Shown here one piece after another: positions 1 to 64,000 of a stretch of 64,000 nucleotides of DNA (position 1 is the first letter of the stretch; the number at the start of each line of letters is the position of its first letter). Source of the DNA: Candidatus Latescibacterota bacterium (GTDB taxonomy: Bacteria; Latescibacterota; UBA2968; GCA-2709665). Position numbers and translations under genes: made by a program. The DNA lies in contig OZ252100.1 in the NCBI GenBank assembly GCA_965248435.1, positions 736,001 to 800,000 on the forward strand, in the 5' to 3' direction. The notes beneath the pieces were generated by a model. That model ran no database searches, was not told the DNA's origin, and saw only the letters and a list, made by a program, of their open reading frames with translations.

Positions 1-2
1 GC

Positions 3-422
3 GCGGAGTGCGGGGCTCCACTTGGTGTCACGCCTGAACTACCGGCCCTGAGCAGCAGCAAGGTCCTGATTGTAGAAGATTCCTCGGCTACCAGGCTGGC
101 GCTCTCCATCCTGATCAGAAAGCTGGGTTACGATCCCTTAGAGGCCTCGAACGGGGTCGACGCCGTAAGACTTGCCCGGAAAGAGCTGCCGGGAATGGTC
201 CTGATGGATATGATAATGCCTGCGATGAACGGCCTGGAGGCGCTGAGGAAGATCCGGGAAAGACGAACGACGTCACACATTCCGGTAGTGATGCTCACCT
301 CGATCACGAACGCCGAAACCGTATTAGAGTCGCTCCAGGCCGGTGCCAACGACTATGTGGTCAAACCTTTTACCGCGGCGACCGTCCACGACCGCGTCAA
401 GAAATACATGGCGACGGCCTGA
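3..422 (+). CDS. Response regulator receiver protein, 5'-truncated by window edge (possible N-terminal zinc ribbon)
   Basis: The frame is open from base 3: AECGAPL...KVLIVEDS...LMDMIMPAMNGLE...VVMLTS...GANDYVVKPF, the CheY-like motifs. Confidence 0.85.
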   Translation, partial: AECGAPLGVTPELPALSSSKVLIVEDSSATRLALSILIRKLGYDPLEASNGVDAVRLARKELPGMVLMDMIMPAMNGLEALRKIRERRTTSHIPVVMLTSITNAETVLESLQAGANDYVVKPFTAATVHDRVKKYMATA

Positions 423-505
423 TCTTGGGTTCGCCCTAGCAAGCTTTCCAACTAAAGCCACCCGAATCTCGGCGGAGTCTGTTCACTTCGCTTCAGCCAC
501 TCTAA

Positions 506-1387
506 ATGGGAGATAGGTTCGTGGAATGGAAGTTCGAGCCAGTCGCCGGACCCTATAAATTCACTGAAGGACCGGTATGGGATGGGACCTTTCTGTTCTT
601 TACCCACATTCTCGGCAGTCGGGTCATGCGTTACGATCCCAAAACGAATCTTTGTGAGGAATATCGCACCGGAACCAACGGAGCCAATGGACTCGTGTTG
701 GATGCGGAGGGCCGCCTGTGTGCGTGTGAAGGTGAAGGGGATGGCCGCAGGATCGTACGTTACGAAACAAAAGAAAGCACCGTTGTGCTGGCGGATAGAT
801 TCGAAGACCGCCGACTGAACAGCCCGAACGATCTTGTGATAGACGCCCTGGGCAGAATCTGGTTTACGGACCCAAGATACGGGGATGATCGGGACGACAT
901 GGAACTCGATCACGAGTCGATTTTTAGACTGGATCCGTTAGAGGACGGATCCTACACAATCCTACGGAAAACGTACGATACGACTCGTCCCAACGGCCTG
1001 ATCGTAACGCCAGATATGAAGACGCTCTACGTCGCCCAAAGCGAGTACGGAGAGGGGAAGCAGCGTGAATTGAGGGCCTATCCCATCCTCGAGGACGGCA
1101 CGCTCGGTGAATACGAGGTGCTGCACAACTTCGTCCCCCACCGGGGTATCGACGGCATGACGCTCGACACCGAGCTGAACATCGTTGCGACCGCCGGCTG
1201 GGAAGTGAGCGGTCCGGGTCCTATGATCTACGTCTTTTCCCCCTCGGGGCGTGTCCTTGAGACCCATCCCGTCCCTGCCAGTCCGACCAACTGTACTTTC
1301 GGAGATGACGACCTACAAACGCTTTATGTAACGGCGCACGACGGTCATCTCTACCGCGCCCGTACACAACGAAAAGGGCTTGGATGA
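506..1387 (+). CDS. SMP-30/gluconolactonase/LRE family protein
   Basis: Motifs TEGPVW, GANGL, LNSPND, PNGL, IDGMTLD, PTNCTFG. Confidence 0.9.
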   Translation: MGDRFVEWKFEPVAGPYKFTEGPVWDGTFLFFTHILGSRVMRYDPKTNLCEEYRTGTNGANGLVLDAEGRLCACEGEGDGRRIVRYETKESTVVLADRFEDRRLNSPNDLVIDALGRIWFTDPRYGDDRDDMELDHESIFRLDPLEDGSYTILRKTYDTTRPNGLIVTPDMKTLYVAQSEYGEGKQRELRAYPILEDGTLGEYEVLHNFVPHRGIDGMTLDTELNIVATAGWEVSGPGPMIYVFSPSGRVLETHPVPASPTNCTFGDDDLQTLYVTAHDGHLYRARTQRKGLG

Positions 1388-1395
1388 AACGGTCT

Positions 1396-3537
1396 TTATT
1401 CCCCGGACGCCGCTTTTCTCAGAAGCTCCAGCGGGTGCAGGACCTCAAGCCCGGTGCCCTCATCCAGGTGAATCGTGCAAACGCTGCTTTCGGTAACGAT
1501 CGCCTCCACGCCCGAATCCTCGAATGCCGCAAAGAGGGGTTCGCCGACCGCCTGAGACAGCTCGTAACCCAGCAGCCCTTTCTTCAGTCCGAACGTACCC
1601 CCCATTCCACAACACGTTCCTGTCTCGATTAACTCCAGCTGAGCACCTTTCCTTTTCAGATAGGCGATCGTGTGCGCTCCAGCCCCAAGCGGGCGTTGGT
1701 GACACGGCAGATGGAACCCGAGGCGCCGTCCACTCAAAGAAAGATCAGGGTGCGACACTCCGGATCCTTCCTGCTGGAGCATCTCCAGGAACTCGAACAG
1801 CTCATACGTCCGTTTCGCGACAGCAAGCGCGTCCTCACGCGCTTCGAGGAGCTTTGGGTACGACTTCTTCAGACAGTAGGCAGCCGTTGGCTCGGCCGTC
1901 ACGATGTCGTATCCCTGTGCAACATAGGGCGCCAAAAAGCGCACGTTGTCGTCCGCAGCGGATCTTGCCTGCTTCAAATCTCCATATCCGATGTATGGGT
2001 AGCCGCACGCTTTCTGCTTCGGTAACACGACCTCGCAGTTTTCAGACTCCAGCAGCTCGATGGCGGCTATCCCCAACTCAGGCGCGTTGTAGGCGAAGTA
2101 GATATCGGCGAAGAAGGCCACACGGCGGACCGAATCGGCCTGCGAAGGGACGTGTCGACCCTTGAACCGCTTCCACAGGGTCCTGCGATCGAATGGCGGC
2201 AGCCGTCTTCGCCTGTCAATACCAACCGTATGCTCCAAAGTCCACCTGAAAGCCCCGTTTTTCAGAACCCAGTTGGAAACCGGGGCCGTAGCACAGCCGA
2301 ACTTCGCGAATGACTCAGCGGCCATCAATGCCCGATTGGCAAACGGGTGCGGATGAGCCTCGCTGTCGCGGTCCTTCACGGCCGCAATCATCATCGGGAT
2401 GTCGATCTCCGCAGGACAGATCTCCTGGCAGAGACCGCACGAGATGCACAACGGAGCGAAGTCACCGGCCTTCTCGAGGCCGTGCACCTCCGCCGTCCAC
2501 GGAATTCCGATCGGACCGGGATAGATATGACCGAACGCGTGTCCCCCGACGACACCGTAGGTGGGGCAAATGTTCATGCAAGCACCGCACCGGATGCAAT
2601 TGAGTGCATCGCTAAACAGCGGATCCTGCTGCATTCGGGAACGTCCATTGTCCAGAATAATGATATGCGATTCTCTTCCGTCCTCGTTCGCACCCGCGCC
2701 CAGGGGCGATCGGCCCCCCATCACGGTCACATAGGTCGTCAGGTGTTGGCCCACTGCACTGATGGGATGGGCCTGCATCATTTCGAGCGCATCTTCCACA
2801 GTCTCCACGATCTTTTCACGACCCATAATACAGATGTGAACGTCTGGAATGCTGCTCACAAGACGGGCGTTGCCTTCATTCGTTTCGATCACGATCGAGC
2901 CAGTCTCGGCGATTCCAACGTTTGCCCCTGTCATCCCGATATCCGCATTCAGGAAGATCGGTCTCAGGTACTCGCGGACCGTCTTCATAATGATGTCCAC
3001 GTCCGTGGGTACGTCCTTTCCCGTCGTCTCCTCGAAGATTTCTGCGACCTCTTTTATCGTCTTGTGCACCGCAGGAAAGACCAGATGGAAGGGTTTTTCG
3101 TGGGCCTTCTGAATGATCAACTCCCCCAGATCCGTTTCGACCACTTCCATCCCTGCCGCCTCTATGGGCTCGTTGACCTGGATTTCCTCGCTGGTGAGAG
3201 ATTTCGACTTGGCCACGACCTTCGCCCCACAGTCCCTGGCGATGCGGAGGATATAGCCGATCGCTTCCGGCCCGTCTTTCGCCAAAAACACCTGCGCTCC
3301 GCGCTGCCTGGCCTTTTCTGAGAACTGATCCACCAGGTCCCCGAGTTTCTCCTGGCATCGGAGCTTGATGGACCTCACTTCCTTCCGAAAGGCCTCCTGC
3401 CTTGGGAGAGCGGCCACGGCCCTGTTTCTGCTGTCGCGACCCCGTTTCATCACTTCGTAGAGTGCGGAGCGCCTAGGTTTCTCTTTCAGGGCCCGATCGA
3501 TCTTTTCATTTAGGCGCGAGTAGCGTCCATCAGCCAT
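1396..3537 (-). CDS. lutB: LutB-like lactate utilisation protein: LUD domain + 2x[4Fe-4S] + C-terminal CCG (LutA/GlpC-like) domains
   Basis: ETDLGELIIQ, GMTGAN..AETG, CIRCGACMNICP, CISCGLCQEICP, HLPCH and TCCGMGG motifs. Confidence 0.85.
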   Translation of the reverse strand: MADGRYSRLNEKIDRALKEKPRRSALYEVMKRGRDSRNRAVAALPRQEAFRKEVRSIKLRCQEKLGDLVDQFSEKARQRGAQVFLAKDGPEAIGYILRIARDCGAKVVAKSKSLTSEEIQVNEPIEAAGMEVVETDLGELIIQKAHEKPFHLVFPAVHKTIKEVAEIFEETTGKDVPTDVDIIMKTVREYLRPIFLNADIGMTGANVGIAETGSIVIETNEGNARLVSSIPDVHICIMGREKIVETVEDALEMMQAHPISAVGQHLTTYVTVMGGRSPLGAGANEDGRESHIIILDNGRSRMQQDPLFSDALNCIRCGACMNICPTYGVVGGHAFGHIYPGPIGIPWTAEVHGLEKAGDFAPLCISCGLCQEICPAEIDIPMMIAAVKDRDSEAHPHPFANRALMAAESFAKFGCATAPVSNWVLKNGAFRWTLEHTVGIDRRRRLPPFDRRTLWKRFKGRHVPSQADSVRRVAFFADIYFAYNAPELGIAAIELLESENCEVVLPKQKACGYPYIGYGDLKQARSAADDNVRFLAPYVAQGYDIVTAEPTAAYCLKKSYPKLLEAREDALAVAKRTYELFEFLEMLQQEGSGVSHPDLSLSGRRLGFHLPCHQRPLGAGAHTIAYLKRKGAQLELIETGTCCGMGGTFGLKKGLLGYELSQAVGEPLFAAFEDSGVEAIVTESSVCTIHLDEGTGLEVLHPLELLRKAASGE

Positions 3538-3575
3538 CGTGTTGACCTCTTTGTGTATTGTGCGGCAGGCAACTC

Positions 3576-4160
3576 TTAATCCATATTTTGAACGATCACG
3601 GCGTGCGCAATCTCCGGGCCGTGCACACCCAGGGTCAGGCGCATCTCGATATCTGCCGACCGACTCGGACCGGAAATGAACGTCGCGGCTGCGTGTCGAG
3701 GGTGGTCGGTGAAGAAGGATCGAATCCGTGGAGCTGCTTCCATAAGCGTTTCGATGACCTGACGCGATGAAACCAGACCCACGTGCGTCCTGGGCAGGGT
3801 TGAGATGAGGCGCATGGCGTCGTCTACCGCAAACTCCACCAAAGTCCCCGACTCGGCAATGGCGAAATCCGCTTCCGAGATGCCCACGTCAGCCTGATCG
3901 ATAAGGTGAGGAAGTTCCCCTCGGTCAAACGGTGGCTCAAGGACCTGGACCCCTCGCTCCACGAGTCCCTCTTTCAAGGCATCGTGGAAGACCTTCGGAA
4001 GTTTTCCGAACGCAACACACCGGGCATTCGCTCCCGCGACAATCCCGGTTACGCGTTCTGCTGCGTCTCTGAGGTCATCGGTCACCTGGACCTTTCCGGC
4101 GAGGGTCTCATAATTCTGTTTAAATTTGTTTACCTGCTCAGTTGACACCGCGTCCTCCAC
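3576..4160 (-). CDS. lutC: LutC/YkgG family LUD-domain protein
   Basis: DVGISEADFAIAESGT and FISGPSRSADIEMRLTLGVHGP. Confidence 0.9.
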   Translation of the reverse strand: MEDAVSTEQVNKFKQNYETLAGKVQVTDDLRDAAERVTGIVAGANARCVAFGKLPKVFHDALKEGLVERGVQVLEPPFDRGELPHLIDQADVGISEADFAIAESGTLVEFAVDDAMRLISTLPRTHVGLVSSRQVIETLMEAAPRIRSFFTDHPRHAAATFISGPSRSADIEMRLTLGVHGPEIAHAVIVQNMD

Positions 4161-4259
4161 GATTGATGTCTGGCCGGCTCAAAAGTAAATCGATCCACCG
4201 AGCAAATCAAGTTTCCTTCTTGGCCACCCAGATCCGTAACAAAGTTGACTCGAAACCTG

Positions 4260-4288
4260 TTGCAAAAAAGATACATCTGTGTTATTAT
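4260..4288 (+). promoter_or_regulatory. Putative sigma70 promoter for the Omp85/NtrYX operon
   Basis: TTGCAA-17 nt-TATTAT with a TG extended -10, in an AT-rich divergent spacer. Confidence 0.5.
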
Positions 4289-4475
4289 TCCACTATGGGG
4301 CAAACAGCCCCTTCACCATCCGGTGACCTTAAAAACATTAAAAGTTGTTTATATATAGTATCTTATGCCATGTGTATCCGAATCGTTTTCCGGCCTGACT
4401 GCGGGTACGGTTCTTGCGAGACCAAGAGGGAGCGCATATTTTAGGTACGTACCTCCTCGGAAGGGGTAAACCCTC

Positions 4476-5765
4476 ATGCACCGGATACTCTCGCCTCTCC
4501 TGATCTTCGCTCTCCTCTTGTTGTGCGGCGGCACTGCGCTGGCCCAAGAGGGTTTTGTCGTCGAACGGATCGAGGTTCGAGGCAACCAGAAGACCAAACC
4601 GGAGGTCATCCTCCGCTCCCTGGGCTTCCAGCAAGGAGACCGACTGACGCAAGAAGGGATGCGAGCCAGCCGCGAAGCGCTCTATCGTACACGACTGTTC
4701 AGGACAGTTCATCTGGCCCCAAAGCCCGGATCAGAGATGGGCAGGGCCGTGCTCATGGTCTACGTCGATGAAAAGCGGTTTGGGGACCTCGGAGTCAGCG
4801 TCGTCTACACCGAGCTGGACGGATTCGGCATCGCCTCAGACGCATACCACGTCAATCTGTGGGGAGAGGGAGAAGTGATCGGGGCCGAATTCAATAGCGG
4901 AGAGCGCCTCAGGCACCTGGGATTCACCTACACTGACCCCTGGCTGTCCGGTTCAAAGCTCTCGTTGTATCTGCAGGCTTCGGTATCCTCTTCAGATCGA
5001 GACCTCTACCGTAGCAAAGACCAGGAGTCCCGCGGACGCTACGACCTCGAGCGGACCGGAGGGTCGATCGGGATCGGAAGGCCTGTACGTGGTGATTACC
5101 GTCTGATCTTCAAATACGGCTACACAGACGTGAAAGTTGCTAGCTACCGAGCACCCCTCCTGCAGACAAACGGCGGCCTCTTTGCCGACGAAGTCGGTTC
5201 GAGGGTAGGTAGGGAGCCCGTCGCTTTTCTCGGGCTCGATCTACGCCGAATTCCTTCCGCACTCCCGTGGGGAAGCGAGGCAGGGGTGGATCTTAATTTT
5301 CAGCTGGATCTCTCGACCATACACCTTGGATCTACGGCAAACTTCCTTCGAGTGAAGACGGAAGTCTACAAGCACTTTCAGGCGTTTTCTGGACAGACCT
5401 TCTCCCTGGGAGGAAGGGCCGGAACGATCCTGGGCTCCCCCCCCTTCTACGAGCGATTCTATCTTGACGGCCCGAACCAGCTCCGGGGGTTCGAACAGAG
5501 AGAAATCGGACCAGAAGGGGGAACGCAGTTCGTGTCCGCAGAGGGCATCTATTTGATCACCCTGAAGAAACTCGGCAGGTTCTACTTCTTTGCGGAGGGG
5601 GCCGGGGTCAGGCGCTCAGTGAACGACACGGTCCACAAAGGTGTCGATGGGACGTTTGGAATAGGTTTGCTCCTGTTCAACCGGGTTGATATCAGCCTGG
5701 GGCTGGGGACCGGGACCTTAATCGTCAAGTCCCACCGCTTCGGGGGGATTAACGTAGGTCTTTAG
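4476..5765 (+). CDS. BamA/TamA (Omp85) family outer-membrane protein with one POTRA domain
   Basis: Signal peptide; POTRA-like IEVRGNQKTKPEVILR; Omp85 lid motif ERFYLDGPNQLRGF. Confidence 0.8.
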   Translation: MHRILSPLLIFALLLLCGGTALAQEGFVVERIEVRGNQKTKPEVILRSLGFQQGDRLTQEGMRASREALYRTRLFRTVHLAPKPGSEMGRAVLMVYVDEKRFGDLGVSVVYTELDGFGIASDAYHVNLWGEGEVIGAEFNSGERLRHLGFTYTDPWLSGSKLSLYLQASVSSSDRDLYRSKDQESRGRYDLERTGGSIGIGRPVRGDYRLIFKYGYTDVKVASYRAPLLQTNGGLFADEVGSRVGREPVAFLGLDLRRIPSALPWGSEAGVDLNFQLDLSTIHLGSTANFLRVKTEVYKHFQAFSGQTFSLGGRAGTILGSPPFYERFYLDGPNQLRGFEQREIGPEGGTQFVSAEGIYLITLKKLGRFYFFAEGAGVRRSVNDTVHKGVDGTFGIGLLLFNRVDISLGLGTGTLIVKSHRFGGINVGL

Positions 5766-5814
5766 AGGCTTCAGGAGGAGCAGGCAAGGTTCTTAGAATC
5801 ACAAAAGGGATCGT

Positions 5815-6426
5815 GTGAAAGAGGCGATGAGACAGCGATGCATCATCTGGCTAGGCCTCTTTTTTTTTATTGCGATGCCGGAGAGTGTGCACTCCCAGAA
5901 CATTGCGATCTCAGAAAAGCTGGTCTATCTCGAGCGGGACACCCTCAAACTCGACCTTGTTCTGGACAGGCTCTTCTCCGACCGCACGCTCGACGCCATC
6001 GAGTCGGGAATGACGACCTCGGTGCTCTTGGAGTTTCGGGTTGTATCAGGGAGAAATAGGGACACGGGCGTGCGTGGAGTCGAGACTCGCCTGGAGCACG
6101 ACATATGGGATGGACAATACCGTGTGATTCGGTACGCCAGCAGCCCAGACACGCTCGAGACGACCGCATTTGACAGCGCAAACGTATTCTGCTCTAGATT
6201 GAAGGGCCTGCCGCTTGGCGTTTTTCCCTTGAAAGACGAGCTGTTCAACATTCGCGTCCGGATCGGCGTAAACCCCATCTCTCCAGAGCAGCAACAACGA
6301 ACTAGAAAATGGCTCAATTTGCTCGAGCGCGGGAGCTTCCTGGAGCTCTTCGTCTCCCTGGACCAACCCGCAGAGCGAACGCCGTGGATCGAAATCTGGA
6401 ACTCGCCACCGGAGAAACCTGAATGA
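5815..6426 (+). CDS. DUF4390-like exported protein
   Basis: Signal peptide; LDAIESGM...HDIWDGQYRV pattern; typical position directly upstream of ntrY-like kinases. Confidence 0.6.
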   Translation: MKEAMRQRCIIWLGLFFFIAMPESVHSQNIAISEKLVYLERDTLKLDLVLDRLFSDRTLDAIESGMTTSVLLEFRVVSGRNRDTGVRGVETRLEHDIWDGQYRVIRYASSPDTLETTAFDSANVFCSRLKGLPLGVFPLKDELFNIRVRIGVNPISPEQQQRTRKWLNLLERGSFLELFVSLDQPAERTPWIEIWNSPPEKPE

Positions 6427-7910
6427 AACCCATACCCCTTCGGTGGAGAATCATCCTTGCATTGATCATCCTTGCACTGGGTACGACACTCGCCCTCTCG
6501 CTCGTCACCCAGCACTTCCTTGATCGATCCCGATGGGTAAGTGTCAACCCGGAAATGGGACAGGCCCTGAACGATGCTCTTTCCCTGGCAAAGGAGGGCT
6601 ACGACAGGCGCAAGGCTCTGCTGGGCAGGGCAGGTGAACAGCTGTTGAACGCTCCCGACCTGACTCAGGCCTTCCAGGCCCGAGATCCGGAACGATTGAA
6701 GCCTTTCTTGAGTCAGCTGGGGCTCCTGGATCACACGTTGCGCTTCGTTTTTTCCGGCGACGGCCTTTCCGCTTCGATGACCGAACGTTTGCGTACGGGA
6801 CCTCTGGTACTCAAGGAACAGGACGACCTGCTGAACCTCGTCGTTCCAGTTCGGGACCAGGGAGACATCGTCGCAGCCCTCATCGTCACGGAACACCTTG
6901 ACAAACTATTGAATGTTGAGCGAGGCGTTCAGACCTACAAGCACCTTGAAATGATCGAAGAGGAACTCCGTCAGGATTTTCTACTCGCGTTCTTGTTTGC
7001 GGCAGCTGCAGTCGTCTTGCTTGCGTCGCTCATCGGGGTTCGAGTCGGCCTGGGCATCACCAGACCGCTTTACGCCCTCATTCAAGGCACGCGAGAACTC
7101 GCCAGAGACAATCTGGATTACCGCATTACCGCCGGTCGAAACGACGAAGTGGGCCAGGTGGTTGAATCTTTTAACCAGATGGCCGAGGACTTGAAACAGA
7201 ATCGAAGGCAGAGAGTCGAGGCCGAGAAAATTGCAGCGTGGCGTGAAATCGCCCGCCGGCTTGCCCACGAGATCAAGAACCCCCTCACGCCGATTCAGCT
7301 TACAGTTCAGCAAATGAAGGACAAATATCGCGGGACTGATCCGATCTACCAGAAGCTTGTGGATGACTGTACGGAAATCGTCACTGAAGAAGTGGAAAGA
7401 CTTAAAGCGCTGGTACAGGAATTTGCGGACTTTGCTCGCATGCCTTCCTTGTCGCTTGCGCGCAACGACCTGAACAATCTCGTCTTAGACGCCGTCCGTC
7501 TGTATCCTGAGCTGAATATCGAACTCGACCTAGATCCGAGCATGCCAGAGATGAACCTGGACGTAGAGCAGATGCGTCGGGTGATCATCAACCTGATCGA
7601 GAACGGGAAGGATGCAGCTGGGGATGGGGCGACACTGGACATCCGAACTCACCTTACAAACGAGACGGCAAGACTCGTCGTGATCGACTCGGGCCCAGGC
7701 GTGCCTGAGGCGGACAGAGAGCGAATCTTCCAACCCTATGTTTCCACCAAAGAGACCGGGATGGGTCTCGGGCTTGCGGTAGCCAGAACCATCGTTGAGA
7801 ACCACGGCGGAAGCGTCACAGTCACTGACGGACCTGGAGTCGGAGCCCATTTTGAAATCAGCTTGCCCGTTGCCCCCGAGCCGGTTCAGCGACCGGAGGT
7901 GAGGAGATGA
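6423..7910 (+). CDS. NtrY-like HAMP sensor histidine kinase
   Basis: Two TM segments, a HAMP domain, H-box AAWREIARRLAHEIKNPLTPIQL, and N/G1/F/G2 boxes. Confidence 0.9.
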   Translation: MKPIPLRWRIILALIILALGTTLALSLVTQHFLDRSRWVSVNPEMGQALNDALSLAKEGYDRRKALLGRAGEQLLNAPDLTQAFQARDPERLKPFLSQLGLLDHTLRFVFSGDGLSASMTERLRTGPLVLKEQDDLLNLVVPVRDQGDIVAALIVTEHLDKLLNVERGVQTYKHLEMIEEELRQDFLLAFLFAAAAVVLLASLIGVRVGLGITRPLYALIQGTRELARDNLDYRITAGRNDEVGQVVESFNQMAEDLKQNRRQRVEAEKIAAWREIARRLAHEIKNPLTPIQLTVQQMKDKYRGTDPIYQKLVDDCTEIVTEEVERLKALVQEFADFARMPSLSLARNDLNNLVLDAVRLYPELNIELDLDPSMPEMNLDVEQMRRVIINLIENGKDAAGDGATLDIRTHLTNETARLVVIDSGPGVPEADRERIFQPYVSTKETGMGLGLAVARTIVENHGGSVTVTDGPGVGAHFEISLPVAPEPVQRPEVRR

Positions 7911-9286
7911 AAGAACGGACCGTGCTCGTCGTCGATGACGAGCGAAACATCCGACGATCGCTGGAGATGATCCTTGCCGGAGAAGGTTACACTGTCGTTT
8001 GCGCTTCCTCGGCCCAGGATGCCATCCAGAAACTGGCGAAGCTACCGATTCACGCGGCCCTGGTCGATATCGTGATGCCGGGGATGAGTGGGATCGATCT
8101 CCTCCAGAAGGTCCACGAGGACCACTTGGACGTGCCCATCATCATGATATCCGGGCACGGAACCGTCCAGGATGCCGTGAAGGCCACCAAACTGGGGGCC
8201 TACGATTTCCTGGAAAAACCCCTCTCATTGGACCGGGTCCTCCTGGCCGTTTCACACGCCATGGAGACCGCGGTGTTGGCAGAAGAGAACCGAACGCTCA
8301 GAAAGGAAGTTGAAGGGCGGTTCGAAATGGTCGGCGAGAGCCCGAAACTCGAAGTCGTCCGTGAACAGATCGAAAAGGTGGCACCCACAAACGGCCGGGT
8401 GCTCATCCTGGGTGAAAGCGGGACAGGAAAAGAACTGATTGCCCGGGATATTCACCGAATCAGCACACGAAGCCGGAGTCCTTTCATCAAGGTAAACTGC
8501 GCCGCTATACCGGAGGAGTTGATCGAAAGCGAGCTCTTTGGAAGCGATCGAGGCGCATTTACCGGTGCCGTGAAGACCAGAGACGGAAAGTTTCTACTGG
8601 CCGAGGGCGGTACGCTGTTTCTGGATGAGATCGGCGACATGAGTGTGAGCGTTCAAGCCAAAGTGCTGCGCGCCCTCGAGCAGGGTGAATTCGAACGGGT
8701 CGGCGGTTCTGAAACCATCCGAGTGGACGTGCGCGTGATCGCCGCTACGAATAAAGATCTCCAACATCTCGTGGAGGAAGGCCAATTTCGCGAGGACCTT
8801 TTCTTCAGACTCAGCGTCATCCCGATCGTCGCGCCCAGTCTGCGGGAGCGTCGGGAAGACGTCCCCTCCCTGACCTCGCACTTCCTCAACCTCTACGCCG
8901 AGGAGAACGGTTTTCGGCCGAAGACGATGACGCCTGAAGCGATAGACGTCCTCTGCCGATACGAATGGCCTGGGAATGTGCGCGAACTCAAAAATCTTGT
9001 CGAGCGCGTCTCCATCATGGTGACCAGAGACGACATCCGGGAAGAGGACCTTCCCGGCCTGAAGGGACCGACAATAGTCCGACACGAAGAGGCGGATGGC
9101 GCCTCAGCGCCGTATCGCCTCGACCAGGGGAAGACACTGAAAGAGGTCAAGGAGACGGTCGAGAAGGCCTATATTGCAGATGCCCTTGGGAACAGCGGCT
9201 GGAATGTGACCAAAGCGGCCAAAGTCCTCGGAATCGAACGCACCAATCTACACAAGAAGATCAAATACTACGAGATTGGACGCTAG
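7907..9286 (+). CDS. NtrX-like sigma54-dependent response regulator
   Basis: Receiver domain, [32 protein letters not shown], and a Fis-type HTH. Confidence 0.92.
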
Positions 9287-9309
9287 GTCCTGAATCGGAA
9301 GGTGAGTCC

Positions 9310-10452
9310 TTGGGAAGATTGGGTTTGATTCTGAGCCTACTGGCCATCTTTTTACTTTATGAGGAAGCACGGGCGCAAGCCAAGGATCAGAAGGAACTCC
9401 GCCAGCTTTCAAGGTCCGTTCGGCTCCGTCACAACCGGGTCGAGGGACTCTTCCTCGGTTATCGGATCGAGGGCAGCCCCAAGACCGGGGATTCTGTCTC
9501 GCTCTTCGCCGAGTCCGGATACGGCCTGCACAGCAGATCGTTCCGGTGGGAAGCAGGCGCGGAGTGGCGTGGAGACCGGGTCACAACGACGGCGACTGCC
9601 TTCGACCGCACTGAATCTCCGAATCGTGAACTCATTCGCACCGAAGAGAATTCGATCTTTTCCCTGATGTTTAAGGGGGACTATCGAAACTACTTTCGGG
9701 CAAAGAACGGATTCGAAACGAAGACGATCTACAGGCTGCGTCCCAGCTTCCATCTCCTAGGCAGCTTTACCGCGTTTGCATACGAGAGCATGCCCATAGA
9801 AACAGAGTGGAGCATCCTGTATCCGGACAAACGATTCAGGGCGAATCCTGAGGTCCGGCCTGGAAATTTTGGTCGCATTCAGTTTGGATTCATCACAGAT
9901 ACGCGAGTGAAAAGCCCTATCTTCCGAAACGCTTGGTTTCTGAAGGGGGTCTACGAGCGGGGGTTCAGAGAATTCAGCTACGACGGCATCATCCTGACCG
10001 TTAAGCGTTATCAGAAGGTCATCTTTGGAAATCAGGCCTTCGTCCTCCACGCCCGAGTCGGCACACGCGAAAGCTCGGCCGAACAGCACCGGTTCTATCT
10101 GGGCGGCGTGGGCACCCTTCGCGGTTTCGGCATCAAAGAGTTTTTCGGAAATCGAATGATTCTGATCAACTGGGACTACCTTTTCAGGGGAGATCTGTTT
10201 TCTCGCCTCCCGATTCGAGCGCTGCATCTCCTCAATCTCATCCTCTTTGTAGATACGGGATGGATCTCGCCTCAGCTGAGCGACAAGCATCTCTTTGAAG
10301 GCTTTCAGGATGTTCGCCTGCAGGATTTCAAGACGGATGCCGGGTTGGCCCTCGCCTTTTCGCAGCAGCTGTTCCGAATCAACGTGGCCCGAAGGCTCGA
10401 CAGAAAATCCGATCCCTGGACGTTTTCTCTTAGGCTGATGCGCAAGCTCTAA
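9310..10452 (+). CDS. Omp85/DUF5686-like outer-membrane beta-barrel protein
   Basis: Probable TTG start with a signal peptide (LGRLGLILSLLAIFLL); HNRVEGLFLG; RFYLGGVGTLRGF lid motif. Confidence 0.7.
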   Translation: MGRLGLILSLLAIFLLYEEARAQAKDQKELRQLSRSVRLRHNRVEGLFLGYRIEGSPKTGDSVSLFAESGYGLHSRSFRWEAGAEWRGDRVTTTATAFDRTESPNRELIRTEENSIFSLMFKGDYRNYFRAKNGFETKTIYRLRPSFHLLGSFTAFAYESMPIETEWSILYPDKRFRANPEVRPGNFGRIQFGFITDTRVKSPIFRNAWFLKGVYERGFREFSYDGIILTVKRYQKVIFGNQAFVLHARVGTRESSAEQHRFYLGGVGTLRGFGIKEFFGNRMILINWDYLFRGDLFSRLPIRALHLLNLILFVDTGWISPQLSDKHLFEGFQDVRLQDFKTDAGLALAFSQQLFRINVARRLDRKSDPWTFSLRLMRKL

Positions 10453-10470
10453 AGGAGCCCGAACGCTTCC

Positions 10471-12045
10471 GTGCCTCGACGCACTTCGCTAACAGGGGCC
10501 TTCGCCCTTTCCATCCTGGTTGGACACCCCAGCACCCTTCAGGCATCCCAGGAACACTTCCAGGTCTTCGACCTCCGCCTGCCGGACAGACCTTCACTCT
10601 ACAGGCCTGCAGACCTGAACGGAGACGATCGGACAGACCTGCTCATCGTCTACACCCGAAAGGAAGGGCGGGATCGGGAACGCCGTTTCGCCATTTTCTT
10701 CCAGACCGCTCAGGGCTTCGCCGAAACCCCGGACCTGGACTTCCCGCCCCCCCCAGATGCTGTCGTCTTCGACCTCGCCGATGTCGACTCCCTTCCCGGT
10801 TCGGAGATCGTCTACTTCACGCCTCGCGGCGTCTCCTACCTGACTGCAGGCTCCAAAAATCCAACACGGAATGTTCTCGTGGAAGCGCCCTCGGTCTTCC
10901 TCGCGGCGGAACCGGAGAAATTGCCCTACTGGGACTTCGTACGGGACCTCAACGGCGATGGGACGCCCGAACTCATCCTCCCGCAGGTGGGGCGATACTT
11001 GATCTACTCCACGGCAGACACTCGGCTGCCCTCGGGGGTCCTTCTTGCCGGCCTCCAAATCGGAGTTCGCGGACAAGGATTGAACCGATTTGCCGTCGGC
11101 GGGAGCGTTTCCACGACCATTGGGACACCCCACTTCCTCTTCAGGGATCTAGATCAGGACGGTCAGACCGACATCCTAGCGGCCTACGCGGACAGCCTCT
11201 GCTTCTTCAATCAGGACGCATCCGGCCGTTTCGGAGGACCACCGGACAAGGTCATCCACCATGGGTTCGGTGCCCTTGCTGACGGAACAGAGACCATACG
11301 AGAGGGTGAACCCTCCAATCAACTGTTCAAGTATATTTCAGAGGTGAGGGATTTAAACGGAGACGGGCAGATCGACGTGACAGTGATAAAGGCTTCCGAT
11401 GAGACTGGCCTGGATGTTCGTACGGAGATCCAGGTATATTATGGGCGCAGCGAAGACGATCCTGCGAAGTCGCGCTCCCTCTTCGACCGCCCCCCCGACC
11501 AGGTCATCGCTTCTCAAGGCGCACAGATCCTGCCCGACGCAATCGACCTAAACGCAGACGGCCGCATGGACCTGGTCGTCCCGACCATCAAGACCGGTCT
11601 GACCAGCCTGATCCAGATGTTCCTCACAAGAACCGTGAACGTCGATGTGCTCTTCTACATCATGGGAGAAAATGGTCGATATCCCGATCGGCCTTCGGCC
11701 CGCAGGAAGCTCCAGGTGGCGATCGACTTCCGCCGAGGCAACACTCAGCCCGTCTACGAATTCGCGGATTTGAACGGCGACGGGGTAACCGACGTCCTGA
11801 CGAGTGAGGATACGAATGAACTGGTGGGATTTTTGGGAAGCAAGCGGGAAGTCTTTGACGCGAAGCGTGACCTCGCGTTTCGGGTCCATCTTCCCGGGAA
11901 TGGGGATCGGGCGAAGGCGATGAATCTCAACGGAGATGGAAAGGCAGACGTCGTGATGACCTATGAGCGATTGGACGGGCCGGAGCTCACAAACCTCATT
12001 CGAGTGCTCCTTTCCTCGGGGGAGGTCCCGGCGATTCTACGGTAA
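10471..12045 (+). CDS. FG-GAP/VCBS repeat beta-propeller exported protein
   Basis: Repeated DLNGDGxxD(L/I/V) calcium-binding motifs and a signal peptide. Confidence 0.85.
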   Translation: MPRRTSLTGAFALSILVGHPSTLQASQEHFQVFDLRLPDRPSLYRPADLNGDDRTDLLIVYTRKEGRDRERRFAIFFQTAQGFAETPDLDFPPPPDAVVFDLADVDSLPGSEIVYFTPRGVSYLTAGSKNPTRNVLVEAPSVFLAAEPEKLPYWDFVRDLNGDGTPELILPQVGRYLIYSTADTRLPSGVLLAGLQIGVRGQGLNRFAVGGSVSTTIGTPHFLFRDLDQDGQTDILAAYADSLCFFNQDASGRFGGPPDKVIHHGFGALADGTETIREGEPSNQLFKYISEVRDLNGDGQIDVTVIKASDETGLDVRTEIQVYYGRSEDDPAKSRSLFDRPPDQVIASQGAQILPDAIDLNADGRMDLVVPTIKTGLTSLIQMFLTRTVNVDVLFYIMGENGRYPDRPSARRKLQVAIDFRRGNTQPVYEFADLNGDGVTDVLTSEDTNELVGFLGSKREVFDAKRDLAFRVHLPGNGDRAKAMNLNGDGKADVVMTYERLDGPELTNLIRVLLSSGEVPAILR

Positions 12046-12147
12046 AGACGCGAGGTGATCTTACATCTAGGCAAAAAACACAAAATCCTTTTTTGCTTAT
12101 CGCAATAAGCTGCTTTAGTGGGCATTTCCAACAGGAGTCGGACTAGT

Positions 12148-13950
12148 ATGGATATAAGAAATATTGCGATTATCGCACACGTTGATCATGGAAAGACAAC
12201 CATGGTGGATCGAATTCTACATCAAGTGGAATTGTTCAGGGATAATCAGGAAGTGCAGGATTTGATTCTGGATTCAAATGATCTGGAACGGGAGAGAGGG
12301 ATAACCATTCTATCCAAGAACGTATCAGTAAGATATAATGGAACAAAGATCAATATTATCGATACTCCGGGACACTCGGATTTTGGAGGAGAAGTGGAGC
12401 GTGTCTTGAATATGGCTGATGGTGTGCTGTTACTTGTCGATGCTTTTGAAGGGCCAATGCCGCAGACACGATTCGTTCTGCAAAAAGCGTTGGAACTGGG
12501 CTTAAAACCGATAGTCGTGATCAATAAAGTCGATAAACCGAATTGTAATCCGGAAGCGGCGAATGAGCTTGTTTATGAACTGATGTTTTCCTTAGATGCG
12601 ACAGACGAACAACTGAATTTTCCAACTGTTTACGGTTCTTCAAAAGAGGGATGGATGGGAGCCGATTGGAAAACACCAACCACCGACGTCACCTATTTGT
12701 TAGATACCATTATTGAATACTTTGATCCGCAAAAAGATAACCCTGGAACTGTACAATTACAGATCAGTTCATTGGATTACTCGTCATATACAGGGAGGAT
12801 TGCGGTAGGAAGGGTGCATAGAGGAAGTATCAAAACGGGTGACCAAGTCTCTGTTGTTCAAAGAAACGGTGAAATCAATAAATCAGTCGTCAAAGAACTT
12901 TTTCTATTCGAGGGGCTGGGAAAAGAGAAAACAAAAGAGGAAGTGAAATCTGGGGAAATAGTCGCGATCCTCCTAGGACTCGATAACTTTGACATCGGAG
13001 ATACCATTGCTGATTGCAATGAACCCGAATCTCTAAAGCCGATCTCAATAGATGAACCTTCTATGAGCATGCTATTTACGATCAACACCTCACCGTTCCT
13101 TGGCAGAGAAGGGAAATTCGTCACGTCAAGGCACGTTAGAGAGAGACTATTCAAAGAAACAGAGAAGAACCTTGCACTGAATATTGAAGAGTCTGACTCA
13201 CCTGATAGACTCATAGTCTATGGTAGAGGCATTCTTCACTTATCTATTCTGGTAGAAACCATGAGGCGAGAAGGGTATGAGATCCAACTAGGTCAGCCAA
13301 AGGTGGTTACGAAGGAAATCGATGGATTTCTGCACGAACCCATAGAACTGTTAAATGTCAATGTTCCAGAAAAGTTTTCCAGCAAAATCGTAGAAATAGC
13401 CACCAGGCGCAAAGGTGATATTCTGAACATCGAGAAAAAGAGTGACAGGATATTTCTCGAGTTCAAAATACCGGCCAGGGGCTTGATCGGCTTTGTCAAT
13501 CCAGTATTAACGGCTACCGAAGGGGAAGCTGTGATCTCGCATCGGTTCAATGGGTATGAGCCGTGGAAAGGTGCAATACAGGGTAAGAGGAATGGTGCGT
13601 TGATAGCGATGGAATCAGGAACATCGATTGCGTATTCCATTAACAAATTGCAAGACAGGGGTAAATTCTTCATCGAGCCAAATGAAGAAGTATATGCAGG
13701 TCAGGTGGTAGGAGAGAGTACGAGGTATGATGACCTGGTAATAAACGTAACCAAGACTAAAAAATTGTCTAATCTGCGCGCTGCTGGTTCAGATGAAAAA
13801 ATGTCGATAGCTCCGGCAATAAAGTTCTCATTGGAAGAAGCTATGGAATACATTGGAGAGGATGAATATGTTGAAGTAACCCCGAAATCCATTCGCTTAA
13901 GAAAAATATTGCTTGGTGAGCTTGAAAGGAGGAGGCAGACTATTCGCTAG
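12148..13950 (+). CDS. typA: Translational GTPase TypA/BipA
   Basis: IRNIAIIAHVDHGKTT, DTPGHSDFGGEVER, GRGILHLSILVETMRREG, EVTPKSIRLRK. Confidence 0.97.
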   Translation: MDIRNIAIIAHVDHGKTTMVDRILHQVELFRDNQEVQDLILDSNDLERERGITILSKNVSVRYNGTKINIIDTPGHSDFGGEVERVLNMADGVLLLVDAFEGPMPQTRFVLQKALELGLKPIVVINKVDKPNCNPEAANELVYELMFSLDATDEQLNFPTVYGSSKEGWMGADWKTPTTDVTYLLDTIIEYFDPQKDNPGTVQLQISSLDYSSYTGRIAVGRVHRGSIKTGDQVSVVQRNGEINKSVVKELFLFEGLGKEKTKEEVKSGEIVAILLGLDNFDIGDTIADCNEPESLKPISIDEPSMSMLFTINTSPFLGREGKFVTSRHVRERLFKETEKNLALNIEESDSPDRLIVYGRGILHLSILVETMRREGYEIQLGQPKVVTKEIDGFLHEPIELLNVNVPEKFSSKIVEIATRRKGDILNIEKKSDRIFLEFKIPARGLIGFVNPVLTATEGEAVISHRFNGYEPWKGAIQGKRNGALIAMESGTSIAYSINKLQDRGKFFIEPNEEVYAGQVVGESTRYDDLVINVTKTKKLSNLRAAGSDEKMSIAPAIKFSLEEAMEYIGEDEYVEVTPKSIRLRKILLGELERRRQTIR

Positions 13951-14055
13951 AACCCGAGTTTGGGCTCAGCGGCCGGCCCAACGATCGCACCAGATCTTCA
14001 CTGGTCAAAACGAGCCGGACGATGATGGGGTTAGGCCTCGGAGTTCCTTTCGCTT

Positions 14056-16764
14056 TTAAAACATGAACCCTGCGCGCAGATAGAATCCCGTGAGGTCGTC
14101 GCCGTTCACGAACGCCGCGCTCAGCGTCTGTGTGCGCTGGAGGAAGGACATCCAGATGCCGCCGCCCACGCCGGTGTGGAACTTATCCGCATCGGAAGGA
14201 TCAGCGTCGAGGAACACTCGGCCCGTGTCGATACCGCCGAACACGCCGAACTCACCCGGCAGGAGAAACCTGATTCGCGAGAGCTTGAGCCGCAGCTCAG
14301 CATTCCCGTAGACCGAGGACTCGCCGCCAAACCGATCCTTCCGGAATCCACGCAGTGTGCCGGGGCCCCCCACGAACGCGGCCTCGTGAAACGGAAATCT
14401 ACCCCAAACGTTCTTTCCGCCCCCCCGAAGCGCCAGGGTCATCGCCCCCCCGGCCGACAGATACGTCGAAATCTCACCCTCCAGATGACCGAATGCGGAC
14501 GCCACGTCCCACGCCTCCGGGTAGACGGCACCCGAGACGTCGATCAAGAAACCGCGGCCCGGAAAGGCGAGGTTGTTGCGTGTATCGATTTCGACCTGAC
14601 CGCGCGCGCCGATCTGACCGAATGATCCCGTTCCATACGGTGGGGTCGGCAGAGAACTGATGTATCTTTCCGAATTATCTTCTAGGGGTGTGTCGGCGTA
14701 CTTCGCGATCGGACCCACCGAAATCGTGAGTGTCGTACGGACCTTCGGCCCCTCCGGCGCACCTGGTCCGTACGCACCCTCCACGGCGGGACCGGGATGT
14801 TTGCCGGCGCGGAAGACAAGGCCAGGGGTGAACCGGAACTCTTTCTGCTCGACCTTGTAGAACGATGTCGACTCGGGGATCTGGGTGTCGTTGCCGAACC
14901 CGTTGAACCGGATCACGTTGATGCCGGAATACTCCAGGTGAAGCGACCCATCCACTCCGGGCCAAATGTGACGAAATGCGCCCGTGTAGGCGACGAAGGG
15001 TTCGGCACCCTCGCTGGCAACGCCGAGGCTGATAGAATGCTTCGACGAGTACGGATCCCTCCGATATCCGAAATGCTGTCGGCTGCTGATGACCCCGCCA
15101 TAGATGCCCAAATCCGGACTGGTAGACACGACAGGGAGAGTGATCCTCTGGCTGCCCCAGTCGAGCCACCGTCTCGAGTTGCTCGTTGTCGTGCCGCGAG
15201 GTCGCTTGTAGGGACGCTCATTAACTTTCGCGCCCCTACCCTTCTCGAACCGATTCTTTCCGCTAGCGTCGAAGAACCGCGTCTTTCCGCTTCCCGCCTC
15301 TGACGTGTTGACGAACGTGTCGTCTCCATCCCCGCCGTCGGCCAGGATGTTGATCCGCCCGTTCCCGCCTGACACCTCCACGTAGTCGTCACCGCCGTGA
15401 GCATATAACCGAATTTCTTTCATCTCCGTGTGGTGATACGTCCTCCGGAAGTAAGGGGGCCTCCGGCCGTCCGGATCAGCGCCACCCAGGCCGATCCGGA
15501 GCGCGAGATCGCCATTGGCCTTGTGTTCGAAAAGGATATACTCATCCTTATCCGTCGCCCGGACTTCGGCCTGCCGGGTGATCAGACGGTAGTATCGGTC
15601 GGCGAACGCGGACAGGCTGTTGCGGCGTGTTTTGAGCGTGCGCGTGAGGAAGTCACCCACCTGGTCGTAGAACGATGGGGGAAGCCTGCGAACGGCGTCT
15701 TCGATCACGGCATCCGGCAGTTCACGCTGCAAGGCCGTGGCCATCGAGTCCCACACCGACCTCTCGAGCTCGGACAGGTATTCCCGATCCAGCTCCCAAC
15801 CGTTCGTCGTCAACCCGACGACACTGGGATACCTGGCTTCGAACCTGATCTGCTTCGGAATGGCCCTTCGCGCAAGGAACATCGCAAAACCGTCGAAATC
15901 CACGAAGGCCTGGTCACGATCTTCGGGGATCGGGTACCAGAAATAGCCGTCGCCATCGGGGAACCGGGCCCACCGCCACTGACCGAAGTGGCGGTCCTTG
16001 TCGTTGATCAGGATGTCCAGCAGCCGTGCCTTGAGGAATGCCCGCGCATTCACCCGGTGCTCGGGGCCCGCTTCCAGGTCTGCCCAGAGGCGCTCCGATC
16101 CCTTGACACTCCGCGAGCCGGCGAAGCCCGGCGTCTCGTCGGCCCCGTCAACCGGATACTCATGGAACGCCCCGATGAGGCCGGCGAATTCCTTACGGTA
16201 GTCGCCCAGCCGGGGGTGGTCCGGAATCACCACAAGCGTATGTTTCGCGTGGAGGATTCCGGTCACTTCCATCAGGCGATCGACGACGAGTCCGCCGGTA
16301 GGGAGCATGGCGCTGATCTGATCCTGTAGGATGTCCTCGACGAACGTCTGTTTCAGCTCACCCCACAGGCGCTTCGTAGGGTCTTTGTCCAAGGAACGAA
16401 CCGAATAAGGCCGACCATCCTCCCCCGCGAGGTGCAGAGAGATCGACTGCCCGAACCCTCCGGTCCCAACCGGCTTCAGCCCGCCGGCCACGGTGTCAAG
16501 GTCGAGGACTTCGACCTGGATGGGCGTGATCCAGAGGTCGCGGTAATCCCTCCCGTAGAGCCACTTGTGGAAGCCGCCCGCCCGGAACCGTTCTCCGAGC
16601 ACAACCGTGTGCGTCCTGGCCCCGGGCGGCGGAATCGACCGGCGGATCAGGTGGCCTGGAGGGGGCGGGTCTTCATCGGCTCTCGATTCTGATGCTACGA
16701 AGCAGACCAGCGCAGCAGCCAGTAAGATAAGGCTCCAGCACCTCTTTCTATGCGCTATGTACAT
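14056..16764 (-). CDS. Omp85-barrel protein with large N-terminal kinase-like region
   Basis: Signal peptide; C-terminal GGPGTLRGFRKDRFGG lid motif and terminal F; the N-half has DRH and DxDQAF motifs. Confidence 0.75.
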   Translation of the reverse strand: MYIAHRKRCWSLILLAAALVCFVASESRADEDPPPPGHLIRRSIPPPGARTHTVVLGERFRAGGFHKWLYGRDYRDLWITPIQVEVLDLDTVAGGLKPVGTGGFGQSISLHLAGEDGRPYSVRSLDKDPTKRLWGELKQTFVEDILQDQISAMLPTGGLVVDRLMEVTGILHAKHTLVVIPDHPRLGDYRKEFAGLIGAFHEYPVDGADETPGFAGSRSVKGSERLWADLEAGPEHRVNARAFLKARLLDILINDKDRHFGQWRWARFPDGDGYFWYPIPEDRDQAFVDFDGFAMFLARRAIPKQIRFEARYPSVVGLTTNGWELDREYLSELERSVWDSMATALQRELPDAVIEDAVRRLPPSFYDQVGDFLTRTLKTRRNSLSAFADRYYRLITRQAEVRATDKDEYILFEHKANGDLALRIGLGGADPDGRRPPYFRRTYHHTEMKEIRLYAHGGDDYVEVSGGNGRINILADGGDGDDTFVNTSEAGSGKTRFFDASGKNRFEKGRGAKVNERPYKRPRGTTTSNSRRWLDWGSQRITLPVVSTSPDLGIYGGVISSRQHFGYRRDPYSSKHSISLGVASEGAEPFVAYTGAFRHIWPGVDGSLHLEYSGINVIRFNGFGNDTQIPESTSFYKVEQKEFRFTPGLVFRAGKHPGPAVEGAYGPGAPEGPKVRTTLTISVGPIAKYADTPLEDNSERYISSLPTPPYGTGSFGQIGARGQVEIDTRNNLAFPGRGFLIDVSGAVYPEAWDVASAFGHLEGEISTYLSAGGAMTLALRGGGKNVWGRFPFHEAAFVGGPGTLRGFRKDRFGGESSVYGNAELRLKLSRIRFLLPGEFGVFGGIDTGRVFLDADPSDADKFHTGVGGGIWMSFLQRTQTLSAAFVNGDDLTGFYLRAGFMF

Positions 16765-16861
16765 GCAATGCCCCTGTGCGGCTTCAAAACCGACTTCACT
16801 GTGGTTGTCACGTTTGATGTGTCCACAATATAGCCCTGCGAACGGCCTCCGCGTACAAAAC

Positions 16862-16896
16862 AAAGGCGGGGCGAAAAGATGTTCCGCCCCGCCTTT
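16862..16896. terminator. Intrinsic terminator-like hairpin
   Basis: AAAGGCGGGGCG / CGCCCCGCCTTT inverted repeat downstream of the DUF5723-like gene. Confidence 0.65.
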
Positions 16897-17020
16897 CTAT
16901 TCATCAGGCGCCGATGGCTCAAATGATCATCCACTGACAAATCTACTCGTCTACCCATGCCCAAGCATCTTACATATTTCTCCTACTCCGGCTTGAGTGG
17001 CCGTTCGCCGGCACACTGAC

Positions 17021-18307
17021 TCAGAATCCGAATTTCAGTTCAGCGGCCAACCCGCCGCCGCCTGCCCTGTTCGGAACGATGCCGTCCCTGAGCCTAAGGG
17101 CCACATCAAAGGCAATCAACTTCACGCCGATGCCGAAGCCGGCGGAATAGGAGGTCGGTCTCCCTCCGCCGACAGAGATGCCCGCTCTAACTGGAAACCA
17201 TCCGGTCATCTTGTATTCGCTTCCCACGGAGAGCCGAGATTGGGTCGTCGACCCTGGCGCATCGTTGAGCCCGTGCTGCCAATCGACGTTGAAGAGCGAG
17301 AGTTTCGTCTTCTTTGAGATCCCAATGCGGACCGTCGTGGGCAAAGAAGTCGAAAAAGAGTCAAGCCTGCGCTCCTGATCTTCCGCATTGAAAAGGTCGT
17401 CGAATTCCTCGACGTCCGCAATGTCCTGAACCTGTATCGCGCCGGCAAACATCTGTCCTCGGTTCTCCCTAGCATTCTTGTCCCAGGATAGGCGTCCGAT
17501 CTGCAGGATGGAAATTCCCGCACTCCACTCCCTGCCGAGCTGAGCCGCCAATCCCAGGTCGAACGAAAATCCACGCCCACCCTCGGCGCGTCTGGCCAGT
17601 GAGGAGCCCTCCAACTGCCAGCCCGAATCCAGTGTAACCAGTGTGCCCTGAGCGTCCTGAAGTTCGAAGAACCCCAGACCTCGAAGATATCGGACCGTCA
17701 CCCCAACCGATACGACCCTGGACCCCCTCCGGCGGATTGGATGTCCCGCTGAGAATGATATCGACCAGGCCGCCTGCGCTTTCCCCTCTGTGTCCGCGAC
17801 GTTGTAGACGCGGTCGCGCTCGTTTCCAAAGAGGGCCAGCTCCAGTGGATCTCGTGGAAACCGTGCACGGCCGGCACCGAAAGCAGTAACGCGCACCGCA
17901 TACCTCCCTATGGAGATCCCCAGTGCCCGTGCCTCTCCAGAAGCGTTAGCGCGGATGCCTTCGGGCGGCAGCTTGTCCAGGATTTCCTGCCTTACCTCCT
18001 CGTTCCACGCCTTCCCGTTGTATCGATTATAATCGTCTAAATCGAATGCGTCATTCCTCCCATTAAACCCAAACGAGAAGATCGCGATCGATAGAGATCT
18101 GTCGCTGGGAAGTGCCAGGTTTGCTGGATTCCATCCAACGGCATCCAGATTCCGTGCAGCTGCCGTGTAGGTGCCTGCCATCCCAGCGGCGCGCGCGCTC
18201 GATTCACCCAGCGCAGATGCCGGAGTTGACCACAGCAGCACTCCGCAGAGAAAGAACCCTGCCATGAACTCGTTCTGATTCTTGAGGTTCCACAATCTCT
18301 TAGTCAT
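17021..18307 (-). CDS. DUF5723/TraF-like outer-membrane beta-barrel protein
   Basis: SARAAGMAG..AVGWNPANLA N-terminus, GFSFDLG, and a terminal aromatic residue (KFGF). The start codon is uncertain. Confidence 0.7.
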   Translation of the reverse strand: MTKRLWNLKNQNEFMAGFFLCGVLLWSTPASALGESSARAAGMAGTYTAAARNLDAVGWNPANLALPSDRSLSIAIFSFGFNGRNDAFDLDDYNRYNGKAWNEEVRQEILDKLPPEGIRANASGEARALGISIGRYAVRVTAFGAGRARFPRDPLELALFGNERDRVYNVADTEGKAQAAWSISFSAGHPIRRRGSRVVSVGVTVRYLRGLGFFELQDAQGTLVTLDSGWQLEGSSLARRAEGGRGFSFDLGLAAQLGREWSAGISILQIGRLSWDKNARENRGQMFAGAIQVQDIADVEEFDDLFNAEDQERRLDSFSTSLPTTVRIGISKKTKLSLFNVDWQHGLNDAPGSTTQSRLSVGSEYKMTGWFPVRAGISVGGGRPTSYSAGFGIGVKLIAFDVALRLRDGIVPNRAGGGGLAAELKFGF

Positions 18308-19829
18308 CCAGTCTCTCGTCCACCAGGATTCGGATCTTTGCACTCATCTTCACCTGTGCAAAATCGTCCTGCTCGATCTGGACTGTCTTGCCTCCTGTTC
18401 CGGGTGTCCTGATGGAAACGACCGAAAACAGCGGAAACCGGGCAAAGACTGCCGTCTCCTCTTTTGTGAGTTCGACCTTTGTCTGACTCGTCACCGACTC
18501 CTGGACCGCCCCAGCACCGTCAACCGGAGCCGCCGGCAGCAGGATCTCCCCCTGACTCGGAAGAACGAGATCGGCATTCGTTTCAAGCTGCTCGCGGTCG
18601 GACCCGATAAGGAGCCTCACGCCGATCGCCACCGGAAGGTGATTGATCAGGTCCAGCGTCACGGTTGCCGCGCCGACGTTCGTCGCCAACCGTTTCCTGG
18701 CTTCGGGATCGTCGATGCCGATATCCTCGGGATCGCTCAGAACCTGAGACTCAGAAACGACCATCTTCAGCGGCGCCCTGAAAAAGAGTTTTATATCCAC
18801 GCCATCCGTCCTGCCCACGCGCGCGTCTCCGTCGTCAATCAAAATCCCGCCACTGACCCGGATGCTGCGCGGGATGATTTCCAGAAATTCCAGGATGTTG
18901 CTGTTTGTCTGATCGAACCGGATGAGGGTCACGGCGGGGTTTCCCGGTGCGCCCGCGGCCAGCGCTCGCTGCCCGGACGGGATGCTCAGGACGACGGAGC
19001 GCCCTCCCTCCCCGATGCCCACGACCGAAATATCCAGCTCGCTCGAGGCCCCGATTTCGCTCGTGGCCTGTATCTCTACCGCGGCCTCGGAGAAGGCCAC
19101 GTCGATCTCGCCATCTGGAAAGTCGACCGAGAGGGAGCTGGTTTCGAACCCGACAGGAAGATCTCGAATGGCGCCCTGAATCTCTTCCAGGAGGAGTGCA
19201 TCAGGTTGCATTACCACGCTCACCGATCCGTCCTGTCCCCCGACACCAGATTGTATCCTCGCGTCGATTCGAAGCAGTTCCGGTGCGGATGGAGAAAAGT
19301 TCGATCCGTTCAGCGAGACCAGCAGCGAAGCGGTAGACCCGCCTTGTACGCTCGTGGCCTCCCGGATCACACTGCCCTGGCTGGAGAAATCCGGAAGTGT
19401 GATCTCGATATCGAGCGACCGCCCAGAGCCATTCGAAAAATCGAAACGCATTGATCCCGATCGAATTTCGGCATTGGTCACCCGGATCTCGTCAGGCAGC
19501 GTGAGGCCCAACACATCCGAGCGCACCCCCCCCGATTGGGGAACCGGAAGCGCGAAGTTTCCGTCTGGCGGCGAAAGCTGAAGGTTGTCTCCGACCGTGA
19601 AACGGTCGACATCCTGTTCGATGTCCAGGCCAACTGTCCCGGAGGGCTGAATCGTCAGGTAATCCTCTCGGTCCTCGATCAGTTCCTGCATCGTGACGAC
19701 TTCGTCCGCCAGCGACATCTCCACGTCGATCTCGTAGGACGGCGCCTTCGGTTTGCCGGGGAGCGAGCATCCGAAATTTGTGATCAGAATCACCAGGATC
19801 ACGACCCATTCGAACGGTCTGTGCTGCAT
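18300..19829 (-). CDS. Uncharacterised beta-rich lipoprotein, partner of the downstream barrel
   Basis: Hydrophobic leader with lipobox (NFG-C); its end overlaps the start of the barrel gene. Confidence 0.7.
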   Translation of the reverse strand: MQHRPFEWVVILVILITNFGCSLPGKPKAPSYEIDVEMSLADEVVTMQELIEDREDYLTIQPSGTVGLDIEQDVDRFTVGDNLQLSPPDGNFALPVPQSGGVRSDVLGLTLPDEIRVTNAEIRSGSMRFDFSNGSGRSLDIEITLPDFSSQGSVIREATSVQGGSTASLLVSLNGSNFSPSAPELLRIDARIQSGVGGQDGSVSVVMQPDALLLEEIQGAIRDLPVGFETSSLSVDFPDGEIDVAFSEAAVEIQATSEIGASSELDISVVGIGEGGRSVVLSIPSGQRALAAGAPGNPAVTLIRFDQTNSNILEFLEIIPRSIRVSGGILIDDGDARVGRTDGVDIKLFFRAPLKMVVSESQVLSDPEDIGIDDPEARKRLATNVGAATVTLDLINHLPVAIGVRLLIGSDREQLETNADLVLPSQGEILLPAAPVDGAGAVQESVTSQTKVELTKEETAVFARFPLFSVVSIRTPGTGGKTVQIEQDDFAQVKMSAKIRILVDERLDD

Positions 19830-19946
19830 TTTCACACCTCGTCTCCGTGGGTTAAAATGTTCAGGGACCATAAAGGCAAACGAAATGCCAACGGTCTCAA
19901 CCTAAAGCGGAAGGGGCAGTAATCTCTACAACCATTTGTGGCACAG

Positions 19947-19987
19947 AAAAATAAAAGGACAGGGCGAAATTCGATTTCGCCCTGTCC
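19947..19987 (-). terminator. Rho-independent terminator of the metK-ahcY operon
   Basis: 14-bp stem GGACAGGGCGAAAT / ATTTCGCCCTGTCC followed by TTTTATTTTT on the minus strand. Confidence 0.8.
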
Positions 19988-20060
19988 CTGTCATCCTTCG
20001 GGTGCCGGTAGTACAAAATGACCGTCTCCGGACAAATCCTACCACCGCACCTGCTCTACA

Positions 20061-21521
20061 TTAATACTTGTAATGCTCAGGCTTGTAGGGACCGCCTACG
20101 GGTACCCCGATATAATCGGCCTGGTCCCTTGTGAGCTCGGTCAGCTTCACGCCCAGTTTTTCCAGGTGCAGGCGCGCAACCTCTTCGTCCAGCTTCTTTG
20201 GCAGTCTGTAGACGTTCACTTCCCTGGCCGTGCTCCACAGATCCATCTGGGCAAGGACCTGATTCGTGAACGAAGCCGACATCACGAAGGATGGATGTCC
20301 CGTTGCGCACCCGAGGTTCACCAGACGTCCTTCGGCGAGAAGGTAGATCGAGTTCCCCTTGGGAAACGTATACTTGTCGACCTGTGGTTTGATGTTTAGG
20401 TGTTCGATCCCCGGATGCGTGACCAGCTTGTCGACCTGGATCTCGTTGTCAAAATGGCCGATGTTGCAGACGATCGACTGATCCAGCATTTTCTCCATAT
20501 GCTCCACGCGAATGATATCGCGGTTTCCCGTGGTTGTCACGTATATGTTCGCCTCACTGAGCGCGTTCTCCAAGGTCGTCACTTCCAGACCTTCCATGGC
20601 AGCCTGCAGCGCACAGATCGGATCCACTTCCGTGACAAGGATGCGGGCACCCATTCCGCGCATCGACTGTGCGCACCCCTTTCCGACGTCTCCATAGCCA
20701 CAGACGCAAACGACCTTCCCGGCGAGCATGACATCCGTGGCCCGCTTGATTCCATCTGCCAGGGACTCCCTGCATCCATACAGGTTGTCAAACTTCGATT
20801 TTGTCACGGAGTCGTTCACGTTTATCGCCGGAAATAGGAGCGATCCCTCTTCCCTCATTTGGTAGAGACGGTGTACACCCGTTGTGGTCTCCTCCGAAAC
20901 CCCCCGTATCCCCTTGGCCAGATCGTGCCAGAATTGAGGATCCCTTTCCAGCTGGCGCCGCAAGACCGTATCGATAACGCCCTGTTCCCTGTTCTCTGTC
21001 GGACCTTCCAGGATCGTCGGGTCATCTTCAACCTGGTATCCGCGGTGTATAAGCAGCGTGGCGTCCCCTCCATCGTCCACGATCAGATCCGGGCCCTCCT
21101 TGCCCGGGAAACTCAGCGCCTGGAGCGTGCACTCCCAGTACTCTTCGAGCGATTCACCCTTCCAGGCAAAGACCGGCGTACCTCCGGGTCGCCACGATGT
21201 TTCCGCTGCGATGGCCGCTGCGGCGTGGTCCTGCGTCGAGAAGATGTTGCACGAGGCCCATCGGACATCTGCGCCCATGGCCTGAAGGGTCTCGATCAGC
21301 ACGGCCGTCTGCACGGTCATATGAAGAGAACCGGTGATCCGGGCACCCTTCAGCGGCTTCTTATCGCCGTGCCTCTCTCGCAGCGACATCAACCCCGGCA
21401 TCTCCTTTTCAGCGATCGTAATCTCCTTGCGACCGAATTCCGCGTCAGAGATGTCGGCAACCTTGTGGCTCAGCCGGGAGTAATCTGGAATCAAAATTTC
21501 TGTAACAGGGTTCTGCGCCAT
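20061..21521 (-). CDS. ahcY: Adenosylhomocysteinase
   Basis: [61 protein letters not shown]. Confidence 0.98.
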
Positions 21522-21540
21522 GCTTTTTCCTTTCTCAGGT

Positions 21541-22710
21541 TTACATTCCGAGGCGCTTGGCGGCACGGCGAAGTGCCTCGGCCTTGTCTGTCTTTTCCCA
21601 CGTGAAAGCAGCGCCCTTTCGGCCGAAATGTCCGTATGCGGCCGTCTGCTCGTATATGGGGCGCAGCAATTCCAGCGACTGGATAATCGCCCTGGGCGTG
21701 AGCTTGAAATGCCTGCGGATAAGGTCCGAAATCACCTCACCCTCCAGCTTTCCCGTCCCGAACGTGTCTACGGAAATCGAGACCGGCTCAGCCAAACCGA
21801 TTGCGTAGGCCAGCTGAACTTCACACCGGTCGGCGAGCCCGGCCTTTACGACATTCTTGGCCACGTAACGCGCTGCGTAATTCGCGCTCCGATCCACTTT
21901 TGACGGATCCTTGCCCGAGAAGGCGCCACCCCCGTGTCGCCCCATTCCGCCATACGTGTCCACGATGATCTTCCGGCCCGTAAGCCCGGTGTCTCCACAG
22001 GGTCCCCCAACCACGAAGCGTCCGGTAGGATTCACGTGGTAGATCGTATCCTTGTCCAGATAACGGCTGGGGACAACTGACTTGACCACCTGCTTCATCA
22101 GGTCACTGGTGATCTTTTTGTGGGTCGCCTTCGGATCGTGCTGGGTCGACAGGACCACCGTGTGCACGCGCAGGGGCTTGCTGTCGTTGTACTCTACGGT
22201 AACTTGCGACTTGCTGTCGGGTCGAAGGTAGGGCAGTGTGCCCCGCTTCCGCAGGCTGGCCAGCCGCTGAACCATCTTGTGGGCCATCATAATCGGCATT
22301 GGCATCAGTTCGGGGGTTTCGCGGCAGGCATAGCCGAACATCATCCCCTGGTCCCCGGCCCCCTGCTCGGCGTGCAGCCCCTGGCCCTGGGTCACCCCCT
22401 GGGAGATGTCGGGTGACTGGCGGTCGAGTGTGACCATCACGCCGCAGGAGCGATAGTCAAACCCGTAGTCCGGATCTGTATAGCCGATCTTTTTCACGGT
22501 CTTCCTGACCAGTCCCGCAATATCGACGCTGGCCCGGCTGGTCACCTCGCCTGAAACGATCACCTGTCCCGTCGTGACGAGCGTCTCGCAGGCAACACGA
22601 GACTTGAGATCCTGCTGAAGCATCGCATCCAATACGGCATCCGAAATCTGGTCAGAGATCTTGTCTGGATGCCCTTCCGAAACGGACTCAGAGGTGAAGA
22701 GATGTCGCAT
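21541..22710 (-). CDS. metK: S-adenosylmethionine synthetase
   Basis: [35 protein letters not shown]. Confidence 0.98.
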
Positions 22711-22794
22711 CTACTTGAGTTCCCCTCCTGATTGAAAACCTGAACCTGACGGCCAACCCAAACCACGCTCGACTTCCTAGCTCACGCATTCACA

Positions 22795-23772
22795 TCACGA
22801 TGATTCAGCAACATTCAGCCCGCGGGAATCAGACTCGACCTTCGTATTCTTGCCGACGAGCGATTCCTCCAGATCACACCCCGTGACCTCGGCCCGATCG
22901 CCGATGATCGAATTCCGGATGTGGGCGTCGGTGATCCTCGCCCGTTCACCCACGGATACGTAGGGCCCCAAAACGGAGTTCTCCAGGATAGCAGATTCTG
23001 AAATGAAGACAGGAGGCTTCAGAATGGCCCCTTCCGAAGGTGAGGGTGGCGGAAGCCGGTCCAGCAGGTACCGGTTCGTTTCCAGCAGCGTCTCCGGTGT
23101 CCCGCAATCGAACCACTTTTCCACGATGAACGTCTCCAGGTGGGCGCCTTCGGCAACCATTTCGTTGAACCCATCCGTAAGTTGATACTCACCTCGAGTC
23201 CTGACTCCGTCCTTGATCAGTCTTTCCAGACTCGAGAAAAGCAGCCTACTGTTCCGAATCAGGTTAATGCCCGCGATGGCGATGTCGGAGACGAAGGTTT
23301 CCGGTTTCTCGACCAGCCGAACGATTCGGTTTCCGTCCAGCTCGACCACACCGAACCGCCTCGGATCATCCACGCTGCGGACGCCAATCACGCCGTCCGC
23401 AGCGGTCTGCACGGCGCCGGACAGGTCAGCCTCGAAGACCGTGTCGCCATAAACGATCAGAAGGAAATCACCGTCCGCCAATTCCCGCGTCAAATATACG
23501 GCGTGTCCGAGACCCAACTGCTCGGTCTGCCGGATCGCCGCGATTTCGCAATCCCCATAATGATGCTCGGCGAACTCGACGATCTGTTCGCCGAGGTGGC
23601 CGACCACGAGCGCCAGTTTGCGAATCCCAACCCGGATGACCTCGTCCAGGATGTGCCCGAGAATGGGCTTTCCAGCGACGGGCAGCAGGGCCTTTGGCGT
23701 TGTGTGGGTTTGAGGGCGCAGACGGGTGCCCTCACCGGCCACCGGAATGATCGCCCAGCCGTCTGCGATCAC
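22795..23772 (-). CDS. Sugar-phosphate nucleotidyltransferase (glucose-1-phosphate thymidylyltransferase long form-like)
   Basis: IIPVAGEGTRLRP..PKALLPVAGKP, WFDCG and a C-terminal hexapeptide region. The GTG start overlaps the ptsI stop (GTGA). Confidence 0.85.
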   Translation of the reverse strand: MIADGWAIIPVAGEGTRLRPQTHTTPKALLPVAGKPILGHILDEVIRVGIRKLALVVGHLGEQIVEFAEHHYGDCEIAAIRQTEQLGLGHAVYLTRELADGDFLLIVYGDTVFEADLSGAVQTAADGVIGVRSVDDPRRFGVVELDGNRIVRLVEKPETFVSDIAIAGINLIRNSRLLFSSLERLIKDGVRTRGEYQLTDGFNEMVAEGAHLETFIVEKWFDCGTPETLLETNRYLLDRLPPPSPSEGAILKPPVFISESAILENSVLGPYVSVGERARITDAHIRNSIIGDRAEVTGCDLEESLVGKNTKVESDSRGLNVAESS

Positions 23773-25586
23773 ACGCCCTCCCCCTGGAGGCCCTCCCGAG
23801 TGGCCCCCACCGGTTCTGCCCCTCCGCCTATCTCCTGTGCAACAGCAAGCTCTGCTGTTCGTAGAACATCGACAGGCATGGTTTCCTGTAGGAAATTCCA
23901 GATATCCTCTCGAGTCTTGAGGGACAGCACGTGATCGGCCAGCTGCCTGGCCTGATCCATCGTCACAGATCGAATCGCGTGCTTGACGCCCGGCAGCGCT
24001 CTCGGGCCCATGCTGAAACCGTCCACGCCCAGTCCAAGCAGAAGGATGCTGCTCCACGGGTCACCGGCCATCTCGCCACACAAGGTCACAGGGATGCCCT
24101 GGAGATGCCCCACATCAACGACGCTTTTGATCAACCGGAGCACGGCCGGGTGGTAGGGATCAAAGAGGTAGGCCACTCGCTCGTTGCCTCGGTCCACCGC
24201 GACCGTATACTGAATCAGATCATTCGTCCCGATGCTGAAGAAGTCCACCTCTTCCGCCAGCTGGTCGGCCACGATGGCTGCGGCCGGCACCTCGACCATC
24301 ACTCCCACAGGACAGTCTTCATCAAACGGAATGCCTTTAGACCTGAGTTCTGATCGGGCCTCTTCGAGCACCTCGTTCGCCTCGATCACCTCTTCGACGC
24401 TGGAAATCATCGGATGCATGATCCGAATGTTCCCGCTTACGGTGGATCGGAGGATGGCCCGCAGCTGAGCCCGAAACACGTCCTTGTTGGCGAGGGAGAC
24501 GCGAATGGCACGCCACCCCAGAAACGGATTGGTCTCGGACCCGTGGGCGTTCAAAGGCAGTTTGTCTCCACCCAGATCGAGGGTCCTGATCACGAGAGGT
24601 TGCGGCGCCACCCGCTCGGCCAGGCGGGAATAGGCTTCGATCTGTGCTTCCTCGGAGGGTAGTTCCTCACTGGCGAGATACAGATACTCCGTGCGGTAGA
24701 GACCGATCCCCTCTGCGCCATAGGCGATCGCGGATTCGATCTCCTCCGGCAGTTCGATATTCGCCTGCAGGCTGACTCTGACCCCATCCCGGGTTTCCGC
24801 TGAAAGATCCTTCGACGCGGAGAGGTCCTTCTCGTGCTCCTGAAATCGCTCCGCTTCCCCTTGATATCGCTCCAGCGTCTCGGGATCCGGGTCGATGAAC
24901 ACCAGCCCCCTCCCCCCGTCCACGATCGTCAATCCGCCGGGCTCCGCCGATGCAATGGCAGCGTCGACGCCCAGCACGGCCGGGATTCCGAGCCCGCGGG
25001 CGATGATGGCCGCGTGAGACGTCGTTCCGCCGACTTCCGTCACCAGGGCCAGCACGTCTCCTCGCTGCATGTGAGCCGTATCCGACGGCGTGAGGTCGTG
25101 AGCGAACACGATGGAGTCCGGGTTCAGCTGTTCCAGCGACGCGTCTTCGTGTTGACACAGCTTGGCCAGGACCCGTCTCTCGATATCCAGAATGTCGGCC
25201 TTCCTCGCCCGAAAATATTCGTCTTCGATCGCGTCGAACTGATGGCGTAACTTTTGAAGCGTCTGCCAGAAGGCGTACTCTGCTGTTGCTCGCTCCTCGC
25301 GAATCAGCTTCACCGTCGGATCTTTCAGTGCTACGTCTTGCAGGATCAGCAGATGTGCGTCGAAAATCTGTGCGTAGTCCGCGCCCAGCTTTTCGGCCAC
25401 CTGCTTCCGCAGCAGTTGGACGTCTCTGGCCGCTTCCTCGAGCGTAGCGAGATACCGCTCGACCTCCGCCTCCACCTCACCACCCGAGATCCTGCGGTAG
25501 TCGAGCCAGGGATCGTCCGGGTCGTGAAGGTAGGCAGCACCGATGGCGATGCCGGGTGAGCCCTGTATGCCGGTAAGTTTTCTCAT
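23769..25586 (-). CDS. ptsI: PTS enzyme I (PEP-protein phosphotransferase)
   Basis: GGTTSHAAIIAR phospho-His motif, GIGLYRTEY, DFFSIGTNDLIQY, LCGEMAGD. Confidence 0.96.
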   Translation of the reverse strand: MRKLTGIQGSPGIAIGAAYLHDPDDPWLDYRRISGGEVEAEVERYLATLEEAARDVQLLRKQVAEKLGADYAQIFDAHLLILQDVALKDPTVKLIREERATAEYAFWQTLQKLRHQFDAIEDEYFRARKADILDIERRVLAKLCQHEDASLEQLNPDSIVFAHDLTPSDTAHMQRGDVLALVTEVGGTTSHAAIIARGLGIPAVLGVDAAIASAEPGGLTIVDGGRGLVFIDPDPETLERYQGEAERFQEHEKDLSASKDLSAETRDGVRVSLQANIELPEEIESAIAYGAEGIGLYRTEYLYLASEELPSEEAQIEAYSRLAERVAPQPLVIRTLDLGGDKLPLNAHGSETNPFLGWRAIRVSLANKDVFRAQLRAILRSTVSGNIRIMHPMISSVEEVIEANEVLEEARSELRSKGIPFDEDCPVGVMVEVPAAAIVADQLAEEVDFFSIGTNDLIQYTVAVDRGNERVAYLFDPYHPAVLRLIKSVVDVGHLQGIPVTLCGEMAGDPWSSILLLGLGVDGFSMGPRALPGVKHAIRSVTMDQARQLADHVLSLKTREDIWNFLQETMPVDVLRTAELAVAQEIGGGAEPVGATREGLQGEGV

Positions 25587-25626
25587 CGTTTCGATTCTAA
25601 CGGCTTCATATGAAGAAGCCATCTAG

Positions 25627-25708
25627 GACCACGGACCGCAGACCACAGACCGCCAAATCTAAAACCTATTTCATCCGGCGGTCTGCCGTCGGTGGTCCGC
25701 CGTCTGCC
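25627..25708. repeat. Inverted pair of heptamer tandem arrays (GACCRCA-type) in the ptsH-ptsI spacer
   Basis: GACCACG GACCGCA GACCACA GACCGCC - 22 nt - GGCGGTC TGCCGTC GGTGGTC CGCCGTC. Confidence 0.85.
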
Positions 25709-25709
25709 T

Positions 25710-25985
25710 TCAGGCCATCCCATCCTCAAATACGCCCTCGATCACACCCACCACTTTGTCTGCGGCCGCTTCCTCATCTTCGCCTTCGGTCCTAACGAGG
25801 ATCGTCGAGCCCTGTTCGGCGGCCAGCATCATCACGCCCATAATGCTCTTCCCGTTGATCTCGAGTCCATCCTTAACGAGTAGGATCTCGCACTTGAACG
25901 TTGCGGCGGCCTTGACCAAAAGGGCCGCGGGACGGGCGTGAATTCCCAGTCTGTTTTTTACGGCCGCATTCCGTTCCACCATCAA
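25710..25985 (-). CDS. ptsH: Phosphocarrier protein HPr
   Basis: GIHARPAA and NGKSIMGVMMLAA motifs. Confidence 0.96.
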   Translation of the reverse strand: MMVERNAAVKNRLGIHARPAALLVKAAATFKCEILLVKDGLEINGKSIMGVMMLAAEQGSTILVRTEGEDEEAAADKVVGVIEGVFEDGMA

Positions 25986-26021
25986 ACGGTCCTGGAGATA
26001 TCGATTTCGGCGATTCCCGAC

Positions 26022-26768
26022 CTATGAAGCCGAGTGAATGGCGTCTGCAAACGCCAGCGCGAGTGAGGCCTCACGCTGGTCCTCCAGGGCGCTCCCAATC
26101 ACGACAAATGATGCCCCCGCCGCCACCTTCGACGCCGCATCCTCCGGGCGACGAATACCTCCCCCAACGATCCTGGGAATAGAGATGTAGTCCCTTACGG
26201 CCTGAATCATCTCTTCGGGCACCATTTGTTCCGCGCCACTTCCTGCATCCAGGTAGACGCACTGCATTCCCAGGTATTCCGCGGCCAATGCGTGCGCCAT
26301 CGCGATGTCTGGCTTATCCCGCGGAACCGGCTTTGTGTTGCTTATGTATTCCACGGTCGTCTGTCTTCCGGAGTCGACCAGGATGTAACCGGTTGAAATC
26401 GGCTCCAGCCCGTAGGCCTTCAGAACCGGCGCCGCCCTCACGTGCTGCCCGATCAACAGTTCCGGATTCCGTCCACTGATCATAGAGAGAAAGAAGATCG
26501 CGTCAGCGGACGAAGAGATCTGGTTGGAGCCCGCGCCGAAGATGATGACGGGGACTTGAACGGTATGCTTGATGAGGCGGATCATCCGGTCGAATTCTGT
26601 CGAGACCAGGAAACTCCCACCGACGAGGATGGCATCAGCACCGCACTCCTCGAAGGTTGCCGCCGCCCGGACCAGATCTTCCTTGTCTGAGTGGTCCGGG
26701 TCCAACAGCACGAAGAATCCCGCTCCGCGCGCCTCACGAACGTCCATGAGTTTTTGAAAGACCGACAA
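26022..26768 (-). CDS. Geranylgeranylglyceryl phosphate synthase family (group II-like)
   Basis: LLDPD, DAILVGGS, ADAIFFLSMISGRNP, YLDAGSGA, VGGGIR. Confidence 0.9.
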   Translation of the reverse strand: MSVFQKLMDVREARGAGFFVLLDPDHSDKEDLVRAAATFEECGADAILVGGSFLVSTEFDRMIRLIKHTVQVPVIIFGAGSNQISSSADAIFFLSMISGRNPELLIGQHVRAAPVLKAYGLEPISTGYILVDSGRQTTVEYISNTKPVPRDKPDIAMAHALAAEYLGMQCVYLDAGSGAEQMVPEEMIQAVRDYISIPRIVGGGIRRPEDAASKVAAGASFVVIGSALEDQREASLALAFADAIHSAS

Positions 26769-26773
26769 GAAGC

Positions 26774-29383
26774 CTACCTCCCTTCCAGGTGCGACCTCAC
26801 AATGTCTTTCACCGCGGCCAGCGCCTCGTCCATCCTCTCGGGATGCTTTCCACCCGCCTGAGCCAGGTGTGGTTTTCCGCCTCCACCGCCCCCGACGATC
26901 TTGGCCACATCCTTCAGCACGGCCCCTGCCTCTACCCCCCGCTTCACCAGGTCATCCGTGACGACTGCGATCAGGTTCGCCTTGCCGTTCATCGTCGCAC
27001 CCAACACACCCACACCGGTCCCCAGGCCATCCCGAAGACGATCGGCCATCTCCCGGAAGCCCTCCATATCCTGAGGCTCCGCTTTCGCGGCGACCACGCG
27101 AACGCCTTCGACTTCGAAGGCACGGTGGACCAGATCTTCCATCTCTGACCCTGCCTGATCGCGGCGCAACCCGTGCAGCTCACGTTCCAGTTCCCGATTC
27201 CGAGAGATCAGATCCGACACTTTCTCCGGCAGATCGGGGACCGGCGCGTTCATCAGTCTCTCGAGCTCCGAGAGTGTCTTCCGCTCACGACGCAGCAGAC
27301 GCTCCGCCTCTCTCCCGGTGAGGGCCTCTATTCGCCTCACACCCGCAGCCGTCCCCGTCTCTGCGGTCAGCTGGAGGAGTCCGATCTGACCTGTGGATGT
27401 GACGTGTGTTCCCCCACAAAGCTCCAGGCTCACCTCACCGATTCTGACGGTTCTGACGACATCCCCGTACTTTTCGGTAAACAGCATGGTGGCCCCCATC
27501 TCACGCGCCTTGTCCAGCGTTACGTGCGAGATATCCACTGCCAGATCTGCGCGGATGGATTCGTTCACGATGACCTCGATCTCCTCTTTTTGAGCCAAAT
27601 CCAGGCCATGAAAGTGTGTAAAATCGAACCTGAGGCGATCTGGCGATACGAGAGATCCGGCCTGGTTCACGTGATCTCCGAGCACGCGGCGAAGGGCGGC
27701 GTGAAGCAGGTGTGTCGCGGTATGGTTTCGAGCCGTGTCTGTCCTGCGGTCGCGATCTACCTCGGCCTTCACGGACGCATCCGTTAGGACGTCTTTCCCA
27801 CCGCCTTCCAGTCGCCCCCTGTGAACGACTGCAGAACCCTGCCGAAGCGTGTCATCCACTCTTAATGAAAAGGAATCGTTATAGACCCTGCCAACGTCTC
27901 CAACCTGCCCTCCCGACTCCCCGTAAAATGGCGTGACATCCAGATAGACGTCGATCAACCCATCCGGGCCTGCCTGCGTGGCCACCACGGTTGCCTCCGA
28001 ACTCAGGGTCTCGTAGCCCACAAACTCTGAATGCCTCTCTGGAAGGCCGATCCGATCCTGGGCGACAAAGAGACCGCGTGTTGCCTCGCGCGACCGCGTG
28101 CGCTGTCCGGCCATCTCCCGTTCAAACCCCACTTCATCCACCTCGAGGCCCTTTTCAGACGCCATCAACTGGGTCAGGTCCAGAGGAAATCCGTAGGTGT
28201 CGTAGAGCTGAAAGGCATCGGCCCCGGAAATCCGGCCCCGCCGGCTGACCGATTCGAAGATCTCGATCCCGCGATCCAGCGTCTTTCCAAACCCCTCCTC
28301 CTCCGACTGGATCACCTGGGCGATATGAGGGGCCTGCTTCCGGACCTCTGGAAAGGCGTCCCCCATCGTGTCCGCCAAGGTTTTCGTCAGCCGATAGATG
28401 AAGGGCTCGTGGAGATCCAACGTTCGCCCGTAGCGAGCCGCGCGCCTCAAGATCCGCCGAAGGACGTAGCCCCTCCCCTCGCTCGAAGGAAGGGCGCCGT
28501 CGGCGATCGTGAAGGCAAGCGCGCGAATATGATCGGCGATCACGCGCATGGCCACGCCGCTTTCCTCAGTATATGAGGTTTCGCTTATCTCGCTGATCGT
28601 TTCGATGATGGGCACGAACAGATCTGTATCATAGTTGGAGTCCACGCCCTGAAGGATGGCACTGACCCGCTCGAACCCCATTCCGGTGTCGACGTGACTG
28701 TCCGGGAGGCGGTGGAGGCGGCCGTTCGAGTCCCGGTCGAACTGTATGAAGACCAGGTTCCAGATCTCCGTGTAGTCCGGCCCCTCCAGATCAGGGTTTG
28801 CCGACTGGGCTCCGGGATCCTCCCCAAGGTAATAATGGATCTCTGAGCAGGGACCGCACGGCCCGGTCTCTCCCATCTCCCAGAAGTTGTCTTTCTTTCC
28901 CAGACGGAGAACGCGCTCGGGCCGGATGCCGGTCATCTCGGGCCAGAGGACCTCTGACTCTTCATCCGGATCCAGCCCGTCACCCTCGTGCCCCTCGAAC
29001 ACCGTCGCCCAGAGGCGCTCGTTCGGGAGCTTCCACACATCCGTGAGCAGTTCCCAGGCCCACGCGATGGCCTCCCGCTTGAAATAGTCGCCGAAGGACC
29101 AGTTCCCCAGCATCTCGAAGAAGGTCTGGTGCTTCGTGCTGATTCCCACTTCCTCGAGATCGTTGTGTTTACCCGATACGCGGAGACACTTCTGGGAATC
29201 CACCGCGCGCCGGTAATCTCTGCTCCCGGTCCCCAGAAACACGTCCTTGAACTGGTTCATCCCCGCGTTGATGAAGAGCAGGGTCGGATCGTCTTGAGGA
29301 ACGATGGGTGCACTCGCAACCCGCGCGTGACCCTTTCCTTCGAAGAAACTCAGAAAACCTTCTCGAACTTCGTCTGAGGTCAT
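26774..29383 (-). CDS. alaS: Alanine--tRNA ligase
   Basis: DPTLLFINAGMNQFK, FEMLGNWSFGDYFK, NHTATHLLH, ELCGGTH, GGGGGKP. Confidence 0.98.
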   Translation of the reverse strand: MTSDEVREGFLSFFEGKGHARVASAPIVPQDDPTLLFINAGMNQFKDVFLGTGSRDYRRAVDSQKCLRVSGKHNDLEEVGISTKHQTFFEMLGNWSFGDYFKREAIAWAWELLTDVWKLPNERLWATVFEGHEGDGLDPDEESEVLWPEMTGIRPERVLRLGKKDNFWEMGETGPCGPCSEIHYYLGEDPGAQSANPDLEGPDYTEIWNLVFIQFDRDSNGRLHRLPDSHVDTGMGFERVSAILQGVDSNYDTDLFVPIIETISEISETSYTEESGVAMRVIADHIRALAFTIADGALPSSEGRGYVLRRILRRAARYGRTLDLHEPFIYRLTKTLADTMGDAFPEVRKQAPHIAQVIQSEEEGFGKTLDRGIEIFESVSRRGRISGADAFQLYDTYGFPLDLTQLMASEKGLEVDEVGFEREMAGQRTRSREATRGLFVAQDRIGLPERHSEFVGYETLSSEATVVATQAGPDGLIDVYLDVTPFYGESGGQVGDVGRVYNDSFSLRVDDTLRQGSAVVHRGRLEGGGKDVLTDASVKAEVDRDRRTDTARNHTATHLLHAALRRVLGDHVNQAGSLVSPDRLRFDFTHFHGLDLAQKEEIEVIVNESIRADLAVDISHVTLDKAREMGATMLFTEKYGDVVRTVRIGEVSLELCGGTHVTSTGQIGLLQLTAETGTAAGVRRIEALTGREAERLLRRERKTLSELERLMNAPVPDLPEKVSDLISRNRELERELHGLRRDQAGSEMEDLVHRAFEVEGVRVVAAKAEPQDMEGFREMADRLRDGLGTGVGVLGATMNGKANLIAVVTDDLVKRGVEAGAVLKDVAKIVGGGGGGKPHLAQAGGKHPERMDEALAAVKDIVRSHLEGR

Positions 29384-29419
29384 ATCAATCTCAACCGCGC
29401 TTCGAGCCACGTAGACCTT

Positions 29420-29905
29420 TCAGCGCCTCTCATCGGAGATCTCCGTCCACATCTGATCCGAAGCCCCCCGGGAAATGGAGCCGTCGAAGCCTCTCCGCAC
29501 GAGAAATCCATACATCCGGGATAGCGCCTGCATTCGATCCAACCCTTCGTAACGGCGACGTCTTGATTTCAGCAGGTCGAACGCAACCTCACCCGGATCG
29601 ACGTCAGCCATCATTTCGTCGAGCACCTGACCGACGATCTCCTGTTCCACGCCGCGCCGGGTCAGCTCCCGAAAAAGTCTGGGCCTGCCCATCGGGCGAA
29701 GCCGCATCCGCTCCTGGACCCAGCTTCGAGAAAAGGTCCGATCGTCGATGAGACCGACCTGCTCCAACCTCTGGAGGGCATCCTCGATCGCCTGCTTGCG
29801 GAACTGTCTGCCTCGAAGCTTGCGAACGATCTCACGACGCGTGTAGCTCCGCCTGCCCAGCAGACGCAGGGCGACGTCCTTGGCTTTGTCGACATCGGCT
29901 GTCAT
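29420..29905 (-). CDS. recX: Regulatory protein RecX
   Basis: ALRLLGRRSYTRREI, GLIDDRTF and FLVRRGF motifs; lies immediately downstream of recA. Confidence 0.9.
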   Translation of the reverse strand: MTADVDKAKDVALRLLGRRSYTRREIVRKLRGRQFRKQAIEDALQRLEQVGLIDDRTFSRSWVQERMRLRPMGRPRLFRELTRRGVEQEIVGQVLDEMMADVDPGEVAFDLLKSRRRRYEGLDRMQALSRMYGFLVRRGFDGSISRGASDQMWTEISDERR

Positions 29906-29923
29906 GTAAAACCCGCTATGCTC

Positions 29924-30055
29924 GACCGCGGACGGCTGACCGCGGACAGCTGCTGGAGACAAACAAGCTATTAACGATAGCAGAAAACGAACGACTCAAA
30001 CTCGAAAAATCACGCTGTTCATCCCGCCGTCTGCCGTCTATGGTCTGCAGTCCGC
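29924..30055. repeat. Inverted pair of heptamer tandem arrays in the recA-recX spacer
   Basis: GACCGCG GACGGCT GACCGCG GACAGCT - 73 nt - CGCCGTC TGCCGTC TATGGTC TGCAGTC. Confidence 0.8.
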
Positions 30056-30057
30056 TT

Positions 30058-31104
30058 CTACGCTGTCTCCTCGGCCACCTTGGGGGCCGATTCGTTGGCC
30101 GGCAGGCCGACCGCTTTCCTCACCTCTTCTTCGATGGTCTGGGCAACCTCGGGATTCTCTCTAAAGTACCGCTTCGCGTTCTCTCTACCCTGCCCCAGGC
30201 GATGCTCTCCGTAGGAGAACCACGTCCCGCTCTTGCTGACGATGCCGTGCAGTTCGGCCACGTCCAGGATGCTCCCCTCGCTCGATATCCCTTCCCCGAA
30301 CATCAGGTCGAATTCGGCCTCCTTGAAAGGTGCTGCCATCTTGTTCTTTACGACGCGCACGCGCACGCGATTTCCGAGTATATTCTGGCCTTCCTTGATC
30401 GCACCGATGCGCCGGATGTCCATCCTGACGGAAGAGTAGAACTTCAGGGCATTCCCTCCGCTCGTCGTCTCCGGGTTACCGAACATCACGCCGATCTTCA
30501 TCCGCATCTGGTTCGTGAAAATGACACAGGTCTTCGACTTGTTGATCGAGGACGTCAGCTTTCGCAGCGCCTGCGACATCAGCCGGGCCTGCAGCCCCAT
30601 GTGGGCCTCTCCCATCTCCCCCTCCAGCTCCGCCCTCGGTACAAGCGCCGCGACGGAATCGATGACCACCACGTCGAACGCCCCGCTTCGCACAAGGGTA
30701 TCCGTAATTTCGAGGGCTTCCTCACCGGTGTCCGGCTGAGAAATCAGCAGGTTCTCCAGGTCTACACCGATCCGCTCTGCGAGTTCCACGTTGAGTGCGT
30801 GCTCCGCGTCTACGAATGCCGATACGCCACCGCGCTTCTGTGCCTCGGCAATCACGTGAAGGGCGAGGGTCGTCTTCCCCGACCCCTCGGGCCCGTAGAT
30901 TTCGACCACACGGCCGCGAGGCACCCCCCCGGCACCGAGCGCGATATCCAGCGCGATGGATCCGGTAGGAATCACCGGGACCGGCTCATACCCGGCGTTA
31001 TCGCCGCCCAAACGCATGATGGCCCCCTTGCCAAACTGCTTTTCGATCTGGGTGATGGCCAGTTCCACCGCTCGCTTCTTTCCGTCTACCTCTTGCTTCG
31101 CCAT
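30058..31104 (-). CDS. recA: Recombinase RecA
   Basis: [44 protein letters not shown]. Confidence 0.99.
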
Positions 31105-31198
31105 TTCACCGCCCCTCCTCTACAGACGACAATCGAATTGTGTGTTCGTGTTGGCCGGCGGTCAACTCTAACCGGTCAACTTGGGAATTCAGTGTCCA

Positions 31199-31227
31199 AA
31201 TATACTGAACATATGTATATCGGTCAA
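31199..31227 (-). promoter_or_regulatory. recA sigma70 promoter with a candidate LexA box in the spacer
   Basis: TTGACC-17 nt-TATATT on the minus strand; the spacer contains ATAC-ATAT-GTTC (31207-31218), resembling GAAC-N4-GTTC. Confidence 0.65.
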
Positions 31228-31241
31228 GCGCCGGCCGGATT

Positions 31242-31805
31242 TCAGGCCGGGTCGCCGAACATGCCACAACCCAGGGTCGTATACCTGGCCCCATCCCGGT
31301 GGAGATCACTCCTGATCACCTGGACGCGGTCTACGGAAAAGGGGTCGCCCTCAGACAGGTCGACGCACGCCCGTGCCAGCGACACGGGTCGACGCGAGAC
31401 ACGCCCCAGCGTGACGTGAGGGTGAAACTTTCGCTCCTCGCCCGAGAATCCGAGCGGATCCAGGGCCTGCTCGACCCTCTCCTGAATGCTGGAGAGGGCC
31501 TCCAACTCCCCCTCGATCCCAACCCATACAACCCTTGCGCGATCGGATTGAGGAAAGCCGCCAATACCCGCGACACGGAGTGTAAGAGGGCGAAGCCCGC
31601 CGGCAACCGCATTGACCGCCTCCACGACGTGTGGAACGCGCTCCTCTTCCACCTCCCCCAGAAACTTCAGAGTAAGGTGAAACCCGTGAGGTCGGACCCA
31701 CCGAATCCCCGGCAGGTCGCTGCGGAGCCGTTCGATCGTGTAATTCAGGTGTTCGCGAACCTTCTCAGGCAACTCAATCGCAACGAACGTCCGCAGGCCA
31801 GCCAT
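31242..31805 (-). CDS. thpR: RNA 2',3'-cyclic phosphodiesterase
   Basis: RTFVAI and two HxT motifs (FHLTLKFLG, FHPHVTLGR). Confidence 0.92.
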   Translation of the reverse strand: MAGLRTFVAIELPEKVREHLNYTIERLRSDLPGIRWVRPHGFHLTLKFLGEVEEERVPHVVEAVNAVAGGLRPLTLRVAGIGGFPQSDRARVVWVGIEGELEALSSIQERVEQALDPLGFSGEERKFHPHVTLGRVSRRPVSLARACVDLSEGDPFSVDRVQVIRSDLHRDGARYTTLGCGMFGDPA

Positions 31806-32255
31806 TCACGCCACCCAGACGAAGATCAGGCCTCGCAAAATCAAGTTTCCGTAGATCCCCGCTACCACGTCGTCTAACACGATACCCCAACCTCCCGGAA
31901 GGGCCTCAGACTGAGCTGCCGGGAAGGGCTTGATGATGTCCAGGACGCGAAAGACGAAGAACCCCACCACCCCCAGCAGCACGGAAGAGGGCAGAAGACA
32001 CATCGTCACGAAAAAGCCCACGATTTCGTCGATCACGACGTAGGACGGATCGTTTCCCCAGACCGCTTCGCCGGCGGAAGAAGCGTAGACCGCAATCAAA
32101 AACAGGGGCAGGATGAGGAGGGCCCAGCCCAGCAGATTTAGAGGGGGAAGCAGACAGTAGATCCCAAGGGCGACGGCCGATCCAACGGTCCCTGGAGCGA
32201 TATGGGCATAGCCAGCAAAGAAACCGGTGGCGATGAGCCGCGTGGCAAAATTCAA
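31806..32255 (-). CDS. pgpA: Phosphatidylglycerophosphatase A
   Basis: APGTVGS, DPSYVVIDEIVG, FRVLDIIKPFP, GIVLDDVVAG. Confidence 0.93.
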   Translation of the reverse strand: MNFATRLIATGFFAGYAHIAPGTVGSAVALGIYCLLPPLNLLGWALLILPLFLIAVYASSAGEAVWGNDPSYVVIDEIVGFFVTMCLLPSSVLLGVVGFFVFRVLDIIKPFPAAQSEALPGGWGIVLDDVVAGIYGNLILRGLIFVWVA

Positions 32256-32280
32256 GCCGACCTCGAGTTCACTCGCTCCA

Positions 32281-32916
32281 TCAGCCCCGATTGTGGTCCC
32301 AAAAGTACTTCACGCCCGATACCAGGGCCAGGAGGGTCACAGCCCCAACAAGCCCGTTCAACACGAGATGGGATGAGGCATCGACCAGGACAAGGGGTTG
32401 GGCGCTCCACTGCGCCTCGACGACCCGGGTGCTGATAAAGACAAGGATGCCGAAGATGAGAACGTGCTGCAGAGCCGTCTTCCACTTGGCCAGCCTGGAG
32501 GTCACGACAGGCTTTCCCCTGCGTATCCCGTAGATACGAAGCGCAGTAATAACAAAATCTCTGACCAACAAGACGACCACGAGCCACGCGTCCACCATCC
32601 CCAGGAGAATGAAAGAGATCAGGGCGGAAGAGACCAGAATCTTGTCTGCGAGGGGATCCAGGAACCGTCCCAGCTCGGTCACCGTCCCCTGGCGCCTGGC
32701 GATCCACCCGTCGAAGTCAGTCAGCGACGCCACAGCGAAGACGAGAAGCGCCACGTGCTTCCAGACCAATCCGTCCGCGAAGATCAGCGCGAGAAAGACC
32801 GGCGTCAGCGCGATTCGGATCACGCTCAACACATTGGGGAGCGTAACCAATTTGCCCGACCGACCGGATTCGGGCAGACCTTCTGCTGTCCGATCCAATG
32901 TTTGGGCCTGCTCCAC
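32281..32916 (-). CDS. pgsA: CDP-diacylglycerol--glycerol-3-phosphate phosphatidyltransferase
   Basis: LPNVLSVIRI and DGWIARR..GRFLDPLADK; adjacent to pgpA. The CDP-alcohol motif is one residue short (TDFDG). Confidence 0.85.
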   Translation of the reverse strand: MEQAQTLDRTAEGLPESGRSGKLVTLPNVLSVIRIALTPVFLALIFADGLVWKHVALLVFAVASLTDFDGWIARRQGTVTELGRFLDPLADKILVSSALISFILLGMVDAWLVVVLLVRDFVITALRIYGIRRGKPVVTSRLAKWKTALQHVLIFGILVFISTRVVEAQWSAQPLVLVDASSHLVLNGLVGAVTLLALVSGVKYFWDHNRG

Positions 32917-32918
32917 GC

Positions 32919-33512
32919 CTAAAGCTCCCTTCGCCCTTCCAGAGCGCGTGACAGAGTCACCTGATCTGCGAGCGCCAGGTCGCTCCCGACGGGCAGTCCT
33001 CGGGCAATCTGTGTGATGTGCACCTTGAACGGCTCCAGACACTGTTTGAGATATTGTGCCGTGGCATCCCCTTCCACCGTCGGACCGTTTGCAAGAATCA
33101 CCTCCTGCACGTTTCCCTTTTCCAGCCGAGCCAGCAGTTCCCGGATATGCAGGTGCTCTGGCCCGACCCCATCCAGCGGGGAAATCCGTCCGTCCAGCAC
33201 GTGGTAGACGCCTCGATGTGCGCGGGCGTACTCGATGGCCAGAAGGTCACCTACGGTGTCGACGACCATCACCGTCGAGTGATCCCGGTTTGGATTCGAA
33301 CAGATGTCACAAGGATCTTGCTCAGTCAGACTGAAACAGATGGAGCACTGCTTAACCCGCGTCTTCACCTCCATAATCAACTCGGTAAGCGCGTGAACCT
33401 CTTTCGTATCCCACGTCAAGATCTCGAGGGCGATCCGTCTCGCCGATTTTTCTCCGATGCCCGGCAGCCGGTTCAATCCTGAAATCAACCTGTCGATGAC
33501 ATCGGACGCCAC
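32919..33512 (-). CDS. recR: Recombination mediator RecR
   Basis: LPGIGEKSARR, the C4 zinc finger, YHVLDGRISPLDG and TVEGDATA. Confidence 0.96.
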   Translation of the reverse strand: MASDVIDRLISGLNRLPGIGEKSARRIALEILTWDTKEVHALTELIMEVKTRVKQCSICFSLTEQDPCDICSNPNRDHSTVMVVDTVGDLLAIEYARAHRGVYHVLDGRISPLDGVGPEHLHIRELLARLEKGNVQEVILANGPTVEGDATAQYLKQCLEPFKVHITQIARGLPVGSDLALADQVTLSRALEGRREL

Positions 33513-33528
33513 TGCGCACCCTCCCGAC

Positions 33529-33861
33529 TCAGATCAACCCGGGCAGATTCATCCCGGGGGGGATCAAACCGGCCGTTGCCTTCTGCATCTCCTGTTCGGC
33601 CAGCTCCTGGGACTTTCTCCTGGCTTCCTGCGCGGCTGCAAGGATCAGGTCTTCGAGCATCTCCACGTCTTCCCGATCCACGACTTCGGGATCGATTTTG
33701 ATACCCACGATCTCCTGCTGGCCGTTCGCCGTCACGACGACGACGCCTCCCCCGGCCGTCCCTTCAACGCGCTTTTCAGCGAGCTCTTCCTGAATTCCGG
33801 CCAGCTTCGACTGAAGCTTCTGGGCCTGCTTCATCATAGAGCCAACGCCTTTGGCCATCAA
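33529..33861 (-). CDS. ybaB: YbaB/EbfC nucleoid-associated protein
   Basis: MMKQAQKLQ, GTAGGGVV, DVEMLEDLILAA; dnaX-ybaB-recR synteny. Confidence 0.93.
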   Translation of the reverse strand: MMAKGVGSMMKQAQKLQSKLAGIQEELAEKRVEGTAGGGVVVVTANGQQEIVGIKIDPEVVDREDVEMLEDLILAAAQEARRKSQELAEQEMQKATAGLIPPGMNLPGLI

Positions 33862-33873
33862 TCCTCTCCTTTG

Positions 33874-35568
33874 TCAGGACCGAACGATCTCTCCATCCAG
33901 GATCTTCAGGGCCATCTGTACATCCTCATCCGTTTCGGGATCGTAGGCTTCGTCGCGCGGCCCATCTCCCCCACCCTCGTCGACGACCTCGCAGGCGATC
34001 CTGATCTCAGCCCCGTAATACGCCGTCGCGGCGCCTTCCACCATCTCCCGGTTCCGCGTGACCTGATTGGCGTGAAAGGCGCTGCTATGAGGGAAGGCAA
34101 GGGTCATCTTCAAGCCGTCGAAGGCCCTGGGTTTCCCTTCTGTCAGAAACGTTCCGACGGAAATCTTCTGTGCTTTGACTGCGTCTACAAGGCCATCCCA
34201 CCCTGACTGAATGCCTTCAAGCGTGACGTTGCCCTCTTGAGCGTTTGAACGCGAAACATCAGGTTCACTCGTTGACGCACCCTCAGGCGTTCGCGCATCC
34301 TCCACCCGCTCGGGCGGAGCGGCAGGAGGACCGGGGTCTTCAGCTGGCGGTTTGGCCTCAGAAAGGTGAGGCGGCGGTTCAGTCGAACGTATTCGCTTTG
34401 CAGTCGGCTGGCCGGTCCGCCCCTTCAGTTCTGCCTCCAGCCGATCCAGCTTGGCAATGACCTCCTCCACCGAAATCGTGGACGTCATCTTGACCAACTT
34501 CATCACCGTCAGCTCCAGCCAGAATCGGGGATTGGAGACCCGACCCAGGTTCAGCTCCAGATCCGAAACGATCTGAAGCATTCGGAGGAGATCGTCTTCC
34601 TTGAATTCCTTGGAGACATCCAGAAACCTCGCCTGGTCCGCTTCGGCAATGTCTTCTTCCTTCAGTCCACCCGAGACGCAGGAGACCATGAGCAGTCTGA
34701 GGTGTTCCAGAAGCCCGTCGATGAACTCTCCGACGTCGCCTCCTTCGTCCACAACCCGCCCAACCAGATCGAGGGCATTCCGTCCGTCCCCCTCCTGAAC
34801 CGCGTGCAGAAGCTCAAAATAGACATCCCGAGGAATGATGCCCAGCATATCCCGAACGGCATCTGCCGTCACACCTCCATCGCAGAACGACGCGACCTGG
34901 TCGAGCAGTCCCTGCGCGTCTCGCATCGCCCCATCGGCCCTTCGGGCGATCATGAAAAGCGCCTCCTCCTCTGCCTGCTTCCCTTCATCGGTCTTTCTCA
35001 GATGGGAGGCGATGTCGCCTGTCGGGATACGGCGGAAGTTGTATCGCTGGCACCTGGAAAGGATCGTCTCCGGCACTTTGTGAGACGCGGTCGTGGCAAA
35101 CACGAAGACGACGTGCGAAGGAGGTTCTTCGAGCGTCTTCAGCAACGCGTTGAACGCCGGGTCGGTCAACATGTGGACTTCGTCGATGATGTAGACCCTG
35201 CGCTTCCCTTTGGAGGCCGCGTATCCAACTTCCTCGCGGAGCTGCCGGATCTCATCGATCCCCCGGTTGGATGCTCCGTCGATCTCCAGTACATCCATGC
35301 TCTTTCCGTCGGCGATCGCACGACAGTAGGCGCACTCCCCGCAAGGATCAGGCGTGGGTCCGTTTTCGCAATTCAGGGCCTTGGCCAGCAGTCTCGCCGT
35401 CGTCGTCTTGCCAGTGCCCCTGGGTCCCGAAAAGAGATAGGCGTGGGCAACGCGATCCGCACGCACCGCGTTCTGCAGTGTCTTGACAATGTGCTCCTGC
35501 GCCACCACGTCCCCAAAGCGTTGGGGACGCAGTTTGCGTGCAGTGACTTCAAATGCTTCCCGTGGCAA
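33874..35568 (-). CDS. dnaX: DNA polymerase III subunit gamma/tau
   Basis: RKLRPQRF, GPRGTGKTT, EIDGASN, IIDEVHML, NALLKTLEEPP, TILSRCQ. Confidence 0.97.
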   Translation of the reverse strand: MPREAFEVTARKLRPQRFGDVVAQEHIVKTLQNAVRADRVAHAYLFSGPRGTGKTTTARLLAKALNCENGPTPDPCGECAYCRAIADGKSMDVLEIDGASNRGIDEIRQLREEVGYAASKGKRRVYIIDEVHMLTDPAFNALLKTLEEPPSHVVFVFATTASHKVPETILSRCQRYNFRRIPTGDIASHLRKTDEGKQAEEEALFMIARRADGAMRDAQGLLDQVASFCDGGVTADAVRDMLGIIPRDVYFELLHAVQEGDGRNALDLVGRVVDEGGDVGEFIDGLLEHLRLLMVSCVSGGLKEEDIAEADQARFLDVSKEFKEDDLLRMLQIVSDLELNLGRVSNPRFWLELTVMKLVKMTSTISVEEVIAKLDRLEAELKGRTGQPTAKRIRSTEPPPHLSEAKPPAEDPGPPAAPPERVEDARTPEGASTSEPDVSRSNAQEGNVTLEGIQSGWDGLVDAVKAQKISVGTFLTEGKPRAFDGLKMTLAFPHSSAFHANQVTRNREMVEGAATAYYGAEIRIACEVVDEGGGDGPRDEAYDPETDEDVQMALKILDGEIVRS

Positions 35569-35665
35569 ACTGTTCTCCGAACGAGATAGGATGTGATTAT
35601 CGAGACGAAGCCCACAGCCGCGGTCTGTGGGCTGCCGTCCGATATACGAAATACGATGTTTTTAC

Positions 35666-35939
35666 GGCCGTGCACCCAGCTTCGATCCCTCATCCCGGCG
35701 GGCTCAAAAAGCGCCAGCTCCCACCAGGTCGCCCTGCGGCACACAGGCCGAACCGCCTACCGCTGCTACCTTCCGGTCCTGACGGGGTTTGGCGAAGGCC
35801 CATTGCGCAGGACCTGGCGATCGACACCGCTTTCTTTCTGAACCGCAACCCGGAATGCGAGACCTCAGGCGTGGGAATTCGACCCCGCTAAGCGGATTGC
35901 GGGTAACAGGGCACCGCTACCTCCCCATCTAGCACGGCC
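35666..35939 (-). ncRNA. ffs: Signal recognition particle RNA, large (Alu-domain) bacterial type
   Basis: 5' end GGCCGTGCTAGATGGGGAGGTAGCGGTGCCCTGTTACCCGCAATCCGC; helix 8 TCAGGACCGGAAGGTAGCAGC; the ends pair (GGCCGTGC / GCACGGCC); lies upstream of dnaX. Confidence 0.93.
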
Positions 35940-36009
35940 ATAAATCGCGTCGTTCGTCGCTCGTCTATCGTGGATCGCAACCGGATTCTCACTGGGGCTG
36001 GTTGCAACG

Positions 36010-36351
36010 TCAACTCCTGAGCCGTTTTATAAGATTGGTGAGCATCCGGCTCTCGTGATCGATGCTGTCTTCCAGATTAGAAAAACCCTCGTCGCTCACG
36101 AACTCTCTCCGACGTGCGATGATAAGCTGCGTCTCTAATTCCGAACAAGAACCGAGTGCTACGTAACAAAACTGGTATTCTTTGGAATACAGGCGTGCAA
36201 ACCTTCTGCTATGTTCGATGGAATCGAGATGGCCGTTCTCTGCATATGTGGTGCTAATCCGTATGTCTCTTCTTTGCGAAAGTCTTTCGCCGCGTCATAA
36301 ACAAGATCTACGATCTCGATCCCTTTTTTCTTTATAGCTCTTTGCTCTCAC
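36010..36351 (-). pseudogene. Four-helix-bundle (23S rRNA IVP/TIGR02436-like) pseudogene flanked by inverted heptamer arrays
   Basis: Pieces in shifted frames: KSYKE / KGIEIVDLVYD..FRKEETYGL..MQRTAISIPSNIAEG / ALGSCSELETQLIIA..RMLTNLIKRL. Arms at 35945-35979 and 36368-36388. Confidence 0.8.
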
Positions 36352-36432
36352 ATTGTGTATCCCCGCTTGCGAACGACGAACGACGATCCGGTCGTGTCCG
36401 TTAGGACACGACCCACGATCTGCGGGTTTTGA

Positions 36433-36509
36433 TGGTGGAGCAGATGGGGCTCGAACCCACGACCTCCAGAGTGCGATTCTGGCGCTCTCCCAAACTGAGC
36501 TACTGCCCC
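36433..36509 (-). tRNA. tRNA-Ala(CGC)
   Basis: Full cloverleaf, anticodon arm CCAGA-ATCGCAC-TCTGG, G3:U70 pair, encoded CCA. Confidence 0.95.
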
Positions 36510-36518
36510 ACCCAAAAC

Positions 36519-36893
36519 TCACGCAGCCTCGATGATGATCCCCTCCCCCGATGAGACGGTTTTCAATACGGTGGTATCCCCAATCACGCGGCCGATCGGG
36601 TTGACCGGACTCGCCGGCCTGATCTCATCCCCCTCGCTGGCGGGCGTTTTTCCGAAAAAGATACAAAATGCCTTTCCGGGGGGCCAGTAGCCAAGGTCCC
36701 CCAGATCCACGGTTTCGACTGCATTTTCCGGATCCGCCGTCACAGGAATCGAAAAATAGATCTCATCACCCCAGGTATTGAAGCTGCCTTCTTCGATCGG
36801 AAGCTCGCTGGCAATCTGGCGCGCTGTCTCTGAATCATTCAGCTCGGCATCCAGGACGGTCGAACCGACGCGTATCTTTATCGGAAATGCCAA
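36519..36893 (-). CDS. Cyclophilin-like fold protein (TM1367/DUF369-like)
   Basis: NTWGDEIYF, GDLGYWPPGKAFCIFFGKTP, PASPVNPIG. Confidence 0.85.
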   Translation of the reverse strand: MAFPIKIRVGSTVLDAELNDSETARQIASELPIEEGSFNTWGDEIYFSIPVTADPENAVETVDLGDLGYWPPGKAFCIFFGKTPASEGDEIRPASPVNPIGRVIGDTTVLKTVSSGEGIIIEAA

Positions 36894-37055
36894 GGTGATG
36901 TCCCAAGGGGAATGTTTTGACGCGTCGAAAGAACAGACCTTTCAATCCGTTCGCGATTGCCCTCGGCGACTATCCTGAGAGTTGACTCACTTAACGGAAA
37001 TCGATCTCCCCGCGGGCGGCAACCATGCAAAAAGTCTTCCACTCGAAAAGGATGC

Positions 37056-37145
<90 letters not shown>

Positions 37146-37149
37146 GTGA

Positions 37150-38316
37150 TCACATCATCCTCTTTCTGACTTCAAGGGGCTCGACAACCTCTCCCGCTCG
37201 AATCGTGACCACCGGCTCCCAGATACCGCCTTGACGCTCCTGGCCCGGCACGTCGCGCAGGGTAAAGGGACCCGCGTTCCACCGCACGACGCTGACATCC
37301 GCGCATTGACCTTCAACCAGCGACCCGATCGTTTCGTTCAGTCGGAGTACCTCTGCTGGTCGGCGGGTCACGCGGGGCAGGATATCCGCTTCCGCCATGC
37401 CAACGGCCCGCAGCTTCGACATCACCAGCAGAAGATCGTGCTGTGGCACGCCTCCGATGTGACGTCGCTGGAGGTCCGTCGAAATCGTATCGGGGAGGAA
37501 GCCGTCGGAGATGGCGGTCTCCGCGACCTGAAAATCGAACGATCCAAATCCGTGGCCGACGTCGAACAGCACCCCACGCTCCCGTGCGTCCCATACGCAA
37601 TCACGCACCCGGCCCTCGTGGACGATTTGCTGGCCCCATCCGTGGAGGCAGTAGGTCACGACATCCCCTCCCCTCAACATCCCCAGCTGTTCATCCAACG
37701 CCCAATCCGTACTGCCTCGCGTCCCGAAAAGCAGCGGCAGGCCTGTTCGCTCCGCTGCTTCCAGCGCACGACGAGTGATCTCACGCGGGTCGTTGTCACC
37801 GCAGACGGTATCATACACGTTGATCGAGATGCCCCAGATCGATCCCTCGGCCTGCTCGATCGTGCGGACGCACGCCTCGACGTCTGCCTCTTGAAGGTCC
37901 GCGAAATAGCCCTGCTTTTCCTCGCCGCACGCGGCAAGGTTGAGCGCCGGAACGACCCGCGTGCGCACACCACGAATCACGTGATCTCGGTAGTCGGACC
38001 AGTTGCCCGCCCCGGCGTCTCCCTGAGAGAGAACGGTCGTGACCCCGCGAGACAGCATGAACAGATCGGGGTCTACGCCGACTCGCGTCTCGCCCAGGTC
38101 GGGATGCGCGTGCAGGTCCACGAGCCCCGGCAGGATCAGATCGTCCGGAAACTCCAATGTCTGCCGAGCAGGAACCGTCGTAGTCTCAGGGACGTCATCC
38201 AATGCAGCCGCGATTCGGTCTCCCCGAATCGCGATCGCCCCCGGATGATCAACCCCGCTCTTCGGACAGACCAGCCGCCCGGCTCGCACAACAAGGTCGT
38301 AGGGCGGTTCGGTCAT
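37150..38316 (-). CDS. Amidohydrolase/deacetylase family metallohydrolase (dihydroorotase-like)
   Basis: LPGLVDLHAH, GVTTV, FDVGHG.GSF, PDTISTD. The start is set at MTEPPYD, downstream of tRNA-Ser(CGA). Confidence 0.85.
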   Translation of the reverse strand: MTEPPYDLVVRAGRLVCPKSGVDHPGAIAIRGDRIAAALDDVPETTTVPARQTLEFPDDLILPGLVDLHAHPDLGETRVGVDPDLFMLSRGVTTVLSQGDAGAGNWSDYRDHVIRGVRTRVVPALNLAACGEEKQGYFADLQEADVEACVRTIEQAEGSIWGISINVYDTVCGDNDPREITRRALEAAERTGLPLLFGTRGSTDWALDEQLGMLRGGDVVTYCLHGWGQQIVHEGRVRDCVWDARERGVLFDVGHGFGSFDFQVAETAISDGFLPDTISTDLQRRHIGGVPQHDLLLVMSKLRAVGMAEADILPRVTRRPAEVLRLNETIGSLVEGQCADVSVVRWNAGPFTLRDVPGQERQGGIWEPVVTIRAGEVVEPLEVRKRMM

Positions 38317-38411
38317 CGAAGGTCCGTGTGCGACACGACAGAAACTTGGTTGATCGAAGGATTTGGAGCGACGGATGGGGAGATCCGCCCGTGTCGATGT
38401 CCAGCATGAGG

Positions 38412-38501
<90 letters not shown>

Positions 38502-38516
38502 AAAAAGCAAAAGAAG

Positions 38517-38630
38517 GTATCTCGTATTTCGTAACTCGTATCTCGTATCTCGGGGCGCACACCATAGCCAGTCAGAACTCGCTACCCCTTCACCTCGCGA
38601 ATCGACGAGATACGTTTCACGAGATACGAC
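38517..38630. repeat. Inverted heptamer arrays (GTATCTC)n / (GAGATAC)n between tadA and tRNA-Ser
   Basis: GTATCTC GTATTTC GTAACTC GTATCTC GTATCTC ... GAGATAC GTTTCAC GAGATAC. Confidence 0.85.
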
Positions 38631-38631
38631 C

Positions 38632-39060
38632 TTATCGCCGATCTTTGAAGAACGCCTTTAGCATTTCCGAACAAGGCCTTTCGAGGACGCCGCTTCGAAC
38701 TTCCAGTCGGTGGTTCAGCCGACGATCCTCCACGACATTTCTAAGCGATCCACACGCGCCCGACTTCGGGTCCTTCGCGCCAAACACAAGCCTCGAAACG
38801 CGGGCAAGCACGAGTGCCCCGGCGCACATCGCGCAGGGCTCCAACGTGACGTAGATCGTCGCCCCTTCCAGTCTCCACGACTGGAGGGATTCCGCTGCGG
38901 CACGGATAGCCAGCATCTCAGCGTGCGCCGTCGGATCCTGGTTCGTGCGCGTGAGATTGTGGCCTCGACCGACGGCCTCGCCGCCCAGAAACAGGACGGC
39001 GCCGACACACACCTCACCTTTCTGAGCGGCAGCCTTCGCCTCATCCAGCGCGAGCTGCAT
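38632..39060 (-). CDS. tadA: tRNA adenosine(34) deaminase
   Basis: DPTAHAE, YVTLEPCAMCAGA, GAKDPKSGACGS. The true start may lie slightly upstream. Confidence 0.93.
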   Translation of the reverse strand: MQLALDEAKAAAQKGEVCVGAVLFLGGEAVGRGHNLTRTNQDPTAHAEMLAIRAAAESLQSWRLEGATIYVTLEPCAMCAGALVLARVSRLVFGAKDPKSGACGSLRNVVEDRRLNHRLEVRSGVLERPCSEMLKAFFKDRR

Positions 39061-39289
39061 TCCCGCTTCGTCTACGTCCAGAGGACCTTCCTCGATCTAA
39101 GTCATTGAACCTTCGAGACTCAGCCCTGCGCGGAATGAATTAATATACTGATTTCGCGAAACCAGGTCAAATAAGATTGCCGGCGAAAAAACTGGCGTAA
39201 CTCCTTGTGGGAGCAAGAAAAACGTCAAATCGAACGCTGATTGCTTCTGCTGCCGAAGGGGTCCAGGAATTGGTGCTGAATCACGGGGA

Positions 39290-40591
39290 TTACAGCCTGC
39301 AGCAAAACAGAGGGATCAGCATCTCGTGTTGACTCAGTCCGCCGTGCCTCCCGCCTACCAGGTCGGAGGGTGCGGCGCCTTTCCAGTAAGGATAAAAAAA
39401 GGCGTTTGTTTGTCTCGTCAGCAGCAAAAGATCTCCGATTCGCTCGTTGACATCGGGCCGAATCGGTCCAGGGCCCCAAAGGCCACCCCTGAGCGCATCT
39501 CTCGAAGACAACACGACTGCGCGGTCCCCGAGGGCCTTTCTCATATATGCCCTGGACTCAAGAGTGCAGCCGTGGTTGAGGTAGAGGTATGATGACCTGC
39601 CCGTCCCGGTAGGCGGGAGTCTGAGCTCGTCCCTGAGCCGCTTGAACCGGGGGACCGAAATGACATCCTGAGCCTCCACGCCGACGTGTCCGTGGTCCGA
39701 CATGAACAGCAGACCTGCTCGGCTTCCTCTGCGGCCTCCAAGCGGCCGGAGCAGCTCCTCTTGAAGCGAAAAGCAGAAGCTTCTCAACTCGGCTTCCGGC
39801 TCTCTCCCATCTGTGCCATAGTTGTGCAGAATCGTGTCGAGGGCACCCCAGTAGGCCCAGATACACGCCGGCTCCTCTGGATCGGTCTCCACTAACTTTC
39901 TGATCTGCACGAACATGTCGGATGAACTCACGAAGGGAACGACCCGCGTCGCGCCGTCGTAGAGCATCTGCGAGAGTCCGCTTCGACTGATCGCGTCTCG
40001 TATGAGGCAGGTGGACGGAATCCCGGCGCGCTTCAGGTATGTGTGAACGGTTGGCACGCCCAGGAGCGCTTCCCCGTCACCGGGGTAACGCAACAGTCGT
40101 GTGGGCCGTTCGTCCGACTCGGGGCTCAACCGGATCATATTCGCGATGAATCCGCGCTCGGGCAGGTACATCCGATAGCCTGTGATGCCGTGTCCAGTCG
40201 GTGGGAGTCCGGTGTGAAGCGTGGAGATCGCCACGGCAGTCGTTGAAGGAAAGACGGAGGTCAGAGGAACAAATCGCCCCTTGCGAGCGAGTGTGTTCAG
40301 AGCCAGCCCCCTGTCTTCGGCCATCTGTTTCTGTGCTGCGAGAAAGCCGAGGGCGTCCATCAGCAACACGACGAGCTTCCGACATCCCTTCAGCTGATCC
40401 CCAAGCGCTTCCTGAGCGAGAGGCGGCGTCGGGAATCCTTTGACGCCGAAGTGGGACAGAACCGTCGCCGGCACATTGGCCAGGCTGTACCCATCATACG
40501 CCGGCAGGACGAACTCGTCCGGCAGCCGTTCGCCAGCTAACGTCGCGGGACGCTTGAGTCGCTTCAGAATCTGTCGGGCGATCTTGTTCAT
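39290..40591 (-). CDS. Alkaline phosphatase superfamily (type I phosphodiesterase/NPP) protein
   Basis: LLMDALG, SVFPSTT, LDTILHNYG, SDHGH, GRHGGLS..EMLIPL. Confidence 0.88.
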   Translation of the reverse strand: MNKIARQILKRLKRPATLAGERLPDEFVLPAYDGYSLANVPATVLSHFGVKGFPTPPLAQEALGDQLKGCRKLVVLLMDALGFLAAQKQMAEDRGLALNTLARKGRFVPLTSVFPSTTAVAISTLHTGLPPTGHGITGYRMYLPERGFIANMIRLSPESDERPTRLLRYPGDGEALLGVPTVHTYLKRAGIPSTCLIRDAISRSGLSQMLYDGATRVVPFVSSSDMFVQIRKLVETDPEEPACIWAYWGALDTILHNYGTDGREPEAELRSFCFSLQEELLRPLGGRRGSRAGLLFMSDHGHVGVEAQDVISVPRFKRLRDELRLPPTGTGRSSYLYLNHGCTLESRAYMRKALGDRAVVLSSRDALRGGLWGPGPIRPDVNERIGDLLLLTRQTNAFFYPYWKGAAPSDLVGGRHGGLSQHEMLIPLFCCRL

Positions 40592-40605
40592 AGATGCATC
40601 AAAAT

Positions 40606-40751
40606 CTGGAGTGTTGGGGGAATTGAGTAATCAAGAAAAGAGTAGCTAGTGTTGGGGGAATGGGGTGTTGGAGCAATGGAGTGTTGGAAAATCAAGGCTA
40701 AGATACTCGTTTTTCCCAATCCTCCAACACTCCAATACTGCAATACTCCAG
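40606..40751. repeat. Inverted octamer arrays (TGGAGTRW)n / (WYACTCCA)n
   Basis: TGGGGGAA TGGGGTGT TGGAGCAA TGGAGTGT ... CTCCAACA CTCCAATA CTGCAATA CTCCAG. Confidence 0.8.
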
Positions 40752-41107
40752 ATTCGCTTTGTGTCGTCTACTGCCGCCCTATTGCGGCACTCGCATCTTT
40801 TCGGATACGATTTCGGCCTCGGTCCTTCTTCTCACGCTAAGATCGTTAAATGATATAAGTGGTTTATAATTAAATATTTAACGTATAAAATCGCTTGAGG
40901 GGAATCTAGTCCACTGACTCGGCATAGCCTTTGCAATAATCTCACATAGCCATCACAATCATCAGTTATATTATCCAATGAATTGCAGGCTGGGAACAAC
41001 TGCGTTGAGGTTGCATCCCGTGCCCCGGGATGCGTAAAACGCTGGGGGCATAGATTTGATTCAGGATAGGTCAACGTTTTAGAAACTCGATAAGGAGGGA
41101 AGAGACA

Positions 41108-42388
41108 ATGAGCAGGTACGTGAAGCCCTTATGGGCGGCGTGCGCGGCCGGGCTGCTTCTGGTTGGCTGCGGCAACGAGCAGGTACTTTCTCCCCAGTCA
41201 GGACCGGCACCTCTGGCGAAGCTGGCTCTCGCAAGCCACGCGGGCGAGGTCGAAGTCGAGGTAACCGTAATGCGTGACGGACTGCCTACAGAGGATATCG
41301 AAGTGGCTTTCTCCCGATCGGTTTCAGGGCGATCGCCTGAGTACGACTGGGAAGGGACGACCGATTCGGACGGCACCGTCTCAATCGAAATCGAATCCAC
41401 ATCATCGCGCGGCACATCGGGATATTACGTTGCGCGCGCGACCGATGCGATCACCGGCGATGTCCTGGGGCGATGGGGAAGCATTCCGCTCACCGGTGGA
41501 AACGAAGTGGCGCTCACGTTGGCGATCGACGGTGCCGCCACCGTCACGTCGAGCCAAAGCATCACGCCGACCACGCTCACACTGCGGTTCAGCGGGATCC
41601 AGCCGCTGTCGAACGGATTTCACTTTGAGGGATGGGCGATCATCGGGGGATCCCCGTTCACGACGGGCAAGTTCAACGTGGATGACGCCGGCAGGTTGAT
41701 CGACCTGAGCGGCAATATCATCCAGAGCGGCAGATTCCGGACGGGCATCGATTTGAGCGGAACAACGGCCATCGTCCTTACGATCGAGCCAGACGGCGAC
41801 ACGGACACCGTCCCCGCCGACACCCACTACCTGGCCGGAGATGTCGCCGACCGTTCATCGGCTTTGACTGTGGGTCACCCCTCAGCACTGGGGGACGACT
41901 TCTCCAGCGCATCCGGAAACTATATTCTTGCCACGCCGACGGACGATCCGGATGGCAACGAAAACAGCGGTCTCTGGTTCCTGGATCTGTCTTCGGGCAG
42001 TCCGGCACAGGGCCTGGAGCTCCCAGTCCTGCCCGCCGGTTGGAAATACGAAGGCTGGGCGGTCACGGGCGGCCAGCCGGTGACCACGGGGACCTTTACG
42101 GACCCGGCGGCAGCCGACGAGAGCGCGCCGTTTAGCGGCGTCAATGACGGACCCCCATTCCCCGGGGAAGACTTCCTGAACAATGCTCCGAGCGGTCTGT
42201 CCTTCCCGACAGACCTTGCGGGGGGTGCTGCGGTCATCTCGATCGAGCCTTCACCGGATGACGGCACGAGTCCATTTACGCTTAAGCCGTTAGTGGGTGA
42301 CATCCCCGCCGATGCCACGGATCACGTAACTTATTCCGTAACCAACATGGCTTCGGGTTTCCCTACCGGCTCTGCAACAATCAGGTAG
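41108..42388 (+). CDS. Lipoprotein with duplicated EGW..P.TTG.F (RskA C-terminal-like) modules
   Basis: Lipobox LVG-C; internal repeats HFEGWAIIGGSPFTTGKF and KYEGWAVTGGQPVTTGTF, each followed by (L/I)(T/S)IEP. Confidence 0.7.
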   Translation: MSRYVKPLWAACAAGLLLVGCGNEQVLSPQSGPAPLAKLALASHAGEVEVEVTVMRDGLPTEDIEVAFSRSVSGRSPEYDWEGTTDSDGTVSIEIESTSSRGTSGYYVARATDAITGDVLGRWGSIPLTGGNEVALTLAIDGAATVTSSQSITPTTLTLRFSGIQPLSNGFHFEGWAIIGGSPFTTGKFNVDDAGRLIDLSGNIIQSGRFRTGIDLSGTTAIVLTIEPDGDTDTVPADTHYLAGDVADRSSALTVGHPSALGDDFSSASGNYILATPTDDPDGNENSGLWFLDLSSGSPAQGLELPVLPAGWKYEGWAVTGGQPVTTGTFTDPAAADESAPFSGVNDGPPFPGEDFLNNAPSGLSFPTDLAGGAAVISIEPSPDDGTSPFTLKPLVGDIPADATDHVTYSVTNMASGFPTGSATIR

Positions 42389-42396
42389 TGTGTACA

Positions 42397-42433
42397 AAGA
42401 AAGAAGGGCGACCGACGGTCGCCCTTCTTTCTT
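42397..42433. terminator. Bidirectional intrinsic terminator
   Basis: Perfect inverted repeat AAGAAAGAAGGGCGACCG-A-CGGTCGCCCTTCTTTCTT between convergent genes. Confidence 0.8.
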
Positions 42434-42439
42434 GCTATT

Positions 42440-42866
42440 CAATTGCGGATTTCGGAATGCGGATTGCGGATTGACTCTTCAATTCCTGTTTCTTTTCGCC
42501 GTTTTAATCGAAGACACCGTGATAGCAACGATCTGGCCGGCTTCATCCAATAGATCAACTATACGATTCCTGTCCATCAAATCGGATTCAATGAGGAGTT
42601 CCATCCAATACATGCTTTCATCTGCCTCTTCTTCTACGATACCCATCTTGGCAACGAATTCGGCCTGCGATCTCGCCCGACATGCAGCCCTGTAGTTGGC
42701 TCCCACAGACGTCCCACACCTCAGCAACTGCCTTCCCAAGACGTCGCTTGTGTTGCCTTTTGGCAACTCTTCGACGAGCTTTATAACCCGAAGTGCAAAG
42801 GCCCTAGTCCTTCCCTCCATTTCATCACGATTCACTCCGCAATCCCCAATCCACAATCCGCAATTG
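42440..42866. mobile_element. Putative heptamer-arm cassette carrying a four-helix-bundle gene
   Basis: Arms (ATTGCGG)x4 at 42442-42469 and (TCCGCAA)x4 at 42836-42863, with a perfect 11-bp terminal IR CAATTGCGGAT / ATCCGCAATTG. Mobility is inferred. Confidence 0.55.
42479..42835 (-). CDS. Four-helix-bundle protein (TIGR02436/23S rRNA IVP family)
   Basis: RTRAFALRVIKL, QLLRCGTSVGANYRAACRARSQAEFVAKMGIVEEEADESMYWMELL. Confidence 0.92.
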   Translation of the reverse strand: MNRDEMEGRTRAFALRVIKLVEELPKGNTSDVLGRQLLRCGTSVGANYRAACRARSQAEFVAKMGIVEEEADESMYWMELLIESDLMDRNRIVDLLDEAGQIVAITVSSIKTAKRNRN

Positions 42867-42868
42867 GA

Positions 42869-43600
42869 TCACCTCCGTTTCTCCACATCCCCGATTTCAC
42901 GAATTCGTTCGCCATACTCACGACTCTCGAAGGGCGTCGTGATCCACGCCGCGACAATCTCCTGCGCCAGTGTATCCCCGACCGTTCCCACACCAAGACA
43001 GAGTAGATTCGCGTCCACGTGTGACCGCGCGTATTTGGCGGCCGTCACGTCGCTGCACGCAGCGGCACGCACGCCTGAGACCTTGTTCGCCACGATCGCG
43101 GAGGGTGTTCCACCTCCGTCGATCACGATGCCGGTCACCACTTCTCCCTTCGCAACGGCCATAGCCACAGCCTCGGCGACCTTTACGTATCCCGCATCCG
43201 TCGTTGACGCCGGCGCATAATCGACCACCTGACGACTCAGCCTGCGCAGGGTCCCGGTGATCGTTTCCTTCAGCGCGAGTCCCCTTCGATCCGCGCCGAG
43301 TCCGATCGCCCCCTGCGTGCGCCCCGCCGAAGTTGGGGCCTGACCCTCGTCCCCCCGGACCTCGACAAGCTTGATCCCTTTATCCCTGAGTGTCTCGAGG
43401 GCCAAAGGGGTAATGATCCCCCCTTTTACGACCCGAACCTCCACCGCCCCCTGCCTGGCCGCCTCAAGGACAAACTCCTGAGTCAGGAGCCGAACGGGCA
43501 GACCGCCTCCCGGACCCTCTGGCCTGTCCCCGTCCGATATGCGGGACCCCAGCCGTCGAATCACCTCGGCCACGACCCGCTCGATCTGCGCCTGATTCAT
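42869..43600 (-). CDS. RpiB/LacAB family sugar-phosphate isomerase-like protein with N-terminal extension
   Basis: IGLGADRRG, SAIVANKVSGVRAA, ARSHVDANLLCLG, WITTPFE. The catalytic CGTG is replaced by DGGG. Confidence 0.8.
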   Translation of the reverse strand: MNQAQIERVVAEVIRRLGSRISDGDRPEGPGGGLPVRLLTQEFVLEAARQGAVEVRVVKGGIITPLALETLRDKGIKLVEVRGDEGQAPTSAGRTQGAIGLGADRRGLALKETITGTLRRLSRQVVDYAPASTTDAGYVKVAEAVAMAVAKGEVVTGIVIDGGGTPSAIVANKVSGVRAAACSDVTAAKYARSHVDANLLCLGVGTVGDTLAQEIVAAWITTPFESREYGERIREIGDVEKRR

Positions 43601-43649
43601 GTCCTGTGCTGCCCGCCTCACTCCCTGAATATTGATCCTCCGCGTCCGC

Positions 43650-44459
43650 TTACGTCCCCACCTTCCGCCCCCAGGTCCCGGTCACTTCCGGCTCCGGGTT
43701 ACCGAGCTCCGATTCATCCGATTCGACAACGCGGTTGAGCCTGTCCGGATGGTTCGTAATGATCCCTCCCACACCCATCTCGATCATGTCACTCATATCC
43801 TGCTCCAGGTCCACCGTCCAGACCCAGAATCCCATCGCCCGGCTCAGGAACATCTGAACCAGGTCGGGGCGGGCAGCCCTGTAGTTCAGCGCCAGTGCGT
43901 TCGCGCCGATCTTCAAGACCCGCTTGACCACGCCCGTCTTGCGGCGGAGAGCGGCCTCGCTGCCGGTCATCACAAAAGCTGTAGGGATGCGCCGATCCAG
44001 CCGATTCACCGTCCGGATCGCCGGCCCATAAAAGGATTGAATGATCGCCCGGGACTGTGCCCGCATAGATCGGATCACAGTCACCGCCCGCTCCGCGGCC
44101 TCCTCCGTCTTCGCCTCGATCAGGAGCGGGGCCTGCTTGTGAACGAGGTCGAGCGCTTCTTCCAGGGTCGGGATCCGCTCGTTTCGGAAGGAGGGGTCGA
44201 ACCAACTCCCGGCATTCAGCTTCTTGACCTGGGCCAGTGTCATCGTATCCACGGGACCGCTTCCGTTTGTCGTCCGGTCCACCGTCCGATCGTGGATGGT
44301 GACCGGGACCCCGTCCGCCGTCAGGTGGATATCCACCTCCACCAGATCCACGCCGATCTCCAGGGCCTTCTCGATCGCGGCCAGCGTATTCTCGGGAGCG
44401 AGCGCCGACGCGCCCCGATGCGCGATACGCATCACGGGGGGGCGAAGGATTTTGGTCAC
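43650..44459 (-). CDS. Glycerophosphodiester phosphodiesterase
   Basis: IAHRGASALAPENT, EVDIHLTADG..HD, IEAK, WVWTVD, GIITNHPD. Confidence 0.92.
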   Translation of the reverse strand: MTKILRPPVMRIAHRGASALAPENTLAAIEKALEIGVDLVEVDIHLTADGVPVTIHDRTVDRTTNGSGPVDTMTLAQVKKLNAGSWFDPSFRNERIPTLEEALDLVHKQAPLLIEAKTEEAAERAVTVIRSMRAQSRAIIQSFYGPAIRTVNRLDRRIPTAFVMTGSEAALRRKTGVVKRVLKIGANALALNYRAARPDLVQMFLSRAMGFWVWTVDLEQDMSDMIEMGVGGIITNHPDRLNRVVESDESELGNPEPEVTGTWGRKVGT

Positions 44460-44638
44460 CGGCGAGCGCCGCCGTCCAAACGGGAGGGTTTTCGCCTTCC
44501 TGGGTTTTCTGACCCGCATCTCTGCTCTCAAAAAAGGGGGAATAAAGGGGAGGCACTTCGATTCGCTTGATGCAAAATAGACCGCCGGCGTTCTGTTGTC
44601 AAGCAATCTCAATTCGTCGTTCGTGGATCGGGAAAACC

Positions 44639-44667
44639 GTATCTCGTATCTAGTATCTCGTATTTCG
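44639..44667. repeat. Left heptamer arm (GTATCTC)n; partner arm at 46026-46060
   Basis: GTATCTC GTATCTA GTATCTC GTATTTC. Confidence 0.8.
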
Positions 44668-44703
44668 GGGGCTGATGTTACCGCGAAAAAGTGGACAGGT
44701 TAG

Positions 44704-45600
44704 TTAAGCAGCAAGGAGCTGCTCGTAGTTATGTGGACTTTTGTAGCCCAGGGTAGAGTGCCTCCGCCTGTGGTTGTAGAAACGGATGTAGTTTGAGATC
44801 CTTCTTCGCGCCTGGTTGACGGTGGCATAGGTATCGCGATGGACGCGTTCGATTTTCAGCGTTGAGAAGAAGGACTCTGCCACCGCATTGTCAAAGCAGT
44901 CGCCTTTGCGACCCATACTAGACCGAATGCCGTTTTCAGCGACGGTATTTTGGAAAGCTTCACTGGTATACTGAGATCCACGATCAGAGTGAAAGATCAA
45001 TTCCCTTGGGGGCTTTCGAGTTGCACGTGCCTTTTTGAAGGCTTCGACCGCTAGCTCCGCAGTCAAGGAGGCCCGGAGCGACCATCCGACGATCTTCCGG
45101 GAGAACAGGTCCATCACGACGCACAGATAGGCGTGGCCTCCCACGATGGGGATGTAGCTGATGTCCGAGACCCACTTCTGGTTGACTTCATCGGCGTTGA
45201 ACGCTCGACCCAGCAGGTCCGGAGACACGATGGCGTTTGAGGCTGCCTTTGTCGTGCACCGGAATTTGCGTGGGGTCCCAATGGCCTTCAAGCCCATCTT
45301 CTGCTTGATCCGGGCGATCCGGCTGGCACTGCAGACGATCCCGGCCTCGTTGAGCTCCTCCGTGATGCGAGGCGTGCCGTAAGTCTGGTCGGTCTCCCGG
45401 TGGATGGCTTTGATGTGGAGCGCCAGCACTTGGTTTTCTTGCTCCCGTTGGCTGACCGGACGGCTTTTCCAGGCGTAGTAACCGCTTTTGGAGATCCCAA
45501 GGGTCTTGCACATATGGGTTACTGAAAATCGGTCGCGGTTCTCCTCCACCAGGTGGAAGTTCATCTTTGGCGTCTGCTGAAAACGGCTAAGGCTTTTTTT
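44704..45600 (-). CDS. IS3 transposase OrfB (DDE), expressed via -1 frameshift
   Basis: WVSDISYI, DLFSRKIVGW, FHSDRGSQY, DNAVAESFFSTLK, YNHRRRHSTLGY. Confidence 0.93.
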   Translation of the reverse strand, partial: KKSLSRFQQTPKMNFHLVEENRDRFSVTHMCKTLGISKSGYYAWKSRPVSQREQENQVLALHIKAIHRETDQTYGTPRITEELNEAGIVCSASRIARIKQKMGLKAIGTPRKFRCTTKAASNAIVSPDLLGRAFNADEVNQKWVSDISYIPIVGGHAYLCVVMDLFSRKIVGWSLRASLTAELAVEAFKKARATRKPPRELIFHSDRGSQYTSEAFQNTVAENGIRSSMGRKGDCFDNAVAESFFSTLKIERVHRDTYATVNQARRRISNYIRFYNHRRRHSTLGYKSPHNYEQLLAA

Positions 45601-45860
45601 AAAATGTCCCTCTCTTCGCACAGATACTCGACCTGTCGCTTCAACTCGAAGATCTCCAGGTCCTTCGACTTGCGACGGCCTTTCCCGGGGAAGGCTTCCT
45701 GCTCATCCTCAACGAAGTCCCTCACCCAGCGACGCAACAACCCAACAGGCATGTCCAATTCTGTCGCGACATCTTTCGGAGTGCGGTCTTCAACCAGAAT
45801 CTGCTGCACCGCTTCGACTTTGAACTCTCGGGAATACTTCCGACGCTTCCTGACACCCAT
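45561..45860 (-). CDS. IS3 transposase OrfA
   Basis: RRKYSREFKVEAV HTH and ERDILKKA. Confidence 0.92.
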   Translation of the reverse strand: MGVRKRRKYSREFKVEAVQQILVEDRTPKDVATELDMPVGLLRRWVRDFVEDEQEAFPGKGRRKSKDLEIFELKRQVEYLCEERDILKKALAVFSRRQR

Positions 45861-46025
45861 AGAAAGCCTCCTTGGATATGGGGAGACATTCTACCTATAC
45901 AAAAACCTTAACCGAGTGTCCACAAAATAGGTAACCCCAGGCTCGTCATCTTGCCAGTTCCTTAGTTTCACGGAATTCCCGTGCCATTCCCGTGATCGCC
46001 TTTCTGAACTACTCGCATATCCGAC

Positions 46026-46060
46026 GAGATACGCTTCACGAGATACGAGATACGAGATAC
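46026..46060. repeat. Right heptamer arm (GAGATAC)n
   Basis: GAGATAC GCTTCAC GAGATAC GAGATAC GAGATAC, nearly identical to the arm at 38603-38629. Confidence 0.85.
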
Positions 46061-46071
46061 GATCTTCACCC

Positions 46072-46100
46072 TTGACACTAATCGGCCCTTGTCGTAAGTT
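46072..46100 (+). promoter_or_regulatory. Promoter of tRNA-Asn
   Basis: TTGACA-17 nt-TAAGTT, about 20 nt upstream of the tRNA. Confidence 0.6.
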
Positions 46101-46121
46101 TTTTTGCGAGTTAAACCTTGA

Positions 46122-46197
46122 TCCGGCGTAGCTCAGTCGGCAGAGCAGGTGGCTGTTAACCACCGTGTCGTAGGTTCGAGTCCTACCGCCGGAGCCA
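46122..46197 (+). tRNA. tRNA-Asn(GTT)
   Basis: 76-nt cloverleaf, GGTGG-CTGTTAA-CCACC, CCA end. Confidence 0.96.
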
Positions 46198-46390
46198 GAT
46201 AGAACGTCTGACTGAACCAAGCCTGGGGTGGTTAACCGGTCAGTCGGATCGTTAAAGAGTTCCAGGCACAACTCCTGAGGTTTCCAGACGACTTGATTCA
46301 CGTGGAGCCTCAGGAGTTCTTTTTGTTCTTCGCGGGTGGCTTCTTTGTAGATGTCCTCGAAGCTCGTCAGCACTCCCTTCAGCCTCCCGG
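46198..46390 (-). pseudogene. C-terminal remnant of a probable large serine recombinase reading into tRNA-Asn
   Basis: FEDIYKEATREEQKELLRLHVNQVVW...GSGGRTRT resembles the tail of tRNA-targeting recombinases. No N-terminal part is present. Confidence 0.55.
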
Positions 46391-46638
46391 GAAGTATTAC
46401 GCAGGCGTGCAGGAAACTGCGCCTTGCACAGTCAACGATCAGCAGTGATAGAGCTGCCATCAGTGATCAAGGGAGAAGCTGAAAGGAGATTATCTCTGGT
46501 CAAACAATACGAGCAGTATGCCAGAGAGACGGCGCTGTACGCTCGGGAAAGGGTGGACAGGCAGACTCTTCGCAGATGCCGCACAAGGCTGGCATCAAGC
46601 TCATGGAAGGGTTGCGCTTGCACCCTCTACGCCCGCCG

Positions 46639-47448
46639 ATGAAGCAAGCGCCAGACACTGCCGACGCCGGTAGCGAGGTACGTGGCCACCCCGGGCGGAC
46701 CCTGTGGAGGATTGCCGCTCGCCGGCTCAGGGAGGCGGGGCGGGATCTACTGCCAGTGTTCCTCCTCATCGCCGCCTTCCAACTCGCCGTGCTCCGCCAA
46801 CCGCTCCCCGATTTGCTGGCCGTTCTGATGGGCTTGTGCGCCGTGGTCGCCGGCCTAGCCCTGTTTATCGAAGGCCTCGAGCTGGCACTGTTTCCCCTCG
46901 GCGAGTCGATGGCCAACGAATTCGCTCGCAAAGGCAGCGTTTTTTGGCTCCTGGCGTTCGGATTCGTACTCGGCTTCGCCACCACTGCGGCAGAACCGGC
47001 GCTGATCGCCGTCACTCAGGAGGCGGCCGAGGTCGCTGCAGAGGCCGGTCTGATCGAAGCGGGCGAATCCTCCATGGATCGCTACGCCCTCGGGATGCGG
47101 TTCACGGTTGCTGTCTCCGTCGGCGTCGCGGTGTGCTTGGGCGTACTGCGCATCCTCCTCGGCTGGTCCATCCACCTGATGATCATGATCGGCTACATCC
47201 TCGTCGTCTTGCTGACCATGGTGGCACCGCAGGAAATCGTTGGTATCGCTTACGACTCGGGCGGTGTGACCACGTCGACGGTGACCGTTCCCTTGGTGAC
47301 GGCGCTTGGCGTCGGGCTAGCCTCGGCCATCCGCGGCCGCACCCCGTTGATCGACGGGTTCGGCCTCATCGCCTTCGCTTCGCTTTTGCCCATTCTCTTC
47401 GTGCTCGGTTACGGGATGGTCGTATTCGGACTGTCAGTAGGAGGGTGA
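46639..47448 (+). CDS. DUF1538 family membrane protein
   Basis: [48 protein letters not shown]. Confidence 0.9.
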
Positions 47449-47450
47449 CG

Positions 47451-48242
47451 ATGCAGTTGTTCACGGACGTGGGACATGCGCTGCTCACAACTGCTCGCGA
47501 CGTACTTCCGGTCGTCGCTGTCCTGGTGGTGTTCCAGCTCTTCGTGCTCCGGCGGCCGATTCCGCATCTACGACGCCTGTTCGCCGGTGGGTTATGTGTC
47601 CTCGTGGGCCTCGCCCTCTTCCTGATTGGATTGGAGGGTGCGCTCTTCCCTCTTGGGCGCGCGATGGCTCAACAATTGACCGCCCCGGCGTTCGTCTTCG
47701 GCACGGAGGTGGTTCCGGACGAGCCTTCGTGGAGCGCCTATCTCTGGATCTACTTGTTCGCCGCCCTCCTTGGCTTCGCCACCACGATCGCCGAACCGGC
47801 GCTTATCGCCGTGGCGATGAAGGCCGAGACGGTTTCTGCCGGCGGCGTCCGACAGTGGCGGCTGCGGGTCGCCGTTGGAATCGGCGTCGGCGTGGGAGTA
47901 GCGCTCGGCGTCGTGCGCATTGTGTCCGGTCTGCCGCTGCACTGGCTCATGGCCGCCGGTTACCTCATCATCATCGTGCAGACCGCCTTTGCGCCGAAAA
48001 ACCTCGTCCCGCTGGCTTACGATTCCGGCGGGGTCACCACGTCGACCGTAACCGTGCCGCTGGTAACCGCCCTGGGCCTGGGGCTGGCAACCACGATTCC
48101 CGGCAGGAACCCGGCAGTCGACGGGTTCGGGCTCATCGCCTTCGCCTCGCTGTTTCCGATCATGGCGGTCCTGGGCTACGGGCAACTGATTGCGCTGATG
48201 GCCCGGAGACGACGTTCCCGGTCCCGGAAGAGCGGTATGTGA
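47451..48242 (+). CDS. DUF1538 family membrane protein (second paralog)
   Basis: Same motifs ([26 protein letters not shown]); ATG follows an AGGAGG RBS. Confidence 0.9.
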   Translation: MQLFTDVGHALLTTARDVLPVVAVLVVFQLFVLRRPIPHLRRLFAGGLCVLVGLALFLIGLEGALFPLGRAMAQQLTAPAFVFGTEVVPDEPSWSAYLWIYLFAALLGFATTIAEPALIAVAMKAETVSAGGVRQWRLRVAVGIGVGVGVALGVVRIVSGLPLHWLMAAGYLIIIVQTAFAPKNLVPLAYDSGGVTTSTVTVPLVTALGLGLATTIPGRNPAVDGFGLIAFASLFPIMAVLGYGQLIALMARRRRSRSRKSGM

Positions 48243-48264
48243 ATCAGGAAGGAGGAGATCCACA

Positions 48265-48606
48265 ATGAAGTTCTACCTCATCGTCTCCACCGTGAAACCC
48301 GATCACACCGACAACGTCGTCGATGCGGCCAAGGCCGCCGGCGCGACCGGCGCGACAATCGTCCCCGCGCGCGGTGTCGGAGTGCACGAAGCCAAGACGT
48401 TCTTTGACTTGGCGCTCGAAGCCCAATCGGACTTGCTCTTGTTCCTGCTGACGGAAGTTTTCGTCGATCCCGTTTTGAAGGCCATAAACCGCGCCGGCGA
48501 GTTCGAGAAACCGGGCACCGGCATCGCCTTCGTGATTCCCGTTGATCGTGCCATCGGCCTCGAAAGCCAGATGGACCGGCTCCGTGAGGAAGAGCAAGGG
48601 AAGTAG
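48265..48606 (+). CDS. P-II family signal transduction protein
   Basis: AAKAAGATGATIVPARG and PGTGIAFVIPVD..G. Confidence 0.88.
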   Translation: MKFYLIVSTVKPDHTDNVVDAAKAAGATGATIVPARGVGVHEAKTFFDLALEAQSDLLLFLLTEVFVDPVLKAINRAGEFEKPGTGIAFVIPVDRAIGLESQMDRLREEEQGK

Positions 48607-48738
48607 CAGCGGTCCGGGCAGGCGGGTCGCCGCAACGCGTCTCTTTGGATCCTCGGGCGTGTGAGAAGAGGTTCCATAATGGTTTCCCTGATGTAAATTG
48701 GCCCAAAAGCACAAGGACTCACAACCTTGTTTATTTGT

Positions 48739-48784
48739 TGGTCGGTGCGGCGGGATTTGAACCCACGACCCCCTGCCCCCAAGG
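48739..48784 (-). other. 3' half of a tRNA-Pro-like gene (att-site remnant)
   Basis: CCTTGGGGGCAGGGGGTCGTGGGTTCAAATCCCGCCGCACCGACCA gives the T-arm, acceptor 3' strand and CCA; the 5' half is absent. Confidence 0.75.
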
Positions 48785-48861
48785 AAGTTCTCCCAAAGTG
48801 AAGCACCTGCACATCTTCGTTTGACCAGCCGTCGGGATTCCCCGAACTTGCCTAGATTAAA

Positions 48862-49075
48862 CTCCAGAACATCGCCCTTTGCTCCTCAGCAGGGAGTTTC
48901 ACCAGCTCCCTGAGTTTGCGCTCAGACATGTTTCTGAGCCTCGGATCCCCTGCATTCAGGCCTAACAGAAAATTCTGGATATCCTGATCCAATTTCAGGA
49001 GATCCAGAATCTGGGTGATACGTGCCCTTGATACACCTTCCTGACGAGCCAGTGCGGCTCGGCTCGTGACCTCTC
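48862..49075 (-). pseudogene. HTH gene fragment, direct-repeat copy 1 (copy 2 at 54047-54231)
   Basis: EVTSRAALARQEGVSRARITQILDLLKLDQDIQ; 5'-truncated. Confidence 0.7.
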
Positions 49076-49149
49076 AGAATTTACGATTATATGAAGTCCC
49101 CTTTGGATGGCCCTATCCCGTCGGATACCTCAAGTCCCCCCCGACCCGA

Positions 49150-50184
49150 TTAAAATCGCACGGTATCACCGGTCGTTGCAGAACGCATCGCCGCGTCGTA
49201 GATCGATATCGCCCGTCTGACCTCTTCGGGCTTCACCATCAGTTCTGCCCCCTTATTCAGGACATCGGAGATATTTTGATAGTACGACTTCCAGGAGCCT
49301 TTGACACTTTCTATGACGAGTTCCCGTCTCTCACCGTCCACTTCGGTACAGACCTTTGCATAGTTTTCAGGATCTTCCTCGGCGGCGTCGATATCGCCTC
49401 CCACCATCGGCTGCTCCTGCGGATCCAGCCCGTATTTCACCAGCCCTCCAAGGTCGCCTAAGACATACCAGCGGGGTTTGTCGGCCTTTGCCAAGTTGCC
49501 GACCTCGATTTGATAGCGCACCCCATCTTCGAACTTGATCAGGAGAGCGGCGTAGTTGCCGATGTCCGTGTCCCAATATCCGCCGTCGTAAATGTCACAG
49601 AATACGGCCTTTACCGGACTGTGGACAAGCTGTAGCGCCTGGTCTACAAGGTGTGCGGGCCAGTCGTAGAGGATGCCTCCACTCCGTTTATTCACACTCC
49701 GCCATCCCCGGGGCGCTTCGTATCTCATAACGGCAACCTGAAACAGGTAGGGGATGCCGAGCATTCCGCCTTCGATCATCTTCTTAACGGTAAGAAAGTC
49801 CCAGTCCCACCGGCGGTTGTGAAAGACACTTAAAAGGACGTCGTTTCGCCGGCTCACTTCGATCATGGCATCCGCCTCCTGGGCGTTCATACACATGATC
49901 TTATCCGTCACCACGTGCTTGCCCGCGTCCATCGCCTGAATCGCCAGTTCGGCGTGCGTGTCGTGGGGCGTCGCCAGCACGACGAGGTCTACGCCATTGT
50001 CGGCGATCACCCGATCAATCGTTTCGTAGAGCTTAACGCCGGGGTGATCCTGGGCAGCTGATTCGCGTCGTTTGGCGTTTCGGGAGGCGACCGCATAGAG
50101 GTTCAGCCCATCCGCCAGGCCGATGAGGTAGGCGTGGAAGTGCCTTCCAGAATAGCCATATCCGACCACGGCTGCATTGACCAT
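49150..50184 (-). CDS. Gfo/Idh/MocA oxidoreductase (IolW/YdgJ-like)
   Basis: VVGYGYSG, ATPHDTH, GKHVVTDK, FHNRRWDWDF, GGILYDWPAHLVDQ. Confidence 0.88.
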   Translation of the reverse strand: MVNAAVVGYGYSGRHFHAYLIGLADGLNLYAVASRNAKRRESAAQDHPGVKLYETIDRVIADNGVDLVVLATPHDTHAELAIQAMDAGKHVVTDKIMCMNAQEADAMIEVSRRNDVLLSVFHNRRWDWDFLTVKKMIEGGMLGIPYLFQVAVMRYEAPRGWRSVNKRSGGILYDWPAHLVDQALQLVHSPVKAVFCDIYDGGYWDTDIGNYAALLIKFEDGVRYQIEVGNLAKADKPRWYVLGDLGGLVKYGLDPQEQPMVGGDIDAAEEDPENYAKVCTEVDGERRELVIESVKGSWKSYYQNISDVLNKGAELMVKPEEVRRAISIYDAAMRSATTGDTVRF

Positions 50185-50360
50185 CACCCCTCCTGTTCCA
50201 TCGGATACTTCAGCCCCCACTGCGAGCGGATCCGGTCCAGGATTGCCATAACCCCCAAGGTCTCGTCTAAGGGCATAATCTCGCTCTCCAGCCTGGCTTC
50301 CCGCAGGCAGCGCATGACCTCGGCGGGTTCGTAATGGAAGCCGTTGCCCTCCAGAGAGTC
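50184..50360 (-). pseudogene. C-terminal fragment of a second Gfo/Idh/MocA oxidoreductase
   Basis: GNGFHYEPAEVMRCLREARLESEIMPLDETL..LDRIRSQWGLKYPME; the rest of the gene is missing. Confidence 0.7.
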
Positions 50361-50576
50361 CTTCGGCGAATTTATGGGCGATCTTTCCGGTGCCGAGTAT
50401 CCCCCCCAGCGAATAGGCATCATCACACTCCCTTCCGGCACAGGTATATCACAGTCCAGGCCGCTTTCGGCCTTGAATTTCTGGATCTCTTGGCGAACCT
50501 ATCGAATCGGGTCTGATTTGAGCGTGTCCCATTTTCAGATGGGGGTTTGGGATATCGGGCAGGCTGAATCTCTACC

Positions 50577-52643
50577 TCAGGAGGTCTCGAACAGGCCGAC
50601 GAGCCCTTCCAGGGAATTGACGGCGGGAACGCCATGCTGGCGGAAGCTTCTCCGGGAGATCTGGTCCCTCGAAATCCCGACGAACTTCAGGTCCTTATCC
50701 CGCGCCAGATAATAATCCCTCAAACTGTCGCCTACAAAGAGCACTTCGTCGGGGCGCAGCCTGTACCCCTGGAGGATGAAGGTGAGCTGCGCCGCCTTCG
50801 CACGTCCCGTCTGGTAGCCGGATACGCGGTCTACCAAACCTTCGATCCGGGTCAGACGGGTATATCTGTCGAGCATCTCCTGGTCGGTGCTGCTGCAGAT
50901 AAAGGTCAGCAGATTCTGGTGCCTGAAAAACTCTAGCGCCGGAATGGCGTAGGAAAAGAGGGGGTGATTGAAGATATCCTCAACTTTGCGCGATTCAAAA
51001 TGCGCAGCTACCTCTGCGTTTTCCAAGTGGTTCGGGAAGATCTCCTCCAACTGGCTTGCAAAGTCCAAACCGGCGGTCTCTAAGTAGCGCCTGCGCGCCT
51101 CGTCCGCTGCGAGATGGTAGTTCCGGGTGATGAGACCGACGGCTAAGTCGGTGAGGAAAGGCATGGTGTCAGCGACGGTGCCGTCGAAGTCGAAGACAAC
51201 TGCTTTGAGGTCGCGGATAACCAGACGGCCGGGCGTTTGGCTGCCTGCTTTGAGGGAGCGGCCCGGCGTTTGCGCAACCTTCCAGGAATGCAGCATTCGC
51301 CACACCACAATGAGGTTGGTGTGGACAGCCGTGAGGACCAGCCCCAGCAAGGCAAAGGCCGGGTGGAAGTAGGCCATAGTCCCGCACAGGAAGAACACAA
51401 AAAGCCGGAGATCCCGTCCTCTGCCGGCGGCTATCCACTTGCCTTTGTAGCGGTAGTTAAGGTTGACCACCGATTTTGCGGAGGTATAACTGACCATGAG
51501 GTGGCCCACAATGGCCAGGATGGAGATGGTGAAGATCAGAAAAGGACTCCAGGTAATGCCGGCGATCTTCTGACCTGCCAGCCGGTCCAGGGCGTAGTAG
51601 GCCAGTCCGGCGAACATCAAGGAGTCCGCATAGCGGTCCATGACCGCATCTAAGTAATCCCCCATCTGGGACTGGAGGTGTTTGAGACGGGCGACCTCTC
51701 CGTCACTCCCGTCTAAGATACTTGCCAGTTGCAGCAGCACCGCGCCGGCCACTGCCTGGCCCAGGAAGAAGCACAGGCTGCTCACCAGCGCCACCAGAAA
51801 GCCGACCACAGAGACCTGGTTGGGCGTGATCTGTGGGTATACCTTCAGGCAGAGAGGGGTGAAGATCCGGCTTGAAATTTTCCGGTTGATATGGCGGGAG
51901 ACCCAGCCGTCTGCGGATTTTGTCGAAAGGCCGGACAAGAGAATTTTCTCAGCTCGCACGAGGCCGTCTTCATCGTCTATATCCACCCAGAAGCGCCCCG
52001 TTATGTTGAAGGGGCGGACGGCGCTCTGGTCCGACAAAACCCGTATTGCCGCGGTGAGGGTGCTGTCACCGCGGAGGTCGATGGAGGTCCTGATGGCTTT
52101 GAAAATGGCCGGCGAACAAAGAAAGATACCTGTGTCATAGGCGTTATACGGAGTAATCTGCTTGCCTATATCCACGATCTTGTCACCGTGGGTGAGGACC
52201 TTCGTCACATCCTCCAGATCAACCCTGCCATTAGGCGAAAGGTCTCGATCAACGGCCAGACAGACCTCCCCTTCATCTATGCGCTCATCCTGCAATCTGC
52301 TGAGGATGTCCTCGTCAAAAACGTGGTCGGCCATAAGCAGGATGAAGTTCTCGTTCAGCAGATGGGCTGCCTTAAGGACGGAAAGGCCGTTTCCTGCCTC
52401 CCAATCTTCATTCGTAATTGAGGTAATGCGAACGTTCATGGTTTGGCTGAGCGAATCCAGGAAGCGCCTGACTTCCCTTCCCTTATAGCCTGTAACGACA
52501 CAAAAATCTCTCAGGCCGCTTTTTGTCGCCGTACGGATTGTCCGCTCGATGAGTGGCATTCCAAGAAGAGGGACGAGGGGCTTTGGAAGGCCTTTGCAGG
52601 ATAGTCTGGTTCCCTTTCCAGCTGCGATGATGAGGCATTTCAA
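50577..52643 (-). CDS. Three-domain fusion: inositol-1-phosphate cytidylyltransferase-like + DIPP synthase-like CDP-alcohol phosphotransferase + HAD phosphatase
   Basis: IIAAGKGTRL..PKPL / LMADH / WVDID; DGWVSRHINRKIS, TPNQVS, DGSDGEVAR..GDYLDAVMDRYAD; FDFDGT, CSST, FVGDSLRD. Confidence 0.85.
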   Translation of the reverse strand: MKCLIIAAGKGTRLSCKGLPKPLVPLLGMPLIERTIRTATKSGLRDFCVVTGYKGREVRRFLDSLSQTMNVRITSITNEDWEAGNGLSVLKAAHLLNENFILLMADHVFDEDILSRLQDERIDEGEVCLAVDRDLSPNGRVDLEDVTKVLTHGDKIVDIGKQITPYNAYDTGIFLCSPAIFKAIRTSIDLRGDSTLTAAIRVLSDQSAVRPFNITGRFWVDIDDEDGLVRAEKILLSGLSTKSADGWVSRHINRKISSRIFTPLCLKVYPQITPNQVSVVGFLVALVSSLCFFLGQAVAGAVLLQLASILDGSDGEVARLKHLQSQMGDYLDAVMDRYADSLMFAGLAYYALDRLAGQKIAGITWSPFLIFTISILAIVGHLMVSYTSAKSVVNLNYRYKGKWIAAGRGRDLRLFVFFLCGTMAYFHPAFALLGLVLTAVHTNLIVVWRMLHSWKVAQTPGRSLKAGSQTPGRLVIRDLKAVVFDFDGTVADTMPFLTDLAVGLITRNYHLAADEARRRYLETAGLDFASQLEEIFPNHLENAEVAAHFESRKVEDIFNHPLFSYAIPALEFFRHQNLLTFICSSTDQEMLDRYTRLTRIEGLVDRVSGYQTGRAKAAQLTFILQGYRLRPDEVLFVGDSLRDYYLARDKDLKFVGISRDQISRRSFRQHGVPAVNSLEGLVGLFETS

Positions 52644-53150
52644 GGGATCGATCTATTCCTCCCTCCCGCTGGTGTTACAATTTTGCGCAAATGCAAATTT
52701 CTCGAGGATATGCGAGCTTCACGCTCTTGCGTAAGAAATTCCAATACTCTACTGAGGGAGTGTGAAAGAGCCCCGTAGTTCATACACGGTCCCCTCCAGG
52801 TCGTTAGCCAACGCCCGTCAAGGTAAACATCTAACGGCCTTTTATGTTTTCCGCGCTTTAGGATGAGGAAGTTTGTAAAAAAAAAACCCCCACATGCCAA
52901 AGATTTCGTCTTTGGCAGTGCAGCGGTCTCCTTTCTAAGCGGAATGTCTCGTCGCTGGGGGGGTCCCCATCAGTCCCGATCATTCAAAGAAAATTTGCCA
53001 TCTCTGCCTCCGAACACTTTCGGACGAACTCCAGGGGAAAATATGGAAGCCGCCCACAAATTAAGCCGCAATCGATAGGCCTCCGCAGGTAAAAACAGAA
53101 GCCTCCTCTTTCGGGCTGTAGGTATCCATTACATTATTTAAGCCATCCAC

Positions 53151-53179
53151 TATATAAAAAATCAGCCGACCCTTGTCAA
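53151..53179 (-). promoter_or_regulatory. Putative sigma70 promoter about 500 nt upstream of the IPCT-DIPPS-HAD gene
   Basis: TTGACA-17 nt-TATATA on the minus strand. Confidence 0.5.
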
Positions 53180-53626
53180 GAAGAAATGGGACCCCTTTTC
53201 ACAGGACTGAATTGGCCACGCCAGACAGGTGCACGGCGTAAGAATTTGGCCTTTGGCCCCGGCGTTTCACAATGCGCTCGAAGTACCGATCCACCCTTCT
53301 GCCCGCGAAAGCCGCCGCCCCCCCTACAAACTTGGGGTCCTTACGACGAATCAGTTTTCACAATTCCGCACCTTGACCCGGCGTTCTTGTCGGGACGTGC
53401 GGCTATTGGTTTTGTGCAGCATTGAAAAGAGGTGATGGCCGCAAGGTTGACGATCGGGCGAAGAAGAACTAAGGAACTCATCGGTTACATGCTTGAAGCC
53501 TTCTATCCCATTTCTGAGTTAGTCTGCCGATCTTCCTGAACATCCTCCGCAGGTCTTTCCTGATGTCGTCGGACATTCTCTCACCCTTTTCTAAAACAAG
53601 GAGTCTGTCCCTTTCTAAGCCGTTGA

Positions 53627-53869
53627 TTATTGCATCTCTTGAATTTGTTTATAACCCATTTCTGTCAGACCATACCCCAATGGATCACGACGGGTGATAT
53701 ATCCTGACTCCATCAGACTTTTGATGATCGCCTCCCAGTGGTCTCGTACATTCTTGGACAATTTAGCCCGTTCCTCATTCAGGATCGAAATGGCAAGGTA
53801 GTCCCCCTTGGTGATTTTGTGCTCTTTGAAAACGTTCATTACTGCGCGTTGTTCAGGTGTGAGTTCCAT
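53627..53869 (-). CDS. Small hypothetical protein, winged-helix-like C-terminus
   Basis: RBS AGGAG; IKSLMESGYI...YGLTEMGY pattern. Confidence 0.55.
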   Translation of the reverse strand: MELTPEQRAVMNVFKEHKITKGDYLAISILNEERAKLSKNVRDHWEAIIKSLMESGYITRRDPLGYGLTEMGYKQIQEMQ

Positions 53870-54046
53870 ATCCCGCTCCTGCAAGAAGCTCGAAACGACC
53901 ACCGTGAAAAGCCCGACGGACCGCAGACCGCGACAGGGATTTTGCCAGCCCGGCCCGTCGATGATGAACTCGAGTTGATCAAAGACCAACGCCCAAGCTT
54001 GGGTAACAGGCGGCATCCGCACAACTTGAGGCCACCTTAGACCAAC

Positions 54047-54231
54047 CTCCAGAACATCGCTCTCTGCTCCTCAGCAGGCAGTTTCACCAGCTCCCGGAGT
54101 TTCCTCTGCATCCAGGCCTAACAGAAAATCCTGGATATCCTGATCCAGTTTGAGGAGATCCAAAACCTGGGTGATCCGTGCCCTAGACACACCTTCCTGA
54201 CGAGCCAGGGCAGCTCGGCTCGTGACCTCTC
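54047..54231 (-). pseudogene. HTH gene fragment, direct-repeat copy 2 (internal deletion versus copy 1)
   Basis: GEVTSRAALARQEGVSRARITQVLDLLKLDQDIQ; lacks about 29 nt present in copy 1. Confidence 0.7.
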
Positions 54232-54401
54232 CCTGATCAAGAATAGACTTGCAGCGGATAGCTTCTCGAAGTGGATTCGTGAAGAACCGAGGCCGTTCTT
54301 CCGCCGGATGCCCCATCATGATGACAGCTCGCCGATTCCTAGCGGTCTGATAAACAGGACACTTATCTCGAACAACCAAGGGTTCAGTGAGAGTAACACC
54401 T

Positions 54402-54464
54402 GGGGAGCCGGAATACAAAAGGGACCGTGATTTGATCACGGTCCCTTTTCTTACTTGCACGGCC
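54402..54464. repeat. Hairpin-containing repeat, copy 1 (copy 2 at 55690-55752)
   Basis: AAAAGGGACCGTGA-TTTGA-TCACGGTCCCTTTT followed by CTTACTTGCACGGCC. Confidence 0.7.
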
Positions 54465-54625
54465 AAGTCGCGGCCCTTGATGGGATGTGGAGCCGCATAA
54501 GCTTGACGTTCTGCCGAACTTGAGGGGCTGTCGGAAGCGTTGAGTTTCGGGATGGAAACGATTGGTATGACGATTTGACCGCAACCAACCCGCTGTGATC
54601 GATAGCCTCCGCTATGCTGCCGGTC

Positions 54626-55291
54626 CTATGGCATCTCCCCGCCCACTGCCAAGGCCTCCTTAGCGCTCTGCCCCGCGGCGAATGCTGCGTTTACGCCGTG
54701 TTCCCATTCTCTGATCGCCTGGGCCTTGGCGACGACGTCGCTAAGCTCCTCCGGACGAACGACGATCACGCCGTCATTGTCCCCGACGACAACGTCACCG
54801 GCGTAGATCGTTCGGGCGCCGATGACCACGGGTTCGTTGGCCGCAACGGCCAAGGCTTTGCCGTGGATGTATCCTGGCGCAATCATTCGGGAAAACACCG
54901 GGAACTTCATGTCGCGAAGGTCATGGCTGTCTCTGGCCGCCCCCTCGATCAGGGCCCCGACGAAACCATGGGCGCGAGCAAGAGTAGCGCCGCCCTCGCC
55001 CACAATCCCATATCCGCGTAACTCCTCGGGCACCTGGATGACCATGATCGAGTAAGATTCTAGAGACTGGGACTCGTACGTGTCTGCGAGCAACGCCAAA
55101 TCGGCCGGAAATTCGTCTGTCGCCATTTCGAGGCGGACGGTGACGGCCGTGCCCGCCATCCGCGTGAACGGCACCGCCGGCCTGATACCCGGATCAAGAT
55201 GACTTTCAGACAATCCCAGTCGGACTCTCGCGTCAACCAGCAGCGGAGTTGAGAGGCTTAGTAGCTTCTCGCGCAGTTGCAGACTCAGCAT
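54626..55291 (-). CDS. RraA/HMG aldolase family protein
   Basis: MAGTAVTV, GALIEGAARD, FPVFSR, GDVVVGDNDGVIVV. Confidence 0.88.
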   Translation of the reverse strand: MLSLQLREKLLSLSTPLLVDARVRLGLSESHLDPGIRPAVPFTRMAGTAVTVRLEMATDEFPADLALLADTYESQSLESYSIMVIQVPEELRGYGIVGEGGATLARAHGFVGALIEGAARDSHDLRDMKFPVFSRMIAPGYIHGKALAVAANEPVVIGARTIYAGDVVVGDNDGVIVVRPEELSDVVAKAQAIREWEHGVNAAFAAGQSAKEALAVGGEMP

Positions 55292-55319
55292 TCAGCGCAT
55301 CCTGCATAAGCATCTGGTG

Positions 55320-55379
55320 GTCCAACGTTCAAGCTCAGCGGCGCCGCTTGTCGGCGTCCACTGCAGCGCCGTGTTCTGT
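55320..55379 (-). other. Integron attC-like recombination site (60 bp)
   Basis: Minus strand reads ACAGAAC-acggc-GCTGCAGTGGACGCCG-acaag-CGGCGCCGCTGAGC-ttgaac-GTTGGAC: AAC...GTTRRRY ends and an imperfect palindrome with extrahelical bases. Confidence 0.75.
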
Positions 55380-55394
55380 GCCGTGGGACCACTA

Positions 55395-55592
55395 TTAAAA
55401 GGTGTCACGCTTAAATTTCAGAGCCTTTGCCCGTTTCCTTGCTGCATCTTTTCGTTTTCGTTTCTTTTTCACTGAAGGCTTTTCGTAGTATCTTTTTGCT
55501 CTTATATCCTTCAAAAGGCCTTCCTTCTGGGCTTTGCGCTTAAAAGCCTTAAGTGCTTTTTCGACATTATTCTCGTAAACGGTTATGATCAA
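55395..55592 (-). CDS. rpsU: 30S ribosomal protein bS21
   Basis: ENNVEKALKAFKRK..KEGLLKDIRAKRYYEKPSVKKKRK; TTG start. Confidence 0.9.
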   Translation of the reverse strand: MIITVYENNVEKALKAFKRKAQKEGLLKDIRAKRYYEKPSVKKKRKRKDAARKRAKALKFKRDTF

Positions 55593-55689
55593 AAGGGCGC
55601 TCTCTTTCTGGGGAACCATACAGGACCTTGTCCTGAGTGGCCCGCGAAACGGCCGTATCGAAGGGCCTGACCCGGCAGGGTTTAAGCGC

Positions 55690-55752
55690 GCCGGCGCCAG
55701 AATATCAAAGGGATCGTGATTCGTCACGATCCCTTTTCTTGTTCGCACAGCC
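55690..55752. repeat. Hairpin-containing repeat, copy 2
   Basis: AAAGGGATCGTGA-TTCG-TCACGATCCCTTT followed by TCTTGTTCGCACAGCC. Confidence 0.7.
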
Positions 55753-55826
55753 ACCTCGAATGCAAGTTGCTGTGCGCTGTCACAATTCTACTGCCGTGCG
55801 CTGCGTCTCCCGGTGCCGCAACCTGG

Positions 55827-56486
55827 CTATTTCGGCTGGGGCACGATTCGAATATACGGCAGCGGTGACTTCCAGCCGTCTGGATATTTCTTTTCGGCCT
55901 CCTCGTTCGACACCGACGGAAGGATGATCACGTCGTCGCCCTGCTTCCAGTTAACGGGGGTAGCCACCTGCTTCGTCGCGGTGAGCTGGCAGGAATCGAC
56001 CAGGCGCAGGATTTCGTCGAAGTTACGGCCGGTGCTCATCGGATAGGTGAGCGTGGCCTTGATTTTCTTGTCAGGCCCGATGATGAACACTGACCTTGCG
56101 GTCGCGTTGTCAACCGGGGTCCTGCCTTCGGACGTATCGCCCGCATCGGCCGGCAGCATGTCGTAGGCCTTGACGACCTTCAGCTCGGGATCGCCGACCA
56201 ACGGATAGTTGAGCGGGTGGCCCTGCGAGGCCTCGATGTCCTTCGACCACTTCTTGTGGTCGCTGACGCCGTCGACGCTGATCCCCAGGACCTTGCAGTT
56301 GCGTTTCTTGAAATCGGGCTGGAGACCGGCCACGGCGCCAAGTTCGGTCGTGCACACCGGTGTGAAATCTTTCGGATGCGAAAACAGGACCGCCCAGCCG
56401 TCGCCGATCCACTCGTGAAAGTTGATCGCGCCTTCCGTCGTCTCGGCGGTGAAATTCGGGGCTTCGTCGTTGATTCTGAGTGACAC
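55827..56486 (-). CDS. 1-Cys peroxiredoxin (Prx6 family)
   Basis: FSHPKDFTPVCTTELG, YPMSTGRNFDE, ATPVNW. Confidence 0.95.
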   Translation of the reverse strand: MSLRINDEAPNFTAETTEGAINFHEWIGDGWAVLFSHPKDFTPVCTTELGAVAGLQPDFKKRNCKVLGISVDGVSDHKKWSKDIEASQGHPLNYPLVGDPELKVVKAYDMLPADAGDTSEGRTPVDNATARSVFIIGPDKKIKATLTYPMSTGRNFDEILRLVDSCQLTATKQVATPVNWKQGDDVIILPSVSNEEAEKKYPDGWKSPLPYIRIVPQPK

Positions 56487-56663
56487 GGTGTCCTCCTGGG
56501 CTTTTGGGGATGTGGGGATTGTGTCTTGAGATTTCGGTCAATCAATGGTGAGTTACAGCGCTGGATTGCTCACTCACCCCACAATGTAACTTTCTATACC
56601 CATCATTCCCAGCTAAATCTACGCCGACCCTAAGCGGGGTCAGGGGATCTTTCTCCTCATCGG

Positions 56664-57005
56664 ACCCACCCCTGAATCCCCTCCAAGGAGGGGACCTCAC
56701 ATTCACGTCGCATAACCAAACAGGGTCACCAAATTCCCCTCTTGGGAGGGGTGCCCCGAAGGGCTTGCCCCTACACGATTAAAGCAGGGGGCGGGGTGGG
56801 TTTGCGAACGACGATCGACGGCCTTAACCATGCCTCCGGTGGTCTACCCTTCGACACATTCGACTCCCTGCGGTCGCTCAGTGCAGGCAAGCTCAGGGCA
56901 TGCTTTTCTTGCTCGCCCAAGAAAAGGCCTACCGCAACCGCTACCCTTGGGCACAGCGCGGCTGTGCCCCTACACTCCAAGATTTCGCCGTAGGGGCGCG
57001 GCACC
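56664..57005. repeat. Patchwork of REP-like palindromic repeats
   Basis: TCCCCTCCAAGGAGGGGA / TCCCCTCTTGGGAGGGG pair, a CCCTTCGAC..GCTCAGGGC unit, and GGGCACAGC-GCG-GCTGTGCCCCTAC / GTAGGGGCG units. Confidence 0.65.
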
Positions 57006-57248
57006 TCACCTTCAGTGGAAAGGACGGTGGCGGCAATCAGGGCGGGACTCCTGCCCCGCCTGACGCCCACTATGGGACCGGCCCAGAGGGCCTAACCGCG
57101 TGGGAGGTGAAAGAACGAGGTTGCAAGGGAGTCGCACACCGCGGCCCTGAGGGGTTCAAGCGATCTCTTTCGTGAGTTTGTGCCCGCTGATCCTTCAAAC
57201 GAAATAAATATATTCAATGACTTTTAACTTCCTGGAATCGGAATAGAC

Positions 57249-57277
57249 TTGACTAAGTCCTCGACTTAGTCTATATT
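57249..57277 (+). promoter_or_regulatory. vapBC promoter with overlapping palindromic operator
   Basis: TTGACT-17 nt-TATATT; the palindrome GACTAAGTC-CTC-GACTTAGTC (57251-57271) overlaps the -35 and spacer. Confidence 0.75.
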
Positions 57278-57311
57278 TACTTTCTGAAAACTCGAAACGG
57301 AGGAGGCCATT

Positions 57312-57560
57312 GTGATCCAGACAAACATCCACGAAGCCAAGACGAACTTCTCGAAGCTTATCAAGCGGGTGATGACCGGTGAGGAAGTCGTCATCGCTCG
57401 AGCCGGCGAACCTGTAGCCCGACTGGTCCCCGTTAAAGACCGGGCACGCAAGCCGCGGAACCCGGGAAGCGCGGCGGGCGTTTTCCGGATCGCCGAAGAC
57501 TTCGACGCTCCGCTTCCCGAAGATATCCAGGCGTCATTTGAGGGCTCGACGACCAAATGA
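57312..57560 (+). CDS. Phd/YefM family antitoxin
   Basis: NIHEAKTNFSKLI..GEEVVIARAGEPVARLVP. Confidence 0.92.
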   Translation: MIQTNIHEAKTNFSKLIKRVMTGEEVVIARAGEPVARLVPVKDRARKPRNPGSAAGVFRIAEDFDAPLPEDIQASFEGSTTK

Positions 57561-57943
57561 CCTTCCTGCTCGATACTCACGTTTTTCTCTGGTGGATCTC
57601 CGGCGAGCCGCGTATGTCCAAGCGCGCGGCGGAAACCATTCGGAACCCCGATAGCGAACTGTTCGTCAGCGCCGTGTGCGGATGGGAAATCGCCATTAAG
57701 GCGACGCTGGGTCGGCTTGATCTGCCGTCCTCTCCCCTCGATTTCGTCGCCGAGCACCTCCACCAGAACGACTTCGACGTCCTCCCCATCAGCATGCATC
57801 ATGCACTGAGCGTTCATGACCTCCCTCGGGAACACAGCGATCCTTTCGACAGGCTCCTGATCTCCCAAAGCCTCTGTGAAAACCTTCCCATCATTACCGG
57901 TGATGAGGCATTCAAGCGCTACGACGTGCAAGTTATATGGTAA
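57557..57943 (+). CDS. vapC: VapC PIN-domain toxin
   Basis: LLDTHVFLW, WEIAIK, HSDPFDRLLISQ; ATGA overlap with the antitoxin. Confidence 0.92.
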   Translation: MTFLLDTHVFLWWISGEPRMSKRAAETIRNPDSELFVSAVCGWEIAIKATLGRLDLPSSPLDFVAEHLHQNDFDVLPISMHHALSVHDLPREHSDPFDRLLISQSLCENLPIITGDEAFKRYDVQVIW

Positions 57944-57979
57944 GCGTCCGCCTTGGCACGGCAAGTCGGTTCTGCTCTG

Positions 57980-58738
57980 TCAATTCTTCATAGCAATGCA
58001 GGCTAAGATGGCGATCTCGTGTATCACTGTCCTCTCGGGGCTCTGCTTCAGCTCGTCTTCCACCAGAGCCAGCCCCTCCAGAACCTCCTCCTCTGAAATC
58101 GTCCAGAGTTGAGATGCGTCCCGGTTCCTGAAATGAGCCAGGGCCTCTGACAGTTTCCATTCGGACTTGTCGATCCGAACATCCGCCGAAAACTCCAGCC
58201 CACGACTCTCCAACTCGTCTTGCAGTCTCTCCAGTGACCAGAATCGCCTCAGATCCTGTTCGTAGGTTCCGGGAAAATACTCGTAGTAGATCCAGTTCTG
58301 CATCTTCTGGGGTAGAATATTGGTAATCCTCAGTATCCCACCCCTCGACAGGATTCTTGTCATCTCATCAAGAGATTTCTGTTTGTCGCTGAAATGATGA
58401 AAAGTAAACTCTGTCGTAACGAAGTCGAAGGAGTCGGGTTCGAATGGCTGCGCTTCCGCGAACGCCCTGACGAAGTTGGCCTCTCCTGCAACCTTTTGGC
58501 GTGCAATGGATAGCATATCCAAAGAAGGTTCAAGACCAAACCATTGAATGTTGTGGTCCGTGAAATACCCGACCTGCATTTCCAGATAATTCCCCGTCCC
58601 GCATCCTACGTCGAGTACGGCGAAGGGCTTTTTTACTTCCTGTTTCAGAAGCGACTCTAAAGCAATATCCGGGTATGCCAGGGTCCTTCTGTTCTTGTCG
58701 TATCTTTCGGCGATCTTCGAGTAGTCGACGTTCTGCAC
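57980..58738 (-). CDS. Class I SAM-dependent methyltransferase
   Basis: VLDVGCGTG, GLEPSLDML, PFEPDSFD, FHHF. Confidence 0.88.
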   Translation of the reverse strand: MQNVDYSKIAERYDKNRRTLAYPDIALESLLKQEVKKPFAVLDVGCGTGNYLEMQVGYFTDHNIQWFGLEPSLDMLSIARQKVAGEANFVRAFAEAQPFEPDSFDFVTTEFTFHHFSDKQKSLDEMTRILSRGGILRITNILPQKMQNWIYYEYFPGTYEQDLRRFWSLERLQDELESRGLEFSADVRIDKSEWKLSEALAHFRNRDASQLWTISEEEVLEGLALVEDELKQSPERTVIHEIAILACIAMKN

Positions 58739-58759
58739 GGTGGCTCTCCATCCCTGCCT

Positions 58760-59050
58760 CTAACTTTCGGTTCGACGCTCTCTTACATACAGGTACGCCG
58801 GAAGGGCACAGGAAAGTCCGATGATCAGGTTGAGCAGGATGAAGAGGATCGGACTCCGCCCCCTTCCACGACTCTTCTGCTGAAACATCCATATCCAGAA
58901 TATCAGCGAGGTAATGAGCAAGTCCGAGGTGAAACCGCTAGCGGCCGAATTCGCGAACAGGGCAGAGATGAAGCCAAGGAGGTTCACACCTTCGATCGAG
59001 AAATGCTGGATGAAGAAGACGTAGGGTACGACCGCGCCAACGATCGCCAT
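58760..59050 (-). CDS. DUF2834-like small membrane protein (possible 5' frameshift)
   Basis: GAVVPY..F, ALFANSAASGFTSDLLI, IGLSCALPAYLY. The RBS-preceded ATG at 59072 is out of frame. Confidence 0.7.
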   Translation of the reverse strand: MAIVGAVVPYVFFIQHFSIEGVNLLGFISALFANSAASGFTSDLLITSLIFWIWMFQQKSRGRGRSPILFILLNLIIGLSCALPAYLYVRERRTES

Positions 59051-59167
59051 AACTAAGGTACAGGGTCTTCATCGCTTCCTCCTTCTATCCTCTTCAAGAC
59101 TATTTTTGCCCTGATCCGAACGAGTGCACGCTCTGAGCGGGGCGTGCTAGGATAGGATGTCTTAGGG

Positions 59168-61210
59168 TTAGTTCATCTCGAACGTACGCACAAGAAACGC
59201 CCACCGGTCTGCCATCTCCTCGATAATCTTATCGGTGGGTTTACCTGCCCCGTGGCCAGCCTTGGTCTCGATGCGGATGAGGGATGGGGGCTCTCCGCCC
59301 TGGGCGTGTTGGAGGGCTGCTGCAAATTTGAAGGAGTGGGCAGGAAACACCCGATCGTCGTGATCGCCCGTCGTAATCAGCGTGGGTGGGTAGGCCGTGC
59401 CGGGCTCTAGATTGTGATAGGGTGAATAGGCCATCAGGGTCTTGAAGTCTTCGGGCTCATCCGGCGAGCCATAGTCGGACGTCCAGGCCCAGCCGATTGT
59501 GAATTTGTGAAAGCGTAGCATATCCATCACCCCGACCGCAGGCAGGCAGGCCCCGAATAGCTCCGGCCTCTGGGTCAGTGCCGCGCCCACCAGCAGTCCT
59601 CCGTTACTGCCGCCGCCGATCGCCAGCCTGGAAGTTTGTGTGTAGCTGTTTTCGATCAGCCACTCCGCGGCAGAGATAAAGTCGTCGAAGCAGTTCTGTT
59701 TGTTGAGCAGGCGACCGCCGTCGTGCCAGTCCTTGCCGTACTCGCCTCCGCCGCGCAGACTAGCCTGAGCGTAAATCCCGCCCATCTCCATCCATACCAG
59801 GTTGCTGATGGAGAACGCAGGGGTCATGGGGATGTTGAAACCCCCGTATCCGTAAAGGTAGGTTGGTGTATCGCCGTTTCGCTCTAGTCCTTTTTTGTAG
59901 CTGATAAACATGGGGATTCGCGTCCCGTCCTTGCTGGGATAGAAGACTTGCTCGGTCGTGTAGGCTTCGGGGTCGAAATCAACATCCGGTTTCCTGAATA
60001 CCTTGCTCAGCCCGGTTTCCAGATCGTAGTGAAAAATTGTTCCGGCTGAGGTAAAACCGGTAAACGCATAAAACGTCTCCCGTTCCTTTTGCTTCCCGTC
60101 GAACCCGAAGACCGAGCCGATCCCTGGAACCTCTACGTCTCGTACCAGGGCCCCAGCCTTGTCCAGGATCCGTATCCTACTGCGAGCATCTTGCAAGTAG
60201 TTGGCGACAAACAGATCATGGACCAAAGTCACGTGCTCCAAGGCATCGCCTGCTTCGGGGATTCTCTCCTTCCAGTTAGACTGGTCCGGTTGGGTCGTAT
60301 CGATGGAGATCACCCTGTATTTTGGCGCCTTGAGATCCGTCATAAAATAGAATTGCGGACCGTCGTTCCCCAGGAACCGGTATTCCGCATCAAAGTCCCT
60401 GAGCAGTTCTACGACCCCATCGCCATCCTGGAGGTTTTGGTAGAACACGCCGTTTTCCCGGTGGGTACCGGTCATCACGTGAATGATCAGGTAAGTTCCG
60501 TCCTCTGTAACGTTTCCTGCGAAGCCCCATTCCTTTTGATCCGGGCGTTCGTAGACGAGGACATCGCTCTCCTGGGCAGTGCGGAGCCGATGGTAGTAGA
60601 GCTTGTGATAGTAGTTGGCCCCTTTGAACTCCTGACCTTCCTCTGGAGCATCGAATCGGCTGTAATAGAAGCCCTGCCCGTCTGGCGTCCAGGATACCCC
60701 CGAAAACTTGACCCATTGCAAGTGATCGTCCAGGTCTTCACCGCTGTCCACTTCTCTAACTCGCCATTCCTGCCAGTCCGATCCCGAGTCCGACAGCCCG
60801 TAAGCAAGGTAGCGTCCATCCTCGCTGGACGAGTGTCCTGAAAGGGCCACAGTACCATCTTCTGATAGCACGTTTGGATCCAGCAACAGCTTGGGCTCGG
60901 CATCCAGTGACGGCATCCAGTAGAGCACGAACTGGTTTTGGAGCCCGTCCTTGCGGGTGAGAAAGTAGCGGCTTCCCCGTTTAGACGGAATGCCATACTT
61001 CTCGTAGTCCCAAAGGGCGGTGATCCGCTCCTGGATCTTCTTGCGTGCAGGGATTTGATTCAACAGCTCGAAGGTCACCCGATTCTGTTGCTCGATCCAG
61101 TTTCGCGTCTCTTCTGAATCCAGGTCTTCGAGCCACCGGTAAGGGTCCGGCACGTAGATTCCGTGCAGGTCCTCTCCTTCGTCTTTGCGGAGGGTATCAG
61201 GATAAATCAT
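59168..61210 (-). CDS. Prolyl oligopeptidase (S9A)
   Basis: DPYRWLED, YGYGGF, GGSNGGLL, DHDDRV, AGHGAGK catalytic motifs. Confidence 0.95.
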   Translation of the reverse strand: MIYPDTLRKDEGEDLHGIYVPDPYRWLEDLDSEETRNWIEQQNRVTFELLNQIPARKKIQERITALWDYEKYGIPSKRGSRYFLTRKDGLQNQFVLYWMPSLDAEPKLLLDPNVLSEDGTVALSGHSSSEDGRYLAYGLSDSGSDWQEWRVREVDSGEDLDDHLQWVKFSGVSWTPDGQGFYYSRFDAPEEGQEFKGANYYHKLYYHRLRTAQESDVLVYERPDQKEWGFAGNVTEDGTYLIIHVMTGTHRENGVFYQNLQDGDGVVELLRDFDAEYRFLGNDGPQFYFMTDLKAPKYRVISIDTTQPDQSNWKERIPEAGDALEHVTLVHDLFVANYLQDARSRIRILDKAGALVRDVEVPGIGSVFGFDGKQKERETFYAFTGFTSAGTIFHYDLETGLSKVFRKPDVDFDPEAYTTEQVFYPSKDGTRIPMFISYKKGLERNGDTPTYLYGYGGFNIPMTPAFSISNLVWMEMGGIYAQASLRGGGEYGKDWHDGGRLLNKQNCFDDFISAAEWLIENSYTQTSRLAIGGGSNGGLLVGAALTQRPELFGACLPAVGVMDMLRFHKFTIGWAWTSDYGSPDEPEDFKTLMAYSPYHNLEPGTAYPPTLITTGDHDDRVFPAHSFKFAAALQHAQGGEPPSLIRIETKAGHGAGKPTDKIIEEMADRWAFLVRTFEMN

Positions 61211-61241
61211 GGGCCTGTTAGGTTGGTGATCCTTGGACAAA

Positions 61242-62030
61242 CTAGGCAGAATTCGCGTCGGGAACCTGCAGATCGGCAGTAACTGGCTCGAACTCACGCG
61301 AAACCACGTAGTCAGGACGGGGATCCTTTACGCCTTTGGGGATGTTTTCGACCGCGCTGTAGGCGAAAATCACCGTTTGGCGTGGCTCCGGTGAGAAGTT
61401 GTGGTTGGAGCCGTGCAGAATGTTGCAATCGAAGAAACAGACGTCACCCGCCTTGCCGACGACCGGATAGATGTCGCTTTCTTCGGCAACGTGCTCTCGC
61501 AGGGCCTCAGGCGTGATGCACCACTGCTTGTAGCTTGTCGTCACCTCGTCGCTGTAGTGGTCCAGTATACCCCACTTGTGCGATCCTTTGACGAGGAGAA
61601 GGCAGCCGTTGTGAATCGTGTTGTCACCAAACATCACCAGGACCGACACCAGGCGGTCATCGACGCCGTCGTATTGCCAGTAGCCGTAATCCTGATGCCA
61701 CATCCAGACCGTACCCTCGAAAGGGGCCTTGAAGTTCAGCTTACTGTGAAAGATGTAGGCATCCTGGCCGAAGATCTGTTTCACCGGCCCTCCGACCGCC
61801 TCCGACCTGCAGATGCTTCGCCAGGGCTCGACGCGACGATGCATACAGAATACCGTGCGCACCGGGCCGCTCTTTTCCCTCACGATGTGCACCTCCTCCG
61901 GGTTGTCCTTCTCGCCCATCAGATCGGCGGCGGAGGCCTGCAGGTCATCGATCTGCTGCCGGGACAGGAGCCCTGGCTGAAACAGAAATCCCTGCTCTTT
62001 ATAGGTCGCTAACTGTTTTTCAGTCCACAC
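61242..62030 (-). CDS. Phytanoyl-CoA dioxygenase (PhyH) family Fe/2OG enzyme
   Basis: HSKLNFK, WHQD, NGCL..KGSH, LHGS..N.S..PR. Confidence 0.88.
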   Translation of the reverse strand: MWTEKQLATYKEQGFLFQPGLLSRQQIDDLQASAADLMGEKDNPEEVHIVREKSGPVRTVFCMHRRVEPWRSICRSEAVGGPVKQIFGQDAYIFHSKLNFKAPFEGTVWMWHQDYGYWQYDGVDDRLVSVLVMFGDNTIHNGCLLLVKGSHKWGILDHYSDEVTTSYKQWCITPEALREHVAEESDIYPVVGKAGDVCFFDCNILHGSNHNFSPEPRQTVIFAYSAVENIPKGVKDPRPDYVVSREFEPVTADLQVPDANSA

Positions 62031-62087
62031 GGATGGTCCTCCATTCTCAAGCCTCCCAATGCAAGTCTGATCAACTTGACCGGCTCC

Positions 62088-63407
62088 TCATCTCATCAGC
62101 ATCTGTGACGGCAGCCACAGCGACAGCTGCGGAAACACCATCGTCAGAATAAGCGCGGCCACGATGAGCAGCAGGAACGGCCAGACGGACTTGTAGATGT
62201 CACCCAGCGTAATCTCCGGGGGACTCACACTCTTCATGTAGAAACAGGCCGGCCCGAAGGGCGGCGACAGGTACGAGATCTGCATGTTCATGCAGAATAC
62301 GACACCGAACCACACGATGTCGAAACCGTGCGCTTTGATGATGGGAATAAACAGCGGCATGGTCAGCAGCACGATACCGATCCAGTCCAGGAACATGCCC
62401 AGAAAGATCAGAATCAGCTGCATCACCACGAGGATGCCCCAGCGCCCAAAGGGAAGGCCGGTTACGGTGTTCTGGACGAACTGGGCGCCGCCGGCAAGCG
62501 TGTAGACCCCGATGAGCGTCTGGGCCCCGAAGAACAGCCACACCAGCATGCAGGTCACCTTGAGCGTGTCGAAGAGAGACTGTTTCACGTTCTGGATCGA
62601 AAGGCTCCGGTGGAACGCGGACACGATCAGGGCCCCTACGCACCCGATTCCGGCCGCTTCCGTCGGTGTCGCCACGCCGGCGTAGATGGAACCCAGGACC
62701 GCTACCGCGAGGAAGAACGGCAGGACCAGACCCCGCAGCAGACGCAGTTTCTCGCTCAGTGCAATCCCTCTTTCCTCCGGCGGAGCAGCGGGCGCCAACT
62801 CCGGGTTCAGGTGCGACCTGATAACGATGTAGGCGACAAAGAGGGCGGCCAGCAATAAACCGGGCACGATCCCTGCGATGAACAGCGCTCCCACCGAGGC
62901 CCCCGATACCATGGCGTAGACGATGAACACGATGCTGGGCGGGATCAGCGAGGCCATGCCGCCTCCGGCACAGATGCTTCCGATGGCGATGCGCTTGTCG
63001 TAGTTTCTCGCGAGCATGGCCGGCAGCGCGACGAGACCGAACGTCACGATTTCGGCACCGATGATTCCCACCATCGCGGCCATAGCCGTGCAGGCGATGA
63101 CCGTCCCGACCGCGAGGCCGCCCCTCAGACCCCCCGACCAGACGTGGACTGCGCGGAAGAGCCACTCCGCCGCCCCGGACCGCTGGAGGATGGAAGCCAT
63201 GAGTACGAACAGAGGGACCGCCACGAGGGTGTAGTTCAGCATCATGTCGTAGACGCGGGCGACCAGCATCGGCATCACGGACGGACCGAACAGGATCAGG
63301 GCGAAAATCACAGAGGTGGCGCCCATCACCCACGCCAGCGGCAAGCCGGACAACAACAGGATGATGAATGTGGCGATGATCAGCAGCGTGATCAGTTCGA
63401 TGCTCAA
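62088..63407 (-). CDS. dctM: TRAP transporter large permease DctM
   Basis: LVAVPLFVLMA, LIPPSI, ATPTEAAG, ISYLSPPFG; the TTG start overlaps the dctQ stop. Confidence 0.92.
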   Translation of the reverse strand: MSIELITLLIIATFIILLLSGLPLAWVMGATSVIFALILFGPSVMPMLVARVYDMMLNYTLVAVPLFVLMASILQRSGAAEWLFRAVHVWSGGLRGGLAVGTVIACTAMAAMVGIIGAEIVTFGLVALPAMLARNYDKRIAIGSICAGGGMASLIPPSIVFIVYAMVSGASVGALFIAGIVPGLLLAALFVAYIVIRSHLNPELAPAAPPEERGIALSEKLRLLRGLVLPFFLAVAVLGSIYAGVATPTEAAGIGCVGALIVSAFHRSLSIQNVKQSLFDTLKVTCMLVWLFFGAQTLIGVYTLAGGAQFVQNTVTGLPFGRWGILVVMQLILIFLGMFLDWIGIVLLTMPLFIPIIKAHGFDIVWFGVVFCMNMQISYLSPPFGPACFYMKSVSPPEITLGDIYKSVWPFLLLIVAALILTMVFPQLSLWLPSQMLMR

Positions 63408-63886
63408 TGACGTTCGCCCCAGATCGCAAAACGGAGATCTTTTACAAGCTTCCCGACGCCCTGGAGAAGCAGGAGAAGGATGCCCACGGCCAGAGCGATC
63501 TTGAAGGGATAGACCGGCGGGTCCCACGGCGAGCCGGATGTCTCCCCCAGCGCAAGCGAATCCAACGCGTAATAAATGGAGGCCCACAACAGCATGCCCA
63601 GATAGAGGGCGAAGAACAGAAAGGTGCAGGCATCGGCGATCGCCCGGCCTCTAGCCGAGAGGCGGCCGTAGAGCAGTTCGATCTTCACGTGTCTTCCCTC
63701 GTGGGCGGTCCACGCGGCCCCCATGACATAGACGAGGGCGCAGCCAAACACCATCGATTCGCTGGCCCACAACGTCGGCGCGTGAAAGAGATACCGCATG
63801 ACGATCTCGGTGACCACCACGAAGACGACGAGCAGCGTCACGACGCTGAACAGTTTTCCGATCCAGGTGACGAGACGATCGATCAA
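63404..63886 (-). CDS. dctQ: TRAP transporter small permease DctQ
   Basis: EIVMRYLFHAPTLWASE, GRHVKIELL, four TM segments. Confidence 0.9.
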   Translation of the reverse strand: MIDRLVTWIGKLFSVVTLLVVFVVVTEIVMRYLFHAPTLWASESMVFGCALVYVMGAAWTAHEGRHVKIELLYGRLSARGRAIADACTFLFFALYLGMLLWASIYYALDSLALGETSGSPWDPPVYPFKIALAVGILLLLLQGVGKLVKDLRFAIWGERH

Positions 63887-63999
63887 TCGCCGTTCCCCCC
63901 TTCATCCACGTTCAACCTTCCCAGTTCCTCGAGCCAGGCCTTCTGGGCGTCGATGACCTTCTTGCACATAGGGCTCTTCTCGGCCCATTCATCCCACAC
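63883..63999 (-). CDS. TRAP substrate-binding protein DctP, C-terminal end (truncated by window)
   Basis: VWDEWAEKSPMCKKVIDAQKAWLEELG; its stop overlaps the dctQ start. Confidence 0.7.
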   Translation of the reverse strand: MWDEWAEKSPMCKKVIDAQKAWLEELGRLNVDEGGNGD

Positions 64000-64000
64000 C

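Follow-up and report, generated by a model that had tools for sequence, protein, structure and literature searches.

Inverted arms of tandem heptamers and octamers at gene junctions of a Latescibacterota genome, with and without a PF05635 gene: a probable class of selfish insertion cassette

The window analysed here, a 64,000-nucleotide stretch of the genome of a Candidatus Latescibacterota bacterium, carries a series of gene junctions occupied by short repeat arrays that face each other in inverted orientation. An initial annotation of this DNA had claimed that seven such sites share one architecture, and inverted arms of tandem 7- or 8-mer units were recovered at all seven (7/7) by repeat search and by TRF. 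Within positions 25000-47000 there are nine arrays of period 7 or 8, six of them with a TRF score of at least 40, while 30 dinucleotide shuffles of the same region gave a mean of 1.3 arrays, a maximum of 3, and none at that score. The features are the following.

25627..25708, no strand: gene-less hairpin of the GACCGCA family, occupying the ptsH-ptsI spacer
29924..30055, no strand: degenerate GACCGCG-family hairpin, flanked by the stop of recA (30058) and the start of recX
35598..35644, no strand: simple GC-rich hairpin with the SRP RNA and dnaX as neighbours, of doubtful membership in the element class
35945..36388, minus strand: decayed PF05635 cassette, with tRNA-Ala (36433-36509) on one side and the large SRP RNA (35668-35937) on the other
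38517..38630, no strand: ACGAGAT-family hairpin without a gene, flanked by the stop of tadA (38632) and by tRNA-Ser (38413-38501)
40603..40754, no strand: nested-arm element of the octamer family, upstream of a phosphodiesterase gene start (40591)
42437..42869, minus strand: intact PF05635 cassette, between the stop codon of an rpiB-like gene and a terminator-like hairpin (42398-42435)
44632..46067, no strand: ACGAGAT-family hairpin with an IS3-family insertion (about 44672-45950) in its loop

The annotation had also described one intact and one decayed four-helix-bundle gene, and both are present as members of PF05635. The intact gene (42479-42856, minus strand; Pfam E 3.4e-16, match to PDB 2rld at E 1.1e-19) is enclosed by arms of 41 nt (42437-42477 and 42829-42869, 83% complementary, unit ATTGCGG), whose pairing encloses the gene when the whole cassette is folded to minimum energy (42430-42875, z -4.31 against shuffles); the cassette has the rpiB-like gene on one side and a convergent gene on the other. 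The decayed copy has 16-nt arms (35948-35963 and 36370-36385, 94% complementary, unit CGTCGTT) around a pseudogene (36037-36338, minus strand) interrupted by a stop at codon 2 and by a frameshift that follows its NIAEG motif. Gene-less hairpins lie at ptsH-ptsI, with 28-nt arms of unit GACCGCA (25627-25654 and 25677-25704, 79% complementary; RNA fold of 25627..25708 -56.3 kcal/mol, z -7.57 against shuffles), and beside tadA, with arms at 38517-38552 and 38605-38629 (unit GTATCTC, 5.1 copies; z -4.21 for 38517..38630), and the octamer element at 40603..40754 (z -4.60) is a member of a dispersed repeat of about 100 nt. The recA site is the most degenerate: a period-14 array (29924-29952) faces a partner near 30020-30055, with about 65 nt of loop in between; pairing is confined to the outer arms and is seen in the centroid fold only, and the stem is no better than shuffles (z -0.79, with 41 of 200 shuffles folding equally well). 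The gene map bears out the claim that several arms begin beside stop codons, namely those of ptsH (stop 25710, arm end 25704-25708, with the ptsI start at 25622 on the other side), recA (arm end about 30055), tadA (arm end 38629-38630) and the rpiB-like gene (stop 42869-42871, arm end 42866-42869). Two other claims need correction. The pair 44632-44667/46024-46067 (30 nt, 90% complementary, unit CGTATCT), previously described as holding a short loop, contains an IS3-family element with an rve transposase (44704-45621) and orfA (45561-45860), besides roughly 95 nt of loop as read from the sequence by eye. The statement that no transposase is encoded is therefore right for the cassettes, whose gene-bearing copies encode PF05635 alone, but wrong for this seventh pair. 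The supposed remnant near 35610 is the simple hairpin at 35598-35644, which folds well (z -5.39 against shuffles) and is unconvincing as an element, with only about two heptamer-like units adjoining it.

In a contig of sequencing run X8, whose flanks are about 98.6% identical, 64 letters stand in place of the 416 of the window (42466-42881), which supports the absence of the intact cassette from that strain, the contig having a depth of 2 and the site being judged by length. Other contigs end at 38517-38630, at 40603-40754 and at the left arm 44632-44667, and none spans the recX-recA hairpin. At one operon junction of a sister genus, three genomes carry the filled allele, three others a remnant reduced to the gene's first and last codons, and one no remnant of the gene. 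Between differing genomic contexts, homology is limited to about 430-520 nt around the gene. Full, pseudogenised and empty states, proposed earlier as life stages of one cassette, are thus represented by the decayed copy, by the strain without the cassette and by the filled, gene-deleted and gene-less alleles of the sister genus. A genome of the same genus (G001, 78% identical) differs in content at the ptsH-ptsI, recX-recA and tRNA-SRP junctions, its spacers being too diverged for an exact definition of the empty site.

The proposed link between arm pairs and four-helix-bundle genes was borne out well beyond the window. An inverted flank score of at least 28 was reached by 6 of the 9 PF05635 loci of this genome and by 16 of 26 loci in relatives, as against 17 of 1370 control small genes, 4 of which were themselves PF05635 genes. 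In other phyla, 60 of 79 PF05635 loci were wrapped by inverted arms vs 2 of 144 shifted control windows, in a survey that, owing to a narrowed alignment, covers the NIAEG-type branch of PF05635 only. The gene itself is patchily distributed, being carried by 17 of 31 related genomes at 0-5 copies in relatives, with no copy in G001. Dependence of the arrays on the gene was considered and rejected, since the density of arrays, as found by TRF in 400-kb samples of five relatives, was not correlated with it: G019 and G004, with no PF05635 match, have 37 and 28 arrays per 400 kb, and G010, with 4 copies, has 4 arrays in its sample. The decayed gene, with AACGACG arms, is about 74% identical, over one 42-residue stretch aligned by eye, to paralogues with ACCCGGT arms, which makes a strict pairing of protein and unit awkward.

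Genome-wide, about 139 candidate hairpins fall into at least eight sequence families. With 83% of the genome coding, 328 of the 365 arrays of at least three units lie between genes; 155 arrays have three units, 146 have four and 15 have five, with a ceiling near 4-5. Of 863 arrays, 210 have a partner in inverted orientation no more than 150 nt away that exceeds the null's 99th percentile; many others are solo, as are most of the 74 arrays of the AATCCGC family. The units of the cassette arms (ATTGCGG, the octamer, ACCCGGT and AACGACG) also occur in dispersed arrays of the same genome. In three large families (ACGAGAT, the GACCGCA group and ACGATCC), none of this genome's copies carries the gene. 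Among 47 octamer-unit hairpins, the 36 that were aligned have conserved ends and part of the loop in common. No identical copies were found among the hairpins compared and aligned, and hence no recent transposition is seen. Enrichment near stop codons, which the initial annotation had proposed as a check, was found: 38 of 143 hairpin edges lie within 5 nt of the stop codon they face, vs 15.8 expected, and 7 of 123 lie near start codons, vs 11.5 expected, which supports a preference of the elements for gene ends. The orientation of the octamer elements relative to transcription, assessable for the 27 of 36 copies between same-strand genes, is weakly biased (18 same, 9 opposite; about 19 and 8 after correction by eye, still weak). 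ATTGCGG arms also flank inserts of about 300 nt without PF05635 similarity; these were rejected as remnants of the gene, since tblastn gave E of at least 0.04 and matches over the arm only.

We consider it somewhat better than an even chance (roughly 55%) that the sites are one class of selfish insertion cassette, akin to the ORF-bearing intervening sequences (IVS) of 23S rRNA and placed between protein, tRNA and SRP-RNA genes. This reading builds on what is observed directly, namely the architecture, the association of gene and arms, the dispersed families whose ends are conserved, the series of deletions and the lack of the cassette in a near-identical strain. A full copy would consist of a PF05635 gene, of the S23p/Avd-like, pentamer-forming kind, between inverted arms of about 4-5 tandem heptamers or octamers each. 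Internal deletion would convert full copies into gene-less hairpins in which the arms and the adjoining inner sequence are retained; these dispersed repeats, about 100 nt long, would persist or spread in the manner of MITEs or REPs. The arms would be the cis ends of the element, and, given the strand symmetry of their mismatches, they probably act as DNA: on the sense strand, 99 gene-less hairpins in tandem context have 106 G·U and 101 A·C mismatches (p 0.78), and 84 of 103 cassettes have 99 G·U and 131 A·C. Selection on the arms as RNA, which should leave an excess of G·U, is accordingly supported by neither set, and the RNA-stem role proposed earlier finds no support outside rRNA. Where arms are paired in an operon transcript, RNase III could still cleave them, as it does in rRNA, and insertion inside an operon would therefore be tolerable.

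The same reading includes the protein. The entry of the solved relative, PDB 2rld, has five chains, and the Xanthomonas S23p is homopentameric (PMC4990558); the pentameric protein would read the tandem units at about one unit per subunit. That the PF05635 pentamer is a ring-shaped, sequence-specific reader of 4-5 tandem heptamers, comparable to TRAP on its triplet repeats, and that as a factor encoded by the element it founds and spreads the hairpin families, is a speculative extension that we hold to be rather unlikely. If it were true, heptamer repeats, gene-less hairpins and rRNA IVS would all be products of one unrecognised kind of mobile element, and that element would use a non-enzymatic "transposition" protein.

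Several other explanations have to be weighed against the selfish cassette. The one that comes nearest, although we regard it as improbable, is a host regulon, in which PF05635 proteins are trans-acting nucleic-acid binders and the dispersed hairpins are their functional binding sites (such as 3'-end stabilisers, processing sites or insulators) rather than decayed mobile elements, with each gene autoregulated by its adjoining sites. The unit families shared between cassette arms and dispersed arrays, the ceiling near 4-5 units, which fits a pentamer, and the position of hairpins just 3' of stop codons would all suit such a system. It is harder to reconcile with the array-rich genomes G019 and G004, with the largest families here having no cognate gene, with a gene that is gained and lost among close relatives and decays in place, and with the absence of a sense-strand G·U bias. 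Considerably less probable is the view that these are REP/REPIN-type arrays moved by a Y1 transposase (RAYT or IS200-like), with PF05635 genes as mere passengers. The hairpins are dispersed, intergenic and palindromic as REPINs are, and the genome has five Y1_Tnp matches, two of them strong; both strong genes, however, are flanked by a different palindrome, of 26 nt, and the 1 kb around them is free of 7/8-mer arrays, and the link of PF05635 with arms persists across phyla. Among the three weak matches, two have just a short array within 1 kb. The RAYT link was rejected on the evidence of these Y1 matches.

Least probable of all, and only marginally credible, is that the arrays are slippage microsatellites (heptamer SSRs) whose inverted partners and neighbouring genes are coincidental. 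Bacteria are known to carry an excess of heptamer repeats (PMC4692102), unit number differs among Coxiella strains (PMC4990558), and the many solo arrays here are of the kind expected. Slippage is disfavoured, however, by a tenfold drop in counts above four units in place of a smooth decay, by the excess of inverted partners, by a conservation of element ends that extends beyond the repeats, and by the strong gene association. A retroelement link was likewise rejected, as no RVT_1 match at E of 0.001 or below was found in the genome, which is 97.5% complete; the suggestion of RNA-mediated mobilisation thus has no reverse transcriptase here to rest on.

PF05635/S23p is a very large family with solved structures. 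To our knowledge, however, it has no known function, rRNA intervening sequences have no known origin, and the long-noted excess of heptamer repeats in bacterial genomes has no explanation. The locus and the surveys unite these three subjects in a cassette of gene plus arms and in the hairpins derived from it that have no gene. Should the protein prove to read the repeats, mobile or regulatory elements would gain a new principle; otherwise the cassettes would still be selfish insertions, widespread and tolerated by operons. A literature search that covered papers did not find the class described.

Among known systems, the STRR repeats of cyanobacteria are comparable intergenic heptamer repeats. 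In Xanthomonas (GGGAATC) and Nostoc, intergenic tandem heptamers, mostly of four units, form 70-75 pairs per genome in convergent, hairpin-capable orientation (Rehm et al. 2015, PMC4692102). That paper treats its heptamers as G-quadruplex formers, whereas most units here are not G-rich, and its main text makes no mention of S23, intervening sequence or four helix. The repeats here resemble such SSR/STRR-type heptamers in being intergenic, mostly of about four units and often arranged as convergent pairs. REPINs and REP sequences are associated with RAYT transposases. As in REPINs (PMC3116915), the palindromic doublets here are dispersed, intergenic and grouped in lineage-specific families, and one gene has inverted copies of the genome's repeat on its two sides; the flanked gene, however, is a four-helix bundle without a known catalytic domain, the Y1 genes carry different palindromes, and the repeats persist in genomes without PF05635. 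PF05635 resembles the Avd protein of diversity-generating retroelements (PMC10053308), and two paralogues here match the bAvd model weakly; unlike in those retroelements, no RVT_1 was found in the genome and there is no template/variable repeat pair. The terminal inverted repeats and the dispersed copies with conserved ends, as in the aligned octamer family, are shared with MITEs.

The closest likeness is to the ORF-bearing IVS of 23S rRNA, known from helix 45 of Coxiella burnetii, where the IVS carries S23p, and also from Leptospira, Brucella and Xanthomonas (PMC4990558). Those elements lie in helix 25 or 45, whereas the elements here lie between protein-coding, tRNA and SRP-RNA genes and have gene-less copies dispersed at about 139 places; excision by RNase III, as reported for the Coxiella IVS (PMC4990558), is a shown feature of the rRNA IVS only. 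In both, a PF05635/S23p gene sits inside a long stem of terminal inverted repeats, and in Coxiella the stem region upstream of S23p has 2-3 tandem heptamers, their number depends on the strain, and the ORF decays (PMC4990558).

The seven sites are real, and belong to an intervening-sequence (IVS)-like family made up of cassettes, in which a PF05635 (S23p, four-helix-bundle) gene lies between inverted arms of tandem 7- or 8-mers, and of gene-less hairpin derivatives. They are found in a genome (G000) of 5.67 Mb and 56.6% G+C, in which the window spans G000:C1:736001-800000, and seawater metagenomes are the other DNA collections closest to the window. The minus strand carries nearly all genes between 23.7 and 46.2 kb of the window.

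Genes of the region in map order, followed by the seven sites
First stretch of protein genes: ptsI, ptsH, PcrB-family gene, alaS, recX, recA, LigT, pgpA, pgsA, recR, dnaX
35668-35937: large SRP RNA
36433-36509: tRNA-Ala, followed by a cyclophilin-like gene
37056-37145: first tRNA-Ser, followed by an amidohydrolase-like gene
38413-38501: second tRNA-Ser, followed by tadA and a phosphodiesterase gene
Next, plus strand: anti-sigma-like gene
42479-42856: PF05635 gene, followed by an rpiB-like gene and a GDPD gene
Next: IS3 element, then tRNA-Asn (46122-46197, plus strand)
Sites: 25627-25708, 29924-30055, 35945-36388, 38517-38630, 40603-40754, 42437-42869, 44632-46067

As the initial annotation had described, inverted arms of tandem 7- or 8-mers are present at all seven sites, several arms lie close to an upstream stop codon, and two arm pairs hold PF05635 genes, one intact and one decayed. 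The distance between arm end and stop codon is 2–5 nt in four cases (ptsH, recA, tadA and rpiB-like), and the decayed gene has a premature stop codon and a frameshift. The region contains nine period-7/8 arrays, six with a TRF score of at least 40; the chance level, from 30 dinucleotide shuffles, is a mean of 1.3 arrays and none at that score. RNA folding at four sites is well beyond that of shuffles (z −4.2 to −7.6), and the fold of the intact cassette has the entire gene enclosed by its paired arms (z −4.31). The recX-recA site folds no better than its own shuffles (z −0.79). Some details of the earlier description have to be revised. The seventh pair does not enclose a short loop, as an IS3-family element lies in the loop of this ACGAGAT-type hairpin, and what had been taken for a remnant near 35610 is a simple GC-rich hairpin, which was left out of the element count. 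The genome has just two copies of the IS3-family element (window 44672-45950 and G000:C1:4936385-4937652), both starting 2–5 nt past a heptamer array (CGTATCT in the window, TCGTGGA at the other), and may favour such arrays or hairpins as targets. The decayed cassette is flanked by two stable-RNA genes on the same strand, the large SRP RNA and tRNA-Ala (window 35668-36509), a setting more like that of an IVS in rRNA than like an mRNA operon; in contigs of other organisms from sequencing run X8, SRP RNA and tRNA-Ala genes are about 40 letters apart.

The proposed association between arm pairs and PF05635 genes was upheld. PF05635 has 14 matches at 12 places in the genome, and a 7/8-mer array lies within 200 nt of 11 of these places. 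Each gene was scored by the best inverted match that its upstream flank (300 nt) makes with its downstream flank (300 nt). A score of at least 28, close to the 99th percentile among controls, was reached at 6/9 loci here and 16/26 in 17 related genomes, versus 17/1370 control small genes. Those 17 controls include four PF05635 genes, six genes with integron-attC-like repeats and three between ordinary hairpins. A wider survey, confined to the NIAEG-type branch of PF05635, took in 80 loci spread over many phyla, with Methanophagales archaea among them; 60 of 79 analysable loci reached this score, compared with 2/144 control windows shifted by 950 nt at the same loci, and the arms are predominantly of period 7 and its multiples. 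Five PF05635 copies in the genome are non-independent, each lying upstream of a paralogue of a ~500-residue protein (no Pfam match; paralogues 63–82% identical), and because of this shared context there are roughly five independent cases, no two of them with the same unit. Six such paralogues were located (L001:1750-3327, L002:1760-3283, L003:1674-3194, L004:1724-3283, L005:1769-3274 and L006:2920-4425), of which five have a PF05635 cassette in front of them and the other has an ATTGCGG-armed insert. Several small genes between inverted repeats with GTTA...TAAC ends also occur (G000:C1:3853588-3858680, 1442749, 2068809 and 4653866); these repeats look like integron attC sites, and three adjacent genes flanked in this way suggest a chromosomal cassette array.

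Genome-wide, TRF detected 575 period-7 and 237 period-8 arrays, or 863 in total with periods 14 and 16 merged in. Among arrays of at least three units, 328/365 are intergenic in a genome that is 83% coding, and the unit number has a ceiling: of the intergenic period-7/8 arrays, 155 have 3 whole units, 146 have 4, 15 have 5, 5 have 6 and 3 have 7. An octamer array of 22.6 units (G000:C1:4620081-4620261; L014:3082-3262), far over the usual 4–5, forms the left arm of a hairpin that is unremarkable in other respects. The unit families are ACCCGGT (84), AATCCGC (74), ACGAGAT (71), an octamer group, ACGATCC, the GACCGCA group, AACGACG and others. There are about 139 candidate hairpin elements, a few of which are not heptamer-built. 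Nearly all octamer arrays lie within hairpins, but most arrays of the AATCCGC, ACGATCC and AACGACG families stand alone, so the inverted layout is typical but not universal. In an alignment of 36 octamer-family copies, no two of which are identical, conservation at the ends runs past the repeats, and the loop is shared in part, which indicates a homologous dispersed element of ~100 nt rather than arrays arising independently in place. A stop codon that faces a hairpin edge is no more than 5 nt away in 38/143 cases, against 15.8 expected from random placement within the same spacers, in line with the preference initially noted; start codons facing an edge are avoided at such short distances (7/123 versus 11.5 expected).

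The view that full, decayed and empty sites are life stages of one cassette is supported by alleles in a sister genus and in a near-identical strain. At one operon junction of the sister genus, three genomes are filled, three have a remnant and one has no gene remnant; the remnants keep the first and last few codons and the downstream arm, so this series is decay in place. An X8 contig of 2,834 letters (depth 2) aligns to window 40653-42465 and 42882-43839 with 38 differences in 2,771 letters, and bridges the position of the intact cassette, 416 letters in the window, with 64 letters; it therefore represents a near-identical strain without the intact cassette. The decayed cassette is retained in X8, with 28 gap letters. 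PF05635 is present in 17/31 related genomes, at 0–5 copies in relatives, and was not found in the same-genus genome G001, whose junctions have other content in place of the window's, including a different repeat family at recX-recA. Its ptsI-ptsH spacer is 740 nt (L049:760-1500), as against an 82-nt hairpin in the window, and is bounded by an inverted repeat of ~20 nt, resembling a small non-autonomous insertion. Across different genomic contexts, homology is limited to ~430–520 nt around the gene.

Several observations do not fit a simple story. Array density does not track the gene: the relatives G019 and G004 have many arrays without a PF05635 match, and G010 has four copies with few arrays in the sample. 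Three large families in the genome have no gene-bearing copy, and in another relative, G005, a PF05635 gene lies between arms that share their opening words with the first hairpin of the window. The decayed gene is similar to ACCCGGT-armed paralogues, yet its arms are AACGACG. Two elements (L005:1341-1741 and L005:3271-3671), 93.5% identical to each other, have ATTGCGG-type inverted arms around ~300 nt without detected PF05635 similarity, and sit either side of one ~500-residue paralogue. As for a putative RNA stem that would be excised outside rRNA, arm mismatches on the sense strand are not enriched for G·U relative to A·C (106 versus 101 in gene-less hairpins, 99 versus 131 in cassettes); selection for such a stem is not visible, the arm pairing looks strand-symmetric, and the mismatch pattern gives this reading no backing. 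No reverse transcriptase was found in the genome. Y1 transposase genes carry their own palindromes, different from the heptamer arms: two Y1_Tnp (RAYT or IS200-like) genes (G000:C1:2292534-2292875 and 3762381-3762722) are each bordered by copies of a perfect-type palindrome of 26 nt that has no relation to the heptamer arrays, and look like a separate REP/RAYT-like system.

Among known systems, the 23S IVS of Coxiella has a terminal stem of 28 bp that RNase III cuts, a decaying S23p ORF and, upstream of this ORF, 2–3 tandem heptamers in strain-dependent number (PMC4990558). Xanthomonas genomes carry 183–186 GGGAATC arrays each, mostly of four units and in convergent pairs in 70–75 cases (PMC4692102), and the terms 'S23', 'intervening sequence' and 'four helix' are absent from the main text of that paper by term search. 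A literature search over main texts returned no paper uniting heptamer arrays, S23p genes and IVS as one element class. PF05635 has been connected to Avd (PMC10053308). The S23p of Xanthomonas is homopentameric (as cited in PMC4990558). The pentameric protein may read the 4–5 tandem units.
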